This document shows positions 1-64,000 of a DNA stretch of 64,000 bases, in pieces; within the stretch, counting starts at the first letter, position 1, and each line of letters opens with the position of its first letter. The DNA lies in the NCBI GenBank assembly GCA_963695855.1, contig CAVOHZ010000010.1, positions 1,664,001 to 1,728,000 on the forward strand, in the 5' to 3' direction. Origin of the DNA: an uncultured Nitrososphaerales archaeon (GTDB taxonomy: Archaea; Thermoproteota; Nitrososphaeria; Nitrososphaerales; Nitrososphaeraceae). The notes under the pieces were generated by a model that saw only the letters and a list, made by a program, of their open reading frames with translations, made no database searches and had not been told where the DNA came from. The position numbers and the translations under genes are program-made.

Positions 1-141
1 ACACTAATTTTCAGGTAAAATAACGACTGTTTACTTCAATTTTTATATTGTTTAGAATATATATCTTAGAATATAGCTTGGATTTCAATTTCGGCAATTG
101 AAATATAAAACTTTTTATAAATTAGATTATTTACTTCTTTA

Positions 142-435
142 ATGAAAAAAATCTTTACATTAGCAATAATAGCTCTTGCAATAGGCATTATTGGCATAGC
201 AAGCAATTCATTGAATATATTGGCTCAAATGGCAGACGAGGGAACAAATAGTATGAATGCTACAAATGCAACAGCAGCAACAACTGCATCAGCAGGGACA
301 ACATCAGGTTCTCAAATGGCCGATAATGGTGACGATAAAAAAGATAATGGTGATGACGATGACGATAAAAAAGATAATGGTGACGATAAAAAAGATAATG
401 GTGATGACGATGACGATAAAAAGAACAAAGACTAA
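142..435 (+). CDS. Small secreted protein with Ala/Thr linker and acidic DNGDDKK repeats
   Basis: 97-aa ORF with N-terminal signal-like hydrophobic stretch (MKKIFTLAIIALAIGIIG); tandem GATAAAAAAGATAATGGTGA units at ~333-420. Confidence 0.7.
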   Translation: MKKIFTLAIIALAIGIIGIASNSLNILAQMADEGTNSMNATNATAATTASAGTTSGSQMADNGDDKKDNGDDDDDKKDNGDDKKDNGDDDDDKKNKD

Positions 436-785
436 TAATCATTAGAAGATAAAAAACAATTCATATATTTTTTTACCGAAGTATATGAAAAGATTAATCT
501 CTTATAATCATTGTAATCCAAAAATAATTTATTTTTTAGTTGACAAATATTAAAAATTTAATCTCAACTTTTTAAAATGAATATAAACATACTAATGAAT
601 AATTCTAAATATTTGTTTGGAATATAATATTGTACTATAAATCTATGAAACGCATGAATAAAAAGCTAATGCAAGAACAAGTACAGAGTCAAAAACCGCA
701 GCAACAGCAGGAGAAGAAAGTAGCTTATAGGTCCAAATATTCGCCTTATCAGAAGTTCCTAAACTCCATACATACGTACCCAGAT

Positions 786-1260
786 TCATTTGCTAGTTGA
801 CGATGATTCAATTTTTTCTATTCGTTCCTGTAAGGAGTTTAGAGCCATAACAGAAGGCCCTTTCTCTATCAATGAAAATTTAGATTCACAAGTTTCTTTA
901 ATTATTTTTAATGCTAGTAGTCGATCTTTTTGAGAAATTTGGTTATCATCATTAAAAATATTCCAAGATTTCTGCTGGATCTGATCCATTGTATCAATAC
1001 ATCCTTTATAATAAAATCCTAAATCTTTGGCTAAATCAAATACAAATTTTTGAGATAACTTCTTTAAAAATTTGATATCTCTACAAATAGTAGAAACATT
1101 ACAATGTAGTTCTCTTGCTATTTCAGTTTCTGATTTAGATTGAGCCTATAACTTGGCTACCAATCGTCTTCTCTCTTCAATAATGAATTTTGATTTGCCG
1201 TTATTATTATCGTTATTATTGTCATAATCAAATTTAAAATTAGAATTTTGCTGATCTACA
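786..1260 (-). pseudogene. HTH protein, terminase small subunit-like, with internal TAG and disrupted 5' end
   Basis: Frame of ORF 786..989 extends upstream as EERRRLVAKL*AQSKSETEIARELHCNVSTICRDIK (HTH), stop at 1146-1148; layout resembles 36858..37298; abuts a transposase fragment. Confidence 0.6.
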
Positions 1261-1784
1261 ATGTGGGGATTTAGTCATACAAAGGAGGGTTGGATATTTG
1301 GATACAAGTTGCATCTGGTAGGTAGCAAATACTGGTCTATCATTGTATCTTTGAGAGCAGCAGATTTTACAACTGCTAACATACCTGACAACCAGATGTA
1401 CAGTGTATTGACAGCAAGTCTACCTGTTACAATCATTAGAGAAATATTATTCATGTCTGCAGATCCTGGCTACGATGATCATGAATTGTACGATCTCAGT
1501 ACAGATATGGGATTTAGATTGGTGTGTCCTGTACAGAGATATAAAAATACACCTGCTGATAGGATAAAATTGATAGAATTTTATGAATCTAATGTTAGAC
1601 AGACTATCTATTTATTGAGAAGTACATCTATAGAACCGTTAATAGGGCATATCAAATCTGCGTTCAGGATAGAGCATGTGCAATAGTACTTCTATCAGTT
1701 TTGCTATATCAGATACTTGCATACTACAACTGTAAAATCGATAGAGATAATCCTATGGCAATTAAATACTTGATAGGAACATAA
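1261..1784 (+). pseudogene. DDE transposase fragment (DDE_Tnp_1 type, IS4/IS982-like)
   Basis: WGFS..GWIFGYKLHL, SADPGYD and RSTSIEPL..HIK motifs; 5' truncated, frameshift near 1680. Confidence 0.75.
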
Positions 1785-1956
1785 CAAAGATTGACTATAT
1801 ACGAATGTTAACATTATAATATTTGTTAACTGAATTATGACCCAGTCTCAGTTATCTATATACATGGAATTCTTTTCATAAATTTATTCCATTTCTTTGC
1901 TGATATTATTTTTTACCTTTCCAATAATTAATTCCTCATTTTTGATCTCATTATTA

Positions 1957-2685
1957 GGCTGTGTTAATTTAAGATAATATTCACCTCCTTTAACCAAAAA
2001 TAATTCTTATTATTTGCTATAGTATCATTATTCATCGAAACAAAGAATTGTATCCAATTATAAACATGAAATAAATTACATTCCTCTTTTTGCCTACAAG
2101 GATAGTAGTCATCAAAACTTTCTATTCTGTCTTTCAAATACTGATTGACTCCTTCCATCAAACTTTTCTGAAATGGTGAATGCAAATAGTGTTTTAATCC
2201 AATTATGTTACATGCTTCATCATACCATGTACCACCGTCAGTATAAACTGTATGTCTGCCATATTTTTCAACCAGTGAACGAATAAATTTTTCAGCAACA
2301 AGCATATTTCTCTCTTCAGAGATATGAATTCCAAGCACTGAACTGTGTACTGGTTCAATACAAAACCATAGCCAGAAATGCCGACCACCAATCTGAATAA
2401 TAGTTTCATCTATTATGAATGCAGATACTCTTTTCCTTTTGTATATCTGCAATGAACCAAACCTTTGTATCCAATTCCAAACAGAAAGATGACTTCTTTT
2501 ATCGTCCTTGAAAATTATTAGTGCTTTAGAAGTATTACGTAAACTGAGACCAAGAAAGTATAGATAAAGAGAATACATTACTACAATTGTGGATGTTCTA
2601 TTTCGTTCAAATCTAATATTCATACTATATAGATTAGAAATAGAATGTTCACAGCTAAATCTAGATCGTTAACTTAACAGTTGTG
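1957..2685 (-). mobile_element. IS6-family insertion sequence
   Basis: Transposase flanked by imperfect inverted ends GGCTGTGTTAATTTAA (1957) and TTAACTTAACAGTTG (~2668-2682). Confidence 0.7.
1964..2623 (-). CDS. IS6-family transposase
   Basis: [32 protein letters not shown] and E..NQY.KDR.E.FDDYY motifs. Confidence 0.9.
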
Positions 2686-2944
2686 TAATCATATTCATTA
2701 GTCCTATCTGTAAGATATCACTTATCCTTCTCCCATGTTTCTCATAGTATTATATACTCAGCTAAAGCTCTATCTATCAGGAAATAATTATCAAAGAGGC
2801 AAATAGTAGTTTACTATAATTGTGAATCTCTGCATTTACATGACTCTTGATACAGCCCTATTTTAGGATTGAAGGCAACCCAAACAAATATCTAAGAATG
2901 CATTTTCTTTTGATTTTAATCATGCTAGTGTGTCAAAAGTGGTA

Positions 2945-3305
2945 GTTTCAAACCTATTTTAGTCAAATTCAAACGGTGTCAAATTACACAAATGTGTAGG
3001 TTTAGAAGGAAAGTAAACCTATTTTAGTCAAATTCAAACGGTGTCAAAAAATTACACTATTTTAGTCAAATTCAAACGGCAGGTAAAACATGATCCATAA
3101 ATTGCTTTGTTTCAAACTTATTTTAGTCAAGTTCAAACGGTGTCAAAAAATTACACTATTTTAGTCAAATTCAAACGGCAGGTAAAACATGATCCATAAA
3201 TTGCTTTGTTTCAAACTTATTTTAGTCAAGTTCAAACCTTGCTTTTACCAACGGAGATTATATACAATTCCTGGTGGTTCAACCCCTATTTTAGTCAAGT
3301 CAAAC
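2945..3305 (-). CRISPR. Degenerate orphan CRISPR mini-array (7 full or partial 30-bp repeats)
   Basis: Repeat GTTTCAAACCTATTTTAGTCAAATTCAAAC (reverse complement ends TTGAAAC) at 2945, 3109, 3208, 3276, with 5'-truncated copies at 3015, 3057, 3156; spacers 31-38 bp plus a truncated 17-bp one; 3040-3138 duplicated at 3139-3237; no cas genes adjacent. Confidence 0.7.
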
Positions 3306-3363
3306 TTTTCCGCTTTTTAATCCCCAATATGTGAACTTCTAATATCCTTAGAACCTAACATTC

Positions 3364-3410
3364 AATGGAGAGGATGGGATTTGAACCCGTTACTGCTAGT
3401 CATGGGATTG
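3364..3410 (-). repeat. Degenerate att site (tRNA 3'-end copy plus arm)
   Basis: AATGGAGAGGATGGGATTTGAACCC matches 39130-39154 with 2 mismatches; downstream bases resemble those after 13987 and 25269. Confidence 0.75.
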
Positions 3411-3832
3411 CTCTGATGAAACAAGATATTATATTAACTCTTACGAACTAACTAGCTGAAGTCATAAAGAGAATATTCTCAGCTATAGCTTTTGCTGCTT
3501 ATCTGAAGAGTCAAAATTATATTGTTACTTCTCCTGTTCACAAATAATCATAGTAATAATTCAATTAATTGACAATTGTTGGATTAAAAAAGCAATTTAG
3601 TAAGTAAAAAATCTAAATTAATTTTCTTATTTTTTTATGAAATGTCATATCATAGGTAAAATGTAATATCACTTATTTTGTCAATAAAGCTAAATAATAA
3701 CTGTTTTCATCATCTCATAGTTAAATGTAGTTTATAAAACTATTATCCTATGTAGGTATTAATAGATTTTTCTTCCAAGTGATGTTTATTTCCAAAAAAT
3801 TATTATATTAATTTTGTATAGATCTGTCCTCT

Positions 3833-4387
3833 TTGAAATCGAATTATAAGAATACTATCGGTATCTTGGGGTTAATTATATCTTTTTTTGGCACCATCTT
3901 CTTTGGCTTAGGAACAATATATAGATCTGAAGAATCATTTTCATCATCTTTTCTAATATGTATTATAGGAATAATATTAGTAGGGTGGTGGCTTAAGCAC
4001 GTAAAAAGAATTGGAATAAAGATTGCAATGACTATTTTGTTAATGGGTCAGTTATTAATATTTTTATTTCCTGAAAGTATTTTCAGTTTAGATAGAAATT
4101 ATGTTAACAATATGACATTTTTTGTTTTTATAGTCTTCCTCATTGGCATTATTGTGTCTATTAAATGTATTAGAAAAAGATATAAAATACGTCAAAACTT
4201 TTCAAAATCTATAAAGAATCAGATACTTCAAAAACAGAAACACAAATGTGCAGTATGCAGAGAAATGCCTCCATTATTTCACTTTGATCATAAGGATGGA
4301 AATAGATCTAATAATGGTTTAAAGAATTGTCAGGCTTTATGTCCAAATTGTCATTCAATAAAAACATTAAGACATATAAGAAGATAG
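3833..4387 (+). CDS. Membrane protein (about 4 TM) with C-terminal HNH domain
   Basis: Hydrophobic N-terminal two-thirds, then CAVC..HFDHKDGNRSNN..NCQALCPNCH. Confidence 0.85.
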   Translation: MKSNYKNTIGILGLIISFFGTIFFGLGTIYRSEESFSSSFLICIIGIILVGWWLKHVKRIGIKIAMTILLMGQLLIFLFPESIFSLDRNYVNNMTFFVFIVFLIGIIVSIKCIRKRYKIRQNFSKSIKNQILQKQKHKCAVCREMPPLFHFDHKDGNRSNNGLKNCQALCPNCHSIKTLRHIRR

Positions 4388-4479
4388 AAAAAATGATATA
4401 TAAAATTAAAATCAAGGAAATTAGTTCATTTACTTTTTTACATGATTTGGTGCTGTTAGAAGTAATATATCCGATTTTA

Positions 4480-4860
4480 AATGAACCCTTATTTTGATTG
4501 TTACATTTATAGATGAACGGTAACCTAATCCAATTCTATACATACTTTGGATTAGATTTTTATTTTTTGTAAAGAAAAAATCACGAAGACATTCTGTTCT
4601 GTGAAATACTGTATTACTCTTTCTTTCCTTTCAATTAAACTTTTTTTCTAAAGGTCCGTGCAACTGATCTTTTAGATCTAGAAAATACATTTCTATGTAT
4701 ATCATGTGCCACCATCTGTGTATACGACATATCTTTCATACTTGTCAATTAGTAAATACATAAAATTATCTGCCACAAACATGTTTGTTCCCTTGGAAAT
4801 ATGTATTCCAAGCACAGATTTGTGGTGCTTCAATTACAAACCCAAAATCAGTAATGATAA
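4480..4860 (-). pseudogene. Highly eroded IS6 transposase remnant
   Basis: ATATGTATTCCAAGCAC..TTCAAT.ACAAA resembles 2322-2366; reverse strand gives a RTEC..DFF-like segment. Confidence 0.4.
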
Positions 4861-5467
4861 TCCCATTAGAATATGATACAGCTAAATCCATTTTCTTAAA
4901 TTAATAACCTCGTTAAAGTATTTCATACAAAATTAAAGTGTTAAATATCATAATGTCGTATAATCTACTAACCACTGAATAATTTGTCTATAGCGAATCT
5001 CTGTAGCTATATCCTTCCACAATCTAATGCCAACATAATGCCTCGTTACAACCTATGGACAACTTCGATACTCACATTCGGTGGTGTTGGAGAGAAAGAT
5101 CTAGAATAACTATATTGATATCCAACCATTGCGGCATGGTAGATATCTTTAATTACTTTCACAAACTCTCCAACGACATTCTTAAGTTTCAAGTTTGAAT
5201 TTAAGGGCAATATGATAAATCAACAAGTCTAAAAAAGTTAAAAGTAAATACAGAATAAAAGACAAGTATGAATTATCATCTAATTTAAGGTTGCTTGAAG
5301 AAAATCAATTATTACTATTCAAACAAAAAATAGAGCAAGATAAAGCATGTAAAAGTACACACGATTCTTATAGAAAATGTCATCTTAATTAGAATTATTT
5401 TCTCAAGATAAACATATTGTATGTATATACATGGATTCAGGGGGGATTTTTGTTTATTTGTTTTTAT

Positions 5468-5605
5468 TTATTTGATCTTGATTTCCATTGTCGGTTCTTC
5501 CTCCAAGTCTTTTTCTTTTCTTGTCGCAAAGAACTTGAATACTAATACTGCTGCTGCTAGTGCTAAACCACTTACAGTTGATAGAAGAAATATTTCACAA
5601 CTCAC
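5468..5605 (-). CDS. Small single-TM protein (45 aa)
   Basis: GTG-start ORF MSCEIFLLSTVSGLALAAAVLVFKFFATRKEKDLEEEPTMEIKIK; below the ORF-track cutoff. Confidence 0.5.
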   Translation of the reverse strand: MSCEIFLLSTVSGLALAAAVLVFKFFATRKEKDLEEEPTMEIKIK

Positions 5606-5665
5606 TTATCTTACATATTATATTAAACAACAAATTATTTTAATATTTTCTCAAAATTGAACTAA

Positions 5666-6555
5666 GAGTTTATCCCAAAATTAACCTCTATATACAATAA
5701 GGCTATTGGCTAGTTGTACAAGACCAAGATAGTTCTCATCTTTCTTTTCATATCTTGTAAATAATTTCCTAAATCTATTGTTATGTCATGAATTTGTTCT
5801 TTCTACAACCCATCTCCTTGTTGGCTGTTTATTGTTGTGTTTCTTTTTTTCTCTTCTAAATCGTATGTGAGGAATGTATCCTCTCTTGGTAATTTCTTGC
5901 TCTACTTCTTTGGAATGATATGCTTTATCAAGACATAGATTCTGTTTCTTTATCTCATCCGATTTGTATGATGGTCTTCTGATTACAATATTATCAATTG
6001 TATTTGTTGCAACAGTGGCATCATGAGTATTTGCAGATATTATAATTGCAGACAAAGGAATGCCATCATTATCTGTTAGAATATGTCTTTTGGTTCCTAA
6101 TTTGCCTCTATCAGTTGGATTATGTCCAGTCATCACTCCCCTAAAGGCGATTTTACAGATATACTATCAAGTGATTGCCAGTTCCATCTCATTCCTTTCC
6201 TGGTATCATATTTTTGTAGCAATCTTGTCCAGACCCTATGAAAAATACCTGATTGCCTCCATTCTTGAAATCTTCTATGACATGTTGAACCAGAACCATA
6301 CTCTTTAGATAACATTTTCCATTGACAGCCAGTTCTGAGGATAACATTATCCCATCAATTACTTTTCTATATGGAACAATTGGCCTTCCTATAGTGTTAC
6401 TTGGTTTCTATTCTAGTAAAATATTTTTAATCTCATTCCATAAATCGTCAGGAATACGTGTAATTGTTCTAACAGACTTTTTACTCTTAATCAACATTAC
6501 CATGTATGATATAAAACTAAAGAGCTATATTCCTATCTATTTTTGGGATAGGCTC
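5666..6555 (-). mobile_element. IS5-family (IS427-like) element with inactivated transposase
   Basis: TIRs GAGTTTATCCCAAAA / TTTTGGGATAGGCTC, TAA target duplication (5663-5665, 6556-6558); pieces STCHRRFQEW, QSLDS, NPTDRGKLGTKR, LDKAY, RRWVVERT broken by stops and frameshifts. Confidence 0.9.
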
Positions 6556-6626
6556 TAAGTATATCAAAGGATTAATTTTTATTTATTTATACGACAAATT
6601 TTTTTACTAATTTATTTTATACATTT

Positions 6627-6722
6627 TATAAAATAAGTTAGTTTATTAGTGTTTATTATTATCTATATTTTGGGGTCCAGTACTATTATTGTTACTGTGG
6701 AGTAAGAGTTTCTATCTATCTA
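6627..6722. repeat. Non-coding segment homologous (inverted) to 14079..14181
   Basis: Reverse complement shares GATAGATAGAAACTC..CTTACTCCACAGTAACAATA..GTACT.GA.CCCAAAATATAGAT..ACACTAATAAA. Confidence 0.8.
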
Positions 6723-6829
6723 ATGTTATAATATAAGTGAAAGGTGAAAATATATTTTTATATATATATAATTTTATTGCTCTAGCGATATCTCTTACCA
6801 ATCTTAGATAAAACGAAGTAAGATACACC

Positions 6830-7057
6830 ATGAAGATAATACATTTGAAATTTAAGTACTTGCAAAGAACTGATGAGAGAAGACATACCTTTACTACAAA
6901 ATGGTGTCCTCGTTGCCTGGAAGTAGGAATTTTTGTTCAATTGGGTCCGCGCCTTTACAAGAAGGAGGAATTAATTGACGGTGAATTACCACACGACTGT
7001 TATTACTGGTTAGAGTGTCGTGATTGCGGATATATAGTCAAAGATTATTTTAATTAG
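6830..7057 (+). CDS. Small zinc-ribbon protein
   Basis: WCPRC ... LECRDCG pairs in 75 aa. Confidence 0.6.
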   Translation: MKIIHLKFKYLQRTDERRHTFTTKWCPRCLEVGIFVQLGPRLYKKEELIDGELPHDCYYWLECRDCGYIVKDYFN

Positions 7058-7237
7058 TTAATTAGTATATCATTACGCTAGTGATATCTAGAATTTTCCT
7101 TCAATGTGGTTCAAAAATGTTATTTCATTTAGAATATTTAAGATGAAATTCCAATATTATATAGTATGTCTTGTATGAAGTTATGAAGGACGAAAAGAGT
7201 TATCTATAAGACAACATGAAAGATATTGACTTTCATA

Positions 7238-7435
7238 TTATTGTGATGTTTTCAAATTTGTTGAAATAGATTCAATGTTATACAGAATTAAGTTTATTGA
7301 TAAGATATCTACCTTAGAATTGGTGTTAAAATCTACAAATTTTTCTTGGGTTTGACCAAATACTACATTTAAGGTTAAACCTATGATTACTAAAATTATT
7401 GAAATTATAACTACATATAGATTGAACCTTTGCAT
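7238..7435 (-). CDS. Short secreted or membrane protein, possibly truncated
   Basis: Signal-peptide-like N-terminus ending VFGQ. Confidence 0.4.
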   Translation of the reverse strand: MQRFNLYVVIISIILVIIGLTLNVVFGQTQEKFVDFNTNSKVDILSINLILYNIESISTNLKTSQ

Positions 7436-7662
7436 TTATTCGCTGATCGAGTTAATCGAATAATTGATATAAGGTAGAGTCTTTGTATATGATAAAAATT
7501 CATTTCGTTTTTTTTTTAAAAATTTTTAAATTCTTTATCATATTTGTCTAGTTATTTTAAAATTTAAACTAGAATATACTGTATTTAATTGTATATAACG
7601 AAAGGAAAAGTACATAGTTAATAGTATTAATCTTAATATCCTTAGTATTCCTGTAGATAACC

Positions 7663-8109
7663 ATGTCTACAAATACAAATGAAATTGCAAAGTCAATAAA
7701 TAAATTTCAAGATGAATCCAGAAAGATATACGAAAATAATATTGAAAGAATAAATCAATACCAGAACCAAATTATTGATACAAGTAAACACATTGCTGAT
7801 AACTATATTGAATTACAAAAGAATACAGTCAATATTTATCAATCGGCATATAGTCAAATCCTTGAAAATTTATCCCATTCATATTGGAAGGATTCAAATG
7901 TTCCAGAAAGATTTACTGATGCATATAATACAATCAACAAAAATATTCTTGATAATATTACCGATACAACAAATTTCATCAATGAAATTGTTTCAAGAAA
8001 TATAGAAACGGCCAACAAATCTATTGAATATGCACAAAGATATTTCAACGATACAACTCGAAATTACTTCAACTATATCAGAAAATTAGAAAGACCTTAC
8101 AACAGATAA
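7663..8109 (+). CDS. Amphipathic helical protein, possibly phasin-like
   Basis: 148 aa Asn/Ile/Gln-rich helical pattern (YQNQIIDTSKHIADNYIELQK); function is inference. Confidence 0.55.
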   Translation: MSTNTNEIAKSINKFQDESRKIYENNIERINQYQNQIIDTSKHIADNYIELQKNTVNIYQSAYSQILENLSHSYWKDSNVPERFTDAYNTINKNILDNITDTTNFINEIVSRNIETANKSIEYAQRYFNDTTRNYFNYIRKLERPYNR

Positions 8110-8655
8110 ATCCTTCATTTTTTGTACTATAATAATCTGTATTGTTATATTCTGATATTTTTTAAATTATAGATTTTTTTATTTATTTTATTTATCAATG
8201 GCAATTTAAAATTTCATTTTTTTCAATAATAAATATATTCTCTTAATATAATCATCTTCTAAAGTCATCTTTATCGAGATTAAGGTTTATTATATATATC
8301 ATTTGTATAATCAGAATTGTTACCAAATTCTAAATGTTAAAGGAGTTTATACTGATCGTCAATAATTTTTTTATCCGTAATTTATAACAATCTATTATGG
8401 TGCTATTTGATTTTGTCGTTTCTATTGAAAATTAAATATCAGAAAAGTCATCATATTTTGAATATTAGCAAATATCACATATTTCAATAAACTTAAAAAC
8501 TTAAATTAATAATTAAATATTTCATTTTAGACTAGGATATAAGAATAAACTATTATATAATATCAATCTATTTTTCTAGTTTCTAATTTTTTAAACTTTC
8601 AAAAATTGAAGTTTTATCTTCCTGAAATTTATCTATAAGTTTTTTAATAGAATTT

Positions 8656-9084
8656 TTGATTCTTAGACTTCGACCATATGAAATCAAAGTAGTCCTTGTT
8701 GAGCCAGGAGTTATTAATACTAATTTTGTGTCAAATATTAAATTTCCCAATAAAACGAATGATAACAAATCACAAGAAACTTTAATGAAACAAGAAAAAT
8801 CAGAAACTAATTACTTTAGTAATGATATTAAGAAAAAGAATTCTTTATATTATTCTAATACTATAGATAGATTTCTATCTTATTATTATCCTTCTATGAA
8901 GAATGCTTCACCACCAAAAGAAGTTGGTACTGTAATACTTCAAGCAATTAAAAATGCTTTAAATTCTTCAGAATCATTGTTCAGATATGTAGTAGGAGAA
9001 GATGCTAAAACTTTTGCACAAGCAAAAAAGAATATGTCTGATTCACAATTACATGAGTTTATTTCTTATAGATTACTAGGTTAA
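8656..9084 (+). pseudogene. C-terminal fragment of an SDR oxidoreductase
   Basis: LRPYEIKVVLVEPGVINTNF and FRYVVGEDA; N-terminal Rossmann motif and YxxxK absent. Confidence 0.75.
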
Positions 9085-9111
9085 GTATATTACCATTCTA
9101 AACCTATGAAA

Positions 9112-9675
9112 TGTTGAAATATCTTTCGTCATTTTTACTAACAGGAAAAGCACTTTTTGATGTTGGTAGATACAGAAAAATATCCCGTTGAAAAGAAGTT
9201 TTCAGTATTGTCCTATTAAAGGCAATAGATTGTAACTCAAAGAGAAGAGATGAAAGAATTTCCTTTATTGGACTGAACACTGGTACGGTAAAGACTGACA
9301 GAGTAAAAAGATAGCACCGGTAACAGAGCATGAAGAAGACAGGTATATGGAACAGGAGTTGGAGCATGTAATAGAGACAGATAGTAGCCTACCAGAAAAG
9401 TGAACAGTATGAAGTCTACTATATTCTTTTCAGCGAGACCGATAGAGGAAATAATTGTTAAATCAACATATGACAATAAGGGACAGATTCGATTTATGTG
9501 AAACACCAACAGTTAGAAACCATCAATTCTCTTATGACTAATTCGTTAACACTTCATGTGATGAATTGTGATGAATGCATTTCGATGATAATGACGAATA
9601 GTGCACCTGCTAGATACGAATACGATAAGAAACAACAGAAGAAGAAAGATGCCGAAGTTTAGAAATAGAACAAGC
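9112..9675 (+). pseudogene. Decayed hypothetical gene homologous to the fragment at 25748..25915
   Basis: DECISMIMTNSAPARYEYDKKQQ vs DECITMIMHNGGPPRYEYDKKQQ; several stops and frameshifts. Confidence 0.55.
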
Positions 9676-9743
9676 AGTATTCCTAGCTTGTTTTTGAGAA
9701 ATTTTCCATAAATAATTAAATAAAACCAAATCGTAATAAATAC

Positions 9744-10019
9744 ATGAGATATATACTAATAATTTTATTATTAGCGGCTACTGGTGTATATTTTAGTCTA
9801 CCAGTTATTTCTGCACAATTTACTGCCGATATAATGATTACAGATATGCGTACTACTCACGCAATTCTGGAAAAAAATGTAGGTGAAGTAATTACATTAC
9901 TAAAAAATAACAATACGGCTGAAGCCCTAAACCTGCTCGACGGTGTGAAAATGAAAGTTCATCACATGAATTCGATGTTCGATGATCTTGTGTGGGAATT
10001 GTCCAATAGAGGACATTAA
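9744..10019 (+). CDS. Small secreted helical protein
   Basis: Signal peptide ending ISAQ; 91 aa. Confidence 0.65.
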   Translation: MRYILIILLLAATGVYFSLPVISAQFTADIMITDMRTTHAILEKNVGEVITLLKNNNTAEALNLLDGVKMKVHHMNSMFDDLVWELSNRGH

Positions 10020-10251
10020 TCTACTGTATGATAATAAAACCCTTTATTATTATTTTTCTCATAGAAGTATAACTATAATAATAATTAATTATTTGGGAAC
10101 CGAGTTACTTTCTATTTCTTTTTCCTTTTGTATTTTTTCCTAATCAAGTATTAACAATTTTCTATTATTTTTGTTGTTACAAAATTTATCTAATTTAGTA
10201 AATTATGAAAATTTAAAGAAATAAAAATAAGTTAAAAAAAAATTCTTATTA

Positions 10252-10887
10252 TTATTCTACTTTAATTTCTTTTCCTTTAGGCTTTGTCTGTTTCTTTTTG
10301 TTAAATACTATTTCCAGAATTCCGTTATTGTATATAGATCTGACAGTTTCAATATCTGCTTCTGTTGGTAAATCTATTAATTTACGATATTTTCTTTGTG
10401 GATCATCACTTGATATTTCTACAGAATTCTCATAAGCATTTATCTTTATATTTTCTTTTTTTATACCTGGCATTTCTACTACGATTTTGACTTCTTTATC
10501 TGTAGATGATACATCAACTAAAGGTTCTCTTTCTGAAGAAATTGATGGCTGTTGGAAGAATCCTCCATTTCCAGCAAAATGAGATTTTACGTTACCAAAT
10601 TCTCTTATATTTGGCTTTCCATCAGATCCTATGGTCATTGAATATCCATATACTATTGGACCTACTTGTCTAACTTTTCCACCTTCTGGTGTTTCGTATT
10701 CTTTAACCAAATCTTTTGGTACTCTGTTTTCAATATTTTTAAATTGTTCAGAAAATGTTCTTTCAATGTCTTTTCTCATTTCATCAAATTCTGTAAATAT
10801 ATCGTCAAAGTTCCAGCTGCCAAAAGTCTTTCGTCCACTAAAAAATTTCTTATACCACTCATATGGAATTATATCTCTATTACTCAT
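10252..10887 (-). CDS. hsp20: Archaeal small heat-shock protein Hsp20
   Basis: GPIVYGYSMTIGSDGKPNIREFGN, EREPLVDV, EMPGIKKE, YNNGILEI and C-terminal IKVE; probable start MSNRD at 10887. Confidence 0.93.
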   Translation of the reverse strand: MSNRDIIPYEWYKKFFSGRKTFGSWNFDDIFTEFDEMRKDIERTFSEQFKNIENRVPKDLVKEYETPEGGKVRQVGPIVYGYSMTIGSDGKPNIREFGNVKSHFAGNGGFFQQPSISSEREPLVDVSSTDKEVKIVVEMPGIKKENIKINAYENSVEISSDDPQRKYRKLIDLPTEADIETVRSIYNNGILEIVFNKKKQTKPKGKEIKVE

Positions 10888-10905
10888 TGTAATATTCATC
10901 TGTAA

Positions 10906-10932
10906 ATTGTAATATACATTACAATATATAAA
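10906..10932 (-). promoter_or_regulatory. hsp20 TATA box with adjacent palindromic operator
   Basis: TTTATATA (minus strand, 10925-10932) abutting perfect inverted repeat ATTGTAAT-N4-ATTACAAT (10906-10925). Confidence 0.6.
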
Positions 10933-10944
10933 CCTTATGACATA

Positions 10945-11214
10945 ATTTAGTTGTAATAGACTAACATATACAATTATCCTAACTCTTCTTTCACCTGTTT
11001 TTCCCCTTAGAATTAAGATAGCTCCTTTGGTATCAATCAATATATCCTTATTAGAAAGAGTTAGAAATTCTTCTGGTCGAGCACCACTTTCATACATACA
11101 ACCGAGAAATACTTTCTTTTGTAAATTTGGTGCGTTTTCTACTAATTCTGTTAATTCTTCTTCTAAATATTTTTCAATATTTTCTAATCGGATCTCATTA
11201 TTATCATATCTCAT
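10945..11214 (-). pseudogene. Tyrosine recombinase fragment (box I region)
   Basis: MYESGARPEEFLTL...GKTGERRVRI; C-terminal catalytic half missing. Confidence 0.85.
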
Positions 11215-11329
11215 AAACTGTAAAAGCTATTTGTCAGCATGTTTATTTCGTGTAATGTCAAACTATTGTGAAGTATTCCAGAAGGGAACCTATCGAATGG
11301 CTTAATATCACGTCTGGATATGAATCAGC

Positions 11330-11688
11330 ATGACTCAAGATATACATACTACACTTGACGTTACAGTCAAAGAGGGAAAAATCGAAGAATTTAATAGATT
11401 AGTCGAAGAGATTTGCAAAGCAGTCGAGGATAACGAACCAGGTGCTAAGAGATACCAGTTTTTCCTGATGATAAAACACAGTACGTTCTGAACGAATCAT
11501 ATGTAAATATAGAAGCTGTACTTGCTCATCTTAAAGGTGCCGCAGTTCAAATAATACTTCCAAAGATATTCAATATTTGCAGGATAAACCGGTTTGAAGT
11601 ATTTGGAGATGTCACCGATGAATTGATGAAAACATTAGCACAAATGGGTGGCGTGAATTACCATTTTCTAAATGGTTTTTCTCGGTGA
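11330..11688 (+). pseudogene. ABM / putative quinol monooxygenase family, frameshifted
   Basis: VKEGKIEEF..NEPGAKRYQF, frameshift near 11462, then ESY..EAVLAHL..FEVFGD. Confidence 0.75.
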
Positions 11689-11815
11689 AAGTATGCAAAT
11701 TTTGAAATTATTTGCTGTAGGCATCCCATCTGGGTATTCGGTTAAACAAATCACTCGGCTAGATTATTTGTCTGTTCTTTTTTATAATCTTCAATTCCAT
11801 ATGCTTCAAGAATTG

Positions 11816-12890
11816 ATTTTCAAGATTCATTGCCAAAGTAATGAAGATAGACTTGAGGCATTCTACTGGACATTGACGATCCAGCATGATCTCTCAAAGT
11901 ATGCTCTTTCAAAATGAAAGACTTTGAAGTTAGAGCAGAACGTCTCTGAATATAAGGAGCCCAAGGTTTTGTTAACAAATTTCTAATGTATGATTTATCT
12001 GCTTCTGGAATGTTAGAATCTTCAAGTAACTTTGGGAAATAGCGTTTTTTATAGCTACGTGTATACTGTTTGTATAATGCATTTAAGTTGTTGTCCAAAA
12101 TTACTATCTGCTAAAGATATAAAAGACATCAGGATTGTTTGCAAGAGGATGAGAATCAATCCAACCTTTGACATAGGGAATTGAAAAAATAAGAGGTTTA
12201 GTCTTGTTTTCTACTATGTCAACTTCTGCATATTCTGTACCATTAGATGATACTTTGAACATGATATCCTTTAATCTTAGGGAAAGTAATTCATGTGACT
12301 TACATGAAGTATCATTTGCCATCGCATGATAACAACGATATCTTTTTTCTGGACAATATTTCAAAAATAGTGCATGATCTTTACTGGTCCATATATCAGA
12401 GGCTTTGTAGGTTGATGTTTGCTTTCTTGAAAGTTGTTTGATCTTGCATACATAGAGGAGTAATGCATTTCTTTTGTTCTAGTTTGCCATTATTTTTAAC
12501 TTTATTATATTGATAGTAGTAATTGTATAACCATCTGTCTGGTGTTGTATGTTCCTATTCATTAATCAGTAGGATTATCTGATTCTGTTTTCTTTAACGA
12601 AGCTAAATAGGAAATTATATCTTTTGTTATTTTTGAAAGTCTTTGTAACGTAGACGTTTATTGAATAAACAAATGACTTTGATATGTGTTGATATTGTAC
12701 TGGATTTAACATTCTAGATATTATATTGTGGTTCAAGAAATTTGTAAGGATCATTAATGTTTTGTAGATTTATAGAAGACATTTTTTTAAAAAGAGAATT
12801 GTAATAATAGTATGAAATCGCTTTTTAGTTAATAACTGGATCTTTTTTCTAAATCTACGATTATGATGCTGTTATTATTATTACTATTAC
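11816..12890 (-). pseudogene. Degraded paralogue of the tRNA-Val integrase
   Basis: YCPEKRYRCYHAMANDTSCKSHELL, IPEADKSYIRNLLTKPW and MPQVYLHYFGNES closely match 37552..39063; catalytic R lost, multiple frameshifts. Confidence 0.9.
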
Positions 12891-12987
12891 TCAGAACACT
12901 TGCATAACTTGCCCATTACACTTAACAACATAAATTTTGTTTTCCTTAGACTCAGTATATATATGTCTCATAGTGTTTTTCAGGGTA

Positions 12988-13819
12988 ATGAAAAAGAATC
13001 TAATAATATCGTTGTTAATTCCTATCTTATTTTTATGTGTAGGAATGAACTATGTAAACGCTCAAGAACCCAGTCTAAACAATGATTGGCCAAATATTCA
13101 TGAAAATGTAATAACAGATTTCAACTCCAATATATCTTTTCCAACAATTAGTGAAGAGTCTTTCATTCATCCTTTCAGTGTTATAATAGGTGCATGTGAA
13201 ATAAGTAAAATGGTATTTGTTGCACCAACAGCAGTTTGCAGAGGAGATGAAGGAACTCCAATTCATGTAGGCGAATTTTCAAATGTACAAGATGGAGTTG
13301 TTATTCATGGTTTAGAGACTACTAAAAATGGTGCTAATATTGATGATAGACGATTTAGCATAGATGGAGAAAGGCTATTAGGAAATGATTCTAGATTTGA
13401 AAACGGTTATTCGGTATATGTAGGGAATGATGTTAGTTTGGCTCATGGTTCACTAATACATGGTCCAGCATGGGTAGGCGACAATACTTTTGTTGGTATG
13501 GAAAGCATGGTATTTAATGCAAAGGTTGGTAAAGATGTAGCAATTGGTGTTTCCAGGTACTATAACTGGCGGAGTTGTAGTTCCAGATAATAAATTTGTA
13601 CCTCCAGGAACCGTAATAACCACACAAGAACAAGCAGATCAATTACCGGAAAGAATAGGAAGTCCTTATGAAAAGATCAATAAAGAAGTAGTTCATGTAA
13701 ATGAAAAATTTGCAGAAGGATATAGTAAGTTAGATTTAGAGAAAATTGTAAATGAAAGAGAACAGGTAATGGAAGAAGGTATGTTGGAAACTAGTATGCC
13801 ACAACCAAATTCCAATTAA
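12988..13819 (+). pseudogene. cam: Secreted gamma-class carbonic anhydrase (Cam-type), +1 frameshift near 13555
   Basis: Signal peptide; RGDEG, SNVQDGVVIH, SLAH..IHGPA metal ligands; second ORF continues VPPGTVITTQEQADQLP..VVHVN. Confidence 0.85.
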
Positions 13820-13951
13820 ATTATTTTTTTATTATTTTTAGGAAACAAAGAAAGATTAAGAAATTATTCTTGCAAAGAAATTGGAAGTTGATCTTTAAAA
13901 CTATTTCTTTAATAAACAGTTTTCTAACTTCATTGGCAGTATAGTCAATCT

Positions 13952-13987
13952 CGTGAATTGAATGGAGGGGATGGGATTCGAACCCAT
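13952..13987. repeat. att direct repeat, distal junction (36 bp)
   Basis: CGTGAATTGAATGGAGGGGATGGGATTCGAACCCAT identical to 39121..39156. Confidence 0.95.
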
Positions 13988-14354
13988 TCCTTGTATTCAC
14001 GGGTTTATACCGTATCGCTAGAGTAATAAAATTATATATATATAATTATATTTTGTTTGTTAATCATTATATTTTTTAGTAGATAGATAGAAACTCAAGA
14101 CTCTTACTCTTACTCCACAGTAACAATAGTACTAGAACCCAAAATATAGATTGTTCTAGACACTAATAAAGTTATTTTATGATAGAGACAAAAAAAATAA
14201 AATAAAGTTATTAAGTAATTGTAATAAAGTTAACAATCGAAAAGATCTAGAACAGTTGTGATCCGAAGTTTAAATAAGTCGATAGGCATTAGGTCAGCAT
14301 GGAGTTTGTATGTCATGACAATGGTTGGTAAGATGAACGAACACGCAAATAATC

Positions 14355-14603
14355 CTGGGTAAAAATTCTACTAGAGGATTAGATAGTTTAGATCTAGCAA
14401 GGTATATTTTAAAAGAGATAAAAGATAATGAAAATTACTTGGATATTAGTATTATTTCCAAACGATCGGACAATAACGAGAGATTTGTACGGTCTATAAC
14501 AGAATTTCTAAAAGAGATGGAATGGTTATCAGAAGATGAAAATGGAAAATATACAACTACGCAAGAGGGACTAAAAAACAATTTAGATAACCTGACATTT
14601 TGA
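14355..14603 (+). CDS. Small winged-helix protein (start uncertain)
   Basis: Open frame LDLARYILKEI..ITEFLKEMEWLSEDENGKYTTTQEG; no clear ATG. Confidence 0.5.
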   Translation: MGKNSTRGLDSLDLARYILKEIKDNENYLDISIISKRSDNNERFVRSITEFLKEMEWLSEDENGKYTTTQEGLKNNLDNLTF

Positions 14604-14670
14604 AAACTAAATATGAAAAGAAAAATAAAATTATATATATATAAAAATAAAGTAAATTTTAAATACTAAA

Positions 14671-14934
14671 TCAAATAGAATTGGAGGATTGAAGTTTTTC
14701 GTTTAGTTCATTTTCCAGGGTTGCAATCTGTCTATCCTTCAACCTTATCACCTGGTCCATGTCTAGCCGGTAGTCTTTCAGGTCCTGCCATTCTGCCAGA
14801 ACTCTAGAGACAAATCCATCCTGTGTTTCCCTTCTGCCCTTCAACCTTCCTATTACCTCTGCAGTATGTATTGATACGGCTAGCGTAGTAACCGGGGCTT
14901 TCTGGATTCTACGTCTTCCCATTTCTATCAACAA
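14671..14934 (-). CDS. RHH-like DNA-binding protein with coiled-coil tail
   Basis: TTLAVS..AEVIGRLKGRRETQDGFVSRVL pattern. Confidence 0.6.
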   Translation of the reverse strand: MLIEMGRRRIQKAPVTTLAVSIHTAEVIGRLKGRRETQDGFVSRVLAEWQDLKDYRLDMDQVIRLKDRQIATLENELNEKLQSSNSI

Positions 14935-14939
14935 AAAAA

Positions 14940-15344
14940 TTAGAAGGAATAGTCATCATCTTGGTAGGTTAGGCGCTGGGCCGTGTAGTCTATGGCCTCA
15001 ATTGTTTCTGCGGCCTTCGAACCTCGCTTAATGTGGAGCTCTTCCGGCAGGTGTTCAACCTCTTTCAATGTTCCCATTCTGATAGCATGTTCTATTGCAA
15101 AGATATGCTTGCACCTATCGGCTCTGTTGGACCCGTAATCCATACAACTACACCACTCGAAAACTGAAGGTTCAAATCTTACAAAGTAGTATCTATTATC
15201 TGTCGTTTCGGATTCTACGTAAAAGGTGTTTCTGTTTGACAGTTGGTACACTCTGCGGGATAGGCTGATAACGCGGCCCTTCTCGCTTCTTCTATTTTTT
15301 TTCTCTTTTGTTGATTCAACTATTTTAGAAACTGTTTGCGTCAT
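14940..15344 (-). CDS. SWIM zinc-finger protein
   Basis: FYVESE..Y.V..WCSCMD..RCKHIFAI. Confidence 0.85.
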   Translation of the reverse strand: MTQTVSKIVESTKEKKNRRSEKGRVISLSRRVYQLSNRNTFYVESETTDNRYYFVRFEPSVFEWCSCMDYGSNRADRCKHIFAIEHAIRMGTLKEVEHLPEELHIKRGSKAAETIEAIDYTAQRLTYQDDDYSF

Positions 15345-15425
15345 ATACGAATGTATACATTGATTTTGTTATATAAAGTATACTATCGTAAACAGATATA
15401 TACGAAAATGGTTATAAAATAAGAT

Positions 15426-15590
15426 ATGGGTAAACAGCAGTATACGTTTATGGTTAAGAAAGATAGTTTTGTCGCTAAACATAGTAAACTCGGTGATAAA
15501 TGGATAATAATTATTCCTAAGGACCATCACGAAATTATAAAAAATATGAAGAACCCATTAAAAGTAAGAGTAGAAGAAGTTTTAGATTAA
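15426..15590 (+). CDS. AbrB-like small regulator (54 aa)
   Basis: SKLGDKWIIIIPKDHH..LKVRVEEV; divergent from the SWIM gene. Confidence 0.6.
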   Translation: MGKQQYTFMVKKDSFVAKHSKLGDKWIIIIPKDHHEIIKNMKNPLKVRVEEVLD

Positions 15591-15594
15591 CGAA

Positions 15595-15804
15595 ATGAGT
15601 TCTGACAATATTTCAAATATCAGTTCTGACATTAATAATATTGTAGGTGATAGAAGCAACAAAATGAATAATACATACTGTTATGGTTGTAATACTCTCA
15701 TTGAATGGAATCCTGTTAAGGGAGAGTACTGGGAATTATCTACACAAAAGAAGCATAAATGTCCTTATCTAGAAAAAGGACAAATACAGAAAATAGAACA
15801 ATAA
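15595..15804 (+). CDS. Small zinc-binding protein
   Basis: CYGC..IEW..KHKC. Confidence 0.55.
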   Translation: MSSDNISNISSDINNIVGDRSNKMNNTYCYGCNTLIEWNPVKGEYWELSTQKKHKCPYLEKGQIQKIEQ

Positions 15805-15850
15805 TATATCAAAAAATAATATTAACTGGTTTATTTCTTATTCATTTTAA

Positions 15851-16293
15851 ATGCCATTTGGATTTGGAGGAAAGAAAGAACCTGAAGTTGAAAAACCTGA
15901 GTATAGATTTGAAGTTAAATATTTAGGAGGTCATAAAGCATTCCCAGCAAAAAAGTCAGTAGATACAAAGATATCAGTTTATTCAGATAGAATAGATATC
16001 GAGAAGCCATTAAATCTCAATATCCCTTATTCAAAGATCACAAAAATTGAAAATATGGACGAGAAGAAAATTTCTGCTTTAAGGGTAGTGGGCCTAGGAT
16101 TAGTTTTTCTTCCATTGGCAATACATTGGCAATAGTTGGTGCCTTGTGGAAGAAGAGAAAGGTCTATACTGTTTTCGATTATGACGATGGTTTAGATACT
16201 CAAACTATGGTATTTGATTTTGAAAAACATCTAGAAAAAATGCAACCAATAATTTATCATAAAGTTATGCAGGAAAGATCAAAATATAAATGA
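15851..16293 (+). pseudogene. PH-like membrane-associated protein frameshifted by an 11-bp duplication
   Basis: YLGGH, IPYSKITKIE and a TM segment; CATTGGCAATA tandemly duplicated at 16113-16134; second frame continues VGALWKKRK to TGA 16293. Confidence 0.75.
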
Positions 16294-16342
16294 GTTTCAA
16301 AACAGTCAAGGATTTATTCTGGTACAGAAATGTACCCGATAA

Positions 16343-16471
16343 TTGTATTACTTATACATAGATGAAAGTGTAGATACAGGAGATTATAAGGAAAAAACCT
16401 GCACTATAGGTGGTAGTTCACGATTTCTAACTTTAGGTGGTATAGAGATAGAGAAAATTATTCAGAAATAG
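16343..16471 (+). pseudogene. N-terminal remnant of a DUF3800-like (RNase H-fold) protein
   Basis: MYYLYIDESVDTG..SRFLTLGGI, then premature stop. Confidence 0.5.
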
Positions 16472-16531
16472 TTGTCAGGCTATGGACTTTTACGAAGCAC
16501 GTAACAGTATACGGTTTCATTACGATTGATT

Positions 16532-17203
16532 TCAGGAAGGAGGATCAAAACGAATTGATCTATTTGATATCTTCTGCAGATCCTCTTTTTTCTTTCCGCT
16601 TTCAGTATATTTTCTAGTATATATTTTAGCAAAAAAATCAATGTGTTCTTGGCTATCCATCAAGGCCTTCGGCATTCCTCTATCCCTCATCATTACATTA
16701 CCAAGTAAAAATCTCCAAAAAATGGAAAATAATTCATCAATTAATTCCCATCTAAAATTATTTGGATCTTCGTTTATATCCCAATGAAGTAGCGATTCCA
16801 GGAATCTATTCAATATGGCATGTCTGTTCGTATATTCAGCATTGAATTTAGAGCGTTCTTCCTTGTACTTATCTGGTCCAACTCGAATAAATCCAAATAA
16901 TTCTTTTATATCATCTTCAAATACTCCCCTCAAATCAGGATACTTTTTCAAGTATTCAAAAAAGAATATCATATTTGCCATGGATTGAAAAATGAATTTG
17001 TCCAGAACATATCTCTTTTTTCTGTCCAGATTTCTTTTATTTATTTTCTCATCAACATTACTGCTATCGTCGCGCCCCGCATTTTTTTCGGTTTGCGATG
17101 TTTCAGCGATTTGATAATATTGTAACATTTGGTTCATGAACTCCGCTAATGTGGGAGAAAATGTGTAACCTTCCTTACTAGATTCACTTGTGTAAGCACT
17201 CAA
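16532..17203 (-). CDS. Hypothetical helical protein (223 aa)
   Basis: Long ORF, no recognised motif; divergent from the RHH/Topo genes. Confidence 0.7.
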   Translation of the reverse strand: MSAYTSESSKEGYTFSPTLAEFMNQMLQYYQIAETSQTEKNAGRDDSSNVDEKINKRNLDRKKRYVLDKFIFQSMANMIFFFEYLKKYPDLRGVFEDDIKELFGFIRVGPDKYKEERSKFNAEYTNRHAILNRFLESLLHWDINEDPNNFRWELIDELFSIFWRFLLGNVMMRDRGMPKALMDSQEHIDFFAKIYTRKYTESGKKKEDLQKISNRSIRFDPPS

Positions 17204-17256
17204 TTTATGTAACAGTTATTGTTATAGTTACGCATTTTATAAATCATTTGATTGTT

Positions 17257-17421
17257 ATGAAAAATATAACAACGAACCAAAAATATACAACAATTCGGAT
17301 AACCACAGAAACCCATGATCTATTGGCTGATCAGGGAAATATGAAAGATTCCTATGATACTGTCATCAAGCGACTGATTGAAAATCAAAGGGCCAAGGAG
17401 AACCCATATGTTCCGAAATGA
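17257..17421 (+). CDS. RHH/antitoxin-like DNA-binding protein
   Basis: YTTIRITTETHDLL..GNMKDSYDTVIKRLI. Confidence 0.75.
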   Translation: MKNITTNQKYTTIRITTETHDLLADQGNMKDSYDTVIKRLIENQRAKENPYVPK

Positions 17422-17525
17422 GCGAGACATTGAAGCCCTGGGTACTTCGCGAATGTCCATTCGAATACGGTGTTTTGTGCAGGAAGCAATGGACGGCAGA
17501 GTGAACATTTTCACAAAAATTTAGC

Positions 17526-20363
17526 ATGACAGATTTGTATCAAAATGTGAACCCTCGAGCATTTAATATGATGCTCAGTACAAATAGTAAATCACACATA
17601 CGAGTGATAGACAGTAATACTCCTGCTACCAGTAAGGTCAGAACTGAAGAAATCTTTTCATCTGAGGACCAGACAACCGATTATCTTTCTATCCAAGGAC
17701 TTAATACTAGATTCGGACTCGACGGAACTGGTTTTGAAATTTTCATAATAAAGGAAATGATGGATAACGCGCTAGACTATATTGAACAAAATGCACAAAA
17801 ATTTGCACAATTAAATGAAGGAATACCATTTATCGATGTAGTTGTTGCCGAAGAAAATGATGAAGTTGTAAAAATCATTGTTACAAATTCTAACGCAAGT
17901 AATGAAAATATATTTTCTGAGGACCAAATTCAGAAAATCTTTAATCTTAAAGAATACTACAGCAGCAAAAGATACAGGCATCAAATAAATCGTGGAGAGT
18001 TGGGTGATGCCTTCAAGGCCATATTATGCATTCCTTACGCCATTGCCGTCAATGATCACAGTAACATCTATGAAAACTGGGATTATCCGTTAAAGATCAA
18101 TATTTCCAATAAAAGACTAATTGAAGTTAAAATCGATAATTTCGATAAAATTAGAAAAAAGGAAAATGTACGGGTAAAGGCAGAGTTTAAACAAATTTCT
18201 GATGAAACTAAAAATCAATCCTATTTTACAGAAATCACCGTATATATTCCAAAAATCTCAGTAAATTATGATAAAATTAGGCAAATTCTAAAAAGATATG
18301 CAGTTATAAATACACATATTATTTTTGATTTCAAAATTCCAAGCAAAGAAACAGGTATATACGAATACAGTTGGTTCTTAACACAGAAACTAAAACGTGA
18401 TTGGAAAAATAGACTAAGTATATATTCTTATTCTTTACCAGATTTTAGAGATTTAATTCTCAGTATTAAAGATAGAGATGATCTAAATGTGTATGATGAT
18501 TTAATCAGACCACATTTTAGAGAAGGTGGATCACTTCCAAAAGAGGACCAATTTAAGACATTGGCCTATAAGGATTTAAAATCTGATATGAACAAAATCG
18601 AGGTTGTATACAATAAGTTAAAGAATAATCAAAGATCAATAAAACATCAATCCTCACGTCGTATTCCATTCCTGGACGTTCCTTTTGACATGGAGAAAAC
18701 ATCCAGAGAAAACGGGTTAAGAGTACGTCTACAACAGGTATATGATATTGACAAAGATAGTTTTGTGTATAAGAAATTTGATAGATGTTATTATGAAAAC
18801 CTAGAGAAAGGTGTAGAATTTCCGTATATGTTTGAAATTGCTATTGCAAAATCACCAATGTTTCCAAAGAAAAGATTGACATTAATTGAATCTTTAAATT
18901 GTTCTCCTGGCTTGTATTCTGATTCATTATTTCATGCGAATGAACCAATTTTTAACTGGACGCAAAAAAATGGACAAGTATGGAATGGATATAGTATTGC
19001 TGGGGTTCTCGAAAATTGCGGATATTCAGTTGAAAACGAAAAGAAACATAAGAAAATCCATAATCTAATTCTTATTAATTTAATATCTCCTAGAATAGAT
19101 TATAGTAGTCATAGTAAATCAAGTATCAAATTAGAGCCATTCGCTGAAATGACTCAGAAGGTTTACACTTTTTGTAAGGAATCACATAGAAAAAAAACCA
19201 GTGATGATAACACATTAAATAATATGCACTATTTAAGAATCATATTACAAGATCGATATTATGCTGTAAAGAACAATCCAATACTGAAAACACCAAAATA
19301 CAGATGGACTCAAAGCACCGTATACTATATTTTGAGAAAGATTCTTGATGAAAAAGGGATTCCAATTGCAGATAGAGATTACATTACTGGAGAAATCAAA
19401 GTTGAATGTGAACAATTAGGAATGCGATTAATAGAAATAGGCAGACCGCTTAAAAGACACGAATTGGGGATAATTGCAGCAGAAAGGGCACAACTGTTTT
19501 TTGATGGCCAGGCTCTAGGAATTAGTTTTGACCGAATAGAAGAGTTGATGAAAAAAGGAACGGATCTCCTAATTATAGAGAAAGAAGGTATAGCCGAAAT
19601 ATTCATGGAATTTGCAAATAAACGAGGGATTGCAATCTTAAACTCTCGTGGGTTTGTTACAGAATATGCAGAAGAATTATCAGAACTTGCTCAAAAAGAA
19701 GGATGCAATATCGCTATATTAACAGATTTAGATTCATCTGGATTGCTTATTTCATCCAAACTACCTAATGCTTATAGAATAGGTATTGACTTTAGGACAC
19801 TTCTTTATTTTGAGGATATAGAACAGGAGACTGTTGAGGAGCAAGTTACTAAAAAGAACAAGAACGAAAATGAGAACGAAAGTGATAGTCATTTATCAAA
19901 ATTAAAAGATCTGGCTAAATCAGAAATACCATTGCCTTACAGAAATAATCCTGAGGAATGGGAGGAGTTAATAGAATATCTGGATACTGGAATGCGTATA
20001 GAAATAGATAGTATTCGTACCCAACTTAATAACGATAATGAAAGATTTTGGGATTACATACTTAAAGAATTAGATAGAGAGTTCCCAACGAGGAATTATA
20101 ATAGAGCCATAGAGGTAAAGGAATATGTTATGCCAAAAATGATAGACGATTTTATTTCTGCTGTAGGAAATATATTGACCGAAGCGACTTCAGAAAAACG
20201 GGAGGAAATAATGAACGACTTGGCAAATACAGAACATTTCTTTGATGATATAAAAGTTGAAAGCGAAGAAATTGATGAACAACTAGGATCAGTTTCCGAA
20301 TCTGATGAAATTAAAAAGCAAATTGCTGAACAAGTTAAAAAGTTTTTGAAGTTTGAAGCATAA
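17526..20363 (+). CDS. Type IIB topoisomerase-like B-A fusion (Topo VIII-like)
   Basis: GHKL motifs IKEMMDNALD, YYSSK, RGELGDAFK, TEITV; candidate catalytic Tyr in WTQSTVYY; TOPRIM LIIEKEG, RGF, LTDLDSSG. Confidence 0.8.
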   Translation: MTDLYQNVNPRAFNMMLSTNSKSHIRVIDSNTPATSKVRTEEIFSSEDQTTDYLSIQGLNTRFGLDGTGFEIFIIKEMMDNALDYIEQNAQKFAQLNEGIPFIDVVVAEENDEVVKIIVTNSNASNENIFSEDQIQKIFNLKEYYSSKRYRHQINRGELGDAFKAILCIPYAIAVNDHSNIYENWDYPLKINISNKRLIEVKIDNFDKIRKKENVRVKAEFKQISDETKNQSYFTEITVYIPKISVNYDKIRQILKRYAVINTHIIFDFKIPSKETGIYEYSWFLTQKLKRDWKNRLSIYSYSLPDFRDLILSIKDRDDLNVYDDLIRPHFREGGSLPKEDQFKTLAYKDLKSDMNKIEVVYNKLKNNQRSIKHQSSRRIPFLDVPFDMEKTSRENGLRVRLQQVYDIDKDSFVYKKFDRCYYENLEKGVEFPYMFEIAIAKSPMFPKKRLTLIESLNCSPGLYSDSLFHANEPIFNWTQKNGQVWNGYSIAGVLENCGYSVENEKKHKKIHNLILINLISPRIDYSSHSKSSIKLEPFAEMTQKVYTFCKESHRKKTSDDNTLNNMHYLRIILQDRYYAVKNNPILKTPKYRWTQSTVYYILRKILDEKGIPIADRDYITGEIKVECEQLGMRLIEIGRPLKRHELGIIAAERAQLFFDGQALGISFDRIEELMKKGTDLLIIEKEGIAEIFMEFANKRGIAILNSRGFVTEYAEELSELAQKEGCNIAILTDLDSSGLLISSKLPNAYRIGIDFRTLLYFEDIEQETVEEQVTKKNKNENENESDSHLSKLKDLAKSEIPLPYRNNPEEWEELIEYLDTGMRIEIDSIRTQLNNDNERFWDYILKELDREFPTRNYNRAIEVKEYVMPKMIDDFISAVGNILTEATSEKREEIMNDLANTEHFFDDIKVESEEIDEQLGSVSESDEIKKQIAEQVKKFLKFEA

Positions 20364-20391
20364 TCGGCATTAAAATTAACTCCAATTTACC

Positions 20392-20439
20392 AAGTTTGGC
20401 AAGGAAATCCTTGCAAATTGGCTTGGATTTCCAAGCAGA
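20392..20439. promoter_or_regulatory. Two adjacent GC-containing inverted repeats
   Basis: GCAAGG-AAAT-CCTTGC and GCTTGGA-TT-TCCAAGC between the Topo gene and the helicase operon. Confidence 0.45.
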
Positions 20440-20533
20440 TTTATTCAGTTTTGCGGTAAAATTCCCCTAAATTAGTTTACTGGGTTTAATGGAGATATTA
20501 GTTCTCTGATACGAAATTCTTTCAAGGCTTTTT

Positions 20534-20662
20534 ATGAGTCAAAAAAATATACTCATAAAAATAAGTGAAGAAAATGCCAACAAATTGGCAGAACGTGGAG
20601 AATTCAGGGATACCTGGAATACGATAGTTACCAAGGTTTTAGCAGAGGTTGATGAAAAATGA
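20534..20662 (+). CDS. RHH-like protein (42 aa)
   Basis: IKISEENANKLAERGEFRDTWNTIVTKVL, paralogous to 17257..17421; stop overlaps the next ATG. Confidence 0.7.
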   Translation: MSQKNILIKISEENANKLAERGEFRDTWNTIVTKVLAEVDEK

Positions 20663-20847
20663 TGAGTCAATCGCTGGCACCCTGGAAGATATCGGAATGT
20701 TATGGGCCTCATGAAGAATGTCCGATTGTGTGGCGACACAAGTATCTCGACCATGAAATTATTTGCGTCTGTTCGTGTGGGCACGGGCAAAAAAATGATA
20801 AGACTCGCACCTCTTCCCTTGCATCGGGTTCCTTGGTTGAGCGGTAA
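20659..20847 (+). CDS. Small Cys/His zinc-binding protein
   Basis: EC..H.ECP..ICVCSCGH; coupled to the upstream ORF. Confidence 0.55.
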   Translation: MMSQSLAPWKISECYGPHEECPIVWRHKYLDHEIICVCSCGHGQKNDKTRTSSLASGSLVER

Positions 20848-20881
20848 TCCTCTTGTAGCGGTTAATGGGGAGATGTAAAAA

Positions 20882-21124
20882 TTGAATGCAAAAAATGGTG
20901 CCCCATGCGATGAGAGCACCGGCAACAATGACGCAGTAACAGTAGAGCCAATTAATAATACACGTCACAGCAATAAAAAATTATCGCTAGCGATACTTGA
21001 AGATAAAATCAATCTTATTCAAGTCTCTCTCTGCAAATTAAGACCGGATATTAGGAACATAGTCAGAGAAGAAATCAAGAACGTGGTCAGTGATGAAATC
21101 CTACGTGTACGTGGTTATCTTTAA
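20882..21124 (+). CDS. Hypothetical protein (80 aa)
   Basis: Co-oriented in operon; helical DIRNIVREEIK. Confidence 0.5.
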   Translation: MNAKNGAPCDESTGNNDAVTVEPINNTRHSNKKLSLAILEDKINLIQVSLCKLRPDIRNIVREEIKNVVSDEILRVRGYL

Positions 21125-21146
21125 CCAACCAACCAACCAACCAACT
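21123..21146 (+). repeat. (AACC)n microsatellite
   Basis: AACC x5 followed by AACT, upstream of the helicase. Confidence 0.8.
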
Positions 21147-21159
21147 AATTTAGTTCGAA

Positions 21160-21273
21160 ATGTCCAATAAGTGCAAGTGCTGGGTTTGCTCGTTTTTAAC
21201 TGAATGTGCGGACCAAAAAGTATATCAACAATCTACACACATGCAGAAAGTTCTAGGTAAGAAGAGGTCATGA
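21160..21273 (+). CDS. Tiny Cys-rich protein (37 aa)
   Basis: MSNKCKCWVCS..EC; ATGA overlap with the helicase start. Confidence 0.45.
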   Translation: MSNKCKCWVCSFLTECADQKVYQQSTHMQKVLGKKRS

Positions 21274-22751
21274 CTTCAACACCAGGAGGTTTTGATTCCG
21301 AATATACCAAAAACGCACATTACGATGTTTTTGGTACACGTATGGCTGATTTTAGTGATGCAAGAAAGAAAAAGCAGGAACTGATAGAGGACGGTACAAG
21401 ATTTGTCATGGCCCGACATATTTTTTTGACAGTTGAGGAAACAAAAGAAATTCTATACTATGACAAGGATAAAGGAGTTTATGTATCTGGGGGAGAACTA
21501 ATAATTGAAAAAGACCTAGAAGATATATTTGAATTTAAATTAAGAGTTGTAGACATATCAGAAATAAAAGGCCACATAATGAGGAAAACGTACGTAAAAA
21601 TGGAGGAATTTGATGCTGATCTTGATATTTTAAACATGAAAAACGGCCTATACAACTGGAGGACAAACAAATTGAAGCCACATACACCCGAATACTATTC
21701 TATGATACAGTGTGGTGTCAAATACGATTCCAGGGCAAAACCAAAATACTTTATGACATTCCTAAAGGAAGTTTTGTATGCTGAGAACATAAGAACAGCC
21801 TTGGAGATAATTGCATATACCTTCATACGTTTACATTTGTTTGAGTGCTACTTTATTTTAGTAGGCACCGGCTCTAACGGTAAGAGTGTGTTTGTAGGTG
21901 TGTTATGTGCTCTACACGGGAAGGATAATACCGCTAATGTCTCTTTGAAGGAACTGGTAGAAGACAGGTTTGCTCTTGCGGACCTAGTTGGAAAGAATGT
22001 AAATGTAGATACTGAACTATCAAGCAGCAGTATAAAGGATATGTCTATTCTCAAGAAACTTACAGGAAATCAACCGATAAGGGTACAGAAGAAAGGACAA
22101 CATGCCTTTGAGTCTGTGCTATGGGCCAAGCAGATATTTAACGCCAACCAGTTACCGGTAACAGATGATCATACAGACGCTCACTTTAGAAGAGAGATAA
22201 CGCTATCGTTCCCATATCAGTTCAAGGAAAAAAAAGATGATGATGATACTATAATAGGTACAGTAGAGGAGGATGAACCCAATGTCAAGACGGCAGATAT
22301 TCACATGTTAAAGAAACTTACAACCAAGAAAGAACTGTCAGGGATTTTCAACCTTGTAGCCAAGTCCATGAGGGCAATAGATCGCAATAAGAAGATATAT
22401 GCAGATTCTAAATCTATTGATGATAGAAGAGAAAAAGCGGAATTAACGAGGGACCCTATAGGTGCATTTGTCGATATCTGTAAGGTACAGCCAATAGCAC
22501 CAACATCAAACAGTTTTATGTTAAAAGAGGATCTCTACAAAATATTCAAGAATTTCTGTGAAGTGAAGAAGTTACATGTACCAAGTTATGGGGAATTTGC
22601 TGAAATAATGAGGAAAGAACACGGTTACAAAAATAAACGAAAGATGATACTTGGAAAGAAGGAAACTGTCTGGTATGTTGAGGTGAATAATCCAACTGGA
22701 GAAGAGGAAGTCGAAAGTGAAGATGTAGCAAATAACAACATAAACAACTAA
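21270..22751 (+). CDS. D5/P4-family SF3 helicase (no primase domain)
   Basis: LNMKNGLY..LKPHTPEYY (D5_N), Walker A GTGSNGKS, LKKLTG, NANQLP, AHFRR. Confidence 0.92.
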   Translation: MTSTPGGFDSEYTKNAHYDVFGTRMADFSDARKKKQELIEDGTRFVMARHIFLTVEETKEILYYDKDKGVYVSGGELIIEKDLEDIFEFKLRVVDISEIKGHIMRKTYVKMEEFDADLDILNMKNGLYNWRTNKLKPHTPEYYSMIQCGVKYDSRAKPKYFMTFLKEVLYAENIRTALEIIAYTFIRLHLFECYFILVGTGSNGKSVFVGVLCALHGKDNTANVSLKELVEDRFALADLVGKNVNVDTELSSSSIKDMSILKKLTGNQPIRVQKKGQHAFESVLWAKQIFNANQLPVTDDHTDAHFRREITLSFPYQFKEKKDDDDTIIGTVEEDEPNVKTADIHMLKKLTTKKELSGIFNLVAKSMRAIDRNKKIYADSKSIDDRREKAELTRDPIGAFVDICKVQPIAPTSNSFMLKEDLYKIFKNFCEVKKLHVPSYGEFAEIMRKEHGYKNKRKMILGKKETVWYVEVNNPTGEEEVESEDVANNNINN

Positions 22752-22798
22752 AAATATTTTTAATATCCTATTATTAACTAATTACTGATTGTTGTAAA

Positions 22799-23050
22799 GT
22801 GGCTAGAAGTAATATTCCAGGGATTGATAGCAGACTTACAAGGCTGGTAGATCCTTCATCAGAAGCAGCAGGTAGAACCATGCAACTAACAGCAGAGACT
22901 TATCAGGTATTGAAGGAACACGCATCTCGATATTATTCAAGTCCCCGTTATGATGAAGTGTTAGTTAATCTGGTAAAGTTCTACGAGGAGAAGGAGGGTC
23001 CAAAACACTACGCTCATTATAACAACGTCAATATTATGACGATTGATTGA
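22799..23050 (+). CDS. RHH-like small protein
   Basis: RTMQLTAETYQVLK..YDEVLVNLVKFYE. Confidence 0.6.
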   Translation: MARSNIPGIDSRLTRLVDPSSEAAGRTMQLTAETYQVLKEHASRYYSSPRYDEVLVNLVKFYEEKEGPKHYAHYNNVNIMTID

Positions 23051-23107
23051 TTAGTTATAATAATTAATTCAAAATAAATAAAAAAGAAAAAAAATTGATG
23101 ATTATAT

Positions 23108-23818
23108 TTAGGGCGGTCCTATAATGAATTCAACTCCTGCGTCTTCAAGACATTCTATCAAATCATCAACAACTTCTGGATCTACACCAGGTAGAGCCAA
23201 CCTGAAAGCATCTTCAGGAATGACTGATCCATCTTCAGGATTAACAAATAGTATACAAAATCGTTCGATCGATTCAACTCCAAATAGTTCTACAAAAGTG
23301 GTAATTTCGTCTGGAGATAGAAATTCTTCAAAACATTCTTCACATGTTCTTTGTGGAGTACTAGTTCTTATCTGTTCATTCACATTAACATTTACACATA
23401 TGTTTACAAGGTTTTTCTCGAAGTTTATTTTATCAAAGCCATTTTCATTTTGTGCGTTTGCTGCCTCTGGACCCGCTCCCTCATTTGTTGCTGCAGTAGC
23501 AGTAGTGTCTTCAGGTATTTGGGTAATATCTATTCCATTGACATTTATGTTACTGTTTACACAGGATATTTTCTGGATATCTCCATAACTCTTTTTTTGA
23601 TGGTTATTGTCATAACCGTACTTGTTGTCGTCTTGGTAATAGTAGTTGCTATTATATCCATATTGATCACCATAGTAGGAATGTCGATCGTCATCATAAC
23701 CTTCACTGCCATATGGCATTGCTTGTGCGTTTGTAATTGTTGATGGGTTTAGAGCCAGTATACTTGTCGCTAGTATTGCCCCTAGTATAGAAGCAAATAC
23801 TATCATTCTATTGCTCAT
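23108..23818 (-). CDS. Secreted/surface protein with Tyr/Asp-rich linker
   Basis: Signal peptide, YGYD-rich tract, KISCVNSNINVNG and NLVNICVNVN, acidic Cys-containing C-terminal domain. Confidence 0.8.
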   Translation of the reverse strand: MSNRMIVFASILGAILATSILALNPSTITNAQAMPYGSEGYDDDRHSYYGDQYGYNSNYYYQDDNKYGYDNNHQKKSYGDIQKISCVNSNINVNGIDITQIPEDTTATAATNEGAGPEAANAQNENGFDKINFEKNLVNICVNVNVNEQIRTSTPQRTCEECFEEFLSPDEITTFVELFGVESIERFCILFVNPEDGSVIPEDAFRLALPGVDPEVVDDLIECLEDAGVEFIIGPP

Positions 23819-24025
23819 TACATTGTTAAATGTGAATTTATTATATCTAAGGTTGGAAGGAACATTATCTAATCCTGTAATATTTTATCATGCTGAATTA
23901 TTGAATATAAGAAGAATAGCAATTGATCTACAAGTACAATATTAGATGTTATAATAATCTCAAGAATTCTGTTTTGTTAGTTTGTTAGTTAATTAATTAC
24001 CAAGAATTGGTACAAAAATAAAAAA
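23811..24025 (-). repeat. Upstream module copy 1 (near-identical to 25515..25730, partial copy at 25036..25143)
   Basis: Shared CATTACATT..AGGTTGGAAGGAACATTATCTAAT..CATGCTGAATTATTGAATATAAGAAGAATAG. Confidence 0.9.
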
Positions 24026-24031
24026 AGTGGA

Positions 24032-25042
24032 TTAAGGTCCCAATGGACTGTTCTGGCAGACTACGAATGCTTTGAGGGAAATACCTGATCCAACTCCAAC
24101 TCCTGTTACATTCCAGCCTGTTCCATCTGTTGTCATACGAGATGTTTCTACGGTAGATGCCCCTGCTTTTGTAAACCCTCCACCGGTTACAACATCATCG
24201 TCTTCACAGTTAGCGATTGAACTTAAGGCAATGCCTGTTGTATCAGCAGTACCTTCATTTTGATAGGTAGTTGGTGTGAATGCTATATTACAAACCTCTG
24301 CAGTTGCGTCTACAACCCATACACCTTCCAAGTCACTAAGCGGTGGACATTGTTCTGCTGGGGTTGCTGCATCACAGAGTTGTGGGTCTGTTACTATTGC
24401 ACTACCCAAGTTAGAATCTGCTTTACATGTAAAGGTTGGAACATCTATACTACAATTTGCATCAGTTGCTTCTACTACCCATACACCTTCCAAGTCAGTA
24501 AGTGGTCCACACTGTTCTGCTGGGGTTGCTACATTACACAGATCTGGGTCTGTTACTTTTGCACCTGCACCCAAGTTAGAATCTGCTTCACATGTAAACA
24601 AGGTGACTTCTTGAGGTGGTTGTGAATCAGCAATACCTCTTGTCTGTTCGTTGCCATTAGCATTTACACAAACGTTTACAAGGTTTCTGTCAAAGTTTAT
24701 TTTATCGAGTCCGTTACCAATCTCTGTATTTGCGGCTTCTGGACCTCCTTCATTTGCTGCTTCTAAGGCAGTATTGTCGCGAGGTATCTCGGTAACATCT
24801 ACACCATTTACGTTGAGGTTACTATTTCTACAATTTATTTTCTGGATATCTGTGTAAGAACTCTTTTGATCTTTTTTATCATAACTATACCTATTGTCGT
24901 CTTGGTAATAGTTATTGTCGTATCCATACTGATTGTCGTACATTTCCGCTTGTGCATTCCATATCATTGATGGGCTTAAAGCCAATAGACCTGCGGCTAC
25001 TATCACTGTGATAGAAGCCAGAACTATCTTGTTATTGGTCAT
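24032..25042 (-). CDS. Paralogous secreted/surface protein with two ~54-aa Cys-rich repeats
   Basis: N-terminal half homologous to 23108..23818; FTC.ADSNLG..VTDP.LC..ATPAEQC..DLEGVWVV occurs twice; C-terminal CEDDDVVTGGGF. Confidence 0.8.
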   Translation of the reverse strand: MTNNKIVLASITVIVAAGLLALSPSMIWNAQAEMYDNQYGYDNNYYQDDNRYSYDKKDQKSSYTDIQKINCRNSNLNVNGVDVTEIPRDNTALEAANEGGPEAANTEIGNGLDKINFDRNLVNVCVNANGNEQTRGIADSQPPQEVTLFTCEADSNLGAGAKVTDPDLCNVATPAEQCGPLTDLEGVWVVEATDANCSIDVPTFTCKADSNLGSAIVTDPQLCDAATPAEQCPPLSDLEGVWVVDATAEVCNIAFTPTTYQNEGTADTTGIALSSIANCEDDDVVTGGGFTKAGASTVETSRMTTDGTGWNVTGVGVGSGISLKAFVVCQNSPLGP

Positions 25043-25143
25043 TACATTCTTAAATACGAATTTAATATATCTGAGGTTGGAAGGAACATTATCTAATGGT
25101 GTAATATTTTATCATGCTGAATTATTGAATATAAGAAGAATAG
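25036..25143 (-). repeat. Upstream module copy 2 (partial)
   Basis: ~108 bp matching 23812-23919. Confidence 0.85.
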
Positions 25144-25245
25144 AAAATGATATTTAGGTGGAAAGAAAGTGAAATCCTAGCATTACAGCAACCAATACAG
25201 GTCCACGAAAGACCCAAGATAAGAAATAATATCAGCATGACAAGC

Positions 25246-25292
25246 ATAGAGGGGATGGGATTTGAACCCGTTACGTGCATTCAATGGTTTGT
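25246..25292 (-). repeat. Internal degenerate att site
   Basis: GAGGGGATGGGATTTGAACCC followed by GTTACGTGCATTCAATGGTTT, similar to 13961-14008. Confidence 0.8.
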
Positions 25293-25345
25293 GCAGTTCA
25301 TACTTAAGAAACAGATAGAAACTAAAATTGAAGAATTATAGACAT

Positions 25346-25522
25346 TTAATCTTCAAAGAAAGGTCTATGTTGAACATCGAAACCTGGAGAGATATTTGCA
25401 AATTGCATTATTGTGATCATTTTGCATATTTTGTCCTGTAACTCTGAATGTTCAATGAATTTCTTTTTACAAATAGGACATTTAGTTTCTTTTCCTACAT
25501 TCATAATGTTACTATTGCTCAT
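25346..25522 (-). CDS. Small zinc-finger protein (58 aa)
   Basis: MSNSNIMNVGKETKCPICKKKFIEHS..KIC; ATG at the same module position as the two secreted paralogues. Confidence 0.6.
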   Translation of the reverse strand: MSNSNIMNVGKETKCPICKKKFIEHSELQDKICKMITIMQFANISPGFDVQHRPFFED

Positions 25523-25730
25523 TACATTCTTAAATACGATTTTATTATATCTAAGGTTGGAAGGAACATTATCTAATCCTGTAATATTTTATCATGCTGA
25601 ATTATTGAATATAAGAAGAATAGCAATTGATCTACAAGTACAATATGAGATGTTATAATAATCTCAAGAATTATATTTTGTTAGTTTGTTAGTTAATTAA
25701 TTACCAAGAATTGGTACAAAACAAAAAATA
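25515..25730 (-). repeat. Upstream module copy 3
   Basis: ~215 bp near-identical to 23811..24025. Confidence 0.9.
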
Positions 25731-25747
25731 AGAATTATTAAGAGTAC

Positions 25748-25915
25748 ATGTTTGCTCTGTTTCTCGACTTTAGCGTCTTTCCTTTCCTGTTGTTGCTTCT
25801 TATCGTACTCGTATCGTGGAGGTCCACCATTATGCATGATCATAGTTATACATTCATCCCATGAAGAATTCACAAACTGTTCATAAGTATAGTTACCAGT
25901 TCTAAACGTTGGACC
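25748..25915 (-). pseudogene. 3' fragment of the gene family seen at 9112..9675
   Basis: GPTFRTGNYTYEQFVNSSWDECITMIMHNGGPPRYEYDKKQQ. Confidence 0.55.
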
Positions 25916-26043
25916 TTTGAAAATAAACTGTATATTATTAACGAATATGTATTAATATAAAGGTATGAAATAATAAAAAATATTAATTGTTGACTAGCAA
26001 CTAAAACCATGACTTTTTATGCAAGCAATCTATAGAGAAAGAC

Positions 26044-26547
26044 ATGAAAATTCTATTATTGGGATTATTCATGTTGTGTCTTATTCCCTACATGCCTAGT
26101 ATTTTTGCACAAACACAAAATAACAATAACCAGCAATTAATAGAGTTAGTTAACGAGGAAAATGCGAGATATGAAAAAGTGCATGATTCATTTGTAACTG
26201 GGTTGCTCATGGCTTGTTCGCGTGAGGAATTGGTTGTTTTCAACTTCGAGGCAGAATGCACGAATGCAAGGAATGACATCCAAAAAGGAGGTCTTACTGA
26301 TCAGGCATTTGATGATCTGGAGATAAGATATGCTTCACTTCTGGAGAAATTTGGACTAGACGAGCCTGAAAAAGTTACTATGGCATGTGCGAATGAAGTG
26401 CAAGTTTTACAAGACTATACAAATTTGAACGCTTGTGCTCACTTCATGCAAGAATATAATAATTTAATGCAAAAAACACTGGATACTTATAAAGATTTGA
26501 AAGAGAAGATGTGTCTTTCAAAAACTAATGATCTTGCTTGTATTTAG
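26044..26547 (+). CDS. Secreted Cys-containing helical protein
   Basis: Signal peptide ending IFAQ; six Cys in the mature part. Confidence 0.75.
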   Translation: MKILLLGLFMLCLIPYMPSIFAQTQNNNNQQLIELVNEENARYEKVHDSFVTGLLMACSREELVVFNFEAECTNARNDIQKGGLTDQAFDDLEIRYASLLEKFGLDEPEKVTMACANEVQVLQDYTNLNACAHFMQEYNNLMQKTLDTYKDLKEKMCLSKTNDLACI

Positions 26548-26868
26548 ACTACCTAATCATCTTTATTCTTTTTATGATACTGGTATACTTCTGCCTTTTC
26601 GTCTAATGCATAGGAAGAATAGAAAATAATTTTTAATTAAATTTTTGTGGACAGGTCCACAATTATTTTAGTTAATCAACTAACCAAAAATATTTTTAAC
26701 AAAGAACCAATTACTTTTATTTAGTTGTTATCGCGTTATGGCTAGACTATCTTCTGATAATATTATTATAAAAAAGAGTAGATTATTGTTATGGCGAATT
26801 TGACAATATTTTCAAAAATAATGGAAAACAAAATTAATTCAATACTCGAAAAAATTAATATTTCTAAA

Positions 26869-27879
26869 TTATATTGATTCTTGTAATTGATATGTCTTTT
26901 CTTTTTGTTTTAAATTATTTGTTTGATTTTTCAGTATATCATCATATAGATTAATTAAATCAAAAATATTCTTTTCATATATTTTTGTATTTCTTACTTC
27001 TCGATCATAAATTGGATCAAATTTTTTTTCGCATGTTATTTGTCTGAACTTGATATAATTTTTATTATCATTAGTTATGTATATCATAGCCTTTAGTAAA
27101 TTTTCTATATTCTCTTGAATTATTTTATTCCTTGGTATAAAATTATATAAAAAGATACCTTCCAATTGATCCAAAAAAGAGGAAGATAAACTTCCATGAA
27201 CACTGTGAGACCTATGAAAAATAATCTTTTCAACAAGACCTTGATCTTCAGGAAAACCTTCAGGAAAACCATCAAAATTTTCTTCAACTATCGCTACGCT
27301 TTTTGCTTCAGCAATGATCTGAAACTGCTTCATTAATTCATCAGAGAGAATCCTACTTAGAATCATCTTGGATATTTCGTTAACTTTGAAATCCGATATT
27401 ATTTTAAAAAATCTGTATATTAACAAATTACATATATTTTTTATATATAGTTCTGTAACAGAATCTAATGTATTATTGTATTGTTCAAAAGAATTTAAAT
27501 CATTTTTTGTCCATCCACTATTTAATAACAAACTTCTTCTTCCCCTTTCATCCGCTTTCATCAATTTTTCATATTTTTTAACTTCATTTTGTAATGATGA
27601 AAATTTCTTATGAATATAATCAACATTATCAAATAAGTCCGTTATTTCTGTGCCTAATGGGGTAAGAATTTTGAGTTCTTTTTGTTTATTCACTTTTTTT
27701 ATCTCCAAAATCTTTCCATCTTTAAGCAATTTTATTGCTCTTTTAATTGCTGGGCCATCCTTGCTACCGGTTGCTTCATTCACTTCTTTTACGATTCTGT
27801 TTACCCATAAGTTTTCATTTTTGTGAGTGCAATATACATTTAAAATATCTATACATTTAGAAACTGGGAGCGTTTCCAT
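26869..27879 (-). CDS. Hypothetical protein with N-terminal winged helix
   Basis: IKRAIKLLKDGKILEIKK..ILTPLG; divergent from the nuclease cluster. Confidence 0.7.
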   Translation of the reverse strand: METLPVSKCIDILNVYCTHKNENLWVNRIVKEVNEATGSKDGPAIKRAIKLLKDGKILEIKKVNKQKELKILTPLGTEITDLFDNVDYIHKKFSSLQNEVKKYEKLMKADERGRRSLLLNSGWTKNDLNSFEQYNNTLDSVTELYIKNICNLLIYRFFKIISDFKVNEISKMILSRILSDELMKQFQIIAEAKSVAIVEENFDGFPEGFPEDQGLVEKIIFHRSHSVHGSLSSSFLDQLEGIFLYNFIPRNKIIQENIENLLKAMIYITNDNKNYIKFRQITCEKKFDPIYDREVRNTKIYEKNIFDLINLYDDILKNQTNNLKQKEKTYQLQESI

Positions 27880-28092
27880 TCTGGTTGTTAATTACTACGA
27901 GTTTATATATTAATAAATGTTTTTAATACTAATGATTCATAAAAATTTCAATTCGATTCAAACGTATCATCGAGTTTGGCTGAAAAATAGAAAATCATTG
28001 ATGATAGGTATGCTGGCAACAATAGCATACCTTGTAAATTTAAGTACAAAATCGATGAAAAAATTAGAAGATGAATTTACTTCATTTCAAAA

Positions 28093-28350
28093 ATGGAGGC
28101 AATTTACTTGACTAGCAATAATTATCCAAATATCAAATGTCTCTATTGCGATGCAAGAATAGCAACTGGTTACCCACATTCATTCTATCACGCCTACAAA
28201 GAGCATCCTGAAAAGATAAGAGAAGTCTTTGAAAATGGATATAGATTGATACCCTTGGACATACGAAAGTTGATGGTAAAGGAACGAATGTATAAAATGT
28301 TTTTAGAAACATTGGAAGAAATTGATAAATGTGAAAAGGAACTGATGTAA
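28093..28350 (+). CDS. C2H2-like zinc-finger protein
   Basis: KCLYC..FYHAYKEHP. Confidence 0.65.
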   Translation: MEAIYLTSNNYPNIKCLYCDARIATGYPHSFYHAYKEHPEKIREVFENGYRLIPLDIRKLMVKERMYKMFLETLEEIDKCEKELM

Positions 28351-28448
28351 TAAATATGACTAAATTTTTAGATACAGATTATGATCATCTTTTTAGATGC
28401 GGTTATATGAAACAAAATAATTCAATTGTACAAGTGGAGGAATCTTAA

Positions 28449-29279
28449 TTGTCTAACACTTATCAAAATGGTCATTCAAACAATAGCGAAAAAGAAACAA
28501 CACAATTAAAAAATATAGGGAATGTCTCAAAGAAAGAGGCTGTAGAAGAATTACAGACAACATTTGGATCTATTAGATTGAAATTAAATACTAAATTATT
28601 TAACTCGTCCATATTTTCAATAATACAAGATAATCCTTGTCTTGTAAAATGTATACATGATTTAAGAAATAAAAATGATAATAATATTGATTCGTTTTAT
28701 ATTGCAAAACATGAATGGATAAAGAGGAAAATAATAGATGCGATATTGGATAAATTTGACAATCAAATAGAAGTAAGATCTGAATATAGTCTTTCTAATG
28801 GAAAATTAGATATAATCATATTACAAATGCTGTATGATAAAATCCAAATCCAGTACAAAACAAAAACAATTGCAATCGAGATAAAAAGTGGAGAGACAGT
28901 AAATAGTAAGTTTTTTTGTCAGATCGAAAGATATCTTACGGATACGGATGTATTGTTAATGATAAGAGTTCCTACTCAAGATGTTGTTGCTATTTATAGC
29001 GATAGAATCATGAATGAACTAATAGAAGATCTTTCGTTATTGAGAAGAAAAGCAGATAAAATATTATCCAATTCAGTAAAAAAAGTTCCTGGTGAATGGT
29101 GTAGGGAATGCAATGCAGATTGTGAATTTAAGAAATATCCTAAATGGAACTCTAGTCATAAAGGTTCGTTTAAAGGTTATGAGGAACTTCTAAAGGATGT
29201 AAATATTGTTATTACAAAATTAATTATAATTCTAGAACAAATACTTAAAGAATATCAACAAAAGGAAATTAAATCATGA
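28449..29279 (+). CDS. PD-(D/E)xK nuclease, Cas4/AddB-like
   Basis: KHEWIK, EYSL.NGKLDII, IAIEIKSG, QIERYL; N-terminal Cys (NPC) and C-terminal WCRECNADC. Confidence 0.75.
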   Translation: MSNTYQNGHSNNSEKETTQLKNIGNVSKKEAVEELQTTFGSIRLKLNTKLFNSSIFSIIQDNPCLVKCIHDLRNKNDNNIDSFYIAKHEWIKRKIIDAILDKFDNQIEVRSEYSLSNGKLDIIILQMLYDKIQIQYKTKTIAIEIKSGETVNSKFFCQIERYLTDTDVLLMIRVPTQDVVAIYSDRIMNELIEDLSLLRRKADKILSNSVKKVPGEWCRECNADCEFKKYPKWNSSHKGSFKGYEELLKDVNIVITKLIIILEQILKEYQQKEIKS

Positions 29280-30355
29280 CTAGCAATACTACTCATATAT
29301 GGAAATGTAGGCTTTGTCATAATAATTTTATTCCAAAAGATCTTAATTTATCACATCTTACAAGATCTGCACCAGTCTATTGTTCTATAGAATGTCGTAT
29401 TAAGGGTTCAAGAACACTTAAGACTATTCTTTGTGATAACCCTAATTGTGGCAAACCAATAAAAAGACAACCTAATCATATAAAAAGAAACAAGCATAAT
29501 TTTTGCAATAATTATTGCCATAAAATATGGCAACGAGAGAGTGGCTATATGGCCGGTGAACAAAATCCAGGATGGCTTGGAGGGCTTGACTGTCGTTATA
29601 GAGGGCCAAACTGGAATAAACAAAAACAAAAAGCATTAGAACAAGACAACTATACATGTCAAAAATGTGGTATTAAAAATGCAAATCTTGTAGTCCATCA
29701 TATAAGACCTTATCAATTATTTGATGATTGTATAAAAGCAAATGATCTGTCAAATCTAAGAACTTTATGTAAAAATTGTCATGGTATAGAGGAACATAAA
29801 TTTATTAAATCTAATCCCAATTTACTACAATTAAGAAGGATACCAAAGAATATTCCTCCTGTCAAAAAATGTATTAAGTGTAATAATATGTTTCAACCAT
29901 TGACCTATAAATCAAAGGCATGTGATAATTGTATGATAAGTAAATGTCTCAACTGTGCAAAAGATTATCGTGTAAAAGAATATTACAAGTTAAAAACTCA
30001 GAAATTCTGTAGTCCCCTCTGTGTATATAAATACTATAATAAGAAAGGTATCTGGCCAATTAGAAAGATAATACCATCTACTATAAAGAAGATGAAGATC
30101 TTGCGAGATCAAGGAATGTCATACAAAAAAATTGCAATTCAACTAGGGTTCAGTAAATATGCCGTTAGAAACAATTTGTTAAAATCCTTTGGTAGGAATG
30201 CTATTCAGTATTCTACTACTCATGTAGATAATACATTGATGGAGAAAATGCAAATACTAAGCAATCAAGGTCTTTCTACAAGAAATATTGCTACTCGATT
30301 AGGAATTGGCAAATCCACTGTTGCAAAATATTTAAAGAATCATAGGATGACATAG
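29276..30355 (+). CDS. HNH endonuclease with multiple Zn fingers and two C-terminal HTH motifs
   Basis: YTCQKCG..LVVHHIRP..NDLSNLRTLCKNCH; GMSYKKIAIQLG and GLSTRNIATRLGIGKSTV; ATGA overlap with the upstream gene. Confidence 0.88.
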   Translation: MTSNTTHIWKCRLCHNNFIPKDLNLSHLTRSAPVYCSIECRIKGSRTLKTILCDNPNCGKPIKRQPNHIKRNKHNFCNNYCHKIWQRESGYMAGEQNPGWLGGLDCRYRGPNWNKQKQKALEQDNYTCQKCGIKNANLVVHHIRPYQLFDDCIKANDLSNLRTLCKNCHGIEEHKFIKSNPNLLQLRRIPKNIPPVKKCIKCNNMFQPLTYKSKACDNCMISKCLNCAKDYRVKEYYKLKTQKFCSPLCVYKYYNKKGIWPIRKIIPSTIKKMKILRDQGMSYKKIAIQLGFSKYAVRNNLLKSFGRNAIQYSTTHVDNTLMEKMQILSNQGLSTRNIATRLGIGKSTVAKYLKNHRMT

Positions 30356-30659
30356 TAAATACTATAGAAGATGGATATTTTTAAATTACCTCGAGTTCTT
30401 TTATGATTTTTTTTGATTCGTCTTCTCCAATCTTTTAATACTTCCATATATACTCATGCCTATTAACTACATATCCTTTAACGAATTATTTAATATGGTC
30501 ATATTGGGATTTTATTGATAATGAATTACAATCAAGATTTAATTACCTTGATCCTTCTAATGAAGTCTTATTAAGTGTAATTTAGATATTTAATTATAAA
30601 CTGCAAATTATTTTATTAGAAAGAAGAATAAAATTAAAATACATAATGGTGATGCTTCC

Positions 30660-33600
30660 TTGAAAAATATCCGTGATTTTGAACGGGCAAGAGAATATGT
30701 AAGAACCTTAGGGATTAAAAGTGTAAACGGCTGGAAAAAATATTGGAAAAAGGAGCAAAAACCCGAAGATATACCTTACAATCCGGATAGGGAATATAAA
30801 AATAAAGGTTGGATGGGTTGGGGAGATTTTCTTGGAACAAAAAATGTTTCTTCCAAACAGGACTATTATTTACCTTTTGAAGATGCAAGAGAGTTTGTAA
30901 GAAAACGAGGACTGAAAACTTATGGCGAATGGCGTAAATATTGCACATCTAAAGAAAAGCCTGCAGATATTCCTTCAAAGCCTGAGGTTTACTACAAGAA
31001 TAAAGGTTGGATTGATTTTGGAGACTGGCTTGGAACAACTTATTTACCATTTGAACAGGCAAGAGAGTTTGTAAGAAAACTAGGACTGAGAAATCAAATT
31101 CAATGGCGTAAGTATTGTAAATCCCAAGAAAAACCAATTACAATACCATCTAATCCTGATAAGACATACAAAAATAAAGGTTGGACTGATTTTGGAGACT
31201 GGCTTGGAACATATGCTATAGCACCTCAAAAAAGAAAATTTTTACCTTTTGAAGATGCAAGAGATATTGTAAGAAAATTAGGACTGAATAATGTTGATGA
31301 ATATGAAAAATATCATAAAAAAAATAAACCAAAACAAATACCATATTCGCCTCAAAGATATTATAAAAATAAAGGATGGATTGATTTTGGAGACTGGCTT
31401 GGAACATATACTATAGCACCTCAAAAAAGGAAATATCGCCCATTCAATGAAGCACGATAGTTTGCTCGGTCGCTTAATCTAATTAGTTCAGCAAATTGGG
31501 ATGAATATGTGACAAAAAATGATTTACCTTCAGATATACCCAAAGCACCATACATAGTTTACAAAGAAGAATGGCAAGGATGGGGTGATTTCCTTGGAAC
31601 TGGAATAGTGGCTACGCAGGATGCAGGATGGTCTATAGAAAAAGTAAAAGAGTTGTTAAGAGATTTGATAAAAAATAAGGTAATTTACCAATGGAATGAA
31701 GATGCACGTCTTTACAAAGTCTTAATGACTAAAGGAGTATTAAATTTAAAAAGTGAGAATAGACATTCTAATTTTTTTAAAAACTTGAGACAAACTGTAA
31801 AAACAGAAGAAGGAAGAAAAATTATTGAGGAATATGCATTTTCACAAAGCAATGATATACCAGACTTATCCAATACATATTCAGAAAATAACGATGAAGA
31901 AATTCCAATAGCATCAAATGAAGAACTGATTAATTTAGTCAACGATAAAGAAGAGCCGTTAGACTATAAAGAGCCACCAACAGTTGAGCAGATTCTATCC
32001 ACTATCTGTATGCTTGAATCCATTAATGTAGACGAAGAAGCCATGCAGTTTTTTCTAAGGGGATCTGTAAATGATTTCTGGAAGAGAGCATTCAAAGAGG
32101 AGGAGAAAACTGTTTTATCTGTTCAACAAGAAGGAAAAAATGGACAGAAGTTTCATGATAGTGTTCTAGAAACTTTTCTGTCAGAGTATGAAAATACTAA
32201 GGAATTAAAGATTCCTAATGATTTCTCACCTGATCTCAAACCTACTCTTATGCAAAAATTTGTAGCATATAAAATTAGCATTTCCCCTTATTTTGGAAAC
32301 TTTTCCGGAACAGGTGCAGGAAAAACCCTTTCCGCGGTATTATCAAGTCGCATTATAGGTAGTAAAATGACTGTAATAGTTTGCCCAAATGATATAGTTA
32401 GACAATGGGAAGAAGAAGTTAGAAAAATGTTTTCGAATTCAAAAATATTAACTGAAAAAAAGGCATTTAATACAATACGTAATCAGAAGAAATATCAATA
32501 TATTATACTAAACTATGATAAATTTAACCAAAATGATTCAAGTGACAATATTCTTAAACTTATGCAACAAAAAATTGATCTAGTTATTTTGGATGAAATT
32601 CATTATACCAAAGTAACAACAGAGGAAAAGGCAAGTCTTAGAAATAAAAATCTTATTGGATTATTGACAGGTATCAGAAAGAAAAATCCTATAGCAAAGG
32701 TTTTAGGTATGTCAGCAACTCCTGTAGTTAACAATTTAACAGAAGGAAAATCCCTTTTAGAAATGATAACAGGAAAGATATATACCGACCTCAAAACTAA
32801 GGCTACTGTTCCAAATGCGGTTACTCTTTATGAAAAACTATCTACAATTGCTATTAGAGAATTACCTTCGTATAATATCAATACAGAAGAGGAATTTATA
32901 GAAGTTGATGCAGAACTGGACATTTCCACTAATAATCGAATTCTTTTAAAAAATCCCTTATCCACAGAACAGGTTTTAACAAAGGCTAGGATAAAAGAAA
33001 TAATAAATCATATTGATAAAGGGGGTTTTACAATTATTTATACAGAATATGTAGGAAAAGATATTATTAAAAATCTTTCAAACGCCATTAAGGATTTAGG
33101 ATTAAACTATGCAGTTCATACTGGTTCTGATCATACAGGGAAAAAACAATTTCAAGAAAAGAAGGCACAGGTATTGATTGCATCTAGTCCATTATCAATC
33201 GGTATAGATGGACTTCAAAAAGTTTGTAACAGACTAATAATAAATTCACTTCCTTGGACAAATGCAAGATACCAGCAACTTATTGGTCGCTTAGTTAGAC
33301 CAGGTCAGATACATAATAAAGTAAAAGTTGTAATAATATTGGCTTCATTAAAAATTAAGGAAAATAAATATGAATATGATCGTAGGAAATGGAATAGAAT
33401 ACAATATAAAAAAACTCTTGCAGATTGTGCAGTAGATGGTATATTACCAGAAAAAAATCTTGTGACTAGGGAACAGGCTCACAGGGAAGCCATACGATGG
33501 TTAGAAAGATTAGAGCGAGGTGAAATTTCTACAGTATCACGAAGAGACTTAGAAATAGAACTAACTCCAGCCGAAAAAAGACTCTTAATAAGAAAATATG

Positions 33601-34169
33601 GTGATATAACACTTCAGCATCAAAAAATGAACACAGAATACTCTTTTACAACTCATGAAAGAATGCAAAAAGATCCGCAGGAATGGCTTCAATATCATAG
33701 ACAATTAGATGAAAATAGGAAATTATGGCCTATTGATCCACTAGATGAAATCATAAGTAGATTAAAAACAATGTCACCGAGATTACGAATAGGTGATTTT
33801 GGCTGCGGAACAGCAAAAATTATGGAGGAAATAGGTTCTGATCGAGTAATTAGTTTTGATCATGTCGCAATAAATGATAAAGTCATAGAATGTGATATCA
33901 AATCAGTTTCTAAATATGTGGAAAACAATAGTCTAGATGTTATTATTTTTTCATTATCTTTAATGGGAAAAAATTGGCAAGACTATATTATTGAAGCCAA
34001 AAGATGCCTTTCGACAAGGAGTTCTCTTTTTATTGCAGTGACAACAAAAGAATTAGATGAAGGAAGAAGGCTACATTTACTTCCCAATGTTTTAAAGGAT
34101 AATGGCTTTTCTATTGATACTCAAGAAGAACGAGGAGATTTTACATTTATGGAAGGAATAAAAATTTAG
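30660..34169 (+). pseudogene. Integrase-repeat (INT_rpt-like) + SF2 helicase + Rrp8-like SAM methyltransferase fusion with one in-frame TAG at 31458-31460
   Basis: Five ~62-70-aa repeats (FE.AREFVRK.GL..W..GW.DFGDWLG); GTGAGKT, DEIH, SATP, QLIGR.VR; DFGCG, FSLSLMG; ORFs 30660 and 31509 share a frame. Confidence 0.85.
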
Positions 34170-34408
34170 ATAGTTCCTTTAATCATATTTGTGATTAAAT
34201 CATCATAAACAACAAATTTCTTTCATATTCTTTCTTTGACCTTATAGAATAGGAATCACCAAATATAATATCACATGTATTTGGCAATCAAATTGGAAAT
34301 TCGTAAATATCATTAATCCATTAACTTTTATAGAATTAGCAATTCCTTTAGATTATTTTGCTCGTTGTGATAATAATCCTTTAATTAATTCATCGTGATA
34401 CTAGGGTT

Positions 34409-34867
34409 ATGAGAATACTATTTCCGATAATGGTATTGTCTATCCTCATGGTTTCAGTAGGAATTTTTTCGACATCAATGAATTTTGTTTATTCTCAAAC
34501 TACAACTGAGGAGAAGAAGGTTGAACTATTGACTTCTAAAATTAAGGAAGGAGAATATTCTACAAAATTTATAGGACAAGTGCAAAACATGTTAACGGAA
34601 AATGTAGAATTTGTCAAAATTATTGCTACTTTTTATGATCAAAGTGGAAATATGATTGGTAGTAAGTCAACTTATGCTGAACCATATGATCTTCAACCGA
34701 AGATGAAGGCGCCATTTGAAATGTATTTGGATGACGATGTTCGAGATCAAGTAAATTCCTACGATGTCACAATAACATGGCAGAAACTGGAAGATACAGA
34801 AGATTTTTCTAATGTTTATGAATCCAGTCCTCAGTCTCAGTCACAAACAGAAGATTCACAAGATTGA
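34409..34867 (+). CDS. Secreted FxLYD-domain protein
   Basis: Signal peptide; GQVQN..FVKIIATFYD..G..APF. Confidence 0.8.
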   Translation: MRILFPIMVLSILMVSVGIFSTSMNFVYSQTTTEEKKVELLTSKIKEGEYSTKFIGQVQNMLTENVEFVKIIATFYDQSGNMIGSKSTYAEPYDLQPKMKAPFEMYLDDDVRDQVNSYDVTITWQKLEDTEDFSNVYESSPQSQSQTEDSQD

Positions 34868-35441
34868 AAAGAGGATCAAAATAGTGCTATTATTTTATTT
34901 GTTCACAATCATTATCGTTATTTCCATCAGTCATGCTTTTGCTCAGGAATTTAAGGAATATGAAAGTGAATTATTAAGTATCAAATTAAAGTATCCCTCT
35001 GATTGGGATGATAATATGAAAGAAGAAAAATCAACGATTTCAGAGGATAATCACCGTTCAATTTCTTTTGATTTAGGTGCAGAAAATGCCCTAAGAATAT
35101 ACATACATGATACAGACCCAGAAATTGGAAGTTTGAACAATTTCATTACCAACACATTGAATAGTGTTACGCTAGATGGAACTATGCCAATTGCTGTTCA
35201 TTTTCTAGAAACAGATTTAAACGTTACATTATCCAACCTACAGGCCATAAAATTAATTTACGATCGAAATCTTATGCTTGGAACCAATTCACGAATTGAT
35301 ACAATTATGCAAGTAGTTGCACTATCTGATGATAATAGTCAAACATATGGTGTAACTTATAGAACTGAAAAAGCATATTTTGAAGAATATTTAAAATCTG
35401 TAGAAGAAATTATAGAGTCTATAGAAATAGTCAATAAATAA
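34812..35441 (+). CDS. Secreted PsbP-like protein (start probably GTG 34884)
   Basis: AFAQEFKEYE..IKLKYPSDW..YL..VEEIIESIEI. Confidence 0.7.
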   Translation: MFMNPVLSLSHKQKIHKIEKRIKIVLLFYLFTIIIVISISHAFAQEFKEYESELLSIKLKYPSDWDDNMKEEKSTISEDNHRSISFDLGAENALRIYIHDTDPEIGSLNNFITNTLNSVTLDGTMPIAVHFLETDLNVTLSNLQAIKLIYDRNLMLGTNSRIDTIMQVVALSDDNSQTYGVTYRTEKAYFEEYLKSVEEIIESIEIVNK

Positions 35442-35539
35442 TTTTTATCGTTAATTAATAATTTTTATATCAATGATCTTACAACATACTATTTTTAGAG
35501 TCGTCAATTGATCTTATCAGGAAACCCTGACCAATTTTA

Positions 35540-36871
35540 TTATTGGTCATTAACAAATTTAACCCCTTTCAACAGCAAACGAAGGGCGTCCAAGTCATCG
35601 TTGTGGACACTCACATTTTTGTCAAGGTTCCATTCATTAGCGTGGGCAGTCTTTAGTGACAGGATTAATCGATCAAATTTGGAAGGTATAGCAAGTTTCT
35701 GTTTTGTTAAAAGTTGATATGTGTGTTCAAGCATTTGTTTATGTTCTTTTGCAAAGGATACAGGTATCACAAAGTTGGATTCAGGATTTATGTCTTCGGA
35801 GCGGTCCCAGTCTAAACTCTCACCAAATCTGGATTTACATTCATTAACAGCAGCCCGGTTACTTCCATCCACAAACCACCATAGATTAGGGATTTCAGTA
35901 TGTAGTTGAAATATACGATCACTGATTACAGAAGGAGTTGTTTTGTCATATTCCTCTCCTAGGACAATTTTAACTATTTCATTTTCTGTATCTAATTCTG
36001 CAATGTATATAGTTGTAATGGATGTAGAGAAGCCGAAATCAATCCCGCCGATATGAAGACAGTAATTATTTAATGGTAAATCCTTGTATTTTTCCCCTAG
36101 TTGTACCGCCCTCTCTATGTCTTCAATTGCAAAAACGTTCCCAATTTTTCCTAAATATTTTAAATCATATTCTCTATCAAATGAAGGACTTTGCTTTGCT
36201 CTCTCTATATCTTCAATAGTATAGATTTTATTCAAGCCATAACGATAATCTAACTTGATTCTTTTGTAAAGACATATATCTTCAGGTTCCTGTTCTATAG
36301 TCTGCATTAATCCTCCTGCTGCATTAGGTGTTGAAACCATAACGATAAAGGGATTAGATTTACCGATATATCTCTCGGCTACGGCCCTTACATCTTCCTG
36401 CTGACCCTTTGAAAAGAAATCGCATTCATCTAACAATATGAATTTAGGCGAATCGAGGGAACGAAAAGAGTCTACATGATGTGATGGGAATGATTCGATA
36501 GTTACACCATTTAGATTCAGTAAAGTCTCTTTAGTATCAAAGTAAATGCCTAATGGTTCAAACAATCGTTTCATTCTTGTTATTAACTTCTTACTAAGAT
36601 CCCAATTTGGTCCAGTAACGATAACAAACTGAGAACCTTGATAGTCATTATTACGCAGACATAACCAAGACATATATCTTAGGAATAATTCGGTAATACC
36701 TAATCCCGTACTCTTTAGAATCCAGATACATTTATCGTACTGCAACAAGTCAAGAACTATTTTCTCATAATCAAATAAGGCTTTACTAATTCCATCCTTT
36801 TTAGGTAGTCCCAATATATGATTAAAACAACAATTATTCATAGTTGCTATTTGTTCGTCATGATGCAGCAT
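35540..36871 (-). CDS. terL: Terminase large subunit (TerL)
   Basis: LFDYE, KSTGLGITE, ILLDE Walker B, STPN, FDREY; nuclease GIDFG, VDGS, HNDDLDALR. Confidence 0.88.
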   Translation of the reverse strand: MLHHDEQIATMNNCCFNHILGLPKKDGISKALFDYEKIVLDLLQYDKCIWILKSTGLGITELFLRYMSWLCLRNNDYQGSQFVIVTGPNWDLSKKLITRMKRLFEPLGIYFDTKETLLNLNGVTIESFPSHHVDSFRSLDSPKFILLDECDFFSKGQQEDVRAVAERYIGKSNPFIVMVSTPNAAGGLMQTIEQEPEDICLYKRIKLDYRYGLNKIYTIEDIERAKQSPSFDREYDLKYLGKIGNVFAIEDIERAVQLGEKYKDLPLNNYCLHIGGIDFGFSTSITTIYIAELDTENEIVKIVLGEEYDKTTPSVISDRIFQLHTEIPNLWWFVDGSNRAAVNECKSRFGESLDWDRSEDINPESNFVIPVSFAKEHKQMLEHTYQLLTKQKLAIPSKFDRLILSLKTAHANEWNLDKNVSVHNDDLDALRLLLKGVKFVNDQ

Positions 36872-37298
36872 GTTCTAGTTTTGCCTTTATCTGTGCTATG
36901 ACTGGCGTACCCAATGATAGTTCCTGCAACAGTTTAGCATTCTCTCTAATCTCATAACGTAACTTCTGGATTAAATCTAGATTCCTTCTTTCTGCAGGTT
37001 GTTTATTTTGTTCTATCAAGTAATCACGAATTGTATCCTTCTGGACCATCTCAACAACCTCGATTATTTGCTGATGCTTGATTACGAAGCCGACTCTTGA
37101 AAAATATGACATCCATTGATTGGCATACTCACCACTGTCAACCTCTTTTTTTCTACGATAATAGGTATGTGGTGATATAGGCCTACCCAGACGGGCCTTG
37201 ATGTAGGCTAATGCTTCCTTCTCTGTAAAGCCGTAATTTACGGTATCTGCTACAAGTGGCATTAAAACCTGTTTTTCCTTTTGTGTGAAATTTCCCAT
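36858..37298 (-). CDS. Putative terminase small subunit (HTH)
   Basis: Directly upstream of and overlapping terL; HTH-like GFTEKEALAYIK..ISPHTYYRRK followed by helical region. Confidence 0.6.
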   Translation of the reverse strand: MGNFTQKEKQVLMPLVADTVNYGFTEKEALAYIKARLGRPISPHTYYRRKKEVDSGEYANQWMSYFSRVGFVIKHQQIIEVVEMVQKDTIRDYLIEQNKQPAERRNLDLIQKLRYEIRENAKLLQELSLGTPVIAQIKAKLEHAAS

Positions 37299-37436
37299 TT
37301 ACTCGCTATTCACCTTGTAAATTGATAAATTGACTGCCAACTCTTAATAGTCGTATTTAGGTTAGTAACTATAATAAGTATAGTGGCTTCAACTACTAGG
37401 ACACAAACCATAGAACTAAGAAAAGAAAGTACAAAA

Positions 37437-37544
37437 GTGGACAGGTGGACACCTTGTACACCCCTAAATCCATTGTAATAATTTTTTCTTAAAATATTTT
37501 TTTCCAGTGAATATAGTGGTGTCCAAGGTGTCCAAGGTGTCCAA
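37437..37544. repeat. Inverted sets of 9-bp iterons flanking an AT-rich spacer
   Basis: (GGTGTCCAA)x3 at 37518-37544; degenerate inverse copies GTGGACAG, GTGGACACC, TTGTACACC at 37437-37462. Confidence 0.7.
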
Positions 37545-37551
37545 AATCTCT

Positions 37552-39063
37552 TTATTCATTATAATCTGATTTAGGAACATACATTCCATTATCGATAAAG
37601 TCATACGCTAGCCATTTCTTTTTGGTTTTTTTCTCCCGTTCTGTAACTGTTACCAATTTATCCATAGTATCCATAACCATTTTAACCTGCGATTTTAACG
37701 ATTCCACTTCTTCCTGCATTCCCTTTATCTGATTCTCTTTTTCTTTTTGGTTTTCTAACGTATATTGATATGAATGATAAGACAAAACCATTTTACATTT
37801 TACACAGAATTTTGAATCGTGTTTGTTTGATTCATTACAGTTAGGACAATACCTGGGTTTTAGTAATTCAATTCCTTCTGCTATTCCTTCATTTTCTTTT
37901 ATAATACCCTTGGCCTGCAGGATTGATCTTACTGACTCGTTACCAAAATAATGGATATACCTCTGTGGCATGTTGCTGTTAATACTCCAACCTGCATGAT
38001 TTCTAAGCATGTGTTCACTTAATTTCATTCTGGATTTTTCGGTTAATGCTGAGTGTCTGAATATATAGAGATTCCAAGGTTTTGTTAACATATTTCTGAT
38101 ATGGGATTTATCTGATTCTGGTATAGTCGTAGTGGTAGTTTTATCATCATTATTATGATTACTATCAAGTAGTTTACGAAAGAAACGATTGTATTTGTTT
38201 TTATATCTTTTTAATAATCCATTTACCAATAATTGATTTACAGAATTGGTATTTTTGTCACTTAAAGACACGAAAAACCATGAATCATGATTATCCCCAC
38301 ATGGATGATTTAACAACCATTCTTTTACATAAGGAATACTATCAATAAGTGGAAGGGTTCTTGGTCCAGTCTTACCGTTTACTGTAATTTCTGCATACTG
38401 TATTTCCTCTGATGAGATCTTAAATTTCAGGTCTTTTATCTTTAGATTAAGAAGTTCGTGAGGTCTGGCAGAAGTATCATTGGCCATTGCATGATAACAC
38501 CTATCTCTGATAGAAGGACAATATTTCAAAAATATAGCATGCTCTTCATTGGTCCACATATCCTCCGGCTTGTACGGTGATACTTCTTTCCTGGGAAGTT
38601 GTTTGATTCCCTGCATACAGTCAGGTGCATCCCTATTTTTGTGGTTCGTTTCATCTGGACTGTATAACCATTTGAAGAATTTCAGGAATAACATTTGTCT
38701 TGCATTCCATGTTCCTACACTCTTGTGAGTTGGGTCCACAGAAGAGGATTTTCTAAGGTTGTTTAGGTACTCCAGTATGTCGTCTTTAGTCATATCGTAA
38801 AAGGTTTTTTTATGTTCAAAGAATTTGGATAAATGTATCAGTATTTTTATTTTGGTTTCTTTTGTTGACTCTTTTATATTTAATTCGTTTTGTTCTGCAG
38901 TAATATAATCACATATTATTTTAACATTAAGAGGATTGGTCTGAACAAGTTCATTTAATCTTTTTGAGATGTAAGGTTTCAGGTATGTTGTAAGAGATTT
39001 TATTTTTCTTGTCAATTTTTCTTGTTCTTGTATTTCAATCGTTGTTGTTGTTGTTGCTCCCAT
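37552..39063 (-). CDS. int: Tyrosine integrase with C-terminal zinc ribbon and coiled coil
   Basis: DTSARPHEL (R), GKT (K), YIFRHS (R), HAGWS, QRYIH (Y); CPNC..CVKC; starts 57 bp from att. Confidence 0.93.
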   Translation of the reverse strand: MGATTTTTIEIQEQEKLTRKIKSLTTYLKPYISKRLNELVQTNPLNVKIICDYITAEQNELNIKESTKETKIKILIHLSKFFEHKKTFYDMTKDDILEYLNNLRKSSSVDPTHKSVGTWNARQMLFLKFFKWLYSPDETNHKNRDAPDCMQGIKQLPRKEVSPYKPEDMWTNEEHAIFLKYCPSIRDRCYHAMANDTSARPHELLNLKIKDLKFKISSEEIQYAEITVNGKTGPRTLPLIDSIPYVKEWLLNHPCGDNHDSWFFVSLSDKNTNSVNQLLVNGLLKRYKNKYNRFFRKLLDSNHNNDDKTTTTTIPESDKSHIRNMLTKPWNLYIFRHSALTEKSRMKLSEHMLRNHAGWSINSNMPQRYIHYFGNESVRSILQAKGIIKENEGIAEGIELLKPRYCPNCNESNKHDSKFCVKCKMVLSYHSYQYTLENQKEKENQIKGMQEEVESLKSQVKMVMDTMDKLVTVTEREKKTKKKWLAYDFIDNGMYVPKSDYNE

Positions 39064-39120
39064 CTTCTTGTGACTATTGGAAAGTTTGACGTCTTAAAAT
39101 AAAAACCTTAGTTATAAACC

Positions 39121-39156
39121 CGTGAATTGAATGGAGGGGATGGGATTCGAACCCAT
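39121..39156. repeat. att direct repeat, tRNA-proximal junction
   Basis: Identical to 13952..13987. Confidence 0.95.
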
Positions 39157-39206
39157 GACCACCTGCGTGTAAGGCAGGTATCCTAACCAGTCTAGACAAC
39201 CCCTCC
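39132..39206 (-). tRNA. trnV: tRNA-Val(TAC), no encoded CCA, no intron
   Basis: GGAGGGG..CCCCTCC-A acceptor stem, anticodon arm CCTGC-CTTACAC-GCAGG, T arm ATGGG-TTCGAAT-CCCAT. Confidence 0.97.
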
Positions 39207-40198
39207 ACATTACTATAATCTTAATAGTTGAACTGTTTGATACATCGATATTAATAGTTTTTATCAGAAATTTATCGAATATAGAAATTTAATAAATCAT
39301 TTTATGAAATTATGTTTTATATATTCAGTTTTTAAATCATTTAATAGTTAAAATTGTAAATACAATTTATTTGATCATATTTGATGTGACAATCAAAAAA
39401 TAAAACGAAAAAATTCTATTTTAGTTTTATTACAGTATATTAGAAAATTTTGATTTATTCTATTGGATAATATTAATTTTAAGTTATGGAAAGTTCTTTC
39501 AAACAAAATACTAGTTATATGTCTGCTATCAAATTAAAAGCTGTTTCAGAGTGATCATTAATTAAAAAGATGATATTTAGCAAATATATAATAAAATGAA
39601 AAACAATTTTAATAAATATAGATGTATTTCCTTGGCATTTTATAAAAATAAAATATAGTATTAAATACCAAGTTTAAATGAAATAAGATGTATTCACTAA
39701 AAATTGTTAAACTAAGTCTATATAATATTTTAGGAAATATTACAAATTTTGATGATGGAAACAAAAAAATTTGAATAAGATATTAATCATGAAAAATGAT
39801 AATTTTTTTCGATATACAGTTATGATATATGTTTACAATTGATTTTATTATTTGACTCGAATTTCTAGTTTTACTATTAAAATTTTGCTATTTGATATAA
39901 TAGATATTTAATAAAGCAAAATACAACCTTTCTCTTTTTGCTTCAACAGTAGTATATTATTATAAAATTGTTATACGAACACTATATCTAAATAACGTTC
40001 AAGCTTATTATAAAAGTCTTAAATTTATTGAATAGCAAATATTGTAACAAAGTATTAAATTGCATATTTTGTTCTATCACTCTATTTTGAAATAAAAGAT
40101 TTCTAAATTTATTGTAATATTCTATATGTTAGAGCTATTCTTAGATATTTATAATACAATATTTTTAAATTGGGAAATGGAATCCACAGAATATAATA

Positions 40199-41521
40199 AT
40201 GACTGCAAAAGAATCATACGAACAAATCTTTGAATTAATGAAAAGTCATCACGATTGGTTTAATAACTCTATTCCACTAATTGCTAGTGAGAATGTTCCC
40301 AGTACTGCCGTAAGAGAGGCTATAATATCCGATTTTGGAAACAGGTATGCAGAAGGATGGCCTGGAGAAAGAGTGTATGCTGGTTGTATTTTCATAGATC
40401 AAGTAGAGATTATTTGTAATGATCTAGCAAGAAAGGTGTTCAAAGCAGAATTTGCAGATTGTAGAGCTACTTCGGGAGTAGTAGCAAATCTTGCAATCTA
40501 TTCTGGATTTACATATCCTGGTGATTACATGCTAGCAACGTCTATTCCTAATGGTGGACATATTTCTCATGGGAAGAAGGAACATTATGGTACTGCAGGT
40601 CATGTATGTGGATTAAATATTGAATATTTTCCATTTTCAAGGGATGAAATGACGATTGATGTAGATGCTACAAAAAAGAAGATTTTGGATATGGATAAAG
40701 ATGGCAAGTCTCCAAAAATAGTAATGTTTGGCGGCAGTTTATTTCTTTTTCCTCATCCAGTAAAGGAATTATCTGAATTTATGCATGAGCGTAACATGTA
40801 TGTAAATTATGATGGAGCTCATGTCGCTGGACTTATAGCAGGTGGCCAATTCCAAGATCCTTTAAGAGAAGGCGTTGATTCTATGACAATGAGTTCCCAC
40901 AAAACCTTATGGGGACCCCAAGGGGGAATAATAGTATCACTGGAAAAATATTCTGAGATCATTAAAAAATCGATATTTCCAGGAAATACTAGTAGTCATC
41001 ATTTGCATCATGTTGCAGGTAAGGCGATAGCATTAGCAGAAGTTATGGAATTTGGTGAAGACTATGCTAAACAGGTCATAAAAAATGCTAAAAAATTGGC
41101 TGAAAGTTTCGTTGAATCTGGATTTACTGTTTTGGGTGAAAAAAAAGGATATACACAATCACATCAAATTGCAGTTGATGTTTCAAAATATGGAGATGGA
41201 GGAACAATTGAAAAAGACCTTGAAAAATCGAATATCATTTTGAATAGACAATTACTTCCTGGAGATATTAAAGCAGGGAGACATTATATGCACCCAAGCG
41301 GTGTTAGAATTGGAGCTAATGAGATCACAAGATTAGGAATGAAGGAAAGTGAAATGATAGAAATTGCTACTTTTATAAAAAGAGTAGTAATCGATAAAGA
41401 AGATGCTATTAGTGTAAAGAAGGATGTTACTGAATTCAAGAAACAATATCAACAATTGCATTATGTTTTTGATGGACAGCTAGATGCATATAAATATATT
41501 AGTTTGGTAAAACAAAACTGA
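40199..41521 (+). CDS. glyA: Serine hydroxymethyltransferase
   Basis: LIASEN, RYAEG.PG.R.Y.G, GGHISHG, SSHKTLWGPQGG. Confidence 0.97.
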   Translation: MTAKESYEQIFELMKSHHDWFNNSIPLIASENVPSTAVREAIISDFGNRYAEGWPGERVYAGCIFIDQVEIICNDLARKVFKAEFADCRATSGVVANLAIYSGFTYPGDYMLATSIPNGGHISHGKKEHYGTAGHVCGLNIEYFPFSRDEMTIDVDATKKKILDMDKDGKSPKIVMFGGSLFLFPHPVKELSEFMHERNMYVNYDGAHVAGLIAGGQFQDPLREGVDSMTMSSHKTLWGPQGGIIVSLEKYSEIIKKSIFPGNTSSHHLHHVAGKAIALAEVMEFGEDYAKQVIKNAKKLAESFVESGFTVLGEKKGYTQSHQIAVDVSKYGDGGTIEKDLEKSNIILNRQLLPGDIKAGRHYMHPSGVRIGANEITRLGMKESEMIEIATFIKRVVIDKEDAISVKKDVTEFKKQYQQLHYVFDGQLDAYKYISLVKQN

Positions 41522-41710
41522 TAAGATTGAAAAATTATTTCTTTTTTTATTCTAGTTGATGAAATGAAAATATTTGTGTATTTTGTAAGGAATTATTGGA
41601 TATTTTTTAAATCTATACAATTCTAAGGATTTCCTCATATAATGACTTTATTATTTACCCATTAGAGAGGTATCTTATTTTGAGTATAGGATCTTCATTA
41701 AAATATTAGA

Positions 41711-44700
41711 TCACTCAATAAAGTCAAAAAGTGAAGATTGTGAATTTTTGACTATTTCTTTTTCTTTGAAAACATAGCCTAGCTCCATGACAAGTGACTC
41801 TATTCTGCTTGAAAGATAATCGCTCATTTTAAACCTTTTATTTATATCCAATGCGATATGAACATATTTTTCAACAGAATTTCTTGTTACAGTTTGTATT
41901 AGATTGTTTCCGCATCCTAGACATTTACCCATTAAAGGAATTCTTCTATACTTTTCTCCGCACTTAGTACATCTAAATGATTGTGATGAATATGAACGCA
42001 TATTCCCCATAATATCTGGTATTATATGAGTAGTTAAAACCATGGATACAACTTCGTCTGGATCTACAGCATTGATTATATTGGCAGTAGAAATTTGCAT
42101 TTCCAATTTTTCGTTCATTGTAGCTAATGTAGAATATGCACTATGTTGTATCTCAGTCGTCAATACATTAGTATAGTGAGTAAATGAATAATTATAGAAT
42201 TGTAATTCAGAATCAATCCTGTTTTTAATAATTTCTATTTCATTGACTAGACTTTCTGCCTTACTATGTTTAAATGATTTTTCGTATAATTGTAGTGGAT
42301 AATTTGATACAATATCAATATTTAGTGCTTGTCTTTGTACTTCATGGGGTAAAACTATTGGTTGAATTAATAATGGAGCATCCATTAATCCTCCTATCTT
42401 ATCCGAAAGGAATTCTTTTGAGAAGTTCAAACATACATCCATTAATAACATGATAGAATCAGCATCTCCATCACAATCTCTGCGTTTTGCAGAATGCCAT
42501 ATAGGTGATGCTAAACATACTTGCGAATTTGTGTATCCTATAATTCTACCAATAATACCTACAGAAGTATGGGGCGCCAAGCCCACTATGATATGTCCTA
42601 TCAAATCATCTACAGAGGATGCATTATAAAATGGAGAGAGTCCGTATAATTTTACAAGCTCGTTATCTATATATTTAGATACTTTAAGTAAATGTTTTGC
42701 AGTATCTAATGGTATAACAACATCTTGACTAAATATTTCAATCAACTGATCTTCAGAATTTAGATCTTTGCCAAGATGATCTCTTACATATCCTAATTCT
42801 TTTAACTTTCTTGGATTACTCAATATACACTTTGGAATAATATGAGTTAATGGTTCGTTGGTTGCATCATAACGTATTGTGCCATCTTTGAAGGCATAAA
42901 GATTGAATGCCTGTCTTAAAATCCCTTTTTCAATTGGCTCAGCGGATCTATTTTTACCCATTAAAAATTTTACTCCTTTCAATGGTTCTTTAGCTTGAAT
43001 TTGCAATTTTGTTTGTGCTTCTTCTAAAATTTTTCTGAGCGGGTATTTGACTGGGGAATATGTTTTCCCTTCTTTTCCACATTTACTGCATTTATTGTTG
43101 GAATTTTTATGGTCTTTGGAAGTTAAATGAGATATAGGTTCTCTACAGATTTTACAAAGGGTTTTTATTATTGTGTCAGAAAAACATATTCTGCATCTAG
43201 CACCAAGTGAAGGTCTTTTACATTTATCACAATAACGATTTGCAATTTCTGTATAGAGAATTTCTTCTTTTGATGCTTTAATAAGATCTCTAGTAGCTCC
43301 TCCTTTATTTCCAACTGGAAATAAAACATGAACTGGAGGTTTCATTTTCCTCTCTGCTGCCTTTTCTGGACGTCCTACTCGTACCGCAATGGATGAAGCA
43401 AATTTTTGTTTAACAGTTATCCCGGATATTTCAAATACATAATCATGTGTTGATATTTTAGTTGGTAATTGTTGTACATCTATATTGTTTTTATCTTGGT
43501 AAAGTAGTATATACAGAGAATTTACTTGATTCATATCATTCAGAACAATCAATTGTCCATCATTTTTCAATGAATGAACTACCCCTAATCGTTCAAGTAT
43601 ATCCTTTAATTTGCTTTGATAATCAAGTTCAGGTGATTTAAAGTGTTGAATTGCTTGGCCGGTATCAGCAGTGTTGAATCGTTTAACAAGTTCTTTTTGT
43701 AAGAGTAAAAGTTCATCTATCGATATTGACTCCCAATAAAATGAATATTTTGGATGAAGAGCAAGTTTCAAGGATTTACTAAGTTGAAATGCCTCTTTTA
43801 TTGTAGGAATTTCTTTAAAAGGATTATATGCTAGATCTATTAATCTCTGTTTGGTAGGTAACTTATTATTAAAAAGATTATCTTCATTTTCAAAGATTTT
43901 ATTCAATTGGGATTTTAATTCTAACGCCCATAACTCTTCTACATAAGAAGCTGGAAGTAATTTTGCATTATTTTCTAAAAAGTCACCATAACTAATTAGA
44001 ATATCGCCTAAATACAAAATTTTTTCTACTCTTTTTTGGAGTTCTAATGCTTGTTCTATTGTAGAAACATATGTAACAGTTCCATCATCTAGTTTAACCA
44101 ATGGAGGCTCCAATGAATCTACGAGGGCTATTGTAGATGCCTTTCCAGGCGTATCAATTTTAATCTGAGTTCCAACAACTACTGCATAATTTAATAAAAC
44201 TGGAATAACAGGGTGAATTCCAATGGTTGAAAAACCAGTATTATAACAACGACCATATCTCAATCTAAAGCCGCCAATCTTCTTTGACATTGACAACACA
44301 GGTCTTCCGGTTATTACTTCAGACATTCTGTGGTGCACTGTATCATCTTCAGTAACGCCCTCTTTTTGTATAGCTCCTTTTAGATCTTTTAGCCAATCCC
44401 ATCCTTCCAATTTTAAACTATCTATCAATTTTAATAATTTTCTACTTCTTCCTATCAGACCATCATTCATTACTCTGAGCGCTCCTCCTCGTACTCGATC
44501 TGTGTTTATTCTTTTCATACTTCTATGTCCAATTATTTCTACTGGATCGGTATCTACACCATCTAATTCAACTGGTAAATTGCCTATACATTTAATGACA
44601 TCTTCATCTAATGTTTTAAACTGAAAATTCCCAACTTCACGTTCATATATACGTAATTCTTCTACAAATCTTCCTGTTTCATCATCAAAGGAGTTTGCTT

Positions 44701-45265
44701 GATATTTTTCTAGACCTACTACTTTTCTAACATGATCGGCAATTAGCATCGTCAATGCTGCCTCTGTACCACCTGCTGATCTAATAGGTCCTGCAAATGA
44801 TACAGAAAGATATTGACTACGATCAGCATTCATTTTAATTTGAACATCGGCAATTCCTTGTATTGGTGCAACTGTTACTGCTTCAGTAACAATTGCAAGA
44901 CTTACACGTACAGCATTATCCAATCTAGTTCTGAGATCGTCAGTACTATATTCTCCTAGTACAATTTCTTCTGAAATCTTTAATGCAGCTTTTTCCTTTG
45001 TTGTTTGTGATAATAAGGTACGTAATCGTTCTGTGATATCAATATCGTGCATCTTTGCAACCCTGTCTGCCAAATCATAAACTATTTGTGATTCTATAGT
45101 TGTTGTTACATCTATTCCTTGATTACGAGCATGACCTGCTATATCATAAACATTATAGACTGATTCTAGAATAGATGTATGATAACTTTCATAAAATGAT
45201 GGTCTTTTTAACTTTTTTAATTCATGGATTGAGTTTTCATCTAAAAATGAAAAGATATTATTCAT
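41711..45265 (-). CDS. polC: DNA polymerase D large subunit DP2
   Basis: FAGPIRSAGGT, GGFRLRYGR, FKDGTIRYD, KRRDCDGDAD, GGLMDAP and C-terminal Zn finger. Confidence 0.97.
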   Translation of the reverse strand: MNNIFSFLDENSIHELKKLKRPSFYESYHTSILESVYNVYDIAGHARNQGIDVTTTIESQIVYDLADRVAKMHDIDITERLRTLLSQTTKEKAALKISEEIVLGEYSTDDLRTRLDNAVRVSLAIVTEAVTVAPIQGIADVQIKMNADRSQYLSVSFAGPIRSAGGTEAALTMLIADHVRKVVGLEKYQANSFDDETGRFVEELRIYEREVGNFQFKTLDEDVIKCIGNLPVELDGVDTDPVEIIGHRSMKRINTDRVRGGALRVMNDGLIGRSRKLLKLIDSLKLEGWDWLKDLKGAIQKEGVTEDDTVHHRMSEVITGRPVLSMSKKIGGFRLRYGRCYNTGFSTIGIHPVIPVLLNYAVVVGTQIKIDTPGKASTIALVDSLEPPLVKLDDGTVTYVSTIEQALELQKRVEKILYLGDILISYGDFLENNAKLLPASYVEELWALELKSQLNKIFENEDNLFNNKLPTKQRLIDLAYNPFKEIPTIKEAFQLSKSLKLALHPKYSFYWESISIDELLLLQKELVKRFNTADTGQAIQHFKSPELDYQSKLKDILERLGVVHSLKNDGQLIVLNDMNQVNSLYILLYQDKNNIDVQQLPTKISTHDYVFEISGITVKQKFASSIAVRVGRPEKAAERKMKPPVHVLFPVGNKGGATRDLIKASKEEILYTEIANRYCDKCKRPSLGARCRICFSDTIIKTLCKICREPISHLTSKDHKNSNNKCSKCGKEGKTYSPVKYPLRKILEEAQTKLQIQAKEPLKGVKFLMGKNRSAEPIEKGILRQAFNLYAFKDGTIRYDATNEPLTHIIPKCILSNPRKLKELGYVRDHLGKDLNSEDQLIEIFSQDVVIPLDTAKHLLKVSKYIDNELVKLYGLSPFYNASSVDDLIGHIIVGLAPHTSVGIIGRIIGYTNSQVCLASPIWHSAKRRDCDGDADSIMLLMDVCLNFSKEFLSDKIGGLMDAPLLIQPIVLPHEVQRQALNIDIVSNYPLQLYEKSFKHSKAESLVNEIEIIKNRIDSELQFYNYSFTHYTNVLTTEIQHSAYSTLATMNEKLEMQISTANIINAVDPDEVVSMVLTTHIIPDIMGNMRSYSSQSFRCTKCGEKYRRIPLMGKCLGCGNNLIQTVTRNSVEKYVHIALDINKRFKMSDYLSSRIESLVMELGYVFKEKEIVKNSQSSLFDFIE

Positions 45266-46089
45266 TTTGTGATTGCTTGAATAATTTTGAATAATTTTTT
45301 CTCCCAGTTATCATCATCTTCAATCATTGTTCCAACTACTATAATATCAGCACCAGCATCTGCGATCTTTTTTGCAATTTCTGGACTCCGAATACCACCT
45401 CCTACTATTAGGATTCCTTCATAATATTTTTTAACTGCTGATACCATTTCAGGCGAGACATTCTGATTTGCACCTGAACCTGCTTCAAGATATAGAAATC
45501 TCATACCAAGATATTGAGCAGCTAGTGAGTACATGACAGCTAGATTTAGTTTATTGAATGGAATACCTTTAGCTTGCCCGATGAACCATGCAGTAGTTCC
45601 TTCTCCGATGATTAAATAACCTGTTGGTAGAGCTTCCAATCCAGATTTTTTGACCCCAATTGCACCTAATGCCTGTGCACCAGTTATAAAATAGGGATTT
45701 TCTGAATTCAAAAGTGACATGAACAATATTGCATCGGCATTTGGTGATATTCCTGTGATGTTACCAGGAAATAATATCACAGGAATTTTAATTGACGATT
45801 TTAATTTTGATATCACTTCAGATAATTCGATTTGATTACTAATTGATGAACCGCCAACTAGAATAGCTGAAGCGCCTAGTTCTTCAGCTTTTTTGGTAAT
45901 AGTTAGCGTATCAAGTGTATTTTCTGAATCGATCAAAGGAAAACAAAGGGTTCCCTTTTTTTTCTTTTCACTTAAAATATATTTTTCAATTTTATTCAAG
46001 ATTATAATGAGATCGTATAAAGATATTAGCTGGCGTAAAATATGTTTTCGGTTTGAAACTGCTAGAATGTGATAAAATAGTATTAACAT
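45262..46089 (-). CDS. Geranylgeranylglyceryl phosphate synthase (probable start TTG 45999)
   Basis: ILVGGS, ILFPG, FMSLLNS.NP, YLEAGSGA, VGGGIR. Confidence 0.93.
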   Translation of the reverse strand: MLILFYHILAVSNRKHILRQLISLYDLIIILNKIEKYILSEKKKKGTLCFPLIDSENTLDTLTITKKAEELGASAILVGGSSISNQIELSEVISKLKSSIKIPVILFPGNITGISPNADAILFMSLLNSENPYFITGAQALGAIGVKKSGLEALPTGYLIIGEGTTAWFIGQAKGIPFNKLNLAVMYSLAAQYLGMRFLYLEAGSGANQNVSPEMVSAVKKYYEGILIVGGGIRSPEIAKKIADAGADIIVVGTMIEDDDNWEKKLFKIIQAITK

Positions 46090-46196
46090 GAGTAAATTGA
46101 AAGTACTGAATAAATAAAAGAATCATAAAATTGATATTTTTGATATTTTGATAGGAAATACTATTATGGATAAGCTAGTTTGTTTACTATACAGAT

Positions 46197-46580
46197 ATGT
46201 ATAGTACTAATAGTGATGATAGAAAGAAAAATTCTTATCTTTTTGATAAAATAATTGAGAAATCCTTATTTACAAATAGACAAATTTCAATAATTTATAA
46301 TAAATCAAGTGGCGGTAAAATCCATAAAAGAATCAGTTCAGGTGCATATTACCGCCAAATCAAACAGTGTAGAGCTAAAATTGAATCTTTACTATACAGT
46401 GTGTTGCTATTAAGATCGTTAAATATTATCGATAATAAAACAATGAATGTTATCGAATCTGTAGTTATCCAACTAAATTCACTGTCGAAAAATACCGAGA
46501 ATCACATCACATCAAGTAATATACCAAGTGATGTTATTGATGTGATTGACAAAATAATTAAAAAGTCAATATCAATATGA
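46197..46580 (+). CDS. Hypothetical HTH-like protein
   Basis: SLFTNRQ..ISSGAYYRQIKQ..LLYSVLLL. Confidence 0.7.
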   Translation: MYSTNSDDRKKNSYLFDKIIEKSLFTNRQISIIYNKSSGGKIHKRISSGAYYRQIKQCRAKIESLLYSVLLLRSLNIIDNKTMNVIESVVIQLNSLSKNTENHITSSNIPSDVIDVIDKIIKKSISI

Positions 46581-46668
46581 CAGTTATGGTACATGTATCA
46601 CATAGCAAGAGTCCACACTTACATAATCACGTTAGCATTATATAATAGCGTGATATATGTGATATTAA

Positions 46669-47307
46669 TTGGAATTTGATATCTCTTTAATATTAGTCAT
46701 AGCAGTATTTTTTGTTGTTGGTTTCGTTATTTCTCTTTCTGTTAGAACACAGAAAAGAGAATTGACTATTGAGAAAGAAAAAAAAGACGAATTCAATCAT
46801 TACGATATTTTGGAGGCATTAGAAACACGTAAGCAGAATCAGATAGACTATCTTAATAATAAACTTGTGGATGTTTATACAAAACTTGAAAAAATAGAAT
46901 CACAAGTATTATTATTATCGCAATCTATTCTAAAAAACCAGTTTATTCTTGATAAGATAGAAGGGAAAAACCAAGATGTGATATATCACGATAAATCACA
47001 TGATCAAGATAGGCGGGAAAATTTATTCGATATCGCGGAAAATCAAAATTCCACAATCCAATATATTTTAAAACTTTTGTACAATGAACCAAAGACATCT
47101 AATGAGATAAAAAATGCAATTGGTAGAACCCGAGAGCACACATCAAGACTAATGAAAAAATTGTATGAAGTGAATCTTGTTGAAAGGGATGTTAAGCACA
47201 GACCATTTAGATATAGACTTACGGAAGCAGGAAATAAATATATTCATGAAGAGGATCATAGTGATACTAAAAATAATGAATCTGAGTCTCTTGTAAGAAA
47301 TAATTAA
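46669..47307 (+). CDS. Membrane-anchored coiled-coil protein with C-terminal winged HTH
   Basis: N-terminal TM, heptad region, then ILKLL..PKTSNEIKNAIGRTREHTSRLMKKLYE..V.R..PFRYRLT. Confidence 0.85.
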   Translation: MEFDISLILVIAVFFVVGFVISLSVRTQKRELTIEKEKKDEFNHYDILEALETRKQNQIDYLNNKLVDVYTKLEKIESQVLLLSQSILKNQFILDKIEGKNQDVIYHDKSHDQDRRENLFDIAENQNSTIQYILKLLYNEPKTSNEIKNAIGRTREHTSRLMKKLYEVNLVERDVKHRPFRYRLTEAGNKYIHEEDHSDTKNNESESLVRNN

Positions 47308-48289
47308 ATTTTTCATATAACATCATGAAGTTAATCTACTATACCAATAAATAATACGTTTAGCTAATTGAGAGTTATCAGATTTTAGCTAATAGCTATA
47401 AACAATATTACGGTTTTAGTAGACGGTCATATGTATCTGGTTATGCAATGCGTTAGTATTACTTTTGGTCATTTTATACAGCAACCTCTCTTTATGAAAT
47501 TGCTTGGCAGCAAGAGAAAAAATGGTTTATCATCATTATTTTTATGAATTTTGTATGAGTTTTGTTGTTTATATCTATTAGATCAGGTTCTATCAGTAGT
47601 TTTAATAAAATATTCTACGAATCGATCAAAGTCATACAAAAGCAGTACTAACCTATCATATTTTATTTCAAGATGTAATATGTGTGAGGATGTAATCCTG
47701 GACACTGTATTTATGCTATTTGTATTACAAAAGACAGAGATAACATAAATCTTCCAACTATTTCTCCTAATAAGATTGATTCAATCGTTACGTAAAATTT
47801 TATTATTTTATCTTGAAAACAAATTTGAGAATAACATACATTCAATGTTTTATCTAAAAAATACAGAGTAATCACCTGAATGTTTTGGACAAAGGCTTGG
47901 TAGCTATGGTAAAGGTGATAGAGGGGTAGCGTTTTGATATATATACGGTTTTTAATTGGTGTTTGATGGAAAATATAGCTGAAAATGAGCAGATATAAAC
48001 AAAACCTATTTTATCGGACATAACAGCAAAATAACCCTATAATGATAATGATACCATTTTTTCTATTGTTGCGCAAAGTCAAATGCTATTATTGAAGAAT
48101 CTCGTTTAGAATACACTTCTGAAATAGTACTATGGACAGTATTGTTCTATCAGATTCTGGTACATTATAGCTGTAAACAAAGAAATTAACAATCCTCGTA
48201 TAGCATAACACCATGTTGACCGAATTATGACCTTTGCACAAATTAGTTAACAAGATTTTGATATATTATTTTATGAATAAAAACACGTT

Positions 48290-48700
48290 CAAATTTACTT
48301 TTGTTAATAATATGTTAATTATTAAAAAAATAAAAATACCGTTTACTTCAGTCTCCAGTGGAAATAAAGGGGTTGAAAATAGAGCATTAACTAAATTAAC
48401 ATAAATTCAACTTTCCAGTGGAAATAAAGGGGTTGAAAATACAATTTCTTAATTTAATAATGAATATCTGTGATCTTTGTTAATAAAAAGTTTAATGCGG
48501 GACTTTTGGTTGTCTCCCCCTACATTTCTATTCCACAATATAATAAAAAATAAGATTAATAAAACTATATTTGTTTAATAAATTTGTTAATATTATTAGA
48601 TTTAGGGGTTTAAATTTATTTGTTAATAACAAGTTATCAGCAATATACAATATGTTAAAATAATTTCGAAAAGAAAAACAGGGGTGTGAGTTATATTTTA
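48290..48700. other. oriC: Chromosomal replication origin oriC
   Basis: Two identical 28-bp ORB-containing repeats TCCAGTGGAAATAAAGGGGTTGAAAATA (48354, 48414), an inverted G-string box near 48514-48537, AT-rich tracts, directly upstream of cdc6. Confidence 0.9.
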
Positions 48701-48717
48701 AATGGTGAGAAAATATA

Positions 48718-49941
48718 TTGAGTGACGATTTACTTAATAATATATTTGATGATGCAGTAAAAGGTAAATCATTAATTAAAAATCGTAAAATTCTGACAAT
48801 AGATTATGTACCTGAAAAACTTCAGTTTCGTGATGAAGAAACGATGACTATTGCACAAACATTATCAGTAGCTCTGAAGGGTTCTAGACCATCAAATCTA
48901 TTATTATTTGGAAAACCGGGTACGGGAAAGACTGCTGTTATAAAAAATGTTATTAAAAAATTCACGCAAAAATCATCCTCTCTCGGAATTGAAGTTATAG
49001 TACCATTTGTTAATGCGAAACTAGCAAATACTGCATACAAGGTATTATATGAAATTGCTGAAGAGATGAGTATTAACCAGATCGAAAAAAGAAACCAAGT
49101 TTATTTTACTGGTTTGTCTTTAGGTGAAGCAACTAATAGAATTCTTGATTTCATCCAAAAAAGAAAATTACATGTCATTTTTGTTATCGATGAAATTGAT
49201 TCACTAGTTGATAAAAATGGAGATGATATTCTTTATAATTTTACCAGGGCAAATGAACAGTTTCAAGATTCTGGATTTATTACATTAATCGGAATTTCAA
49301 ACAGTCTTACATTCAAAGATAAATTAGATCCTCGTGTGCGTAGCAGTTTAAGTGAAGAAGAAATTGTATTCAATCCATATAAAATTATTCAGCTGCAAAA
49401 AATACTATCAGAGAGAGTCAAGTTAGCGTTTTCTGATGATGTTGTCACAGATGGAGCTATAAATCTCTGTGCAGCTATTGCAGGAAAAGATAATGGTGAT
49501 GCTAGAAAAGCGATAGATTTACTTAGGGTAGCAGCAGAAATAGCAGAACGAGAAAAAGATTCTAAAATTGATGAAAAATATATTCGGTTGGCTCAAAATA
49601 AAATAGAGAAAGACACAAATTTCGAAGTGATAAAAAATTCAACTACTCATACAAAAATAGTTCTACTGGCAATTACTAAATCCAAAAATGGAAATACTGG
49701 TGAAGTTTATGAGATATATTCTAACTATTGTAAAACAATTGATAACGAGCCTCTCAGTCAACGTAGGATAACTCAAATTATAAGTGAACTTGATCAATTA
49801 GGATTAATCAATACTAATATATTGAATCAAGGTAGATACGGTCGTTCACAGAAAATAAAAATTTCTATTTCTACAGATGCATTAAAAGAAGCCCTAAAAG
49901 AAGATCCATTATTTCTTACATTGATCCATGTTCTTGATTAA
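48718..49941 (+). CDS. cdc6: Orc1/Cdc6 replication initiator
   Basis: YVPEKL.FR, GKPGTGKT, IDEID, LDPRVRSSL, GDARKAIDLLR, GRYGR. Confidence 0.97.
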   Translation: MSDDLLNNIFDDAVKGKSLIKNRKILTIDYVPEKLQFRDEETMTIAQTLSVALKGSRPSNLLLFGKPGTGKTAVIKNVIKKFTQKSSSLGIEVIVPFVNAKLANTAYKVLYEIAEEMSINQIEKRNQVYFTGLSLGEATNRILDFIQKRKLHVIFVIDEIDSLVDKNGDDILYNFTRANEQFQDSGFITLIGISNSLTFKDKLDPRVRSSLSEEEIVFNPYKIIQLQKILSERVKLAFSDDVVTDGAINLCAAIAGKDNGDARKAIDLLRVAAEIAEREKDSKIDEKYIRLAQNKIEKDTNFEVIKNSTTHTKIVLLAITKSKNGNTGEVYEIYSNYCKTIDNEPLSQRRITQIISELDQLGLINTNILNQGRYGRSQKIKISISTDALKEALKEDPLFLTLIHVLD

Positions 49942-51568
49942 AATTGATCTGAAAAGGACGAAGAGTAGCAAGATTAACTAAAATTGCGATCCCACATGTA
50001 GGCATTATTCCCATAGTTTGTTGAAAAGGAGTTTGATCCTGCCATGTACCAGAATTAATGATTAATGTACCACGATAATTTTGTACATCCATAACATGAA
50101 CATGTCCTGAATGAAATACATCAGGTACCTCATTTATTACCATCATATCTTCTAATTCAGGAGCAATTGGTGTTCTTTGTCCATAAATTGGAGATAAATG
50201 TCTTGCTTTTAATAATATTTTCATTGCCTCCGCAGGATTTGCGTAGCTTAAACCAGGTATTGTAGCAATGATATCATCTAATCCCTGTCCATGATACATT
50301 AAAATTTTAACTCCCTCAAGTTCAATAAAACTAGGATTCCCCAGCATCGTAAAATTTTCAAATGAATACAATCTTGGACAATCGTTTTTAGGAACTGCAG
50401 GTTGTGGTAACGCTCTTCTTCCAAGATCATGGTTTCCAGGAATAATAAAAACTTGAATTCTCTTAGGAATTTGTTCTAATAATTTTGTTAAGTGACTCAT
50501 TTGTTTAAATGTATTACTATACTTTAATTCTTTGTCTTGATTGGGAAATATTCCTACACCATCTATTAAATCACCACCAATACATAAAAATTTTATTTTA
50601 GATACTATTTCATCATCAGATGAATTCAGCCATTTTAAAAAACGTAAAAAATCTGTTTCTTTGAAATACTTACTTCCAACATGAAGATCTGAAATTAAAA
50701 CAGCATATGATTCTCTTTTTCCTTTATTTGGGATGTGATCTGGGATATCTGGAGAAACAACATTTTTTATAATATGATTATTTCCCTTGTTTTCAATTTC
50801 TACCATCACCATTTGATCAAGGGTCAATTTAGAAACAAGTTTTATTGTCTCATCAGTTACTGCTAATGTATTAATAATTCCAGTTTGATCGTCTATTGTT
50901 AATTCTGTGCTATTTCTTTTCGATCTCTTTGACATTACCAAACCTGCAATAACTGAAGAATATCCACCCAAAGAGGCATTATTATTTTCTATTTTTTTAT
51001 CATTATATTCTGTGTTTAAATTATTATTTTGTTTTTTTTGATTATTACTTTTTTTTACAAACGCTATCTTATTAATACGTTTACTATCTGGTCTGGTTGA
51101 TAAAATTTTTAACGATTTGATAAAACGACTTTTAAAAAGTGAAGTGTAACCGTTTATTCCTTCACCTGAGTTAATATAGTCAGTAGAATCAAAAATTATT
51201 TTATAGGAATCCTTTAAATCAATATTTTCAGTTGTTGAATTTATAGATTGATATACTGATGAGCTAGAAACCACATGGCGAGTATGAAATTTTTCTATAA
51301 TCTCTTGATCATTTTTTACCAAATTATTCTGACCAACAGCGATACAAAAAATTCTGATATCATCTGTACCAATAATAGTATTACTATCATTTTTTTTCTT
51401 GTAATTTACAACTTGTTGAATAACATTCATTTTATTTGAATCAATATCTTTTAAAAGCGTAAATGCATCAGGATGTATTTGGTAGCCATTAGCAGTAATA
51501 AATGATAATACATTTGAAATTTCTTTTTGTAAAGACAATTGTAAGAACTTAGGATGTACCAAACTCAT
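49916..51568 (-). CDS. polB: DNA polymerase D small subunit DP1
   Basis: ISDLHVGS, GDLIDG, PGNHD, RHLSP.YG, GHVH, NSGTWQ. Confidence 0.96.
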   Translation of the reverse strand: MSLVHPKFLQLSLQKEISNVLSFITANGYQIHPDAFTLLKDIDSNKMNVIQQVVNYKKKNDSNTIIGTDDIRIFCIAVGQNNLVKNDQEIIEKFHTRHVVSSSSVYQSINSTTENIDLKDSYKIIFDSTDYINSGEGINGYTSLFKSRFIKSLKILSTRPDSKRINKIAFVKKSNNQKKQNNNLNTEYNDKKIENNNASLGGYSSVIAGLVMSKRSKRNSTELTIDDQTGIINTLAVTDETIKLVSKLTLDQMVMVEIENKGNNHIIKNVVSPDIPDHIPNKGKRESYAVLISDLHVGSKYFKETDFLRFLKWLNSSDDEIVSKIKFLCIGGDLIDGVGIFPNQDKELKYSNTFKQMSHLTKLLEQIPKRIQVFIIPGNHDLGRRALPQPAVPKNDCPRLYSFENFTMLGNPSFIELEGVKILMYHGQGLDDIIATIPGLSYANPAEAMKILLKARHLSPIYGQRTPIAPELEDMMVINEVPDVFHSGHVHVMDVQNYRGTLIINSGTWQDQTPFQQTMGIMPTCGIAILVNLATLRPFQINFNQEHGSM

Positions 51569-51634
51569 TTAATTATATTTCTATTTTTTAACAAAAAAGT
51601 ATTATTACCATAAAAATTTCTTCATAGATAGTCA

Positions 51635-52153
51635 TTGAAACAACGTCTATTTTATCTTGTGATTGGAATGATAGTTTTTCTTATTTCATATACTTCTGGT
51701 GCCTACTCAGATATTGGTTCAGAACAATCTAAAATATTAAAAGAACAATTTGAATCAAAAATACAAGGCATTGATGAATTTGGAATATTTTTCAATAATG
51801 TAGTCATAGCCTTGGGCATGTTTATTCCTGCACTTGGAATAGGGCTTGGAATATTCTCTGGTTTTGGTACTGGACTGGTTTTTAGTGCATTAGCAGAGAG
51901 TAATGTAGCATTACAAAATATTTCGCCTCTTTCGATACTTCTTACACCATTTGGTATCTTGGAAATATTTTCATATGGATTGGCTATATCTAGAAGCGGA
52001 ATGATAATTCACGATTACTTTATAAAAAAAATTTCATGGAAAAAATTTCTTAAGCCAACTATAATAGAGATTATAATCGTTGTATCTCTTTTAATAATAG
52101 GTGCTTTTATAGAATGGAATATGATCAAACAATTTACAGAAACTCCAATTTAG
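51635..52153 (+). CDS. SpoIIM/DUF95-family membrane protein
   Basis: IFFNN..ALGMFIP..G, P.GILE, GAFIE. Confidence 0.8.
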   Translation: MKQRLFYLVIGMIVFLISYTSGAYSDIGSEQSKILKEQFESKIQGIDEFGIFFNNVVIALGMFIPALGIGLGIFSGFGTGLVFSALAESNVALQNISPLSILLTPFGILEIFSYGLAISRSGMIIHDYFIKKISWKKFLKPTIIEIIIVVSLLIIGAFIEWNMIKQFTETPI

Positions 52154-52377
52154 ATGTGATCCACTTATTGTAGAAAGAATTAAATAAATTATTAAAAATA
52201 TCATATTAATTTATAGAATATGTAAGATCTTAGATATATTCAGAATTTATTTCTAAAATTATAGATAAACAATTAAAAATATATAACTACTTTTTTATTA
52301 CTGTAATTAGTAAATCAAATAACCAGTCAAAAACATCTTTTAAAATAGCTATTTTCAATCTTACACATTTTTATTAA

Positions 52378-53154
52378 TTGATTTATAAGTTCAAAAAGAT
52401 AATGATAAAACTAATATTGCAAGGAATAAAAATTTACTATAAACCTAAATTTAAGGAGAATCCAATTATTATTGCAGCACTTCCAGATATGGGTAATGTA
52501 GCTGGATTATGTCAAAAATTATTATTGAATAAAATAGAAACAAAGCTTTTTGCAGAAATATTTGCATTTTGGCCTCCCTATGTTACCTATAACAAAGGAA
52601 TTATTAACTATTCTCAGTCCAGCTATAAGTTTTATGCAAGTATAAAATATAATGTTATCATATTTACAGGTGATTTTAATCCTTCTGATCCACGAAGATT
52701 ATATGAATTATGTTATGAAGTTTTGAAAATTGCTCAGGAATTTCATGTAAAAACACTATATTCTTTGGGCGCATCATTAAAACCAATAAATACAATTGAG
52801 AAACTTGTGTATGCTGCTGTCAATAAAATAGATCTTGTTAAATTCTTGCAAAATCTAAACATACAAATATTACCAGACGATGGACAAATAACAGGTTTTA
52901 ACGGTTTAATTTTAGGAATATCTAAAGAATACAACTTGGATGCAATTTGCATCCTAGGAGAAATAGATAATCCAGATGTAATTCAACCAAAAACCGCCCA
53001 AGAAATCCTAAAAGTATTATTAGAAATATTAAATCTTTCTTTTATTGATCTTTCGGAGTTAGATGAAGAAGAAAAAAGGAAAAAGTTTATGGAACAACAA
53101 ATGAATTATTTCAATAGTGCAATTCAAAAAAGTGATCTTCCTGGAATATCATAA
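52378..53154 (+). CDS. PAC2-family proteasome assembly chaperone
   Basis: LPDMGNVAG, GQITGFNGLILG, ICILGE, QPKTA. Confidence 0.85.
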   Translation: MIYKFKKIMIKLILQGIKIYYKPKFKENPIIIAALPDMGNVAGLCQKLLLNKIETKLFAEIFAFWPPYVTYNKGIINYSQSSYKFYASIKYNVIIFTGDFNPSDPRRLYELCYEVLKIAQEFHVKTLYSLGASLKPINTIEKLVYAAVNKIDLVKFLQNLNIQILPDDGQITGFNGLILGISKEYNLDAICILGEIDNPDVIQPKTAQEILKVLLEILNLSFIDLSELDEEEKRKKFMEQQMNYFNSAIQKSDLPGIS

Positions 53155-53314
53155 ACATATGCCTAACAAATAGATATTTAAAATCCGGACCTTTAATTAT
53201 TCGCCTAACAAATTTTATGTACCTTTTCAAATCTTTAATGGGAATTTTCACATAACTAAATAATTTTTCAACGTTTAAACAAAATATTTCATAATATTAG
53301 TATTCAGTTTACAA

Positions 53315-54070
53315 TTAGCATTCTTTAAGCCTTCGAGTATTATTATGATTCAAAATATTCAAGTATGTCTGTCTTTTATTCTGATCGATTACCATCACTG
53401 AAAGATCACTGAATTGCTTATTTTCCAAATCAGAAATTTTTCCTCTGAAGATACTCTCTTTATCACAATCAGTCAAATATTCAAAAACCCAAACATCTAT
53501 TTCTGAGGTATCGATTCCTTTTTCCTTCAAAAAGAAAGCAATATCCGATTCCATAAAATTTTTTAATGGATCTTTTGGCCAAGGTCTAGGTACTAAAATA
53601 ACACTCTTTTTATCCAATATGGCTTTTACCATTTCAATTTTTTTTTGTTCTATGTCAGAAGTTACATGAAAACTCACGATGTAGGATTTATCCAATGGTA
53701 TTCTTGATTTTGAAGATGCAATTTGAATGGAGCTTATACCAGGAATAATTTCAACGTTCTTGTCCCCAAAAATTTCTAATAAACGATCTACTACCTCTGA
53801 TTCAGAAAAATTTACATCCCCTGTAAAGGGAACCAAACAAAATTCTCCATCTTTCATATTTTCATACACGTACCGATATATTGATTCTTGATTTTTCATA
53901 GTTATCTCATAAATAATCTGTTTTTCTTCATCGATAAGTTTTTCAATAGTTTTTAAAGTATATTTATAACCTATAATATAGTTAGATAATTCAATTTTCT
54001 CTTTTGCCATTTCAGTAATATATTTTTGATTACCAGGACCTACTCCAATCATAAATAATTTTTTAGGCAT
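53315..54070 (-). CDS. cbiE: Precorrin-6Y/cobalt-precorrin-7 C5-methyltransferase
   Basis: IGVGPG..YIT, TGD.NF, IIPGISSIQ. Confidence 0.8.
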   Translation of the reverse strand: MPKKLFMIGVGPGNQKYITEMAKEKIELSNYIIGYKYTLKTIEKLIDEEKQIIYEITMKNQESIYRYVYENMKDGEFCLVPFTGDVNFSESEVVDRLLEIFGDKNVEIIPGISSIQIASSKSRIPLDKSYIVSFHVTSDIEQKKIEMVKAILDKKSVILVPRPWPKDPLKNFMESDIAFFLKEKGIDTSEIDVWVFEYLTDCDKESIFRGKISDLENKQFSDLSVMVIDQNKRQTYLNILNHNNTRRLKEC

Positions 54071-54266
54071 AGAAGATTAATTAAATGATAAAAATCCCTA
54101 ATAATATCATATTGTAGATAATAAATAAATAATCATATTTTTGTAAAAAGTATTTAGTGCTCAAAACAAAAAAAATTGTTAGAATTTACATGAAAAAAAT
54201 AATATGACTAAATAATACAATTATTTTGACATTCTTGTCATTATATGTATTTCTTGACGATTTGTA

Positions 54267-55265
54267 ATGAGCGAACTAAAGCTCGAATTTGTGGGTAAAC
54301 AAGTTAAGGATATGTATGGAACACTTATGGGAACAGTTATTGGAATAATTACCGATACTGACGGTTCTATAGAATCTGTTAGTGTAGATTGTGGTGATTC
54401 TGGTTTAAAACAATTAGCTTATGAACAATTACTAGTTCAAGGAGACTATGTCATATTCATTCCAAGATGGAGACTAGATGCACAAAAATTATTTAGGCAA
54501 AAGAATCTTACGCTAAAGAGGATTAAGGCACTTCAAAAATTGGTTGAAGAAGATGATGCAATGAAAGAAGATGTTGAAATAGTTTATGCAAGATATGAAA
54601 AAAAATTACAAGATTTAGAAGATAAAGAAAAATCAATTAATGAAAAATTAATAGAAAGACTTGATGAACTAAATAAATCAACGAAAAGTATTAAATCAAT
54701 TCTATTTGATGCCAAATTACAATACCGAAGCAATGAAATTACTGAAGAAACCTATCTGCAAGTTACACGATATACAAAAGAATTAATGGATCATATTAAT
54801 TTGGAAAAAGAGGAAATTAATAGTATAAAAATTCGACTTGAAGAACAAAATTTAGAAAACACATTACCACTACCTCATTCTATACCACAACAACATGAAA
54901 CAGAAGAACAGAAAGAAAAGTTAATAGAAAATACTTCCTATACTAGTACAAATTTGATCACCAATTCTGCTAACACCACAACAACGACAACAACTATTGA
55001 TACCACTGATACAGTTTCTACTACTTCTAATATTCCTACAACATCTAATATTCCTACAACATCTAATATTCCTACAACATCTAATATTCCTACAACAGAT
55101 CCAACTACAGATACAAAAGATACAAAAGAACCTGAACAATTTAAACAAGTTTCAACTAATACTCAACCAGAATCATATACAAAACAAAACAAAGAAAGAT
55201 ACTATTCTACAACAAATGACACTGATAATGAAACCAACTGGCTAGATCAAGTAATTAATAGTTAG
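54267..55265 (+). CDS. cdvA: Cell division protein CdvA
   Basis: PRC barrel FVGKQVKDMYG..G, IP.WR, coiled coil, low-complexity tail. Confidence 0.88.
   Translation: MSELKLEFVGKQVKDMYGTLMGTVIGIITDTDGSIESVSVDCGDSGLKQLAYEQLLVQGDYVIFIPRWRLDAQKLFRQKNLTLKRIKALQKLVEEDDAMKEDVEIVYARYEKKLQDLEDKEKSINEKLIERLDELNKSTKSIKSILFDAKLQYRSNEITEETYLQVTRYTKELMDHINLEKEEINSIKIRLEEQNLENTLPLPHSIPQQHETEEQKEKLIENTSYTSTNLITNSANTTTTTTTIDTTDTVSTTSNIPTTSNIPTTSNIPTTSNIPTTDPTTDTKDTKEPEQFKQVSTNTQPESYTKQNKERYYSTTNDTDNETNWLDQVINS
55026..55097 (+). repeat. 18-bp VNTR x4 in cdvA (SNIPTT)
   Basis: TCTAATATTCCTACAACA repeated four times. Confidence 0.95.
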
Positions 55266-55742
55266 CAAAAAATCAAAAATAAATTTCTTTTTATAATTAC
55301 TCTTTTTATAACTAATAGCTTTTATTAGAAATCTAATTAGATAAATAATGTTTCTTAGTATATCAAAGTCAGTAGTAATTATTATCAAGACGAATTTTTG
55401 TTAGGAAAACCAATTTTTTATATATTTATATGTAGAAACTCTGTATATAACAAGTTTTTTGTAACATTCTCCTAGTAGTACTACTCCATTACATTATGAT
55501 ATTAAAAAAATTGTGAAATTAATAATCTAACAACAAAGTGAATAATCAAATAGATACAAGAATAGAATGACGATATAATATAGTGGTAATCAATATTTAT
55601 AGTAGTAATTAATATTAAAGAATATTTTGTTCACTTTAGTAGAATGATATATCTTAATTATTATCTTAATTACTGTTAATTCGATGTTTTATAAAAAATA
55701 ATAAAAAAAGAGTAATTCTTCTGCCTTTTTTATTCCAACTTC

Positions 55743-56015
55743 TTAGAATTTTACTGGAGTCTGTAATAGTTCTCCAATTTCATTATGCATCTTGAGGAAA
55801 GTTAGTCCTTTTTCTGTTGTCTTGTATGTTTGAGATCCATCAAGATATTCCAAGAGGTTGTTTTCAATCAAAACAGAAAGATACTCCCTTAATTGTGCAT
55901 AACTTAGAAAAGCTTTGTACATAATTTTTGTCTTGGTTGCTCCTCCATTAGCTGCCTCTAGTATCATTGCTACTATTTCTGTTCTACTTCTGTATTTCAC
56001 GATCATCATACACAA
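55743..56015 (-). CDS. Winged-helix transcription regulator (ArnR1-like)
   Basis: YRSRTEI..IL..ATKTKIMYKA.LSY.QL..YL..Y.TTEKG. Confidence 0.9.
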   Translation of the reverse strand: MCMMIVKYRSRTEIVAMILEAANGGATKTKIMYKAFLSYAQLREYLSVLIENNLLEYLDGSQTYKTTEKGLTFLKMHNEIGELLQTPVKF

Positions 56016-56243
56016 TAATTATTTATTTTAATATATTGCCAGAATGTAGTATAACATTATTCTATTTCAAGAGTGAATTGATAATAAAAGAAACATTTTC
56101 TTTTTAATATAAATTTGATGTGTTAGTTACACAAAAACAAAACTCTGTATTTTAAGTACATAAAAATACTGGTTAAAATCATTAAACTAGTCTTACAATT
56201 AATAATAATTAATTAACTAGATATAATTTTAATACATATAAAA

Positions 56244-58211
56244 ATGTCCGGAAAACATTCTATGGATATGGAAAAATCTTCTGATATATTTTATATAAAT
56301 AACAATTTAAAAATTACATTAAAAAATGGAAAATTTCAAGAAAAAAGAAACAAATCATTAGAAGATATAGAAAAATTTTGGGGAGAAGAAGCTAAAAACT
56401 TACTATGGTTTAAGTATTGGGATAAGATACTTAGATGGAATCCTCCATTTGCAAAATGGTTTGATGGTGGATCATTGAATGCTTCCGTCAATTGTTTAGA
56501 TAAACACGTAGAATCTGATAATAAAAATAAAGTTGCATTAATTTGGGAAGGAGAAAAGGGAGAAAGTAAAATACTAACATATTATCAATTATATTGTGAT
56601 GTTAACCAGTTCTCAAATGCATTAAAGAGTCTGAATGTTACAAAGGGAGATCGCGTAACTATTTATCTTCCAATGATTCCAGAAATTCTAATAGCTATCT
56701 TAGCATGTTCAAGAATTGGTGCTATACATAATGTGGTTTTTTCTGGTTTTAGCGACCAGGCATTAGCTGACAGAATTAATGATGCAGAATCAAAAATAAT
56801 TATTACCGCAGACGGTGGATTTAGAAGAGGAAAGCTACTAGAATTAAAAAATATAGTTGATCAAACGATTCCTAATACTCCATCTGTACAAAATGTAGTT
56901 GTATTTAAAAGGGCTGCAAATCCTGTCAATATGACAGACAAAGATGTATGGTGGCATGATATTATTAAAAATCAATCATCTTATTGTCAGCCAGAACAAG
57001 TAGAAAGTACACATCCTCTCTTTATTCTTTACACTTCTGGAACTACTGGAAAACCTAAAGGGGTTGTACATGGGACTGCTGGTTACTTGACACATATTTA
57101 TTCAACAGCAAAATGGGTTTTCAACTTTAATAAACAAGACATCTTCTTCTGTACAGCTGATATCGGATGGGTTACCGGACATAGTTACATAGTTTACGCT
57201 CCTTTAATGCATGGGGTGACAGAATTAATTTATGAAGGAACACCTGACTATCCTCATCCAGACAGGTACTGGGCACTTGTGGAGAAGTATGGTGTAAGTA
57301 TTTTGTATACAACACCGACAGCTCTTAGAACGTACATGCGATATGGAGATGACATTCCTAACTCATTTAATTTGTCCTCCTTAAGATTACTAGGAACAGT
57401 AGGCGAACCAATAAATCCACAAGTCTGGCTGTGGTATTTCACGAACATTGGAAAAGAAAGATGTCCTATTGTTGATACCTGGTGGCAAACAGAAACTGGG
57501 GGAATAATGATTAGTCATTGTACCGAAATAGAAACTATGCCCATGAAGCCAGGTTCTGCTATGTTTCCCATTCCTGGAATCGATATAGATGTTGTGGATG
57601 AAGAAAATAATCATTTGTCAGAAAATCAAAAAGGATATCTTGTAGTTAAAAAACCCTGGCCTGGAATGTTTATGACGTTGTGGAAAAATGATGATAAATA
57701 TAAAAAGAATTATTGGAAAAGATTTCAAAAAAATCTTTACTATTTTACCGGAGATTATGCAATAATTGATAATGAATCATATTTTTGGCTTTTAGGAAGG
57801 ACAGATGATGTAATAAAAGTATCTGGTCATAGATTGAGTACCATTGAACTAGAAAGTACTTTTATATCTCATAAATCTGTAGGTGAAGCTGCTGTAACAA
57901 GTAAATCTGATAATATAAAAGGACAATCCATCGTAGCATTTGTAGTTCTAAAAGAAGGTTTTGTTGGATCAAAGGAACTACATCAAGAATTAGTAGAACA
58001 TCTAAGGAAAAGTATTGGACCAATTGCTACTCCTGAACAAATATACTTTGTAAATAAGCTTCCAAAAACAAGAAGTGGAAAGATTATGAGAAGGTTACTA
58101 AAATCCATAATAAGTGATTTGAAAATAAGTGATACAACAACACTAGAAGATGGAACATCTATTGAAGAAATACAAAAGATGTATAATGAACTAAATAAAA
58201 TTGTTCGATAG
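56244..58211 (+). CDS. acs: Acetyl-CoA synthetase (AMP-forming)
   Basis: [36 protein letters not shown]. Confidence 0.95.
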
Positions 58212-58335
58212 TTTTAGTTAATTGACGTTAGTTTAATAATATACAGCTAAAATAAAAATAAAAAATAAAACTACTAATATAAGATATAAAGACAGAAAGA
58301 AAAATTCAAATCAAAGAGATTTTTTCTATGATTTA

Positions 58336-58827
58336 TTGGTTCGAAAGGCAGCTGTATTAATACCGGCTGCTGTTGTATCTTTTTTTATTGGAATAATTGG
58401 ACTTATTTTCATACCAGATGAAATTAAAGATAAATCAGTAGATTTTGACAAGGGAACAATCAAAATAGATAATTCAATAATAAATGTGGAAATAGCTGAA
58501 TCTGATGCTGAAAGACAAAGATGGTTAATGTTTAGAGAAGATAAATTTCCATCTAATGCTGGAATAATTCTTGTATATCCATTATTAGACTTACATTCAT
58601 TATGGTTGTTGAATATACAATATAATTTAGATATTATGTGGTTTGATGATCACGGAAATCTTGTCTATATGATAAAAGATGCAAAACCTTGTCCAAATAT
58701 TCTAGATCCTCAAAAATGCACGTTTAAAACTACTATTCCATCTAAATATATATTCGTATCATCATCGGGATTTATCAATAAAAATAATATTACAAATACA
58801 TCAAAAATAACTATAATTTCTATTTGA
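58336..58827 (+). CDS. DUF192-family membrane-anchored protein
   Basis: VEIAES..R...LMFR..W..N....LDI.W. Confidence 0.85.
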   Translation: MVRKAAVLIPAAVVSFFIGIIGLIFIPDEIKDKSVDFDKGTIKIDNSIINVEIAESDAERQRWLMFREDKFPSNAGIILVYPLLDLHSLWLLNIQYNLDIMWFDDHGNLVYMIKDAKPCPNILDPQKCTFKTTIPSKYIFVSSSGFINKNNITNTSKITIISI

Positions 58828-58971
58828 ATCCTACATCTCAATTTTTTGGTTATCAAATGGTTATGCAGAATAATCTCTCTTCTAATAACAAAAGTTGATT
58901 ATTATATCGCTGTTATACGTACAACATAGGGTTTAAATAGTTTCAGCAAGAACCGAACAGCAGTGAATTAA

Positions 58972-59265
58972 ATGCCAGTAGCAATACTTCCAGATATTAG
59001 TGAACAACATTGTATTGGATGTGCACTTTGTGTAGAAATTTGTACTGCTCTTGGTCCAGATGTTCTTAGAGTAAAACCAGTAGAAGGCTGGAAGAGAGGT
59101 AAAGCCTTTGTATTTTATCCAGAAAGATGCATCTCTGATGGTGCATGTATAGGCGTTTGTCCAACAAAGGCAATATTCTGGATGAGACCAATGGATTACA
59201 CACCAGGACAACCAATTCCATTAAAGAAGCACGGATTATTCAAAACAGGTTGGGAAGAAGGTTAA
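58972..59265 (+). CDS. 4Fe-4S dicluster ferredoxin
   Basis: CIGCALCVEIC and CISDGACIGVCP. Confidence 0.93.
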   Translation: MPVAILPDISEQHCIGCALCVEICTALGPDVLRVKPVEGWKRGKAFVFYPERCISDGACIGVCPTKAIFWMRPMDYTPGQPIPLKKHGLFKTGWEEG

Positions 59266-59378
59266 AAATCACCCTCAATTTTATTTTATTTTTTTGTAGT
59301 TATTTCTAAAAATTATGAAGTTAATTTTCAGTTAAGAATTGGTTTAATTTATTATACTCAAATTATATTTCTTAATAG

Positions 59379-61013
59379 TTGGATAATTTGGTTGATTCAT
59401 TTTCAGAAGATGAAAAAAGAATTCTTTTATCACATTTTTCCAACACAGACAAAACTATTTTCACGATAACAACACCCAGACAAGTCGATCGTGGCGCATT
59501 AATGTCCAGATATTCAAGATCTGATAAAACAATGCGTAGAATCTTTCTAGATGAATTTGTAAAAAATCCATATCGTGGAGAAGAGTTTTACAAGAAAGTG
59601 TTATTAGAATATGGTGATGACTCTGTTGCAGAATTAGGAGAAATGCAATTAGCTATTGAATCAATATCTAATATAGCCGCTAAAAATATCGAAGATCATA
59701 GAATAGGATTGTCATATCTAGAAAAATCATCACGTTATGTTTCTTTTAACAAGAAAATTAATGGCAAGTATAAGTATCTAAGAGAAAACAAAATCATGGA
59801 TTCTTCTTATGCTGATATGTATATTGAAGCTTGTGATTTTGTCTTTGATACATATTCAGAAAATATTGAACCAATGCAAAAATTTTTATCAGAAATTGAA
59901 CCGATAGAAAATTTTCATTTCTTTGATTCATATTCTAATCATGAAACATTATTCAATAATTTGAAGGATCCTGAGGATATTAAATCTGCACAACGTATAT
60001 ACAATAGTACAATAAAAGCCAAATCACTAGATATTTTACGTGCAATTTTACCTGCTTCTACATTAACGAATCTAGGAATCACTGGAAACGGAAGAGCATT
60101 TGAATATTTACTTACAAAAATGTATTCTTCATCTTTACATGAAATGAATAATTTGGCCGATCAACTATACGAAGAACTTGATTTAACAATATCATCATTT
60201 ATCCATAGAGTAAAAAGCAATCACGGCATATCAATGCAAAATTATCTTAAAGAAACAAAGAATATGATTATTGAATTAGCATTTACACATCTGTCTAAGA
60301 TTATTCCAGATAATAATCCTGATTATATCACTCTATTATATTATGAAAATAATTTCGATGCAGAAATTAAAGTAGCATCTGCCATTTTATATCAACAAGC
60401 TTTAGGTCATTCTCTTGCAACAATTATCAATTATGTAAAGTCATTACCTAAAGAAGAAAGACACAAAATAATCAATACCTATACAAGTTTACGAACAAAT
60501 AGAAGACAACGTCCAGGTAGAGCCTTCGAAATGATAGAATATACATTTGAAATGTTCACTAATTTTGGCATGTTTCGTGATCTTCACAGACATAGAATAC
60601 TAACTCTAGAGAGACAATTACTCTCAACCAGACACGGATATGATATTCCTAATGAAATTATTGAATTGGGGATAACCAAAAATTTCGAAGATTGTATGTA
60701 TAAATGTGACGAAGTCTTCAAAATCATTGCTAAAGATAATCCAGAAGAAGCACAATATGTTGTAAATTTTGCCTATAAATATCCATATTTTATCAAACTA
60801 AATCTAAGGGAAGCAACACATATGATTGAATTAAGAACACTACCACAAGGACACCCTGATTATCGTTACATTTGTCAGGAAATGTACAAGAAGATAAGAA
60901 ATGTACATCCACTATTGTGCCAAGGAATAAAATTCGTCGATCTCAATACTTACAAATTAGAAAGATTGTCTAGCGAAAAAAAAATAGAAAAGAAAAAAAG
61001 GGATATAAACTAA
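59379..61013 (+). CDS. thyX: Flavin-dependent thymidylate synthase (two-domain ThyX)
   Basis: [36 protein letters not shown]. Confidence 0.9.
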
Positions 61014-61095
61014 CGATAAATTGTAAATGCTTTTACCATTTTTATTTTTATATTATTGATACAAAAAATGCATATGTCTTAAAAATGCTTCATAC

Positions 61096-62121
61096 TCAAA
61101 CAAACCATTTTTCTAAAGATTGAGTACGTCTTTCTCGAATTTTTTTTAATCTGTCTAAAGCCATTTCAACTCTTTCTTTTGAAAAATCCATTTTTTCACA
61201 CAAAAAACTCGTAATTTGATTAGAATCAGGCTCCTTAAATTCTATGTTTTCAATTGATATGTCGTCAGGATGCAGAAAAATTTCTCTTATTTCTTGATAA
61301 GGAACATTTTCCAAACTTTGTTTTATCTTGTTAATTTTTTCCAATCTACCATTTTCCTTAATTAGTTTTAATGCAGTTTTTGGGCCAATACCTGGAAAAC
61401 CACCAGGATTAAAATCCGTACCTATTAAAATTCCTACATCCACTAATTGTTCTAATGTCAATTTCGTTGATTCCAAAATTATTGATTGATAAATAATTTC
61501 TGGTTCTATACTTACATATTTATTTTTATTGGGAATCTTTCTTCTACCACTTATTGTTAAATTACGCATCAATTTTTTAGCACCAAAAAGCAAGGAATCA
61601 TAATCTTGACTTCCACAAGCGAAAACAACCCCATTTCTTGTTAAATATGATGCTGCTGCCTCTCCTTCTGATGTTGCTTGAAGAATAGGAATTCCTAAAA
61701 GTTCTAAAATTTTTTTCGATTGTTCTATTATTTTACCAGTTAAAATTACTGTACCCTGACTATATTTCCGTGCGTCTTCCAGTCTACCTTCGGCTAATGC
61801 CACTTGATATTTTTCAACCGCTTCTTGTTTCAATTTCTTTCGCTTTTCAATTTCTTTCGCTTTTAGCTGATGAGGTTTACCATCAAATATGTATATCAAT
61901 TTTATATTTTCCGATAAAAAATTGATATTTCTATAGAATAATCCACTTAGATGACTTGTTATATCTCCCTTATTGTTCGTAAGAGATTCACCGGTTGGAC
62001 CACGAATGGTGGCAAGAAATTGATATATTGTATTGTATGCATCAACAGCTATTATTTTATCTGACAGATCAGAAAGTTTTATCGGAGAAGAAGTTATGAT
62101 AGGTTTAAGATCTATTCCCAT
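61096..62121 (-). CDS. fen: Flap endonuclease 1
   Basis: DAYNTIYQFL.IR, SHLSGLFYR, EGEA, SQDYD.LLFG, GTDFN, PIP box QSLEKWF. Confidence 0.97.
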   Translation of the reverse strand: MGIDLKPIITSSPIKLSDLSDKIIAVDAYNTIYQFLATIRGPTGESLTNNKGDITSHLSGLFYRNINFLSENIKLIYIFDGKPHQLKAKEIEKRKKLKQEAVEKYQVALAEGRLEDARKYSQGTVILTGKIIEQSKKILELLGIPILQATSEGEAAASYLTRNGVVFACGSQDYDSLLFGAKKLMRNLTISGRRKIPNKNKYVSIEPEIIYQSIILESTKLTLEQLVDVGILIGTDFNPGGFPGIGPKTALKLIKENGRLEKINKIKQSLENVPYQEIREIFLHPDDISIENIEFKEPDSNQITSFLCEKMDFSKERVEMALDRLKKIRERRTQSLEKWFV

Positions 62122-62794
62122 TGTTCAATCAATAATAATATTTCATCTCTTTTATTTTTTAATTTGATGATGATAGATATTAGTAATTGAAAGTAATGTA
62201 GTATAAATACTCTTTTTTAAAATAATTGGAATGAAACTTATTTCAAAAATAGAAATAAACTTTCCTGTTGTTATAACTAATGCCATAAAAATACAAGAAT
62301 TACATTAATTAAGAAAATACTAAAAAAATGAAATGTATGTCCGAATTATTTACCTAAAGAAAATAGAGATAAAATCGAATTAAAAGATTTTTTAAAAAAT
62401 TCAGCATCATCTTTGGTCTATTCACGATATAACTATCAATTATTTACAATCATCACATCCGAATAAAGAAATTCAACAAATGATAAATAGTGATACAGAA
62501 AAAGGAGATTGGAATATGAAGAATTTTTGAACTTTAAAAGACGTTTATACCTAACAAGAGATTCCTTCTTTAAATTGAGAGAAATTAACTAAAATACTAT
62601 AACACAATAACAGATATTACATCGGCAATTATGTTAATTATGAAATTATGGAAACAGTTAAAGAAAATAATGAATAAAGTCAGTTAAAAAAAGTAACTAT
62701 AAAAAGAAATAATAATGTAAGATGTTCCATCATTATGATAAATAATTGTAAAAGAGAATTACACTTTTAAGCACTATCATATTTTTATTTGAAC

Positions 62795-63414
62795 ATGCCC
62801 TCTAGTCAACATTATCACATATCAAAAATTATGGATAATATTATAGCTTTGAAGCCAAAGTCTATTCTTGATATCGGCACAGGATTTGGTAAATATGTGT
62901 ATTGTGCAGAGAATATCTAGAACTATGGGATGGTAGACAAAAGTATGAGTTTACAAGAAGAATAGATGGGGTTGAAGTATTTGGAAAGTACATAACTCCT
63001 CTACATAAATTGTTTACAATAATATATTTTCTGAAGATATAGTAGAATTGATTGATAGACTTGACTTTAAATATGAATTAGTTTTACTTATTGATGTCCT
63101 AGAACACTTTAATAAGGATCAGGGCAAGTGGTTGCTAGAAACTATATTATCAAAATCTACAGGCATTTTGGTAAGTACACCAAAAAAATCCAGTCCTCAA
63201 AAAGATGCATTTGATAATATATATGAAACTCATCGATCCAGATGGACAAAAGATGAATTATCTAAGATAGGTAATTGTAACTTTACAAATGATAACATCA
63301 TTCATTGTATATATTACAAAAGATAAAAATTCTTTAAATAAGTTACAAAATGGGCTGAAATTGTTAAGTATGGCAAGAAATAAATCTTTGTTAAAAAGTT
63401 TGAAAAAATTTTAG
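62795..63414 (+). pseudogene. Class I SAM methyltransferase with multiple frameshifts
   Basis: MPSSQ..KSILDIGTGFGKY / LCREYLE..IDGVE / DVLEHF..STP in successive frames. Confidence 0.8.
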
Positions 63415-63558
63415 TTCTATGATTATTATTAATAAAATTTATCAATATATAAAAAATAATGTTTTTATAAATAATGTTTTTATTCATGAAACTTAATCTT
63501 TTCAAAATATTAAATTAATTGTAAATCTTTTAACAAAACCATTTGTATTGTTCATATC

Positions 63559-63981
63559 TCAAATATGCCAAATAAATTCATGTTCTTTTTTCTTTTCCTC
63601 ATTTGCAAATTTTTTATTACAATAGGTACATTTATGGAAAGATATCAATTTGATATGATACAAATGTTTATCGTCTCTAAAATTTTGTTGATACAATTTT
63701 TCCTTATAATTTTCAATCAATTCTCTTAGTGTATAATCCCAACCATGTCTTAGATCCTCAATATCATCAGATTCCGCAATTGGATATATGTACTTCTCAT
63801 TAGGATTGGTTGATGCAATAAATTCTTGTTTGTCGGAATTGATATCTCCATCTAGTAACAATCGAAGAGCATATTCATTCCCATCATCATTAGTCCATAA
63901 CTGAATTTTTTGATGAATAATATTATCCGTATTTGCAAGTTTTTCAATATCATAGTCTTCAATCTTACCAGCCTCCATCAT
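63559..63981 (-). CDS. Hypothetical protein with C-terminal C2H2 finger (5' end may run off the window)
   Basis: HKCTYCNKKF..KKEHEFIWH. Confidence 0.65.
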   Translation of the reverse strand: MMEAGKIEDYDIEKLANTDNIIHQKIQLWTNDDGNEYALRLLLDGDINSDKQEFIASTNPNEKYIYPIAESDDIEDLRHGWDYTLRELIENYKEKLYQQNFRDDKHLYHIKLISFHKCTYCNKKFANEEKKKEHEFIWHI

Positions 63982-64000
63982 TTCATCTTTCTCATCATTA

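Follow-up and report, generated by a model that had tools for sequence, protein, structure and literature searches.

The window, a 64,000-nucleotide stretch of DNA, carries a real integrated mobile element of 25,205 bp, which lies between two perfect att repeats and was inserted by a tyrosine integrase into the 3' end of a tRNA-Val(TAC) gene. It belongs to a large family, for the most part not yet described, of integrative elements 10-25 kb long in soil ammonia-oxidising archaea (Nitrososphaeraceae). As predicted from their genes, these elements have an integrase, a replication module of their own and a TerS-TerL pair, and genes for portal, capsid, protease and tail appear to be missing. We estimate at roughly 0.5 the probability that the window element is satellite-like and depends on a helper virus. 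Such an element would excise and replicate, its own terminase would recognise and cut the element DNA, and the DNA would be pumped into procapsids of a helper tailed virus. We hold slightly less firmly, at a little under even odds, the wider proposal that soil ammonia-oxidising archaea host a widespread satellite lineage that has TerS and TerL but no capsid and would load its DNA into procapsids of one virus group, the portal-A viruses.

The borders and backbone genes of the element are as follows.
13952..13987: attL, left copy of the 36-bp repeat, the displaced 3' end of tRNA-Val
14671..15344, minus strand: two small backbone genes, F31 (87 aa) and F11 (134 aa), common to paralogous elements; one F11 paralogue has a SWIM zinc finger
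17526..20363, plus strand: putative type IIB topoisomerase-like protein, 945 aa; a GHKL-like N-box is conserved, and a Toprim region lies towards the C-terminus
21270..22751, plus strand: D5-like SF3 helicase with a P4-family primase C-terminal region (cluster K4)
22799..23050, plus strand: small family F3 protein, kept in paralogous elements
23108..25042, minus strand: pair of F2 paralogues, 236 and 336 aa, whose N-termini resemble signal peptides; F2 is a multi-copy family in the genome
35540..36871, minus strand: TerL, large terminase subunit, 443 aa
36858..37298, minus strand: TerS-like protein of family F7, 146 aa, overlapping the TerL start by 14 nt
37552..39063, minus strand: tyrosine integrase, 503 aa, with a C-terminal zinc ribbon
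39121..39156: attR, right-hand copy of the repeat; 26 nt of it are the 3' end of the intact tRNA-Val, and 10 nt lie downstream
39131..39207, minus strand: tRNA-Val(TAC), the integration target (ARAGORN)

The perfect repeats and an intact integrase had been noted in a first reading made from the sequence alone (the sequence-only reading), and both stand. The right repeat falls on the tRNA-Val gene, and the final 24 nt of the repeat occur exactly twice in the whole 3.55-Mb genome. The integrase frame is open and has the catalytic and N-terminal SAM-like domains of tyrosine recombinases: Phage_integrase (PF00589, 2e-8, 34.6 bits for a cut-off of 27.1) and Phage_int_SAM_4 (PF13495, 25.9 bits, just below the cut-off of 27), together with DZR and phrog_1 (4e-20). 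Occupancy of the site is variable within the genus. An integrase of the same type adjoins tRNA-Val in four genomes, and none is found within 20 kb of tRNA-Val in the genome G012.

The helicase is the predicted replication protein of the element. It matches D5_N, DUF5906 and TIGR01613 (2.9e-46, above the curated cut-off), which upholds its first assignment to SF3, and its cluster is present in 14 loci. Elsewhere in the family the P4-type primase-helicase is replaced by a PriX primase plus ATPase, or by an MCM. The 945-aa protein has weak matches to Toprim/DUF2399 (6e-3) and to a topoisomerase PHROG (4e-4), and its profile finds only Topo VI-B in the PDB, weakly (E 0.3). The residues D80/N81/A82/D84 and E685-G688/D734/D736, which we take to be GHKL-like and Toprim motifs, are conserved in 12 homologues. 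DNA topoisomerase VIII is a single-chain type IIB enzyme with a GHKL ATPase, a transducer, a 5Y-CAP with the catalytic tyrosine and a Toprim domain; the protein seems to be type IIB topoisomerase-like and may belong to the Topo VIII family. Several RHH/AbrB regulators had also been proposed. They are not confirmed: 12 small ORFs have no significant Pfam match even at E<=1, and only a paralogue of the F3 protein matches DUF7557/VapB-like (RHH).

TerL, the hallmark that the element shares with tailed proviruses (Caudoviricetes), matches phrog_2 (1e-20) and shares 39.9% identity (E 5e-89) with the TerL annotated in the Nitrososphaera provirus Pro-Nvie1. It retains all 47 invariant columns of an 18-sequence alignment. 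Relative to its paralogues it has an in-frame deletion of 36 N-terminal residues and lacks a conserved N-terminal segment; 11 of the 18 aligned homologues carry the motif PFW[IVL]W, and four of the 18 begin at or beyond the start point of the window TerL. The TerS-like protein has no family match in library searches, Pfam and PHROGs included. An HMM built from it (F7) recovers the gene just before TerL in L101 (1e-9) and L128 (7e-15), both portal-bearing, and in L104 (1e-24). Of the terminase pair of the sequence-only reading, TerL is confirmed and TerS has indirect support. Across the family, TerS is recognised upstream of TerL in only 27 of 54 loci. Both genes are open and under purifying selection, with dN/dS of 0.17 for TerL (dS 0.65) and 0.10 for TerS against a paralogue; neutral evolution of TerL is refuted.

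Virion genes were sought at several levels. Among the 32 ORFs of the element, Pfam and PHROGs find no capsid, portal, protease, tail or conjugation family, as the first reading had supposed, and no virion family is found among the 39 proteins of the paralogue loci. Portal and prohead-protease HMMs built in this analysis match nothing in the window or in 10 loci of its own genome. The same portal-A and portal-B HMMs match nine of 10 loci on IMG/VR viral contigs, compared with one of the 40 genome loci that reach 5 kb or more beyond TerL on its downstream side. An HK97-fold major capsid protein with a protease or scaffold likewise has no match in the window by sequence methods. The whole genome has no match for PF05065, PF04860 or PF05133, and 25 proteins of related viral contigs, mostly head-module candidates, find no portal or head match in it. 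Divergent capsid proteins can escape such sequence-level searches; at this level the element has the satellite trait of lacking the genes for a complete virion.

Many ORFs are unmatched in Pfam and PHROGs, and an autonomous virus whose hypothetical proteins (e.g. K6 or the cargo ORFs described below) form a novel capsid and portal would fit this. It would also fit the fact that K6 has no known fold: its predicted model finds nothing in Foldseek at E<=1e-3 and at best a VIA Z of 3.6. We consider an autonomous virus very improbable. In the model, the 224 aa of K6 form a small sheet-plus-helix domain, and the window copy of the element has lost nearly all of K6. Judged by eye, the largest window ORFs without an assignment resemble secreted, DNA-binding or nuclease proteins, and replication and cargo genes take much of the length of elements of just 10-25 kb. 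To our knowledge, TerL motors occur only with portal-bearing HK97-type capsids.

The family extends well beyond the recurrence guessed at in the sequence-only reading, which had preferred it to a one-off deleted provirus. There are 1525 homologues at E<=1e-3, and 186 relatives in species-representative genomes. TerL is present in 96 of the 201 genomes of Nitrososphaeraceae, covering 16 of 18 genera, and is rare in a second family, probably Nitrosopumilaceae (3 of 180 genomes). The host genome itself has 20 TerL matches in about 12 loci, four of them full-length without stops. The portals that accompany related viral TerLs are found in two (portal A) and seven (portal B) of the 201 genomes, so that TerL is about 10 times more widespread than the matching portals. 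Among the 75 largest TerL-flanking proteins there is a portal in L089 only; the others are host, defence, replication or integrase genes. The paralogous loci show no att repeats or tRNAs within the ranges tested, a point against the satellite reading.

Two further genes, K7 (a Zn-ribbon gene) and K6, accompany TerL in the nearest clade only (5 and 6 of 49 loci, respectively), and they link the elements to viruses. On contig L101 TerL has an F7-type TerS on its upstream side and K7 on its downstream side. Contig L102 also has K7, and a 506-aa protein that scores 0.98 to portal clusters; a K6 homologue lies within the head module of the G003 provirus. These portal-A viruses share the TerS type, a closely related TerL and K7 with the elements, after which portal and head genes follow. 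They are the best candidate helpers, judged from their gene content: contigs L101 and L102, and proviruses in the genomes G140 and G003. None is present in the window's own genome, which counts against the satellite reading, as do the narrow spread of K7 and K6 and the limited recognition of TerS upstream of TerL.

The same viruses bear on whether the elements are degraded proviruses, that is, portal-A-type tailed proviruses that have lost their head and tail modules and whose terminase is now functionless. In the TerL trees the portal-bearing L101, L102 and L128 nest inside a mostly capsid-less clade, and the trees call for no fewer than 4-5 switches between the virion and the capsid-less state, so repeated loss from such viruses is a possible course. 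Relatives with head-tail modules beside terL, which the sequence-only reading had named as the mark of a simple deletion derivative, thus exist in part, and the recurrence of the family is still supported. Homologues of K7 and K6 inside complete proviruses, the breakage of about eight of the roughly 12 own-genome loci and the rearranged window copy also favour decay. We nevertheless judge it unlikely. Head-gene debris is missing from 39 of the 40 genome loci and from the 10 own-genome loci (six-frame segments of at least 40 aa), a TerL clade of 31 rows has no portal-bearing member, and the elements bear integrases and plasmid- or satellite-type replication modules. The wide excess of TerL over portals and the purifying selection on both terminase genes also argue against decay.

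The satellite reading has to accommodate the state of the window copy, which is a rearranged family member, though its integrase, att sites, TerS and conserved TerL residues are intact. A cargo block stands in place of K7, F26 and most of K6, the genes that follow TerL in the paralogues.
25697..25873, minus strand: K6/F16 remnant, the C-terminal ~50 aa (HMM 1e-17) of a family of ~225 aa at full length
about 25940..35530: cargo block of 9.6 kb, unique to the window copy (blastn against the genome; Pfam, PHROG, PADLOC); it also encodes a wHTH-like protein (336 aa) and a PD-(D/E)xK-like protein (276 aa), both read by eye, and three proteins with signal/TM-like N-termini (signal-peptide reading by eye)
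29276-30355: HNH+HTH protein
30660-31460: four-repeat protein
31509-34169: SNF2 helicase and methyltransferase

The replacement block and the TerL deletion were absent from the sequence-only reading. Because the cargo replaced K7 and K6 and TerL lost its 36 residues, the packaging competence of this copy is uncertain. The earlier proposal of a thaumarchaeal satellite-like element with a terminase gains from the recurring, capsid-poor family under selection, loses from the rearranged window copy, and its mechanism is the part that we infer.

Genes of defence type adjoin TerL in several loci (GmrSD, TIR, HerA, restriction enzymes, KAP NTPase). Together with the HNH and SNF2-methyltransferase genes of the window cargo and the missing helper, they would suit a repurposed terminase that serves the element or host without virions, for example by blocking the packaging of invading viruses or by processing DNA for another kind of transfer. 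This seems to us quite improbable, though somewhat less so than an autonomous virus: TerL and TerS match no PADLOC model, and the order TerS-TerL(-K7) is conserved as in real viruses. We know of no earlier case of a terminase with a role other than capsid packaging.

Bacterial phage satellites (P4, PICI/SaPI, PLE) have an integrase and att in a conserved site, their own primase-helicase, and cargo or defence genes. The window element resembles them in its integrase and att sites around a small element in a conserved site, its own replication initiator, its own packaging gene, the lack of a full virion module and its cargo. It differs in its archaeal host, in a helper dependence that is only putative, and in having both terminase subunits without a capsid. 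The capsid-less satellites known to us have at most a TerS and use the TerL of the helper; cf-PICIs have TerS and TerL plus capsid and portal genes. Pro-Nvie1 (FR725450.1), from the same host family, has a related TerL, after which it carries portal, protease/major capsid protein, tail tube, tape measure and baseplate genes, all lacking in the window element.

Putative archaeal virus satellites have been described from haloarchaea, nanohaloarchaea and an Asgard enrichment (bioRxiv 10.1101/2025.02.15.638363, 10.64898/2026.08.12.739948). They too are small elements for which helper dependence is proposed; the portions of these preprints considered here report no terminase in them, and in the haloarchaeal one terminase is mentioned for viruses only. 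A further close likeness is NitKor-E1, a cryptic element integrated in Ca. Nitrosopumilus koreensis AR1, also thaumarchaeal, with a tyrosine integrase, adjacent TerS-TerL and no other tailed-virus gene, as in the window element. In the sections of Krupovic et al. (2019; PMC6563490) that treat it, its terminase is described as enigmatic, since terminases were known from viruses alone and had not been identified in non-viral elements, which also counts against repurposing, and it is read as a likely relic, in line with decay. NitKor-E1 is a single case from another family, whereas the lineage of the window element is family-wide and multi-copy, with candidate helpers.

A TerS-TerL pair with an integrase and no capsid occurs commonly in one archaeal family, where it is both conserved and under selection, and a concrete group of candidate helpers makes the satellite question testable. 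If the satellite reading is true, NitKor-E1 would be explained. The elements would represent a new strategy, in which the whole packaging motor is self-supplied and only the shell is stolen, and the first of its kind in ammonia-oxidising archaea. Most TerL-bearing 'proviruses' counted in these genomes would then be hyperparasites of viruses, and surveys in which a terminase is enough to call a provirus may put the number of viruses too high in these nitrifiers, which are of global importance.

To the left of the element lie older remnants.
789..1145, minus strand: remnant of a classical (K2-type) small terminase (HMM 1.2e-19)
3365..13951: older tandem element of this family, now decayed
3365-3416: its tRNA-like left end
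6830-7057, plus strand: K7/F13 remnant
9118-9683, plus strand: K6 remnant
11793-12621, minus strand: integrase remnant

The decayed TerS-like gene and integrase seen on this side in the sequence-only reading are thus both recovered, with K6 and K7 remnants in addition. An IS fragment (5786-6315) occupies the expected position of TerL in the decayed tandem element.

Positions 13952 to 39156 of the window hold a genuine integrated element whose borders are intact; it carries a terminase pair, and no virion genes are detectable in it. It is 25,205 bp long; the G+C content of the window is 30.5%. The main features are as follows.

13952–13987 and 39121–39156: perfect 36-bp direct repeat
35540–36871, minus strand: large terminase subunit (TerL) by homology (phrog_2, 1e-20)
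39131–39207, minus strand: tRNA-Val(TAC), the right repeat copy comprising its 3′ 26 nt
40199 rightwards: core archaeal genes (serine hydroxymethyltransferase (SHMT), both PolD subunits, Cdc6, CdvA, ThyX and FEN1)

The perfect att repeats of the sequence-only reading were thus found in place, the right copy within tRNA-Val(TAC), and there are exactly two copies of the last 24 nt of the repeat in the 3.55-Mb genome. This layout of repeat and tRNA is characteristic of integration into a tRNA gene. The tRNA-Val/SHMT locus is kept across 24 genomes of the same genus. Site occupancy was compared on MAG contigs, several of which stop at tRNA-Val: integrases of the same type adjoin this tRNA in four genomes (G138, G122, G048 and G112), with a TerS fragment as well in G048, and none was found within 20 kb of it in G012. 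The cdc6 and PolD genes lie about 10 kb from the element (48333–51568). Because a 49-nt repeat pair (48333–48441) is located upstream of cdc6, the element may have inserted near a replication origin.

The 32 ORFs of the element were scanned with Pfam and PHROG, and NCBIfam was added. The integrase is intact, a tyrosine recombinase of 503 aa beside attR, and the SF3 helicase is D5-like with a P4-family primase C-terminal region (TIGR01613, 2.9e-46, over the curated NCBIfam cut-off), both in agreement with the earlier reading. The Pfam and PHROG scans also identified an HNH+HTH protein and a SNF2 helicase–methyltransferase fusion; PADLOC returned generic HNH and SNF2 domain matches only. Two earlier assignments fared less well. 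Membership of the Topo VIII group is unproven for the 945-aa protein: its Toprim and topoisomerase signals are both weak in these scans, N-box-like and Toprim-like residues are conserved among its 53 unnamed homologues, and its profile retrieved Topo VI-B alone from the solved structures, at E 0.3. The proposed RHH/AbrB regulators were not recovered, the 12 small ORFs giving no significant Pfam match even at E ≤ 1. As had been read from the sequence, none of the 32 ORFs matches a capsid, portal, protease, tail or conjugation family in Pfam, PHROG or NCBIfam.

Several repeated sequences are present in the element. A 266-aa protein (30660–31460) consists of four repeats of about 60 aa, each with a KNKGW.DFGDWLGT end, and matches two PHROGs of unknown function only. 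F2 is a multi-copy family of 130–400 aa with signal-peptide-like N-termini, found at 23108–25728 of the window, at 43780–45098 of contig C8 of the same genome and at more than 20 other genomic sites. Each F2 copy is preceded by a conserved region and by small ORFs; between two such upstream copies in the window, identity is 96% across 217 nt. Giant proteins encoded at 15598–31993 of contig C10, also of this genome, match parts of F2. A fragment resembling a tRNA 3′ end (25246–25297), 79% like the left end of the element across 52 nt, lies within a repeated F2/F6 unit that is present on contig C8 too; it could be the trace of an old insertion, either nested or recombined.

Against 50,697 phage records the window TerL has a single match, to the protein annotated as TerL in the Nitrososphaera provirus Pro-Nvie1 (identity 39.9%, E 5e-89). 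In that record TerL is followed by portal, protease/capsid and tail genes, none of which was detected in the window element. All 47 invariant columns of an 18-sequence TerL alignment are kept in the window protein, including K53/G56/G58, D148/E149 and D278, which we take to be the Walker A motif, the Walker B motif and the nuclease aspartate of a terminase. The TerL profile has no match among PDB sequences. On homology, we regard the protein as a TerL. For the 146-aa ORF upstream of it, the library families gave no match. With an HMM of this ORF and its paralogues, the gene is found directly 5′ of TerL in three contigs, two with a portal (L101, E 1e-9; L128, 7e-15) and one in which no portal was found (L104, 1e-24). 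The ORF is accepted as the putative small subunit (TerS) because of this position and homology, its fold not being used, and the terS-like/terL pair reported earlier is retained on these grounds.

We calculated dN/dS from Nei–Gojobori counts with our own script; more distant pairs are saturated. The ratio is 0.17 (dS 0.65) between the window TerL and a paralogue with 86% identity, and 0.10 between the window TerS and its nearest paralogue. The terminase pair is under purifying selection, and the neutral evolution of terL that the sequence-only reading had asked about was not observed. We consider a repurposed terminase, the other idea of that reading, improbable.

The window copy is rearranged. 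By DNA comparison, homology to paralogues covers 22742–25939 and 35530–37336. The block at about 25940–35530 is unique and stands in place of K7, one small gene and most of K6, whose last ~50 residues remain (K6 and K7 are protein families clustered around TerL loci). The TerS/TerL junction is shorter by about 110 nt, with in-frame loss of 36 N-terminal residues of TerL. The lost segment holds the motif PFW[IVL]W, present in 11 of the 18 aligned homologues. The loss need not inactivate TerL, because four of the 18 homologues begin at or after the start of the window protein. The window copy may be packaging-defective. Among short contigs from four public read runs, one (of X1) joins 25461 to 34192; with a side of 36 nt, it is too weak a basis for a cargo-less variant.

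The left flank contains the following remnants.

789–1145: classical TerS
3365–3416: tRNA-like fragment, like the left end of the element beyond the tRNA part
6830–7057: K7/F13
9118–9683: K6
11793–12621: integrase of the same type

The K7/F13, K6 and integrase remnants follow the expected order, with IS fragments at the expected position of TerL, and this arrangement identifies the flank as an older tandem copy of the element. The decayed TerS-like gene and integrase noticed further left in the sequence-only reading correspond to the first and last of these remnants. Direct repeats of 39 nt and 99 nt form an array (2940–3300; six copies, spacing 38–65 nt) that adjoins the tRNA-like fragment on its left and resembles iterons or arm-type binding sites belonging to the old element. 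A single open frame (10252–11214, minus strand) combines an integrase-like N-terminal piece with an HSP20/alpha-crystallin domain (Pfam, 3e-11) and is probably a chimera produced by decay of the older element.

There are 20 TerL matches on contig C10, in about 12 loci. Four are full-length and stop-free, namely the window copy and copies with 86%, 75% and 46% identity to it; the others are truncated or contain stops. Clustering of ORFs around these loci, with scanning of 39 of their proteins, defined a repeated module: an ATPase of about 590–690 aa, a PriX-containing primase, TerS, TerL, the Zn-ribbon protein K7 (~155 aa), K6 (~225 aa), a second type of tyrosine integrase and small proteins, among them a VapB/RHH-like protein and a SWIM zinc-finger protein. 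Virion families have no match among the 39. At three paralogous loci, the ranges tested contain neither att repeats of at least 14 nt nor tRNAs. At one locus (L018, C10:478547–485037) an 828-aa frame joins the ~310 N-terminal residues of TerL to unrelated sequence, with a classical TerS and an MCM helicase nearby. That these elements are inert provirus remnants we hold to be unlikely, though less so than a repurposed terminase.

The family with this make-up is very common. In a large protein collection there are 1525 TerL homologues at E ≤ 1e-3, mostly unnamed, with a few labelled as Nitrososphaeraceae MAGs. A scan of species-representative genomes gave 186 relatives, of which 80 were retained as loci, nearly all in Nitrososphaerales MAGs and often several per MAG. 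TerL (E ≤ 1e-20) is present in 96 of the 201 genomes of this archaeal family, a tally including four unpublished genomes (G161, G077, G035 and G168), and in 16 of its 18 genera. Class-wide, it is concentrated in this family, occurring in 19/39 of its genomes versus 3/180 (family f2, two of the three being the unpublished G409 and G330) and 2/9 in two others, and in none of the 72 genomes of the remaining twelve. The recurring family suggested earlier is therefore borne out by both the own-genome loci and the family-wide count. The element NitKor-E1 carries TerS, TerL and integrase only; Krupovic et al. 2019 (PMC6563490) describe its terminase as enigmatic and regard it as a likely relic. In full-text searches, and in the satellite preprints and provirus surveys consulted, no description of a capsid-less TerS–TerL family in these archaea was found.

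Related viruses carry the same packaging genes and a portal. IMG/VR contigs with more distant TerLs have head genes: a minor head protein in L102, major head proteins and a neck protein in L105 and L106. One portal (type B) is common to L089, L105, L106 and L107, the L089 copy matching Pfam Portal_Mu at 8e-7. A ~510-aa protein 3′ of TerL (portal A) is common to L101 and L102; for the L102 copy the protein atlas gives a score of 0.98 to portal clusters, and the portal A profile has no match among PDB sequences. HMMs for both portals and two head markers were searched against six-frame segments of all loci. Of the 40 genome loci that extend 5 kb or more beyond TerL on its downstream side, one (L089) gave a portal, versus nine of ten viral-contig loci (L101, L102 and L105–L107 being HMM-building sequences; L108, L109, L112 and L113 independent). 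No portal was found in ten own-genome loci or in the window. Whole genomes contain portal A in 2/201 cases and portal B in 7/201, all seven in one genus. One marker, 'mcpA', was rejected as a capsid protein for its atlas likeness to Mu-type prohead proteases/scaffolds and serves as a head-module marker only.

Among the 178 representative flanking proteins, the 75 largest were searched with Pfam and the other 103 (250–397 aa) with our HMMs only. The sole virion match among the 75 is the L089 portal; the others are of host type or are integrases, replication proteins (MCM, PolB, PriX primase, helicases) or defence proteins (GmrSD, TIR, HerA, restriction enzymes, KAP NTPase). In one MAG locus (L034, 11460–20511) the genes directly after TerL encode GmrSD/HEPN, a type I restriction subunit and a HerA-like ATPase, and TerS is preceded by a ClpP-like SDH protease; the locus resembles a fusion of a defence island with the packaging pair. 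Phage_capsid, Phage_portal and SPP1_portal have no match in the own genome, and a PF06074 search, with no match there or in its control, is uninformative. Twenty-five viral-contig proteins, mostly head-module candidates, have no portal or head match in the own genome, where the sole match to the head-module region is a 139-aa K7-like ORF. We hold an autonomous virus with unrecognised structural genes to be very improbable.

A FastTree phylogeny of 74 TerLs was built; segments in which under 380 profile positions were matched, and duplicate loci (L001–L008, L119–L124), were excluded. The window TerL falls in one starred clade with its paralogues, L021, L028 (capsid-less), and L101 and L102 (both portal-bearing); portal-B viruses are in a clade of their own. 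No portal-bearing member occurs in a clade of 31 rows, the flanks of 26 of these rows being too short to judge. In a quick IQ-TREE analysis of 31 of the 74 rows, rooted on portal-B viruses, own-genome paralogues were scored as capsid-less because portal matches are absent genome-wide. A 25-row clade contains 18 capsid-less loci, with three portal-A viruses nested at separate places; L102 and L028 are sisters (99% support), and at least 4–5 state changes are required. The possibility that the closest homologues carry head modules thus receives a divided answer: portal-A viruses do nest in the clade, but 18 of its 25 rows are capsid-less. The nesting is compatible with satellites whose packaging modules are shared or exchanged with those of their helpers, and also with repeated loss of head genes. 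We infer, with a probability of about one half, that the elements would use their own terminase to enter the capsids of related portal-bearing viruses.

The candidate helpers have the portal-A type. Gene order in L101 is F7-type TerS (the type of the window), TerL, K7, portal and head genes, and K7 also lies between TerL and the portal in L102. A K6 homologue is located two genes 3′ of the prohead-protease-like marker ('mcpA') in the G003 provirus and immediately after TerL in L091. The predicted K6 model is a five-stranded sheet with helices (mean pLDDT 75); among solved folds it has no Foldseek match at E ≤ 1e-3, and the best VIA Z is 3.6. K7 follows TerL in 5 and K6 in 6 of 49 loci, in the nearest clade only, and TerS is recognised upstream of TerL in 27 of 54 loci.

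Follow-up and report, generated by a model that had tools for sequence, protein, structure and literature searches.

Topo VIII is a type IIB topoisomerase family described by Gadelle et al. 2014 (PMC4117785) and Takahashi et al. 2019 (PMC7671362). Its published activities are weak and enzyme-dependent, one enzyme relaxing DNA with ATP, one without ATP and one only linearising it (PMC4117785). PMC7671362 covers 82 Topo VIII sequences, of which four are archaeal and all four euryarchaeal, and defines a T2BI box; it treats Arg at the third position after the catalytic tyrosine (Tyr+3), often with Pro next to it, as a trait specific to Topo VIII, and describes the Arg at Tyr-4, conserved in Topo VI and Mini-A, as DNA-contacting. 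In the table of a 2021 review, no second enzyme of type IIB is entered for Nitrososphaeria.

The protein analysed here (P0001) is encoded in a window of 64,000 nt, the whole stretch of DNA that was analysed, from an ammonia-oxidising archaeon of soil. A preliminary description had reported a 945-aa ORF with GHKL motifs in its N-terminal half and Topo VI-A/Spo11 motifs in its C-terminal half. The ORF and every quoted motif are present in the translation of 17526..20363 (+ strand): EMMDNALD at residues 77-84 and RGELGDAFK at 156-164, then TQSTVYY at 595-601, IEKEG at 684-688 and TDLD at 733-736. These motifs are invariant or near-invariant columns both in an alignment of 33 sequences (A1) and in a 198-protein alignment of relatives, which is the source of the residue counts given below, with denominators that differ by column. 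The full-length structure was predicted at a pLDDT of 81.4. In the layout below, the ends of the Topo VI-B-like module are the limits of the structural alignment.

17526..20363, + strand: ORF P0001, ATG to stop, 945 aa, single-chain type IIB topoisomerase-like protein
17526..17669, + strand: residues 1-48, variable N-terminus predicted to be disordered (pLDDT < 50), variable in length and poorly aligned in A1
17664..19238, + strand: residues 47-571, module resembling Topo VI-B, with a Bergerat/GHKL ATPase, H2TH-like helices and a transducer
19209..20084, + strand: residues 562-853, module resembling Topo VI-A/Spo11, with a 5Y-CAP winged helix and then Toprim
20085..20360, + strand: residues 854-945, C-terminal tail with a conserved RNYNR segment and long acidic helices

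The acidic helical tail noted earlier is borne out by the model, with helices at 871-900, 909-923 and 927-944. Its residues R856, Y858, N859, R860 and P870 are near-invariant in A1, and its comparison with structures in VIA-align gave nothing notable beyond generic matches to helices (Z 6-6.7).

Residues 47-571 are predicted to fold as Topo VI-B does, with GHKL, H2TH and transducer parts, in line with the earlier assignment of the N-terminal half. In VIA-align the module matched Top6B at Z 27.0-27.1 (1mu5 and 9o0g_D, chain 10..470, 422-436 residues aligned, ending at model residue 561-571), ahead of GyrB at Z 22 and MutL at Z 20; Foldseek matched it to 1mx0_B at E 2.4e-17, and the family profile matched PDB Top6B at E 0.0028. 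Four sites of this module are relevant to ATP binding and turnover.

17754..17777, + strand: N-box E77-M-M-D80-N81-A-L-D84, holding the GHKL catalytic Glu and the Mg-binding Asn
17880..17894, + strand: equivalent of the G1 box, V119-T-N121-S-N123, non-canonical, aligned with VVDNGIGI of Top6B
17991..18017, + strand: G2 box R156-G157-E-L-G160-D-A162-F-K164, of GxxGxA type, aligned with RGMYGLGVK of Top6B
19116..19118, + strand: switch lysine K531 of the transducer, Lys in 130/130 relatives

The N-box, which aligns by profile with ELIENSLD of Top6B, is highly conserved (N81 in 103/103, D80 in 100/103, D84 in 102/104, E77 in 89/103), and the predicted catalytic Glu, E77, is replaced by Gln in seven of 103 relatives. 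Both G157 and G160 of the G2 box are found in 106/106, and position 162 is Ala in 86 and Gly in 18 of 107. Around the switch lysine, the ISPRIDYxSxxKS segment of the P0001 family is aligned with STKIPYKSAGKES of Top6B, the lysine lying in the KSAGK region. The G1-box Asp is a residue that contacts adenine. The canonical DxGxG of Topo VI and Topo VIII is absent from P0001, which has VTNSN instead and is missing the Asp and both Gly. This atypical box, already suspected in the preliminary description, is real and typical of the P0001 subgroup: in the 198-protein alignment, position 121, that of the Asp, is Asn in 88/101 and Asp in 5/101, and position 123 is Asn in 71 and Gly in nine. More distant members of the clade retain DNGxG. 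The NSN replacement is likely to change, but not to prevent, the binding of nucleotide.

The C-terminal module was modelled at a pLDDT of 92.4. A wide VIA-align search placed the Top6A structures 1d3y_B (Z 15.6, 249 residues aligned) and 2zbk_A (Z 15.3) at its head, over 249-254 residues, with Spo11 8uru_A at Z 11.1 and the next unrelated structure at Z 7.1; Foldseek gave 1d3y_B at E 3.7e-7. The Top6A and Spo11 matches take in residues 1-90 of the C-terminal model, i.e. the 5Y-CAP part, in which the predicted catalytic tyrosine lies.

19326..19328, + strand: Y601, predicted catalytic tyrosine, Tyr in 161/161 relatives
19578..19580, + strand: E685, Toprim glutamate (IEKEG), Glu in 163/166, aligned with VEK / IEK of Top6A, Topo VIII and Mini-A
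19725..19733, + strand: Toprim DxD, D734-L-D736, then G739 (D734 in 163/163, D736 in 162/163, G739 in 162/163)
19995..20012, + strand: T2BI box R824-I-E826-I-D828-S829 in a family-specific form, aligned with RVELNA of Topo VIII, xWELDA of Mini-A and KxExxA of Top6A

Y601, the second Tyr of STVYY, shares its column with the catalytic tyrosines of Topo VI-A, Topo VIII and Mini-A, being aligned with RxxYY of all three. R604, at Tyr+3, is Arg in 140/161 and is followed by Pro in 66 and Lys in 48 of 161; S597, at Tyr-4, is occupied by Ser (110), Asp (18), Gln (14), Asn (12) or Arg (5) among 161. The T2BI consensus of the P0001 family is R-[IV]-E-[IL]-D-[SA], P0001 itself having RIEIDSI, with counts out of 153 of 140 Arg and 12 Lys, 152 Glu, 127 Asp and 23 Asn, and 107 Ser and 29 Ala. 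With two copies of the DNA-gate module (residues 1-300 of the C-terminal model), a homodimer prediction reached 0.01, the mark being 0.42, and is counted neither for nor against a dimer. Of the sequence and fold features of type IIB enzymes, all but the canonical G1 box are found in the two halves: a Bergerat/GHKL fold with N-box and G2 box and a transducer with switch lysine in the first, a 5Y-CAP with the catalytic-Tyr column and the Toprim Glu and DxDxxG in the second. Matching folds and matching catalytic columns support the reading of P0001 as a divergent type IIB member, with its activity predicted. Neither of the refuting observations named in the preliminary description, a STVYY tyrosine out of register with the catalytic one or an N-terminus lacking the GHKL/transducer fold, was made.

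Profile comparison of A1 by hhalign gave a probability of 99.1 (E 6.8e-19, 609 columns) with Topo VIII from Lachnospiraceae, which has an RVELNAF box, and 99.4 (E 2.6e-21, 679 columns) with the plasmid Topo VIII of Halalkalicoccus jeotgali. At the level of sequence profiles, no other known family comes nearly as close to P0001 as Topo VIII. DNA-gate trees, in which 12 Topo VIII were sampled, one of them archaeal, revealed a clade of the P0001 family (100/99) that is never nested within Topo VIII (88/86 and 91/84), alongside separate clades for Topo VI (100/100) and Mini-A (100/100). Support for the deep branches is low (89/64 and 81/48), and the trees gave no resolved rooting of the four clades; an AU test did not reject a joint clade of the P0001 family and Topo VIII (p 0.338). 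A join of Mini-A with the P0001 family in the trees was flagged as a possible long-branch artefact. The term "Topo VIII-like" in the preliminary description is therefore apt in that Topo VIII is the closest known family by profile, but it does not extend to membership: the trees, with 12 Topo VIII sampled and weak deep branches, suggest that P0001 lies outside Topo VIII proper, in a clade of its own.

Both P0001 and Topo VIII have B and A modules in one chain and in the same order, are carried on a plasmid or integrated mobile element, and show Arg at Tyr+3, often with Pro following. The structural alignment to Top6A begins at chain residue 69-71, so that P0001, as Topo VIII, is without a counterpart to Top6A before about residue 69, and the GxxGxA-type G2 box also occurs in one Topo VIII group. 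Both are also known in split form: in the P0001 family the natural breaks lie at the B|A junction and behind the GHKL domain, and in the split Topo VIII genes of PMC7671362 they lie within the transducer region. The two differ in the T2BI box (RIEIDS in the P0001 family vs RVELNAM in Topo VIII, the fetched Topo VIII sequences having RVELNA[MF], RIELNAF, RVEINAF and RVELNSM), at Tyr-4 (Ser, Asp, Gln or Asn vs Arg, rarely His), in the G1 box (NSN in the P0001 subgroup vs DxGxG) and in their hosts (Nitrososphaeraceae and one Asgard-labelled relative vs mostly non-archaeal published Topo VIII). The Pfam models PF21180, PF02518 and PF13589 match Topo VIII proteins, but none of the three was found on P0001 in a Pfam scan at E <= 1, and tblastn of P0001 against plasmids and phages gave no match at E <= 1 and did not recover plasmid Topo VIII genes.

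With Topo VI, P0001 shares the same domain set and fold in both halves and the same catalytic residues, and its T2BI box fits the general R/K-x-E-x-x-A/S form; Topo VI consists of two subunits and is chromosomal, whereas P0001 is one chain on an element. The host encodes its own Top6B-Top6A pair elsewhere in the genome, found with PF09239 and PF04406, to which the A1 profile has marginal similarity (E 0.012 for Top6B, E 0.12 for Top6A). Neither of these two models matched P0001 at E <= 1, nor did any other GHKL or Top6A model in the Pfam scan. Mini-A, whose sequences were obtained through phrog_6247 (a tblastn search of phages with the C-terminal part of Topo VIII gave no match), has the 5Y-CAP and Toprim with the same catalytic residues and is likewise carried on mobile elements. 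It is about 300 aa long, without a B module, and has an xWELDAL box and Arg at Tyr-4, whereas P0001 has 945 aa, a B module, RIEIDS and Ser. Mini-A is A-only as such, and stand-alone C-terminal forms of 340-430 aa also fall inside the P0001 clade.

The P0001 gene lies in an element of about 25 kb integrated at tRNA-Val, bounded and served by the following features.

13947..13987, no strand: left attachment-site repeat, direct, 41 nt long, sharing 95% identity with 39116-39156
39116..39156, no strand: right attachment-site repeat, overlapping the tRNA-Val 3' end
39131-39207, - strand: tRNA-Val, its 3' end within the right att repeat
37552..39063, - strand: tyrosine integrase adjoining the tRNA (Pfam Phage_integrase 2e-8, PHROG 1 integrase 4.2e-20)
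21270..22751, + strand: D5_N / DUF5906 primase-helicase-type protein (Pfam DUF5906 5.2e-20, D5_N 4.1e-12; PHROG 864 DNA primase 4.4e-70)

The D5-type primase-helicase gene is 0.9 kb downstream of the topoisomerase-like gene, comparable to the P4-family primase gene directly after the Topo VIII gene on the H. jeotgali plasmid. No conserved partner gene was found among 29 related loci (BLASTP of the window ORFs) or among 82 neighbouring ORFs at 16 of these loci (Pfam). A fixed operon with the primase-helicase was considered and dropped, since the neighbourhood is not conserved across the 29 related loci, which leaves a fixed partnership of the two without support. The linkage to a terminase remarked on in the preliminary description did not hold: the TerL-like gene is 15 kb off on the other strand, so the two genes share an element without being linked. 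A second tRNA-like fragment is found at 25231-25297, within the att pair, so that the integrase and the TerL-like gene may be part of another element in tandem. Remnants of older elements are present in the window, and a small ORF upstream of the P0001 gene (17257-17421) has a VapB-antitoxin match below threshold (E 0.022).

From sequence and model together, we think it reasonably probable that P0001 is a single-chain type IIB topoisomerase of this tRNA-Val element. The protein would work as a homodimer, as Topo VIII does: ATP binding would shut the N-terminal gate around a first duplex, a second duplex would be cut by the Y601 pair together with Toprim-bound Mg2+, and the first would pass through the cut, which would then be resealed. 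Such an enzyme could, on the element, relax or decatenate the excised, replicating circle, acting alongside the neighbouring D5-type primase-helicase. Counting against this reading are the non-canonical G1, the Gln at E77 in 7/103, a Tyr-4 Arg in only 5/161, the weak and differing activities published for Topo VIII itself, the lack of GHKL or Top6A matches in Pfam, the in-frame stops in 38/126 matches, the unconserved neighbourhood and the second tRNA-like fragment.

An intact DNA gate coupled to a remodelled ATP site that does not drive the full cycle would instead make P0001 a DNA-breaking or ATP-independent enzyme, which linearises or nicks DNA or relaxes it without ATP, with uses in element replication, recombination or attack on competing DNA. 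The Asn at the G1 Asp position (88/101), the Gln variants at E77 (7/103) and the stand-alone C-terminal forms within the clade are all consistent with this, and the GxxGxA type of G2 box is tied, in PMC7671362, to the plasmid-linearising Ammonifex Topo VIII; cleavage-only activity and ATP-independent relaxation are both published for Topo VIII (PMC4117785). The residues key to ATP turnover are nevertheless strictly conserved (N81, G157, G160 and K531 without exception, E77 in 89/103), which is unexpected for a dead ATPase, and the whole B module of about 520 residues is kept with high model confidence; we regard this alternative as rather unlikely. Decay of the element could also have left this copy of P0001 as a functionless relic, given that in-frame stops occur in 38/126 matches within Nitrososphaeraceae, with many fragments, that a second, broken N-terminal fragment lies in the same genome on contig C8, and that the window holds older-element remnants. 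The frame is open over its full length with every conserved residue present, the att repeats are 95% identical, and 15 intact full-length matches exist in 14 Nitrososphaeraceae genomes, all of which make a relic improbable.

The preliminary description had also considered a JetD-like nuclease, and a JetD/MksG-like effector of an element-borne defence system would account for the only Pfam match on P0001, DUF2399 (JetD C-terminal domain, E 0.0064, below cut-off at 16.7 vs 23.4 bits), for PF09664 in a few relatives and for the Toprim of Top6A type shared with MksG nuclease 8b7f (Z 14.3). That structural match covers the Toprim only (159 residues, model 91-291) and leaves out the tyrosine-bearing part, whereas Top6A is matched across 5Y-CAP and Toprim over 249-254 residues, and JetD 7til appeared in Foldseek at E 0.053 only. 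The tyrosine is invariant (161/161), the nuclease-like part is joined in one chain to a complete ATPase module of Top6B type, no PADLOC model matches P0001 at E <= 0.01, and no adjacent SMC/JetABC-type partner was matched by Pfam or PADLOC in element ORFs of >= 100 aa, those of 60-99 aa being partly scanned. We know of no JetD or MksG nuclease with a fused ATPase module, and consider such an effector role highly improbable in comparison with a type IIB topoisomerase.

The P0001 branch is apparently a large, undescribed part of the type IIB family. A search of 5.8 billion proteins returned 53 relatives at E <= 7e-84, and an exhaustive search returned 773 cluster representatives at E <= 1e-3, 166 of them at E <= 1e-30; of the 773, 150 were listed and taxonomy was looked up for ten. 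Matches occur in 48/201 Nitrososphaeraceae genomes, often decayed or split, and one relative is labelled as an Asgard archaeon. The clade is a candidate fourth branch that is common in soil ammonia-oxidising archaea. An A1 profile search of IMG/VR viral contigs found no relative, and a word search of read sets gave no RNA set and 12 DNA sets, each with a share <= 0.17. Standard annotation misses the family: alongside the Pfam result, NCBIfam gave no family match on P0001, a single-sequence search of PDB sequences gave only a chance phosphoglycerate kinase (E 0.72), and relatives are labelled at source "hypothetical protein" or "ribonuclease M5".

We suggest, tentatively, that this branch has spread on mobile elements of Nitrososphaeraceae, with at least one Asgard label, and that its thaumarchaeal members have rebuilt the ATP pocket from Asp-x-Gly-x-Gly to Asn-Ser-Asn, perhaps with another nucleotide or another ATP dependence than any characterised type II topoisomerase. 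To our knowledge, biochemical work on enzymes other than Topo VI and Spo11 is very scarce. Close relatives with canonical and non-canonical G1 boxes form a natural experiment on the role of G1 in GHKL topoisomerases. The fused, B|A-split and A-only forms in one clade bear on the presence or absence of a B subunit in the ancestral type IIB enzyme, a question discussed in PMC7671362. The nearest ESM Atlas clusters to P0001 are likewise fused HATPase_c + TOP6A-Spo11_Toprim proteins, at a score of 0.97-0.98.

The protein P0001 (945 aa) is encoded on the plus strand at 17526–20363, from ATG to stop, and every motif quoted in the preliminary description is present in its translation, at residues 77–84, 119–123, 156–164, 595–601, 684–688, and 733–736. 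P0001 is barely visible to standard family libraries: the sole Pfam match was DUF2399 over residues 674–757 (E 0.0064; 16.7 bits, below the cut-off of 23.4), NCBIfam and the PADLOC models returned no matches, and the PHROGs returned a weak match to phrog_6247, “DNA topoisomerase” (E 3.7e-4). A 54-aa ORF (17257–17421, plus strand) located 105 nt upstream has a sub-threshold match to a VapB antitoxin of the ribbon-helix-helix-like type (E 0.022) and may encode a small regulator.

Structure prediction against Topo VI, proposed earlier as a check of the Topo VIII-like assignment, bore out both halves of the protein. The full-length model, built from a 33-sequence alignment (mean pLDDT 81.4; low confidence at residues 1–48, 555–563, and 780–784), retrieved Topo VI-B at rank 1 in Foldseek (1mx0_B, E 2.4e-17, 549 columns) and Topo VI-A at rank 39 (1d3y_B, E 9e-7, 335 columns). 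VIA-align superposed residues 47–571 on residues 10–470 of the Topo VI-B chain (Z 27.0–27.1, 422–436 aligned, rmsd 5.2–5.6), nearly the whole crystallised fragment, which comprises ATPase, H2TH, and transducer; GyrB (Z 22) and MutL (Z 20) scored lower for this half. The C-terminal 385 residues were modelled alone (pLDDT 92.4, pTM 0.80) and compared in a VIA-align search independent of Foldseek, which matched Topo VI-A (1d3y_B, Z 15.6, 249 aligned, model residues 2–293; 2zbk_A, Z 15.3; 2q2e_A, Z 14.2), the MksG nuclease 8b7f (Z 14.3, over only 159 Toprim residues, model 91–291), and the Spo11 core complex (Z 11.1), the first match below this set having Z 7.1. Foldseek was concordant, with JetD (7til) at E 0.053. 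The last ~90 residues form long helices in the model, and structural comparison of this segment gave no informative matches.

Conservation was counted among 198 relatives (P0001–P0198, whole or partial; the full set retrieved by the homologue searches) aligned to the family model, each position only where covered.

Conservation of predicted functional residues (P0001 numbering)
N81, Mg-binding Asn: 103/103
E77, catalytic Glu: E 89, Q 7, D 2, gap 5 (n = 103)
G157 and G160, G2 box: 106/106 each
A162, last G2 residue: A 86, G 18 (n = 107)
K531, switch lysine: 130/130
Y601, predicted catalytic Tyr: 161/161
R604, Tyr+3: 140/161
E685, Toprim Glu: 163/166
D734, Toprim DxD: 163/163
D736, Toprim DxD: 162/163
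R824, type IIB signature box (T2BI): R 140, K 12 (n = 153)
E826, T2BI: 152/153

Both halves have the type IIB fold, and all residues required for Mg-dependent, Tyr-mediated cleavage are conserved, as are the ATP-site Asn and Glu, the G2 glycines, and the switch Lys. Searched against PDB sequences, the family profile matched Topo VI-B alone (E 0.0028), in an alignment that pairs the N-box, G1 position, G2 box, and switch-lysine segment. At the sequence level, there are three departures from the published type IIB pattern. The G1 box, already flagged as atypical, does read V-T-N-S-N in P0001, and the column of the DxGxG Asp holds Asn in 88/101 relatives and Asp in 5/101. Tyr−4 is Ser in 110/161 and Arg in 5/161, and the T2BI box of P0001 is R-I-E-I-D-S; PMC7671362 gives Arg at Tyr−4 for Topo VI, for Mini-A, and for most Topo VIII, and a T2BI box of RVELNAM in Topo VIII and xWELDAL in Mini-A. 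That the ATP-site residues are so strictly conserved speaks against a B module that is merely vestigial, and with the G1 Asp and glycines lost, nucleotides may plausibly be handled differently. Extrapolating from what is established for Topo VI and reported for Topo VIII, P0001 would act as a homodimer with an ATP-operated N-gate; its DNA gate would combine Y601 from one protomer with the Toprim of its partner, and strand passage would follow.

A one-genome-per-species scan returned three Lachnospiraceae loci, whose proteins (814–831 aa) possess an N-box, DxGxG, GxxGxG, RxxWY..R, IEK, DLD, and RRVELNAF or RRIELNAF, and were assigned to Topo VIII because they bear the signature given in PMC7671362. 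More Topo VIII sequences were taken from three further genomes and from plasmids (H. jeotgali plasmid 5, P. polymyxa pPPM1a, P. amygdali pMPPla107). The family profile matched Lachnospiraceae Topo VIII with probability 99.1 (E 6.8e-19, 609 columns) and H. jeotgali Topo VIII with probability 99.4 (E 2.6e-21, 679 columns), against E 0.012 for the host Top6B and E 0.12 for the host Top6A; BLASTP with P0001 alone aligned two segments of the Lachnospiraceae enzyme (3e-11 and 6e-6, identity 22–26%). These comparisons make Topo VIII clearly the nearest known family. The initial observation was right and the identification essentially right: P0001 is a single-chain homologue of type IIB topoisomerases, with Topo VIII as its closest kin and a predicted topoisomerase activity. 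Its ESM Atlas neighbours are clusters of fused HATPase_c and TOP6A-Spo11_Toprim proteins (scores 0.97–0.98).

Phylogenetic analysis of the DNA-gate module began from a quick tree of 64 rows: 33 full-length family members, 6 natural C-terminal-only forms, 12 Topo VIII, 10 Top6A, and 3 Mini-A (phrog_6247 matches with CWELDAL or AVELDAL). Support, by SH-aLRT only, was 99 for the family including C-terminal-only forms, 95 for Topo VIII, and 100 each for Topo VI and Mini-A. A first careful tree (44 rows × 302 columns), with the three plasmid Topo VIII added and 23 near-redundant rows omitted (17 family, 3 Topo VIII, 3 Top6A), supported the family at 100/99, Topo VI and Mini-A at 100/100 each, and Topo VIII at 88/86, within which H. 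jeotgali branched first; support for the division into clade pairs was weak (89/64), and an AU test allowed family and Topo VIII as a single clade (p 0.338). A second careful tree (52 rows), extended by 18 more distant relatives from the representatives search, joined these and the thaumarchaeal sequences in one clade (100/99, stem 1.72); the bootstrap of this tree was incompletely settled (correlation 0.987). This clade divides into a branch in which most of the listed members retain a canonical D-N-G G1 box, and an N-S-N branch; the former includes P0081, named by NCBI as Candidatus Hodarchaeota archaeon, and two proteins labelled “DNA topoisomerase VI subunit B” by IMG. The relative order of the family, Topo VIII, Topo VI, and Mini-A clades was weakly supported, and in none of the trees was the family nested in the sampled Topo VIII (12 of the 82 published, one archaeal). 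In our reading, the A-module tree of type IIB enzymes contains the family as a clade of its own. The N-S-N box looks like a secondary change, a direction that we infer on a tree unrooted within the clade. On this reading P0001 falls in a subgroup with a remodelled G1 box, inside a separate, large clade that is apparently undescribed.

In the 2019 survey of 82 Topo VIII, the archaeal members number four, each euryarchaeal (PMC7671362). A table in a 2021 review marks one type IIB enzyme for Nitrososphaeria and no additional one (PMC8185306), and this review was the sole source retrieved for Topo VIII together with Nitrososphaeria. The available text of a 2019 survey of thaumarchaeal integrated elements uses “topoisomerase” once, for type IA, and mentions no Toprim, GHKL, or DUF2399 (PMC6563490). 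The titles and abstracts of the three papers retrieved on topoisomerase VIII from 2022 onwards describe no such clade.

The P0001 gene sits inside a pair of 41-nt repeats at a tRNA gene:

13947–13987, left 41-nt direct repeat, 95% identical to the right copy
21270–22751, D5_N/DUF5906 primase-helicase, 0.9 kb downstream of the P0001 ORF
31509–34169, plus, SNF2/ResIII helicase and Methyltransf_8 fusion, 886 aa (Methyltransf_8 E 6.1e-32)
35540–36871, minus, TerL-like gene (PHROG 2, E 1.1e-20), adjoined by the integrase
37552–39063, tyrosine integrase, abutted by the right repeat
39116–39156, right 41-nt direct repeat, overlapping the tRNA-Val 3′ end
39131–39207, minus, tRNA-Val

An HNH endonuclease gene also lies inside the repeats, where G+C is 0.31–0.37, somewhat above much of the remaining window (0.26–0.30). 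Genes in the window for PolD DP2, SHMT, and a PcrB protein of the GGGP synthase type mark the host as an archaeon (genome 3.55 Mb, G+C ~30%), and named relatives of P0001 come from Nitrososphaeraceae and Nitrososphaerales MAGs. A host Top6B gene (655 aa) and, next to it, a host Top6A gene (371 aa) occupy another part of this contig, which makes P0001 an additional predicted type IIB enzyme. The adjacent primase-helicase gene suggests that P0001 may relax or decatenate the element during replication, although this partner is not conserved across the family. The arrangement is like that of the archaeal H. jeotgali plasmid 5 (NC_014302.1, 23.7 kb), where a “phage/plasmid primase, P4 family” gene (4713–5610) likewise comes directly after Topo VIII (1513–4233). 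Family searches of the Pfam/PHROG type recognised no capsid, portal, or tail genes inside the element. A small ORF in the TerS position (36858–37298, minus) is upstream of and overlaps the TerL-like gene; this pair beside an integrase, with capsid genes unrecognised, resembles NitKor-E1 as described in PMC6563490, and a satellite-like lifestyle is conceivable.

Within the host's family, profile matches occurred in 48/201 genomes, 30/114 high-quality genomes, and 10/18 genera, tallies that take in three unpublished genomes (G433, G559, G566). An even sample of the host's phylum gave matches in 2/401 genomes, the host among them. The other, the sole match beyond the host's family, is a C-terminal-only homologue (L005 in G228:C4, 382 aa) with, by eye, Arg at the Toprim Glu position (LCRKEG) and apparently His at the tyrosine position; it may be an inactivated derivative. 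The family-level matches total 126, 38 of them with in-frame stops; 14 genomes together carry 15 intact copies of full length. In several cases neighbouring ORFs share the protein between them: the break lies near profile position 310 in G460:C83 and near 530–555, the B/A junction, in G472:C279, G438:C26, and G447:C215, whereas G450:C2 has three pieces. Many of the representatives listed are stand-alone C-terminal proteins (340–430 aa) or comprise the N-terminal part only. A second, broken P0001-like copy in the host genome (G000:C8:108839–109315) covers the N-terminal ~150 residues, 43% identical, with 3 in-frame stops. No family relatives were found in the plasmid, phage, and IMG/VR collections searched.

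Gene neighbourhoods vary between loci (29 compared, 16 with family assignments), and many neighbouring ORFs belong to no family. A D5/DUF5906 helicase lies beside the family member at 2/29 loci, Y-family polymerase genes at 3/16, and Rad50/HerA/NurA and QueC/PTPS at 2/16 each. One locus only (L028) encodes a pentapeptide-repeat protein (12608–13180, plus, E 1e-32) 3.3 kb downstream of the family member; PMC4117785 mentions that type II topoisomerases interact with proteins of this sort.

Several further features were seen in the window. The SNF2/ResIII–Methyltransf_8 fusion has weak PADLOC matches of the DrmD/BrxH type. Adjacent minus-strand ORFs at 23108–23818 and 24032–25042, with no matches in Pfam or PHROG-type searches, are diverged duplicates including their upstream regions (23108–25248; repeats 62–77% identical), and a 217-nt upstream piece has a third copy, 96% identical, at 25512–25728. 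A 266-aa ORF (30660–31460, plus) consists of four ~190-nt internal repeats, each with a terminal KNKGW..FGD(W/F)LGT-like peptide, and matches only PHROG families of unknown function. Left of the element lies a broken integrase (10252–12364), recognised by an ORF in which an integrase N-terminal part is fused with Hsp20 and by 92 nt that share 74% identity with the gene of the intact integrase. Fragments resembling tRNA 3′ ends occur at 3350–3416, where direct repeats of 39 nt and 99 nt form an array immediately to the left (2940–3300), and at 25231–25297; they share only the GGATGGGATT(T/C)GAACCC core with tRNA-Val. Together with the broken integrase, these fragments look like the traces of several integrations, older and decayed or in tandem, and the one at 25.2 kb may split the 25-kb stretch into two elements.

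Follow-up and report, generated by a model that had tools for sequence, protein, structure and literature searches.

The Nitrososphaeraceae archaeon studied here, an ammonia oxidiser, carries at positions 30660–34169 of the window (the whole 64,000-nucleotide stretch of DNA that was analysed) an interrupted gene for a protein in which small tandem repeats precede a helicase-type motor and an Rrp8-like methyltransferase. The locus raises the question of what such an enzyme would modify, and whether it would do so in defence of a cell or in the service of a mobile element.

Gene frame and domain architecture

Translation and the ORF list place 30660–34169 (+) in one frame of 1169 codons with a single interruption, a TAG at 31458–31460 (+). 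A scripted scan of the frame revealed zero further in-frame stops before the terminal one, likewise a TAG (34167–34169, +), and the same-frame ORFs split by the interruption are 30660..31460 (266 aa, TTG start) and 31509..34169. The first coding piece (30660–31457, +) contains INT_rpt-type Trp-rich repeats 1–4 and the first six residues of repeat 5. The nonsense codon stands at the seventh residue of that repeat, and the remainder of repeat 5 follows at 31461–31634 (+), as recognised from the homologue alignment and an INT_rpt (PF14882) match of E 0.0018, which is under the cut-off. The five tandem repeats of ~58–66 aa, with units starting near 30660, 30866, 31040, 31238 and 31433, had been noticed in a sequence-only reading of this DNA and were recovered in the protein, in the DNA (repeat families D2, D3 and D6) and by motif count (5 units); 12 Trp fall within the first 267 residues of the frame. 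When the Pfam families named in that reading were scanned, Methyltransf_8, ResIII, SNF2 and Helicase_C scored over their cut-offs, but the window repeats reached 18.9 bits against the INT_rpt cut-off of 26.5, compared with 39–90 bits for aligned homologues. The language-model (ESM) features of the repeat piece have INT_rpt clusters as their nearest clusters (0.95). An AF2 model of the repeat piece consists of small helical units (pLDDT 82.7), for which Foldseek gave 0 matches in the PDB at E ≤ 0.001 and VIA-align wide a best Z of 3.3 with no DNA-binding match. These searches returned no informative match, so that the folds speak neither for nor against DNA binding.

The repeats are followed by an all-helical accessory domain (31635–32300, +; AF2 pLDDT 84.6) with no nuclease-like fold; a Foldseek search of the PDB returned 0 matches (E ≤ 0.001), and VIA-align wide retrieved generic helical bundles only (best Z 7.8). 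The adjoining region, 32301–33410 (+), is assigned to an SF2 (DExH, SNF2-like) motor with motif I (GTGAGKT) at ~32310–32330, followed by DEIH, SATP and QQLIGRLVR, all of which occupy invariant columns in an alignment of 22 sequences. Pfam returned ResIII (6e-13), DEAD (4e-9), SNF2-rel_dom (7.5e-9) and Helicase_C (8e-6). SNF2-rel_dom (PF00176) reached 35.5 bits (cut-off 24.9) while covering only model positions 27–187 of 290. With ResIII and Helicase_C over their cut-offs and with SF2 motifs I, II, III and VI and two RecA-like domains present, the complete SF2 motor of the sequence-only reading is borne out. In PHROGs the motor matched two phage giant-protein families, phrog_62 (“DNA helicase”, 6.7e-41) and phrog_11801 (“DNA methyltransferase”, 2e-11). 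Its weak matches elsewhere are all to DNA enzymes, namely DrmD, DpdE, RadD and XPB (PADLOC/NCBIfam) as well as Hel308, Fft3 and Rad25 (family profile).

At the C-terminus, 33624–34151 (+) carries a class I SAM methyltransferase domain of the Rrp8 type with the motifs DFGCG, FDH, CD and FSLSLMGKNW. Methyltransf_8 (PF05148) matched at E 6.3e-32 and 111.7 bits, compared with a cut-off of 27, and the family profile matched human RRP8 (PDB 2ZFU) at E 5e-38 with the SAM-binding motif I and motifs II–IV aligned; DFGCG, FD, CD and SLSLMG align with 2ZFU and are invariant in the 22 sequences. The earlier assignment of this domain to the Rrp8/nucleomethylin group rather than to the classical restriction–modification methylases thus holds. 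PF05148 is the sole methyltransferase match in Pfam, which gave no N6-adenine or N4/C5-cytosine DNA methylase domain, and no nuclease domain was found in Pfam, PADLOC or NCBIfam, the sole unassigned domain being the all-helical one. In summary, motifs, profiles and alignments show a protein in which a variable small-repeat array and a helical domain lead into an SF2 (DExH/SNF2-like) motor, with an Rrp8-type SAM methyltransferase at the end.

The interrupted copy and its setting on an integrated element

That the gene carries a stop had also been recorded before. By sequence comparison the TAG at 31458–31460 is a nonsense mutation, because the closest full-length homologue, P0001 (RPFNEAREFARSLNL), has Glu at this position between flanks identical to those of the window. 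Glu is found at the TAG position in 27 of 59 homologues. The Glu-to-stop change within repeat 5 most likely inactivated the local copy; at best it would still yield a repeat protein of 266 aa together with a motor-methyltransferase shortened at its N-terminus. A functional version of the latter outcome, in which the stop is tolerated and the locus works through the 266-aa repeat protein and an internally started motor-methyltransferase of ~886 aa, is given a minor share of the probability. It would resemble naturally split marine forms, as the repeat region and a motor-methyltransferase of 874–902 aa are separate ORFs in four marine Nitrosopumilus/Nitrosopumilales loci (L005, L010, L012 and L013), INT_rpt is absent from many homologues of 827–890 aa, and the 902 codons downstream of the stop are still open with all catalytic motifs intact. 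However, the open frame equally fits a recent mutation, the stop sits close to where a repeat unit begins and not at the junction of the marine loci, and the first possible restart, a GTG 16 codons past the stop, shows no sign of use. Moreover, close relatives show decay of other kinds: a frameshift precedes the methyltransferase in P0003 (94% identical), and 11 of 18 related loci are broken into two or more pieces.

An intact gene with an assembly or sequencing error, or with read-through of the TAG, is very improbable: a single base separates the TAG from the Glu codon expected from P0001, but a 357-base piece of soil-metagenome contig X1 (31409–31765) shows 0 differences across the TAG, albeit possibly from the source sample and hence not independent, and TAG terminates 5 of the 28 long ORFs in the window, the helicase-methyltransferase gene included, so that a reassigned TAG is not credible. 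A second contig piece, from X2 (31379–31565), differs from the window at 2 positions. None of the 24 sequencing runs listed is an RNA run containing the sequence.

The gene belongs to the cargo of a ~25-kb element that has integrated at tRNA-Val, and is not part of a chromosomal island directed against mobile genetic elements (MGEs), because it lies within that element. The integration target is tRNA-Val(TAC) at 39131–39207 (−; ARAGORN; Rfam 64.5 bits; repeat family D11). A 41-nt att core at 39116–39156 is duplicated at 13947–13987 with 95% identity, which places the element at ~13988–39115; weaker copies (71%) are found at 25231–25271 and 3350–3390. The element encodes a tyrosine integrase with a zinc ribbon (37552–39063, −; PF00589 2e-8, phrog_1 1.7e-20), a terminase-large-subunit-like (TerL-like) gene (35540–36871, −; phrog_2 1.1e-20) with a small ORF upstream at the place expected for TerS (36858–37298, −), and a D5-type primase-helicase (21270–22751, +; DUF5906 5.2e-20, D5_N 4.1e-12). 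The ordinary archaeal genes SHMT, PolD DP2 and PcrB follow directly past tRNA-Val.

This setting disagrees with the proposal that the gene forms an anti-MGE system placed after two nucleases. One of the two, an HNH endonuclease with a C-terminal HTH (29276–30355, +; PF01844 1.4e-7, HTH_23 3.9e-9, phrog_1271 1.8e-26), was confirmed. The other, an ORF at 28449–29279 (+) that the HNH ORF overlaps by 4 bases, gave no family match in Pfam, PADLOC, NCBIfam or PHROGs; ESM features of 0.95–0.96 to PDDEXK_1/Cas4 clusters make it a lead for a possible PD-(D/E)XK/Cas4-like nuclease. Neither upstream gene is a conserved neighbour, as they are absent from 18/18 related loci and 3/3 plasmid loci, and these loci likewise revealed no other conserved partner gene.

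Family distribution and candidate roles

Within its own genome the gene is present as a single copy. A PF14882 profile search of that genome retrieved this gene only, and a PF05148 search returned it as the only strong match. Of 151 genomes from the same taxonomic family, 25 have matches, representing 9 of 18 genera (one of the 25 being the unpublished genome G035); across the class, 4 of 301 genomes do so at E ≤ 1e-30. All 21 loci from the genome collection belong to Nitrososphaerota, many of them on short contigs; four of 18 loci have an integrase match no more than 10 kb away, and one locus has a D5-type primase. Three full-length bacterial copies reside on plasmids, two from Rhodococcus and one from Crinalium. 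The motor-methyltransferase core extends over Nitrososphaerota and many bacterial phyla, the methyltransferase domain alone giving 1168 sequence clusters at E ≤ 1e-10. The N-terminal arrays vary strongly: motif counts gave 0–8 INT_rpt units per protein across 97 homologues, and bacterial members carry 1–12 DUF4379 zinc-ribbon units in place of INT_rpt (Pfam). A Sigma70_r4 HTH was found in 4 of the 47 bacterial members scanned; matches to TAL_effector, HHH_5 and RNA_pol_A_CTD in bacterial members were discarded, being below cut-off or without a single passing stretch. None of 152 pattern matches in IMG/VR encodes a relative, and tblastn against INPHARED at E ≤ 1e-8 gave no homologue. In summary, this is a large, uncharacterised, patchy and often decayed family of accessory and mobile stand-alone proteins. 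With the local copy broken, it is the family rather than this locus that is of value. A literature search for the architecture of INT_rpt, DUF4379 or Methyltransf_8 with a helicase, some papers being judged by title or abstract, returned no treatment of it.

The reading we favour, at a probability of about 40%, is that of a DNA methyltransferase coupled to a helicase, which would work on behalf of the element as DarB does for phage P1. Docked on DNA by its repeat array, the enzyme would use its ATP-driven motor to travel along the duplex or open it, and its methyltransferase would act on the bases that the motor exposes. The mark would protect element DNA against restriction, comparable to the methylase–helicase dyad of P1 DarB and plasmid polyvalent proteins. 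A DNA substrate is suggested by the Sigma70_r4 HTH of some bacterial members, by the nearest helicase models, which are DNA enzymes, and by the PHROG matches. It should be noted that N1-methyladenine disrupts base pairing in duplex DNA and would be odd as a protective mark.

DNA docking by the repeats is plausible by analogy. For the 120 relatives listed for the repeat piece, precomputed Pfam annotation assigns Mrr_cat_2 to 75 and PF05148 to 10 (our count); in 12 of 20 hand-picked proteins, a Pfam scan confirmed Mrr_cat_2 alongside ResIII and Helicase_C. In these bacterial Mrr nuclease-helicases the INT_rpt array comes after the nuclease-helicase part. All seven that were compared with the PADLOC model REase_MTase_IIG matched positions ~3–675 (ends ~645–675) of its 1646 positions, with E-values from 1e-86 to 2e-99. 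Since the match is limited to this part, the INT_rpt repeats stand where REase_MTase_IIG has its methyltransferase and specificity half, which argues for DNA docking. For the repeat fold itself the best Z was 3.3, with nothing DNA-binding among the matches, and the argument for docking is therefore one of domain-architecture logic. The earlier suggestion that the repeats bind nucleic acid gains plausibility from these INT_rpt arrays, with support that is indirect.

Among the alternatives, a defence effector protecting the cell or its carrier element against other invaders is considered unlikely. The repeats would here recognise foreign DNA, the motor would load, and Rrp8-type methylation would either mark this DNA so that an unlinked reader nuclease acts on it or block replication via the base-pairing face. 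The hypervariable and swapped N-terminal arrays described above would suit such a role, as would the patchy spread, the frequent decay of copies and the occurrence of the same repeats on Type IIG-like Mrr nuclease-helicases. Members of PADLOC families (E ≤ 1e-10) account for 11 of 134 neighbouring proteins in 7 of 18 loci, a raw count without background rate, so that enrichment near defence genes is not demonstrated; they comprise AbiU, PbeA, parts of Type I and Type II restriction–modification systems, a KAP/QatA-like NTPase and PycC-like cyclases. These neighbours fit a defence role as well as the DNA methyltransferase reading. Of the association with defence islands or MGEs proposed earlier, the MGE part is evident and the defence neighbourhood is modest. 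Conversely, a nuclease or other killing domain is lacking, the N-terminal domain being all-helical, and so is a conserved partner gene. PADLOC is blind to the family: the check proposed earlier gave the window protein and nine relatives no family match beyond weak helicase-level similarity, with no match for 5/9 relatives and weak DrmD/BrxH helicase matches only for 4/9. Nor was Mrr_cat_2 found in the own genome, and among five archaeal genomes with intact copies a single, weak match was found (24.1 bits). A split restriction–modification pair with an Mrr–helicase–INT_rpt partner was rejected on these two results.

An RNA-directed enzyme, introducing Rrp8-like m1A into ribosomal or structured RNA opened by the helicase, appears more doubtful. 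The element would thereby alter host ribosomes, e.g. against a ribosome-targeting toxin or antibiotic. This view draws on the strong RRP8 homology (E 5e-38), in which all SAM-binding and motif IV residues are aligned, and on the many RNA helicases among SF2 motors. To our knowledge, moreover, all characterised Methyltransf_8 enzymes are rRNA m1A methyltransferases. Passages of PMC3553958 describe m1A645 of yeast 25S rRNA as the product of Rrp8 and report m1A in an archaeal 23S rRNA. Set against it are a repeat module common to restriction-type nuclease-helicases, the Sigma70_r4 HTH of some bacterial members and the DNA enzymes among the closest helicase models; a patchy, decaying and element-borne gene is also unlike a housekeeping rRNA modifier.

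The most far-reaching interpretation, to which we assign a still smaller chance, is a new class of conflict enzyme on archaeal and bacterial mobile elements. It would place m1A on motor-opened nucleic acid, the mark being either a replication- or translation-blocking lesion on rival DNA or RNA or a self-mark of a new type. The interchangeable INT_rpt and DUF4379 arrays would then act as programmable modules for recognition, held in common with Type IIG-like nuclease-helicases. If this were true, eukaryotic Rrp8 might descend from such a mobile-element enzyme. The identity of the substrate would show whether m1A-type chemistry acts on DNA in genetic conflicts, and work on it would reveal the targets of INT_rpt and DUF4379 and the cargo of mobile elements in ammonia-oxidising archaea.

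Comparison with known systems

The element resembles cryptic Thaumarchaeota elements such as NitKor-E1 in its integration at a tRNA 3′-end, its tyrosine integrase and a TerS/TerL gene pair without other virion genes, as described in passages of Krupovic et al. 2019 (PMC6563490); those passages on NitKor-E1-type elements make no mention of a comparable helicase-methyltransferase. With respect to defence systems, the motor shows weak partial similarity to DISARM DrmD (42 bits in PADLOC, 48.6 bits in NCBIfam), BREX BrxHI/HII and Dpd DpdE. The DrmD score is far from the NCBIfam cut-off of 610, no other Drm protein is encoded among the 12 neighbouring ORFs, and none of the remaining genes of DISARM, BREX or Dpd systems was found near the gene. 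Like the single-polypeptide REase_MTase_IIG enzymes, which we take to be Type ISP enzymes (e.g. LlaGI, LlaBIII), the window protein combines a recognition module, a motor and a methyltransferase in one chain. It differs from them in lacking a nuclease, in a motor that gave no match to the model and in a methyltransferase from a different family.

A further counterpart is found in bacterial proteins annotated as “zinc-ribbon domain-containing protein” (DUF4379 repeats, SF2 helicase and PF05148), e.g. on the Rhodococcus plasmids pSID and pRWAY01. They share the motor-methyltransferase core, with 31–64% identity of methyltransferase-domain matches among the listed full-length and partial proteins. 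Their N-terminal array consists instead of 1–12 treble-clef zinc ribbons, sometimes with a Sigma70_r4 HTH, rather than INT_rpt, and they are likewise uncharacterised.

In P1 DarB and the polyvalent dyads, too, a single chain encoded on a mobile element unites an SF2 motor with a methyltransferase, and the matches of the present motor to phrog_62 (6.7e-41) and phrog_11801 (2e-11) point to the same phage giant-protein families. We know of no array of recognition repeats in DarB. DarB is packaged in virions, whereas the present family has no homologue in INPHARED or IMG/VR, which makes a DarB-style delivery inside the virion unlikely. The logic of a dyad of SWI2/SNF2 ATPase and adenine methylase in polyvalent proteins is set out in section 14 of Iyer et al. 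2017 (PMC5512222), a paper with 0 occurrences of Rrp8; the methylase of these dyads is an N6-adenine DNA methylase unrelated to the Rrp8-type domain described here. That domain is a clear homologue of yeast Rrp8 and human RRP8 (nucleomethylin, 2ZFU), a nucleolar eukaryotic protein that carries neither helicase nor repeat array; its activity, according to the pertinent passages of PMC3553958, is N1 methylation of a single adenine in 25S/28S rRNA. In the present family, by contrast, it ends a motor protein of ~1170 aa on prokaryotic mobile DNA. In the known helicase-methyltransferase fusions on mobile DNA, the methyltransferase is invariably a classical DNA adenine methylase; in the present family an Rrp8-type domain takes that place, and a fast-changing array of small repeats always stands ahead of the motor-methyltransferase core.

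Gene architecture and the internal stop

The gene occupies 30660–34169 (+) as a single frame of 1169 codons that is cut by an in-frame TAG at 31458–31460, the sole in-frame stop between the start and the terminal TAG at 34167. Residues 1–330 form five tandem Trp-rich units of ~58–66 aa each (F-x-x-A-R-x-F-V-x-x-L-x-L ... W ... P-x-x-I-P-x-x-P ... Y-K ... W-x-x-x-G-D-W-L-G-T), and the repeats are also visible in the DNA (repeat families D2, D3 and D6) and by motif count (5 units). The array is followed by a ~220-aa domain, all-helical in the AlphaFold2 model (pLDDT 84.6), and by a complete SF2 motor (GTGAGKT, DEIH, SATP, QQLIGRLVR) with Pfam matches to ResIII, DEAD, SNF2-rel_dom and Helicase_C. 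The C-terminal class I methyltransferase belongs to Pfam Methyltransf_8 (PF05148, E 6.3e-32); a profile built from the protein's family also finds the solved structure of human RRP8 (nucleomethylin, 2ZFU; E 5e-38), and in that alignment the residues for SAM binding and those of motif IV correspond. On the strength of the Pfam matches, the 2ZFU profile and the motifs, the sequence-only reading was right in all main points when it described repeats, an SF2 motor and an Rrp8-like domain. The helicase and Methyltransf_8 families it had named were recovered by Pfam; for INT_rpt (PF14882), the window's own repeats score under the cut-off and aligned homologues exceed it. By language-model features, the repeat piece falls among INT_rpt clusters.

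The closest full-length homologue, P0001 (74% identical), has RPFNEAREFARSLNL at the place of RPFNEAR*FARSLNL in the window, and Glu occupies the stop position in 27 of 59 homologues. The TAG is thus explained by a single substitution in a Glu codon. TAG is an ordinary stop in this window, terminating 5 of its 28 long ORFs, the studied gene among them. As the 902 codons beyond the internal TAG are open and retain all catalytic motifs, the stop either arose recently or leaves a truncated product that still has a use. The copy at this locus, broken by the TAG, is probably inactive. That it functions as a split form is a minority view, perhaps one chance in four; repeat region and motor-methyltransferase (874–902 aa) are separate neighbouring ORFs in four marine Nitrosopumilus or Nitrosopumilales loci, and a split form therefore exists in nature. 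An assembly error is very improbable, and a soil-metagenome contig piece, which may derive from the source sample, spans the stop with no difference. The assembly comprises 3.55 Mb in 11 contigs and is 99.87% complete.

An element integrated at tRNA-Val

A tyrosine integrase gene (37552–39063, −) adjoins tRNA-Val (39131–39207, −), and genes for PolD DP2, GGGP synthase (PcrB) and SHMT lie directly right of the region, in keeping with an archaeal host. A 41-nt stretch over the tRNA-Val 3′ end recurs at 13947–13987 with 95% identity, a duplication that bounds an integrated element of ~25 kb. Apart from the studied gene, its contents include a D5-type primase-helicase, a gene resembling the terminase large subunit, next to which a small ORF is placed as a TerS gene would be, an HNH gene and a PD-(D/E)XK-like gene. 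This gene set resembles that of NitKor-E1, a cryptic integrated element of Thaumarchaeota (PMC6563490).

Integrase, tRNA-Val and att bounds thus identify the studied gene as mobile-element cargo. The sequence-only reading had recognized the Rrp8 likeness correctly; the anti-MGE system it proposed from the position just after two nucleases did not hold, and the gene sits inside the integrated element, not in a chromosomal anti-MGE island. As for the two nucleases, the HNH protein (29276–30355, +) was confirmed, and the other (28449–29279, +) resembles PD-(D/E)XK nucleases in language-model features only. HNH endonucleases beside terminase genes often serve DNA packaging; on that footing, the two nucleases would need no defence role.

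Copies of the tRNA-Val 3′ end lie at 3350–3390, 13947–13987 and 25231–25271 (71–95% identity), those at 25231 and 3350 being weaker. Integrase remnants at 10252–12098, left of the main element, include one fused in frame with an HSP20 domain (10252–11214) and a 92-nt stretch (11920–12011) that is 74% like the live integrase gene. The weaker att-like copies and the remnants suggest a tandem array with older, decayed integrated elements. Duplications internal to the element (23357–25728) comprise one of 217 nt (96% identity) and two shorter ones of 173 and 117 nt (75–77%). Two ORFs of equal length (24032–25042, −, and 26869–27879, −; 336 aa), with no family match in four libraries, may be paralogous cargo genes; a 945-aa ORF of the element (17526–20363, +) matches no Pfam family at E ≤ 0.001.

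Elsewhere in the window, an IS240-family DDE transposase gene (1964–2623, −) has beside it, at 2940–3300, a 39-nt repeat present six times and a 99-nt tandem unit present twice; the intervals of 38–65 nt are shorter and less regular than a CRISPR array would have. Coding tandem repeats occur at 54975–55091 (Thr/Ser/Pro-rich, 18-nt unit) within ORF 54267–55265 and at 318–422 (Asp/Gly/Lys-rich, 21–30-nt unit) within ORF 142–435, both ORFs probably encoding low-complexity surface or secreted proteins.

Distribution and neighbourhood of the family

Of 7999 candidates scored in a protein search, 521 passed E ≤ 0.001; their sources call them "integrase repeat-containing protein" or "DEAD/DEAH box helicase family protein". 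The named relatives belong to Nitrosarchaeum, Nitrosotenuis and Nitrososphaeraceae; each of the 21 related loci in genomes falls within Nitrososphaerota. The archaeal distribution is patchy: 25 of 151 Nitrososphaeraceae genomes match, the unpublished genome G035 included, in 9 of 18 genera. The own genus contributes 3 of 21 genomes, not counting the own genome with its one copy; at class level, a less sensitive survey scoring three candidates per genome gave 4 of 301 at E ≤ 1e-30. Decay is common among the archaeal copies, as the gene lies in two or more ORF pieces in 11 of 18 related loci, many matches from the Nitrososphaeraceae survey contain internal stops, and a 94%-identical relative has a frameshift ahead of the methyltransferase. 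Across 97 homologues, the repeat units ahead of motif I number 0 to 8, while the core that begins with motif I and runs to the C terminus keeps a length of about 609 aa.

Searching with the methyltransferase domain alone retrieved 2148 cluster representatives at E ≤ 0.001, of which 1168 also pass E ≤ 1e-10; the top 150 are for the most part C-terminal domains of 860–1800-aa proteins. A Pfam scan of 35 of these 150 found PF05148 in all 35, a helicase domain in 25, DUF4379 treble-clef zinc-ribbon repeats in the N-terminal part in nine and a Sigma70_r4 HTH in three. Further members have as many as 12 zinc-ribbon units, and sources name the DUF4379 members "zinc-ribbon domain-containing protein". 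Rhodococcus, Nocardia, Corallococcus, Novipirellula, Fuerstiella, Rhodothermus and others are among the named sources. Three full-length copies are on plasmids (two Rhodococcus, one Crinalium); one Rhodococcus copy adjoins an FtsK/SpoIIIE gene, and the Crinalium plasmid is mobilisable. No relative was found in either of two virus collections. Most of the 150 best Rrp8-type relatives are prokaryotic helicase fusions, a majority which raises the question of a direct common origin of eukaryotic Rrp8 and the mobile-element enzymes.

No conserved partner gene emerged in 18 archaeal loci or three plasmid loci. Within the archaeal neighbour set (134 proteins of at least 95 aa from the 18 loci, shorter ORFs left out), integrase matches occurred in four loci, two above Pfam's cut-off, and transposases in two; 11 proteins in seven loci matched PADLOC families at E ≤ 1e-10. 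Such counts support variable, island-like surroundings, though not a claim of enrichment. PADLOC gave the window's protein, proposed earlier as a candidate defence or modification enzyme, partial, helicase-level matches only (best DrmD, 42 bits); five of nine relatives had no match at E ≤ 1e-8 and four had weak ones. A defence role is unlikely, at about half the weight of the reading preferred below.

Repeat arrays and a possible mode of action

The 266-aa repeat piece was also used to look for longer proteins. Among the 120 matches listed, 75 pair the restriction endonuclease domain Mrr_cat_2 with ResIII and Helicase_C, and PF05148 occurs in 10 (our own count from a precomputed Pfam column). 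Mrr-helicases with C-terminal repeats were found by Pfam scan in 12 of 20 proteins, picked by hand rather than at random. All seven Mrr-helicase-repeat proteins compared match the PADLOC "Type IIG restriction enzyme-methyltransferase" model (E 1e-86 to 2e-99) over positions ~3–675 of 1646; in the Mrr-helicase proteins, the repeat array takes the place of the model enzyme's half for methyl transfer and target recognition. The strongest case for possible DNA docking by INT_rpt arrays comes from this nuclease-helicase architecture; predicted repeat folds and fold searches were uninformative on the point.

Proteins with Mrr_cat_2, an SF2 helicase and C-terminal INT_rpt form a large bacterial family (P0385–P0503, from genomes and metagenomes) whose first ~650 residues match the Type IIG nuclease-motor half, and may be modification-independent restriction enzymes. 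A two-gene pairing of nuclease and methyltransferase forms in archaea was unsupported. A genome search found Mrr_cat_2 absent from the own genome, and it occurs, weakly, in one of five archaeal genomes with intact copies.

Established here are the architecture, intact catalytic motifs, mobile-element carriage, variable arrays and the absence of a partner gene. By analogy, the protein is best, if tentatively, read as a helicase-coupled DNA methyltransferase of DarB-like logic (probability about 0.4): the array would bind DNA, the motor would translocate along it or open it, and the Rrp8-type domain would methylate exposed bases. Its motor scores against giant-protein families of phages that are annotated as DNA helicase and DNA methyltransferase. 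Against this reading, the sole known chemistry of the methyltransferase family is m1A in rRNA (PMC3553958), and m1A would be an odd protective mark for duplex DNA. An RNA target appears improbable, somewhat more so than a role in defence.

The value lies in the family rather than in this locus. Widespread and unstudied, it adds a further form to the pairing of methylase and helicase known from mobile elements. Among known systems, the logic of the repeat-motor-methyltransferase protein comes closest to that of the SWI2/SNF2-methylase dyad in phage P1 DarB and plasmid polyvalent proteins, a dyad proposed to shield incoming DNA from restriction (PMC5512222).
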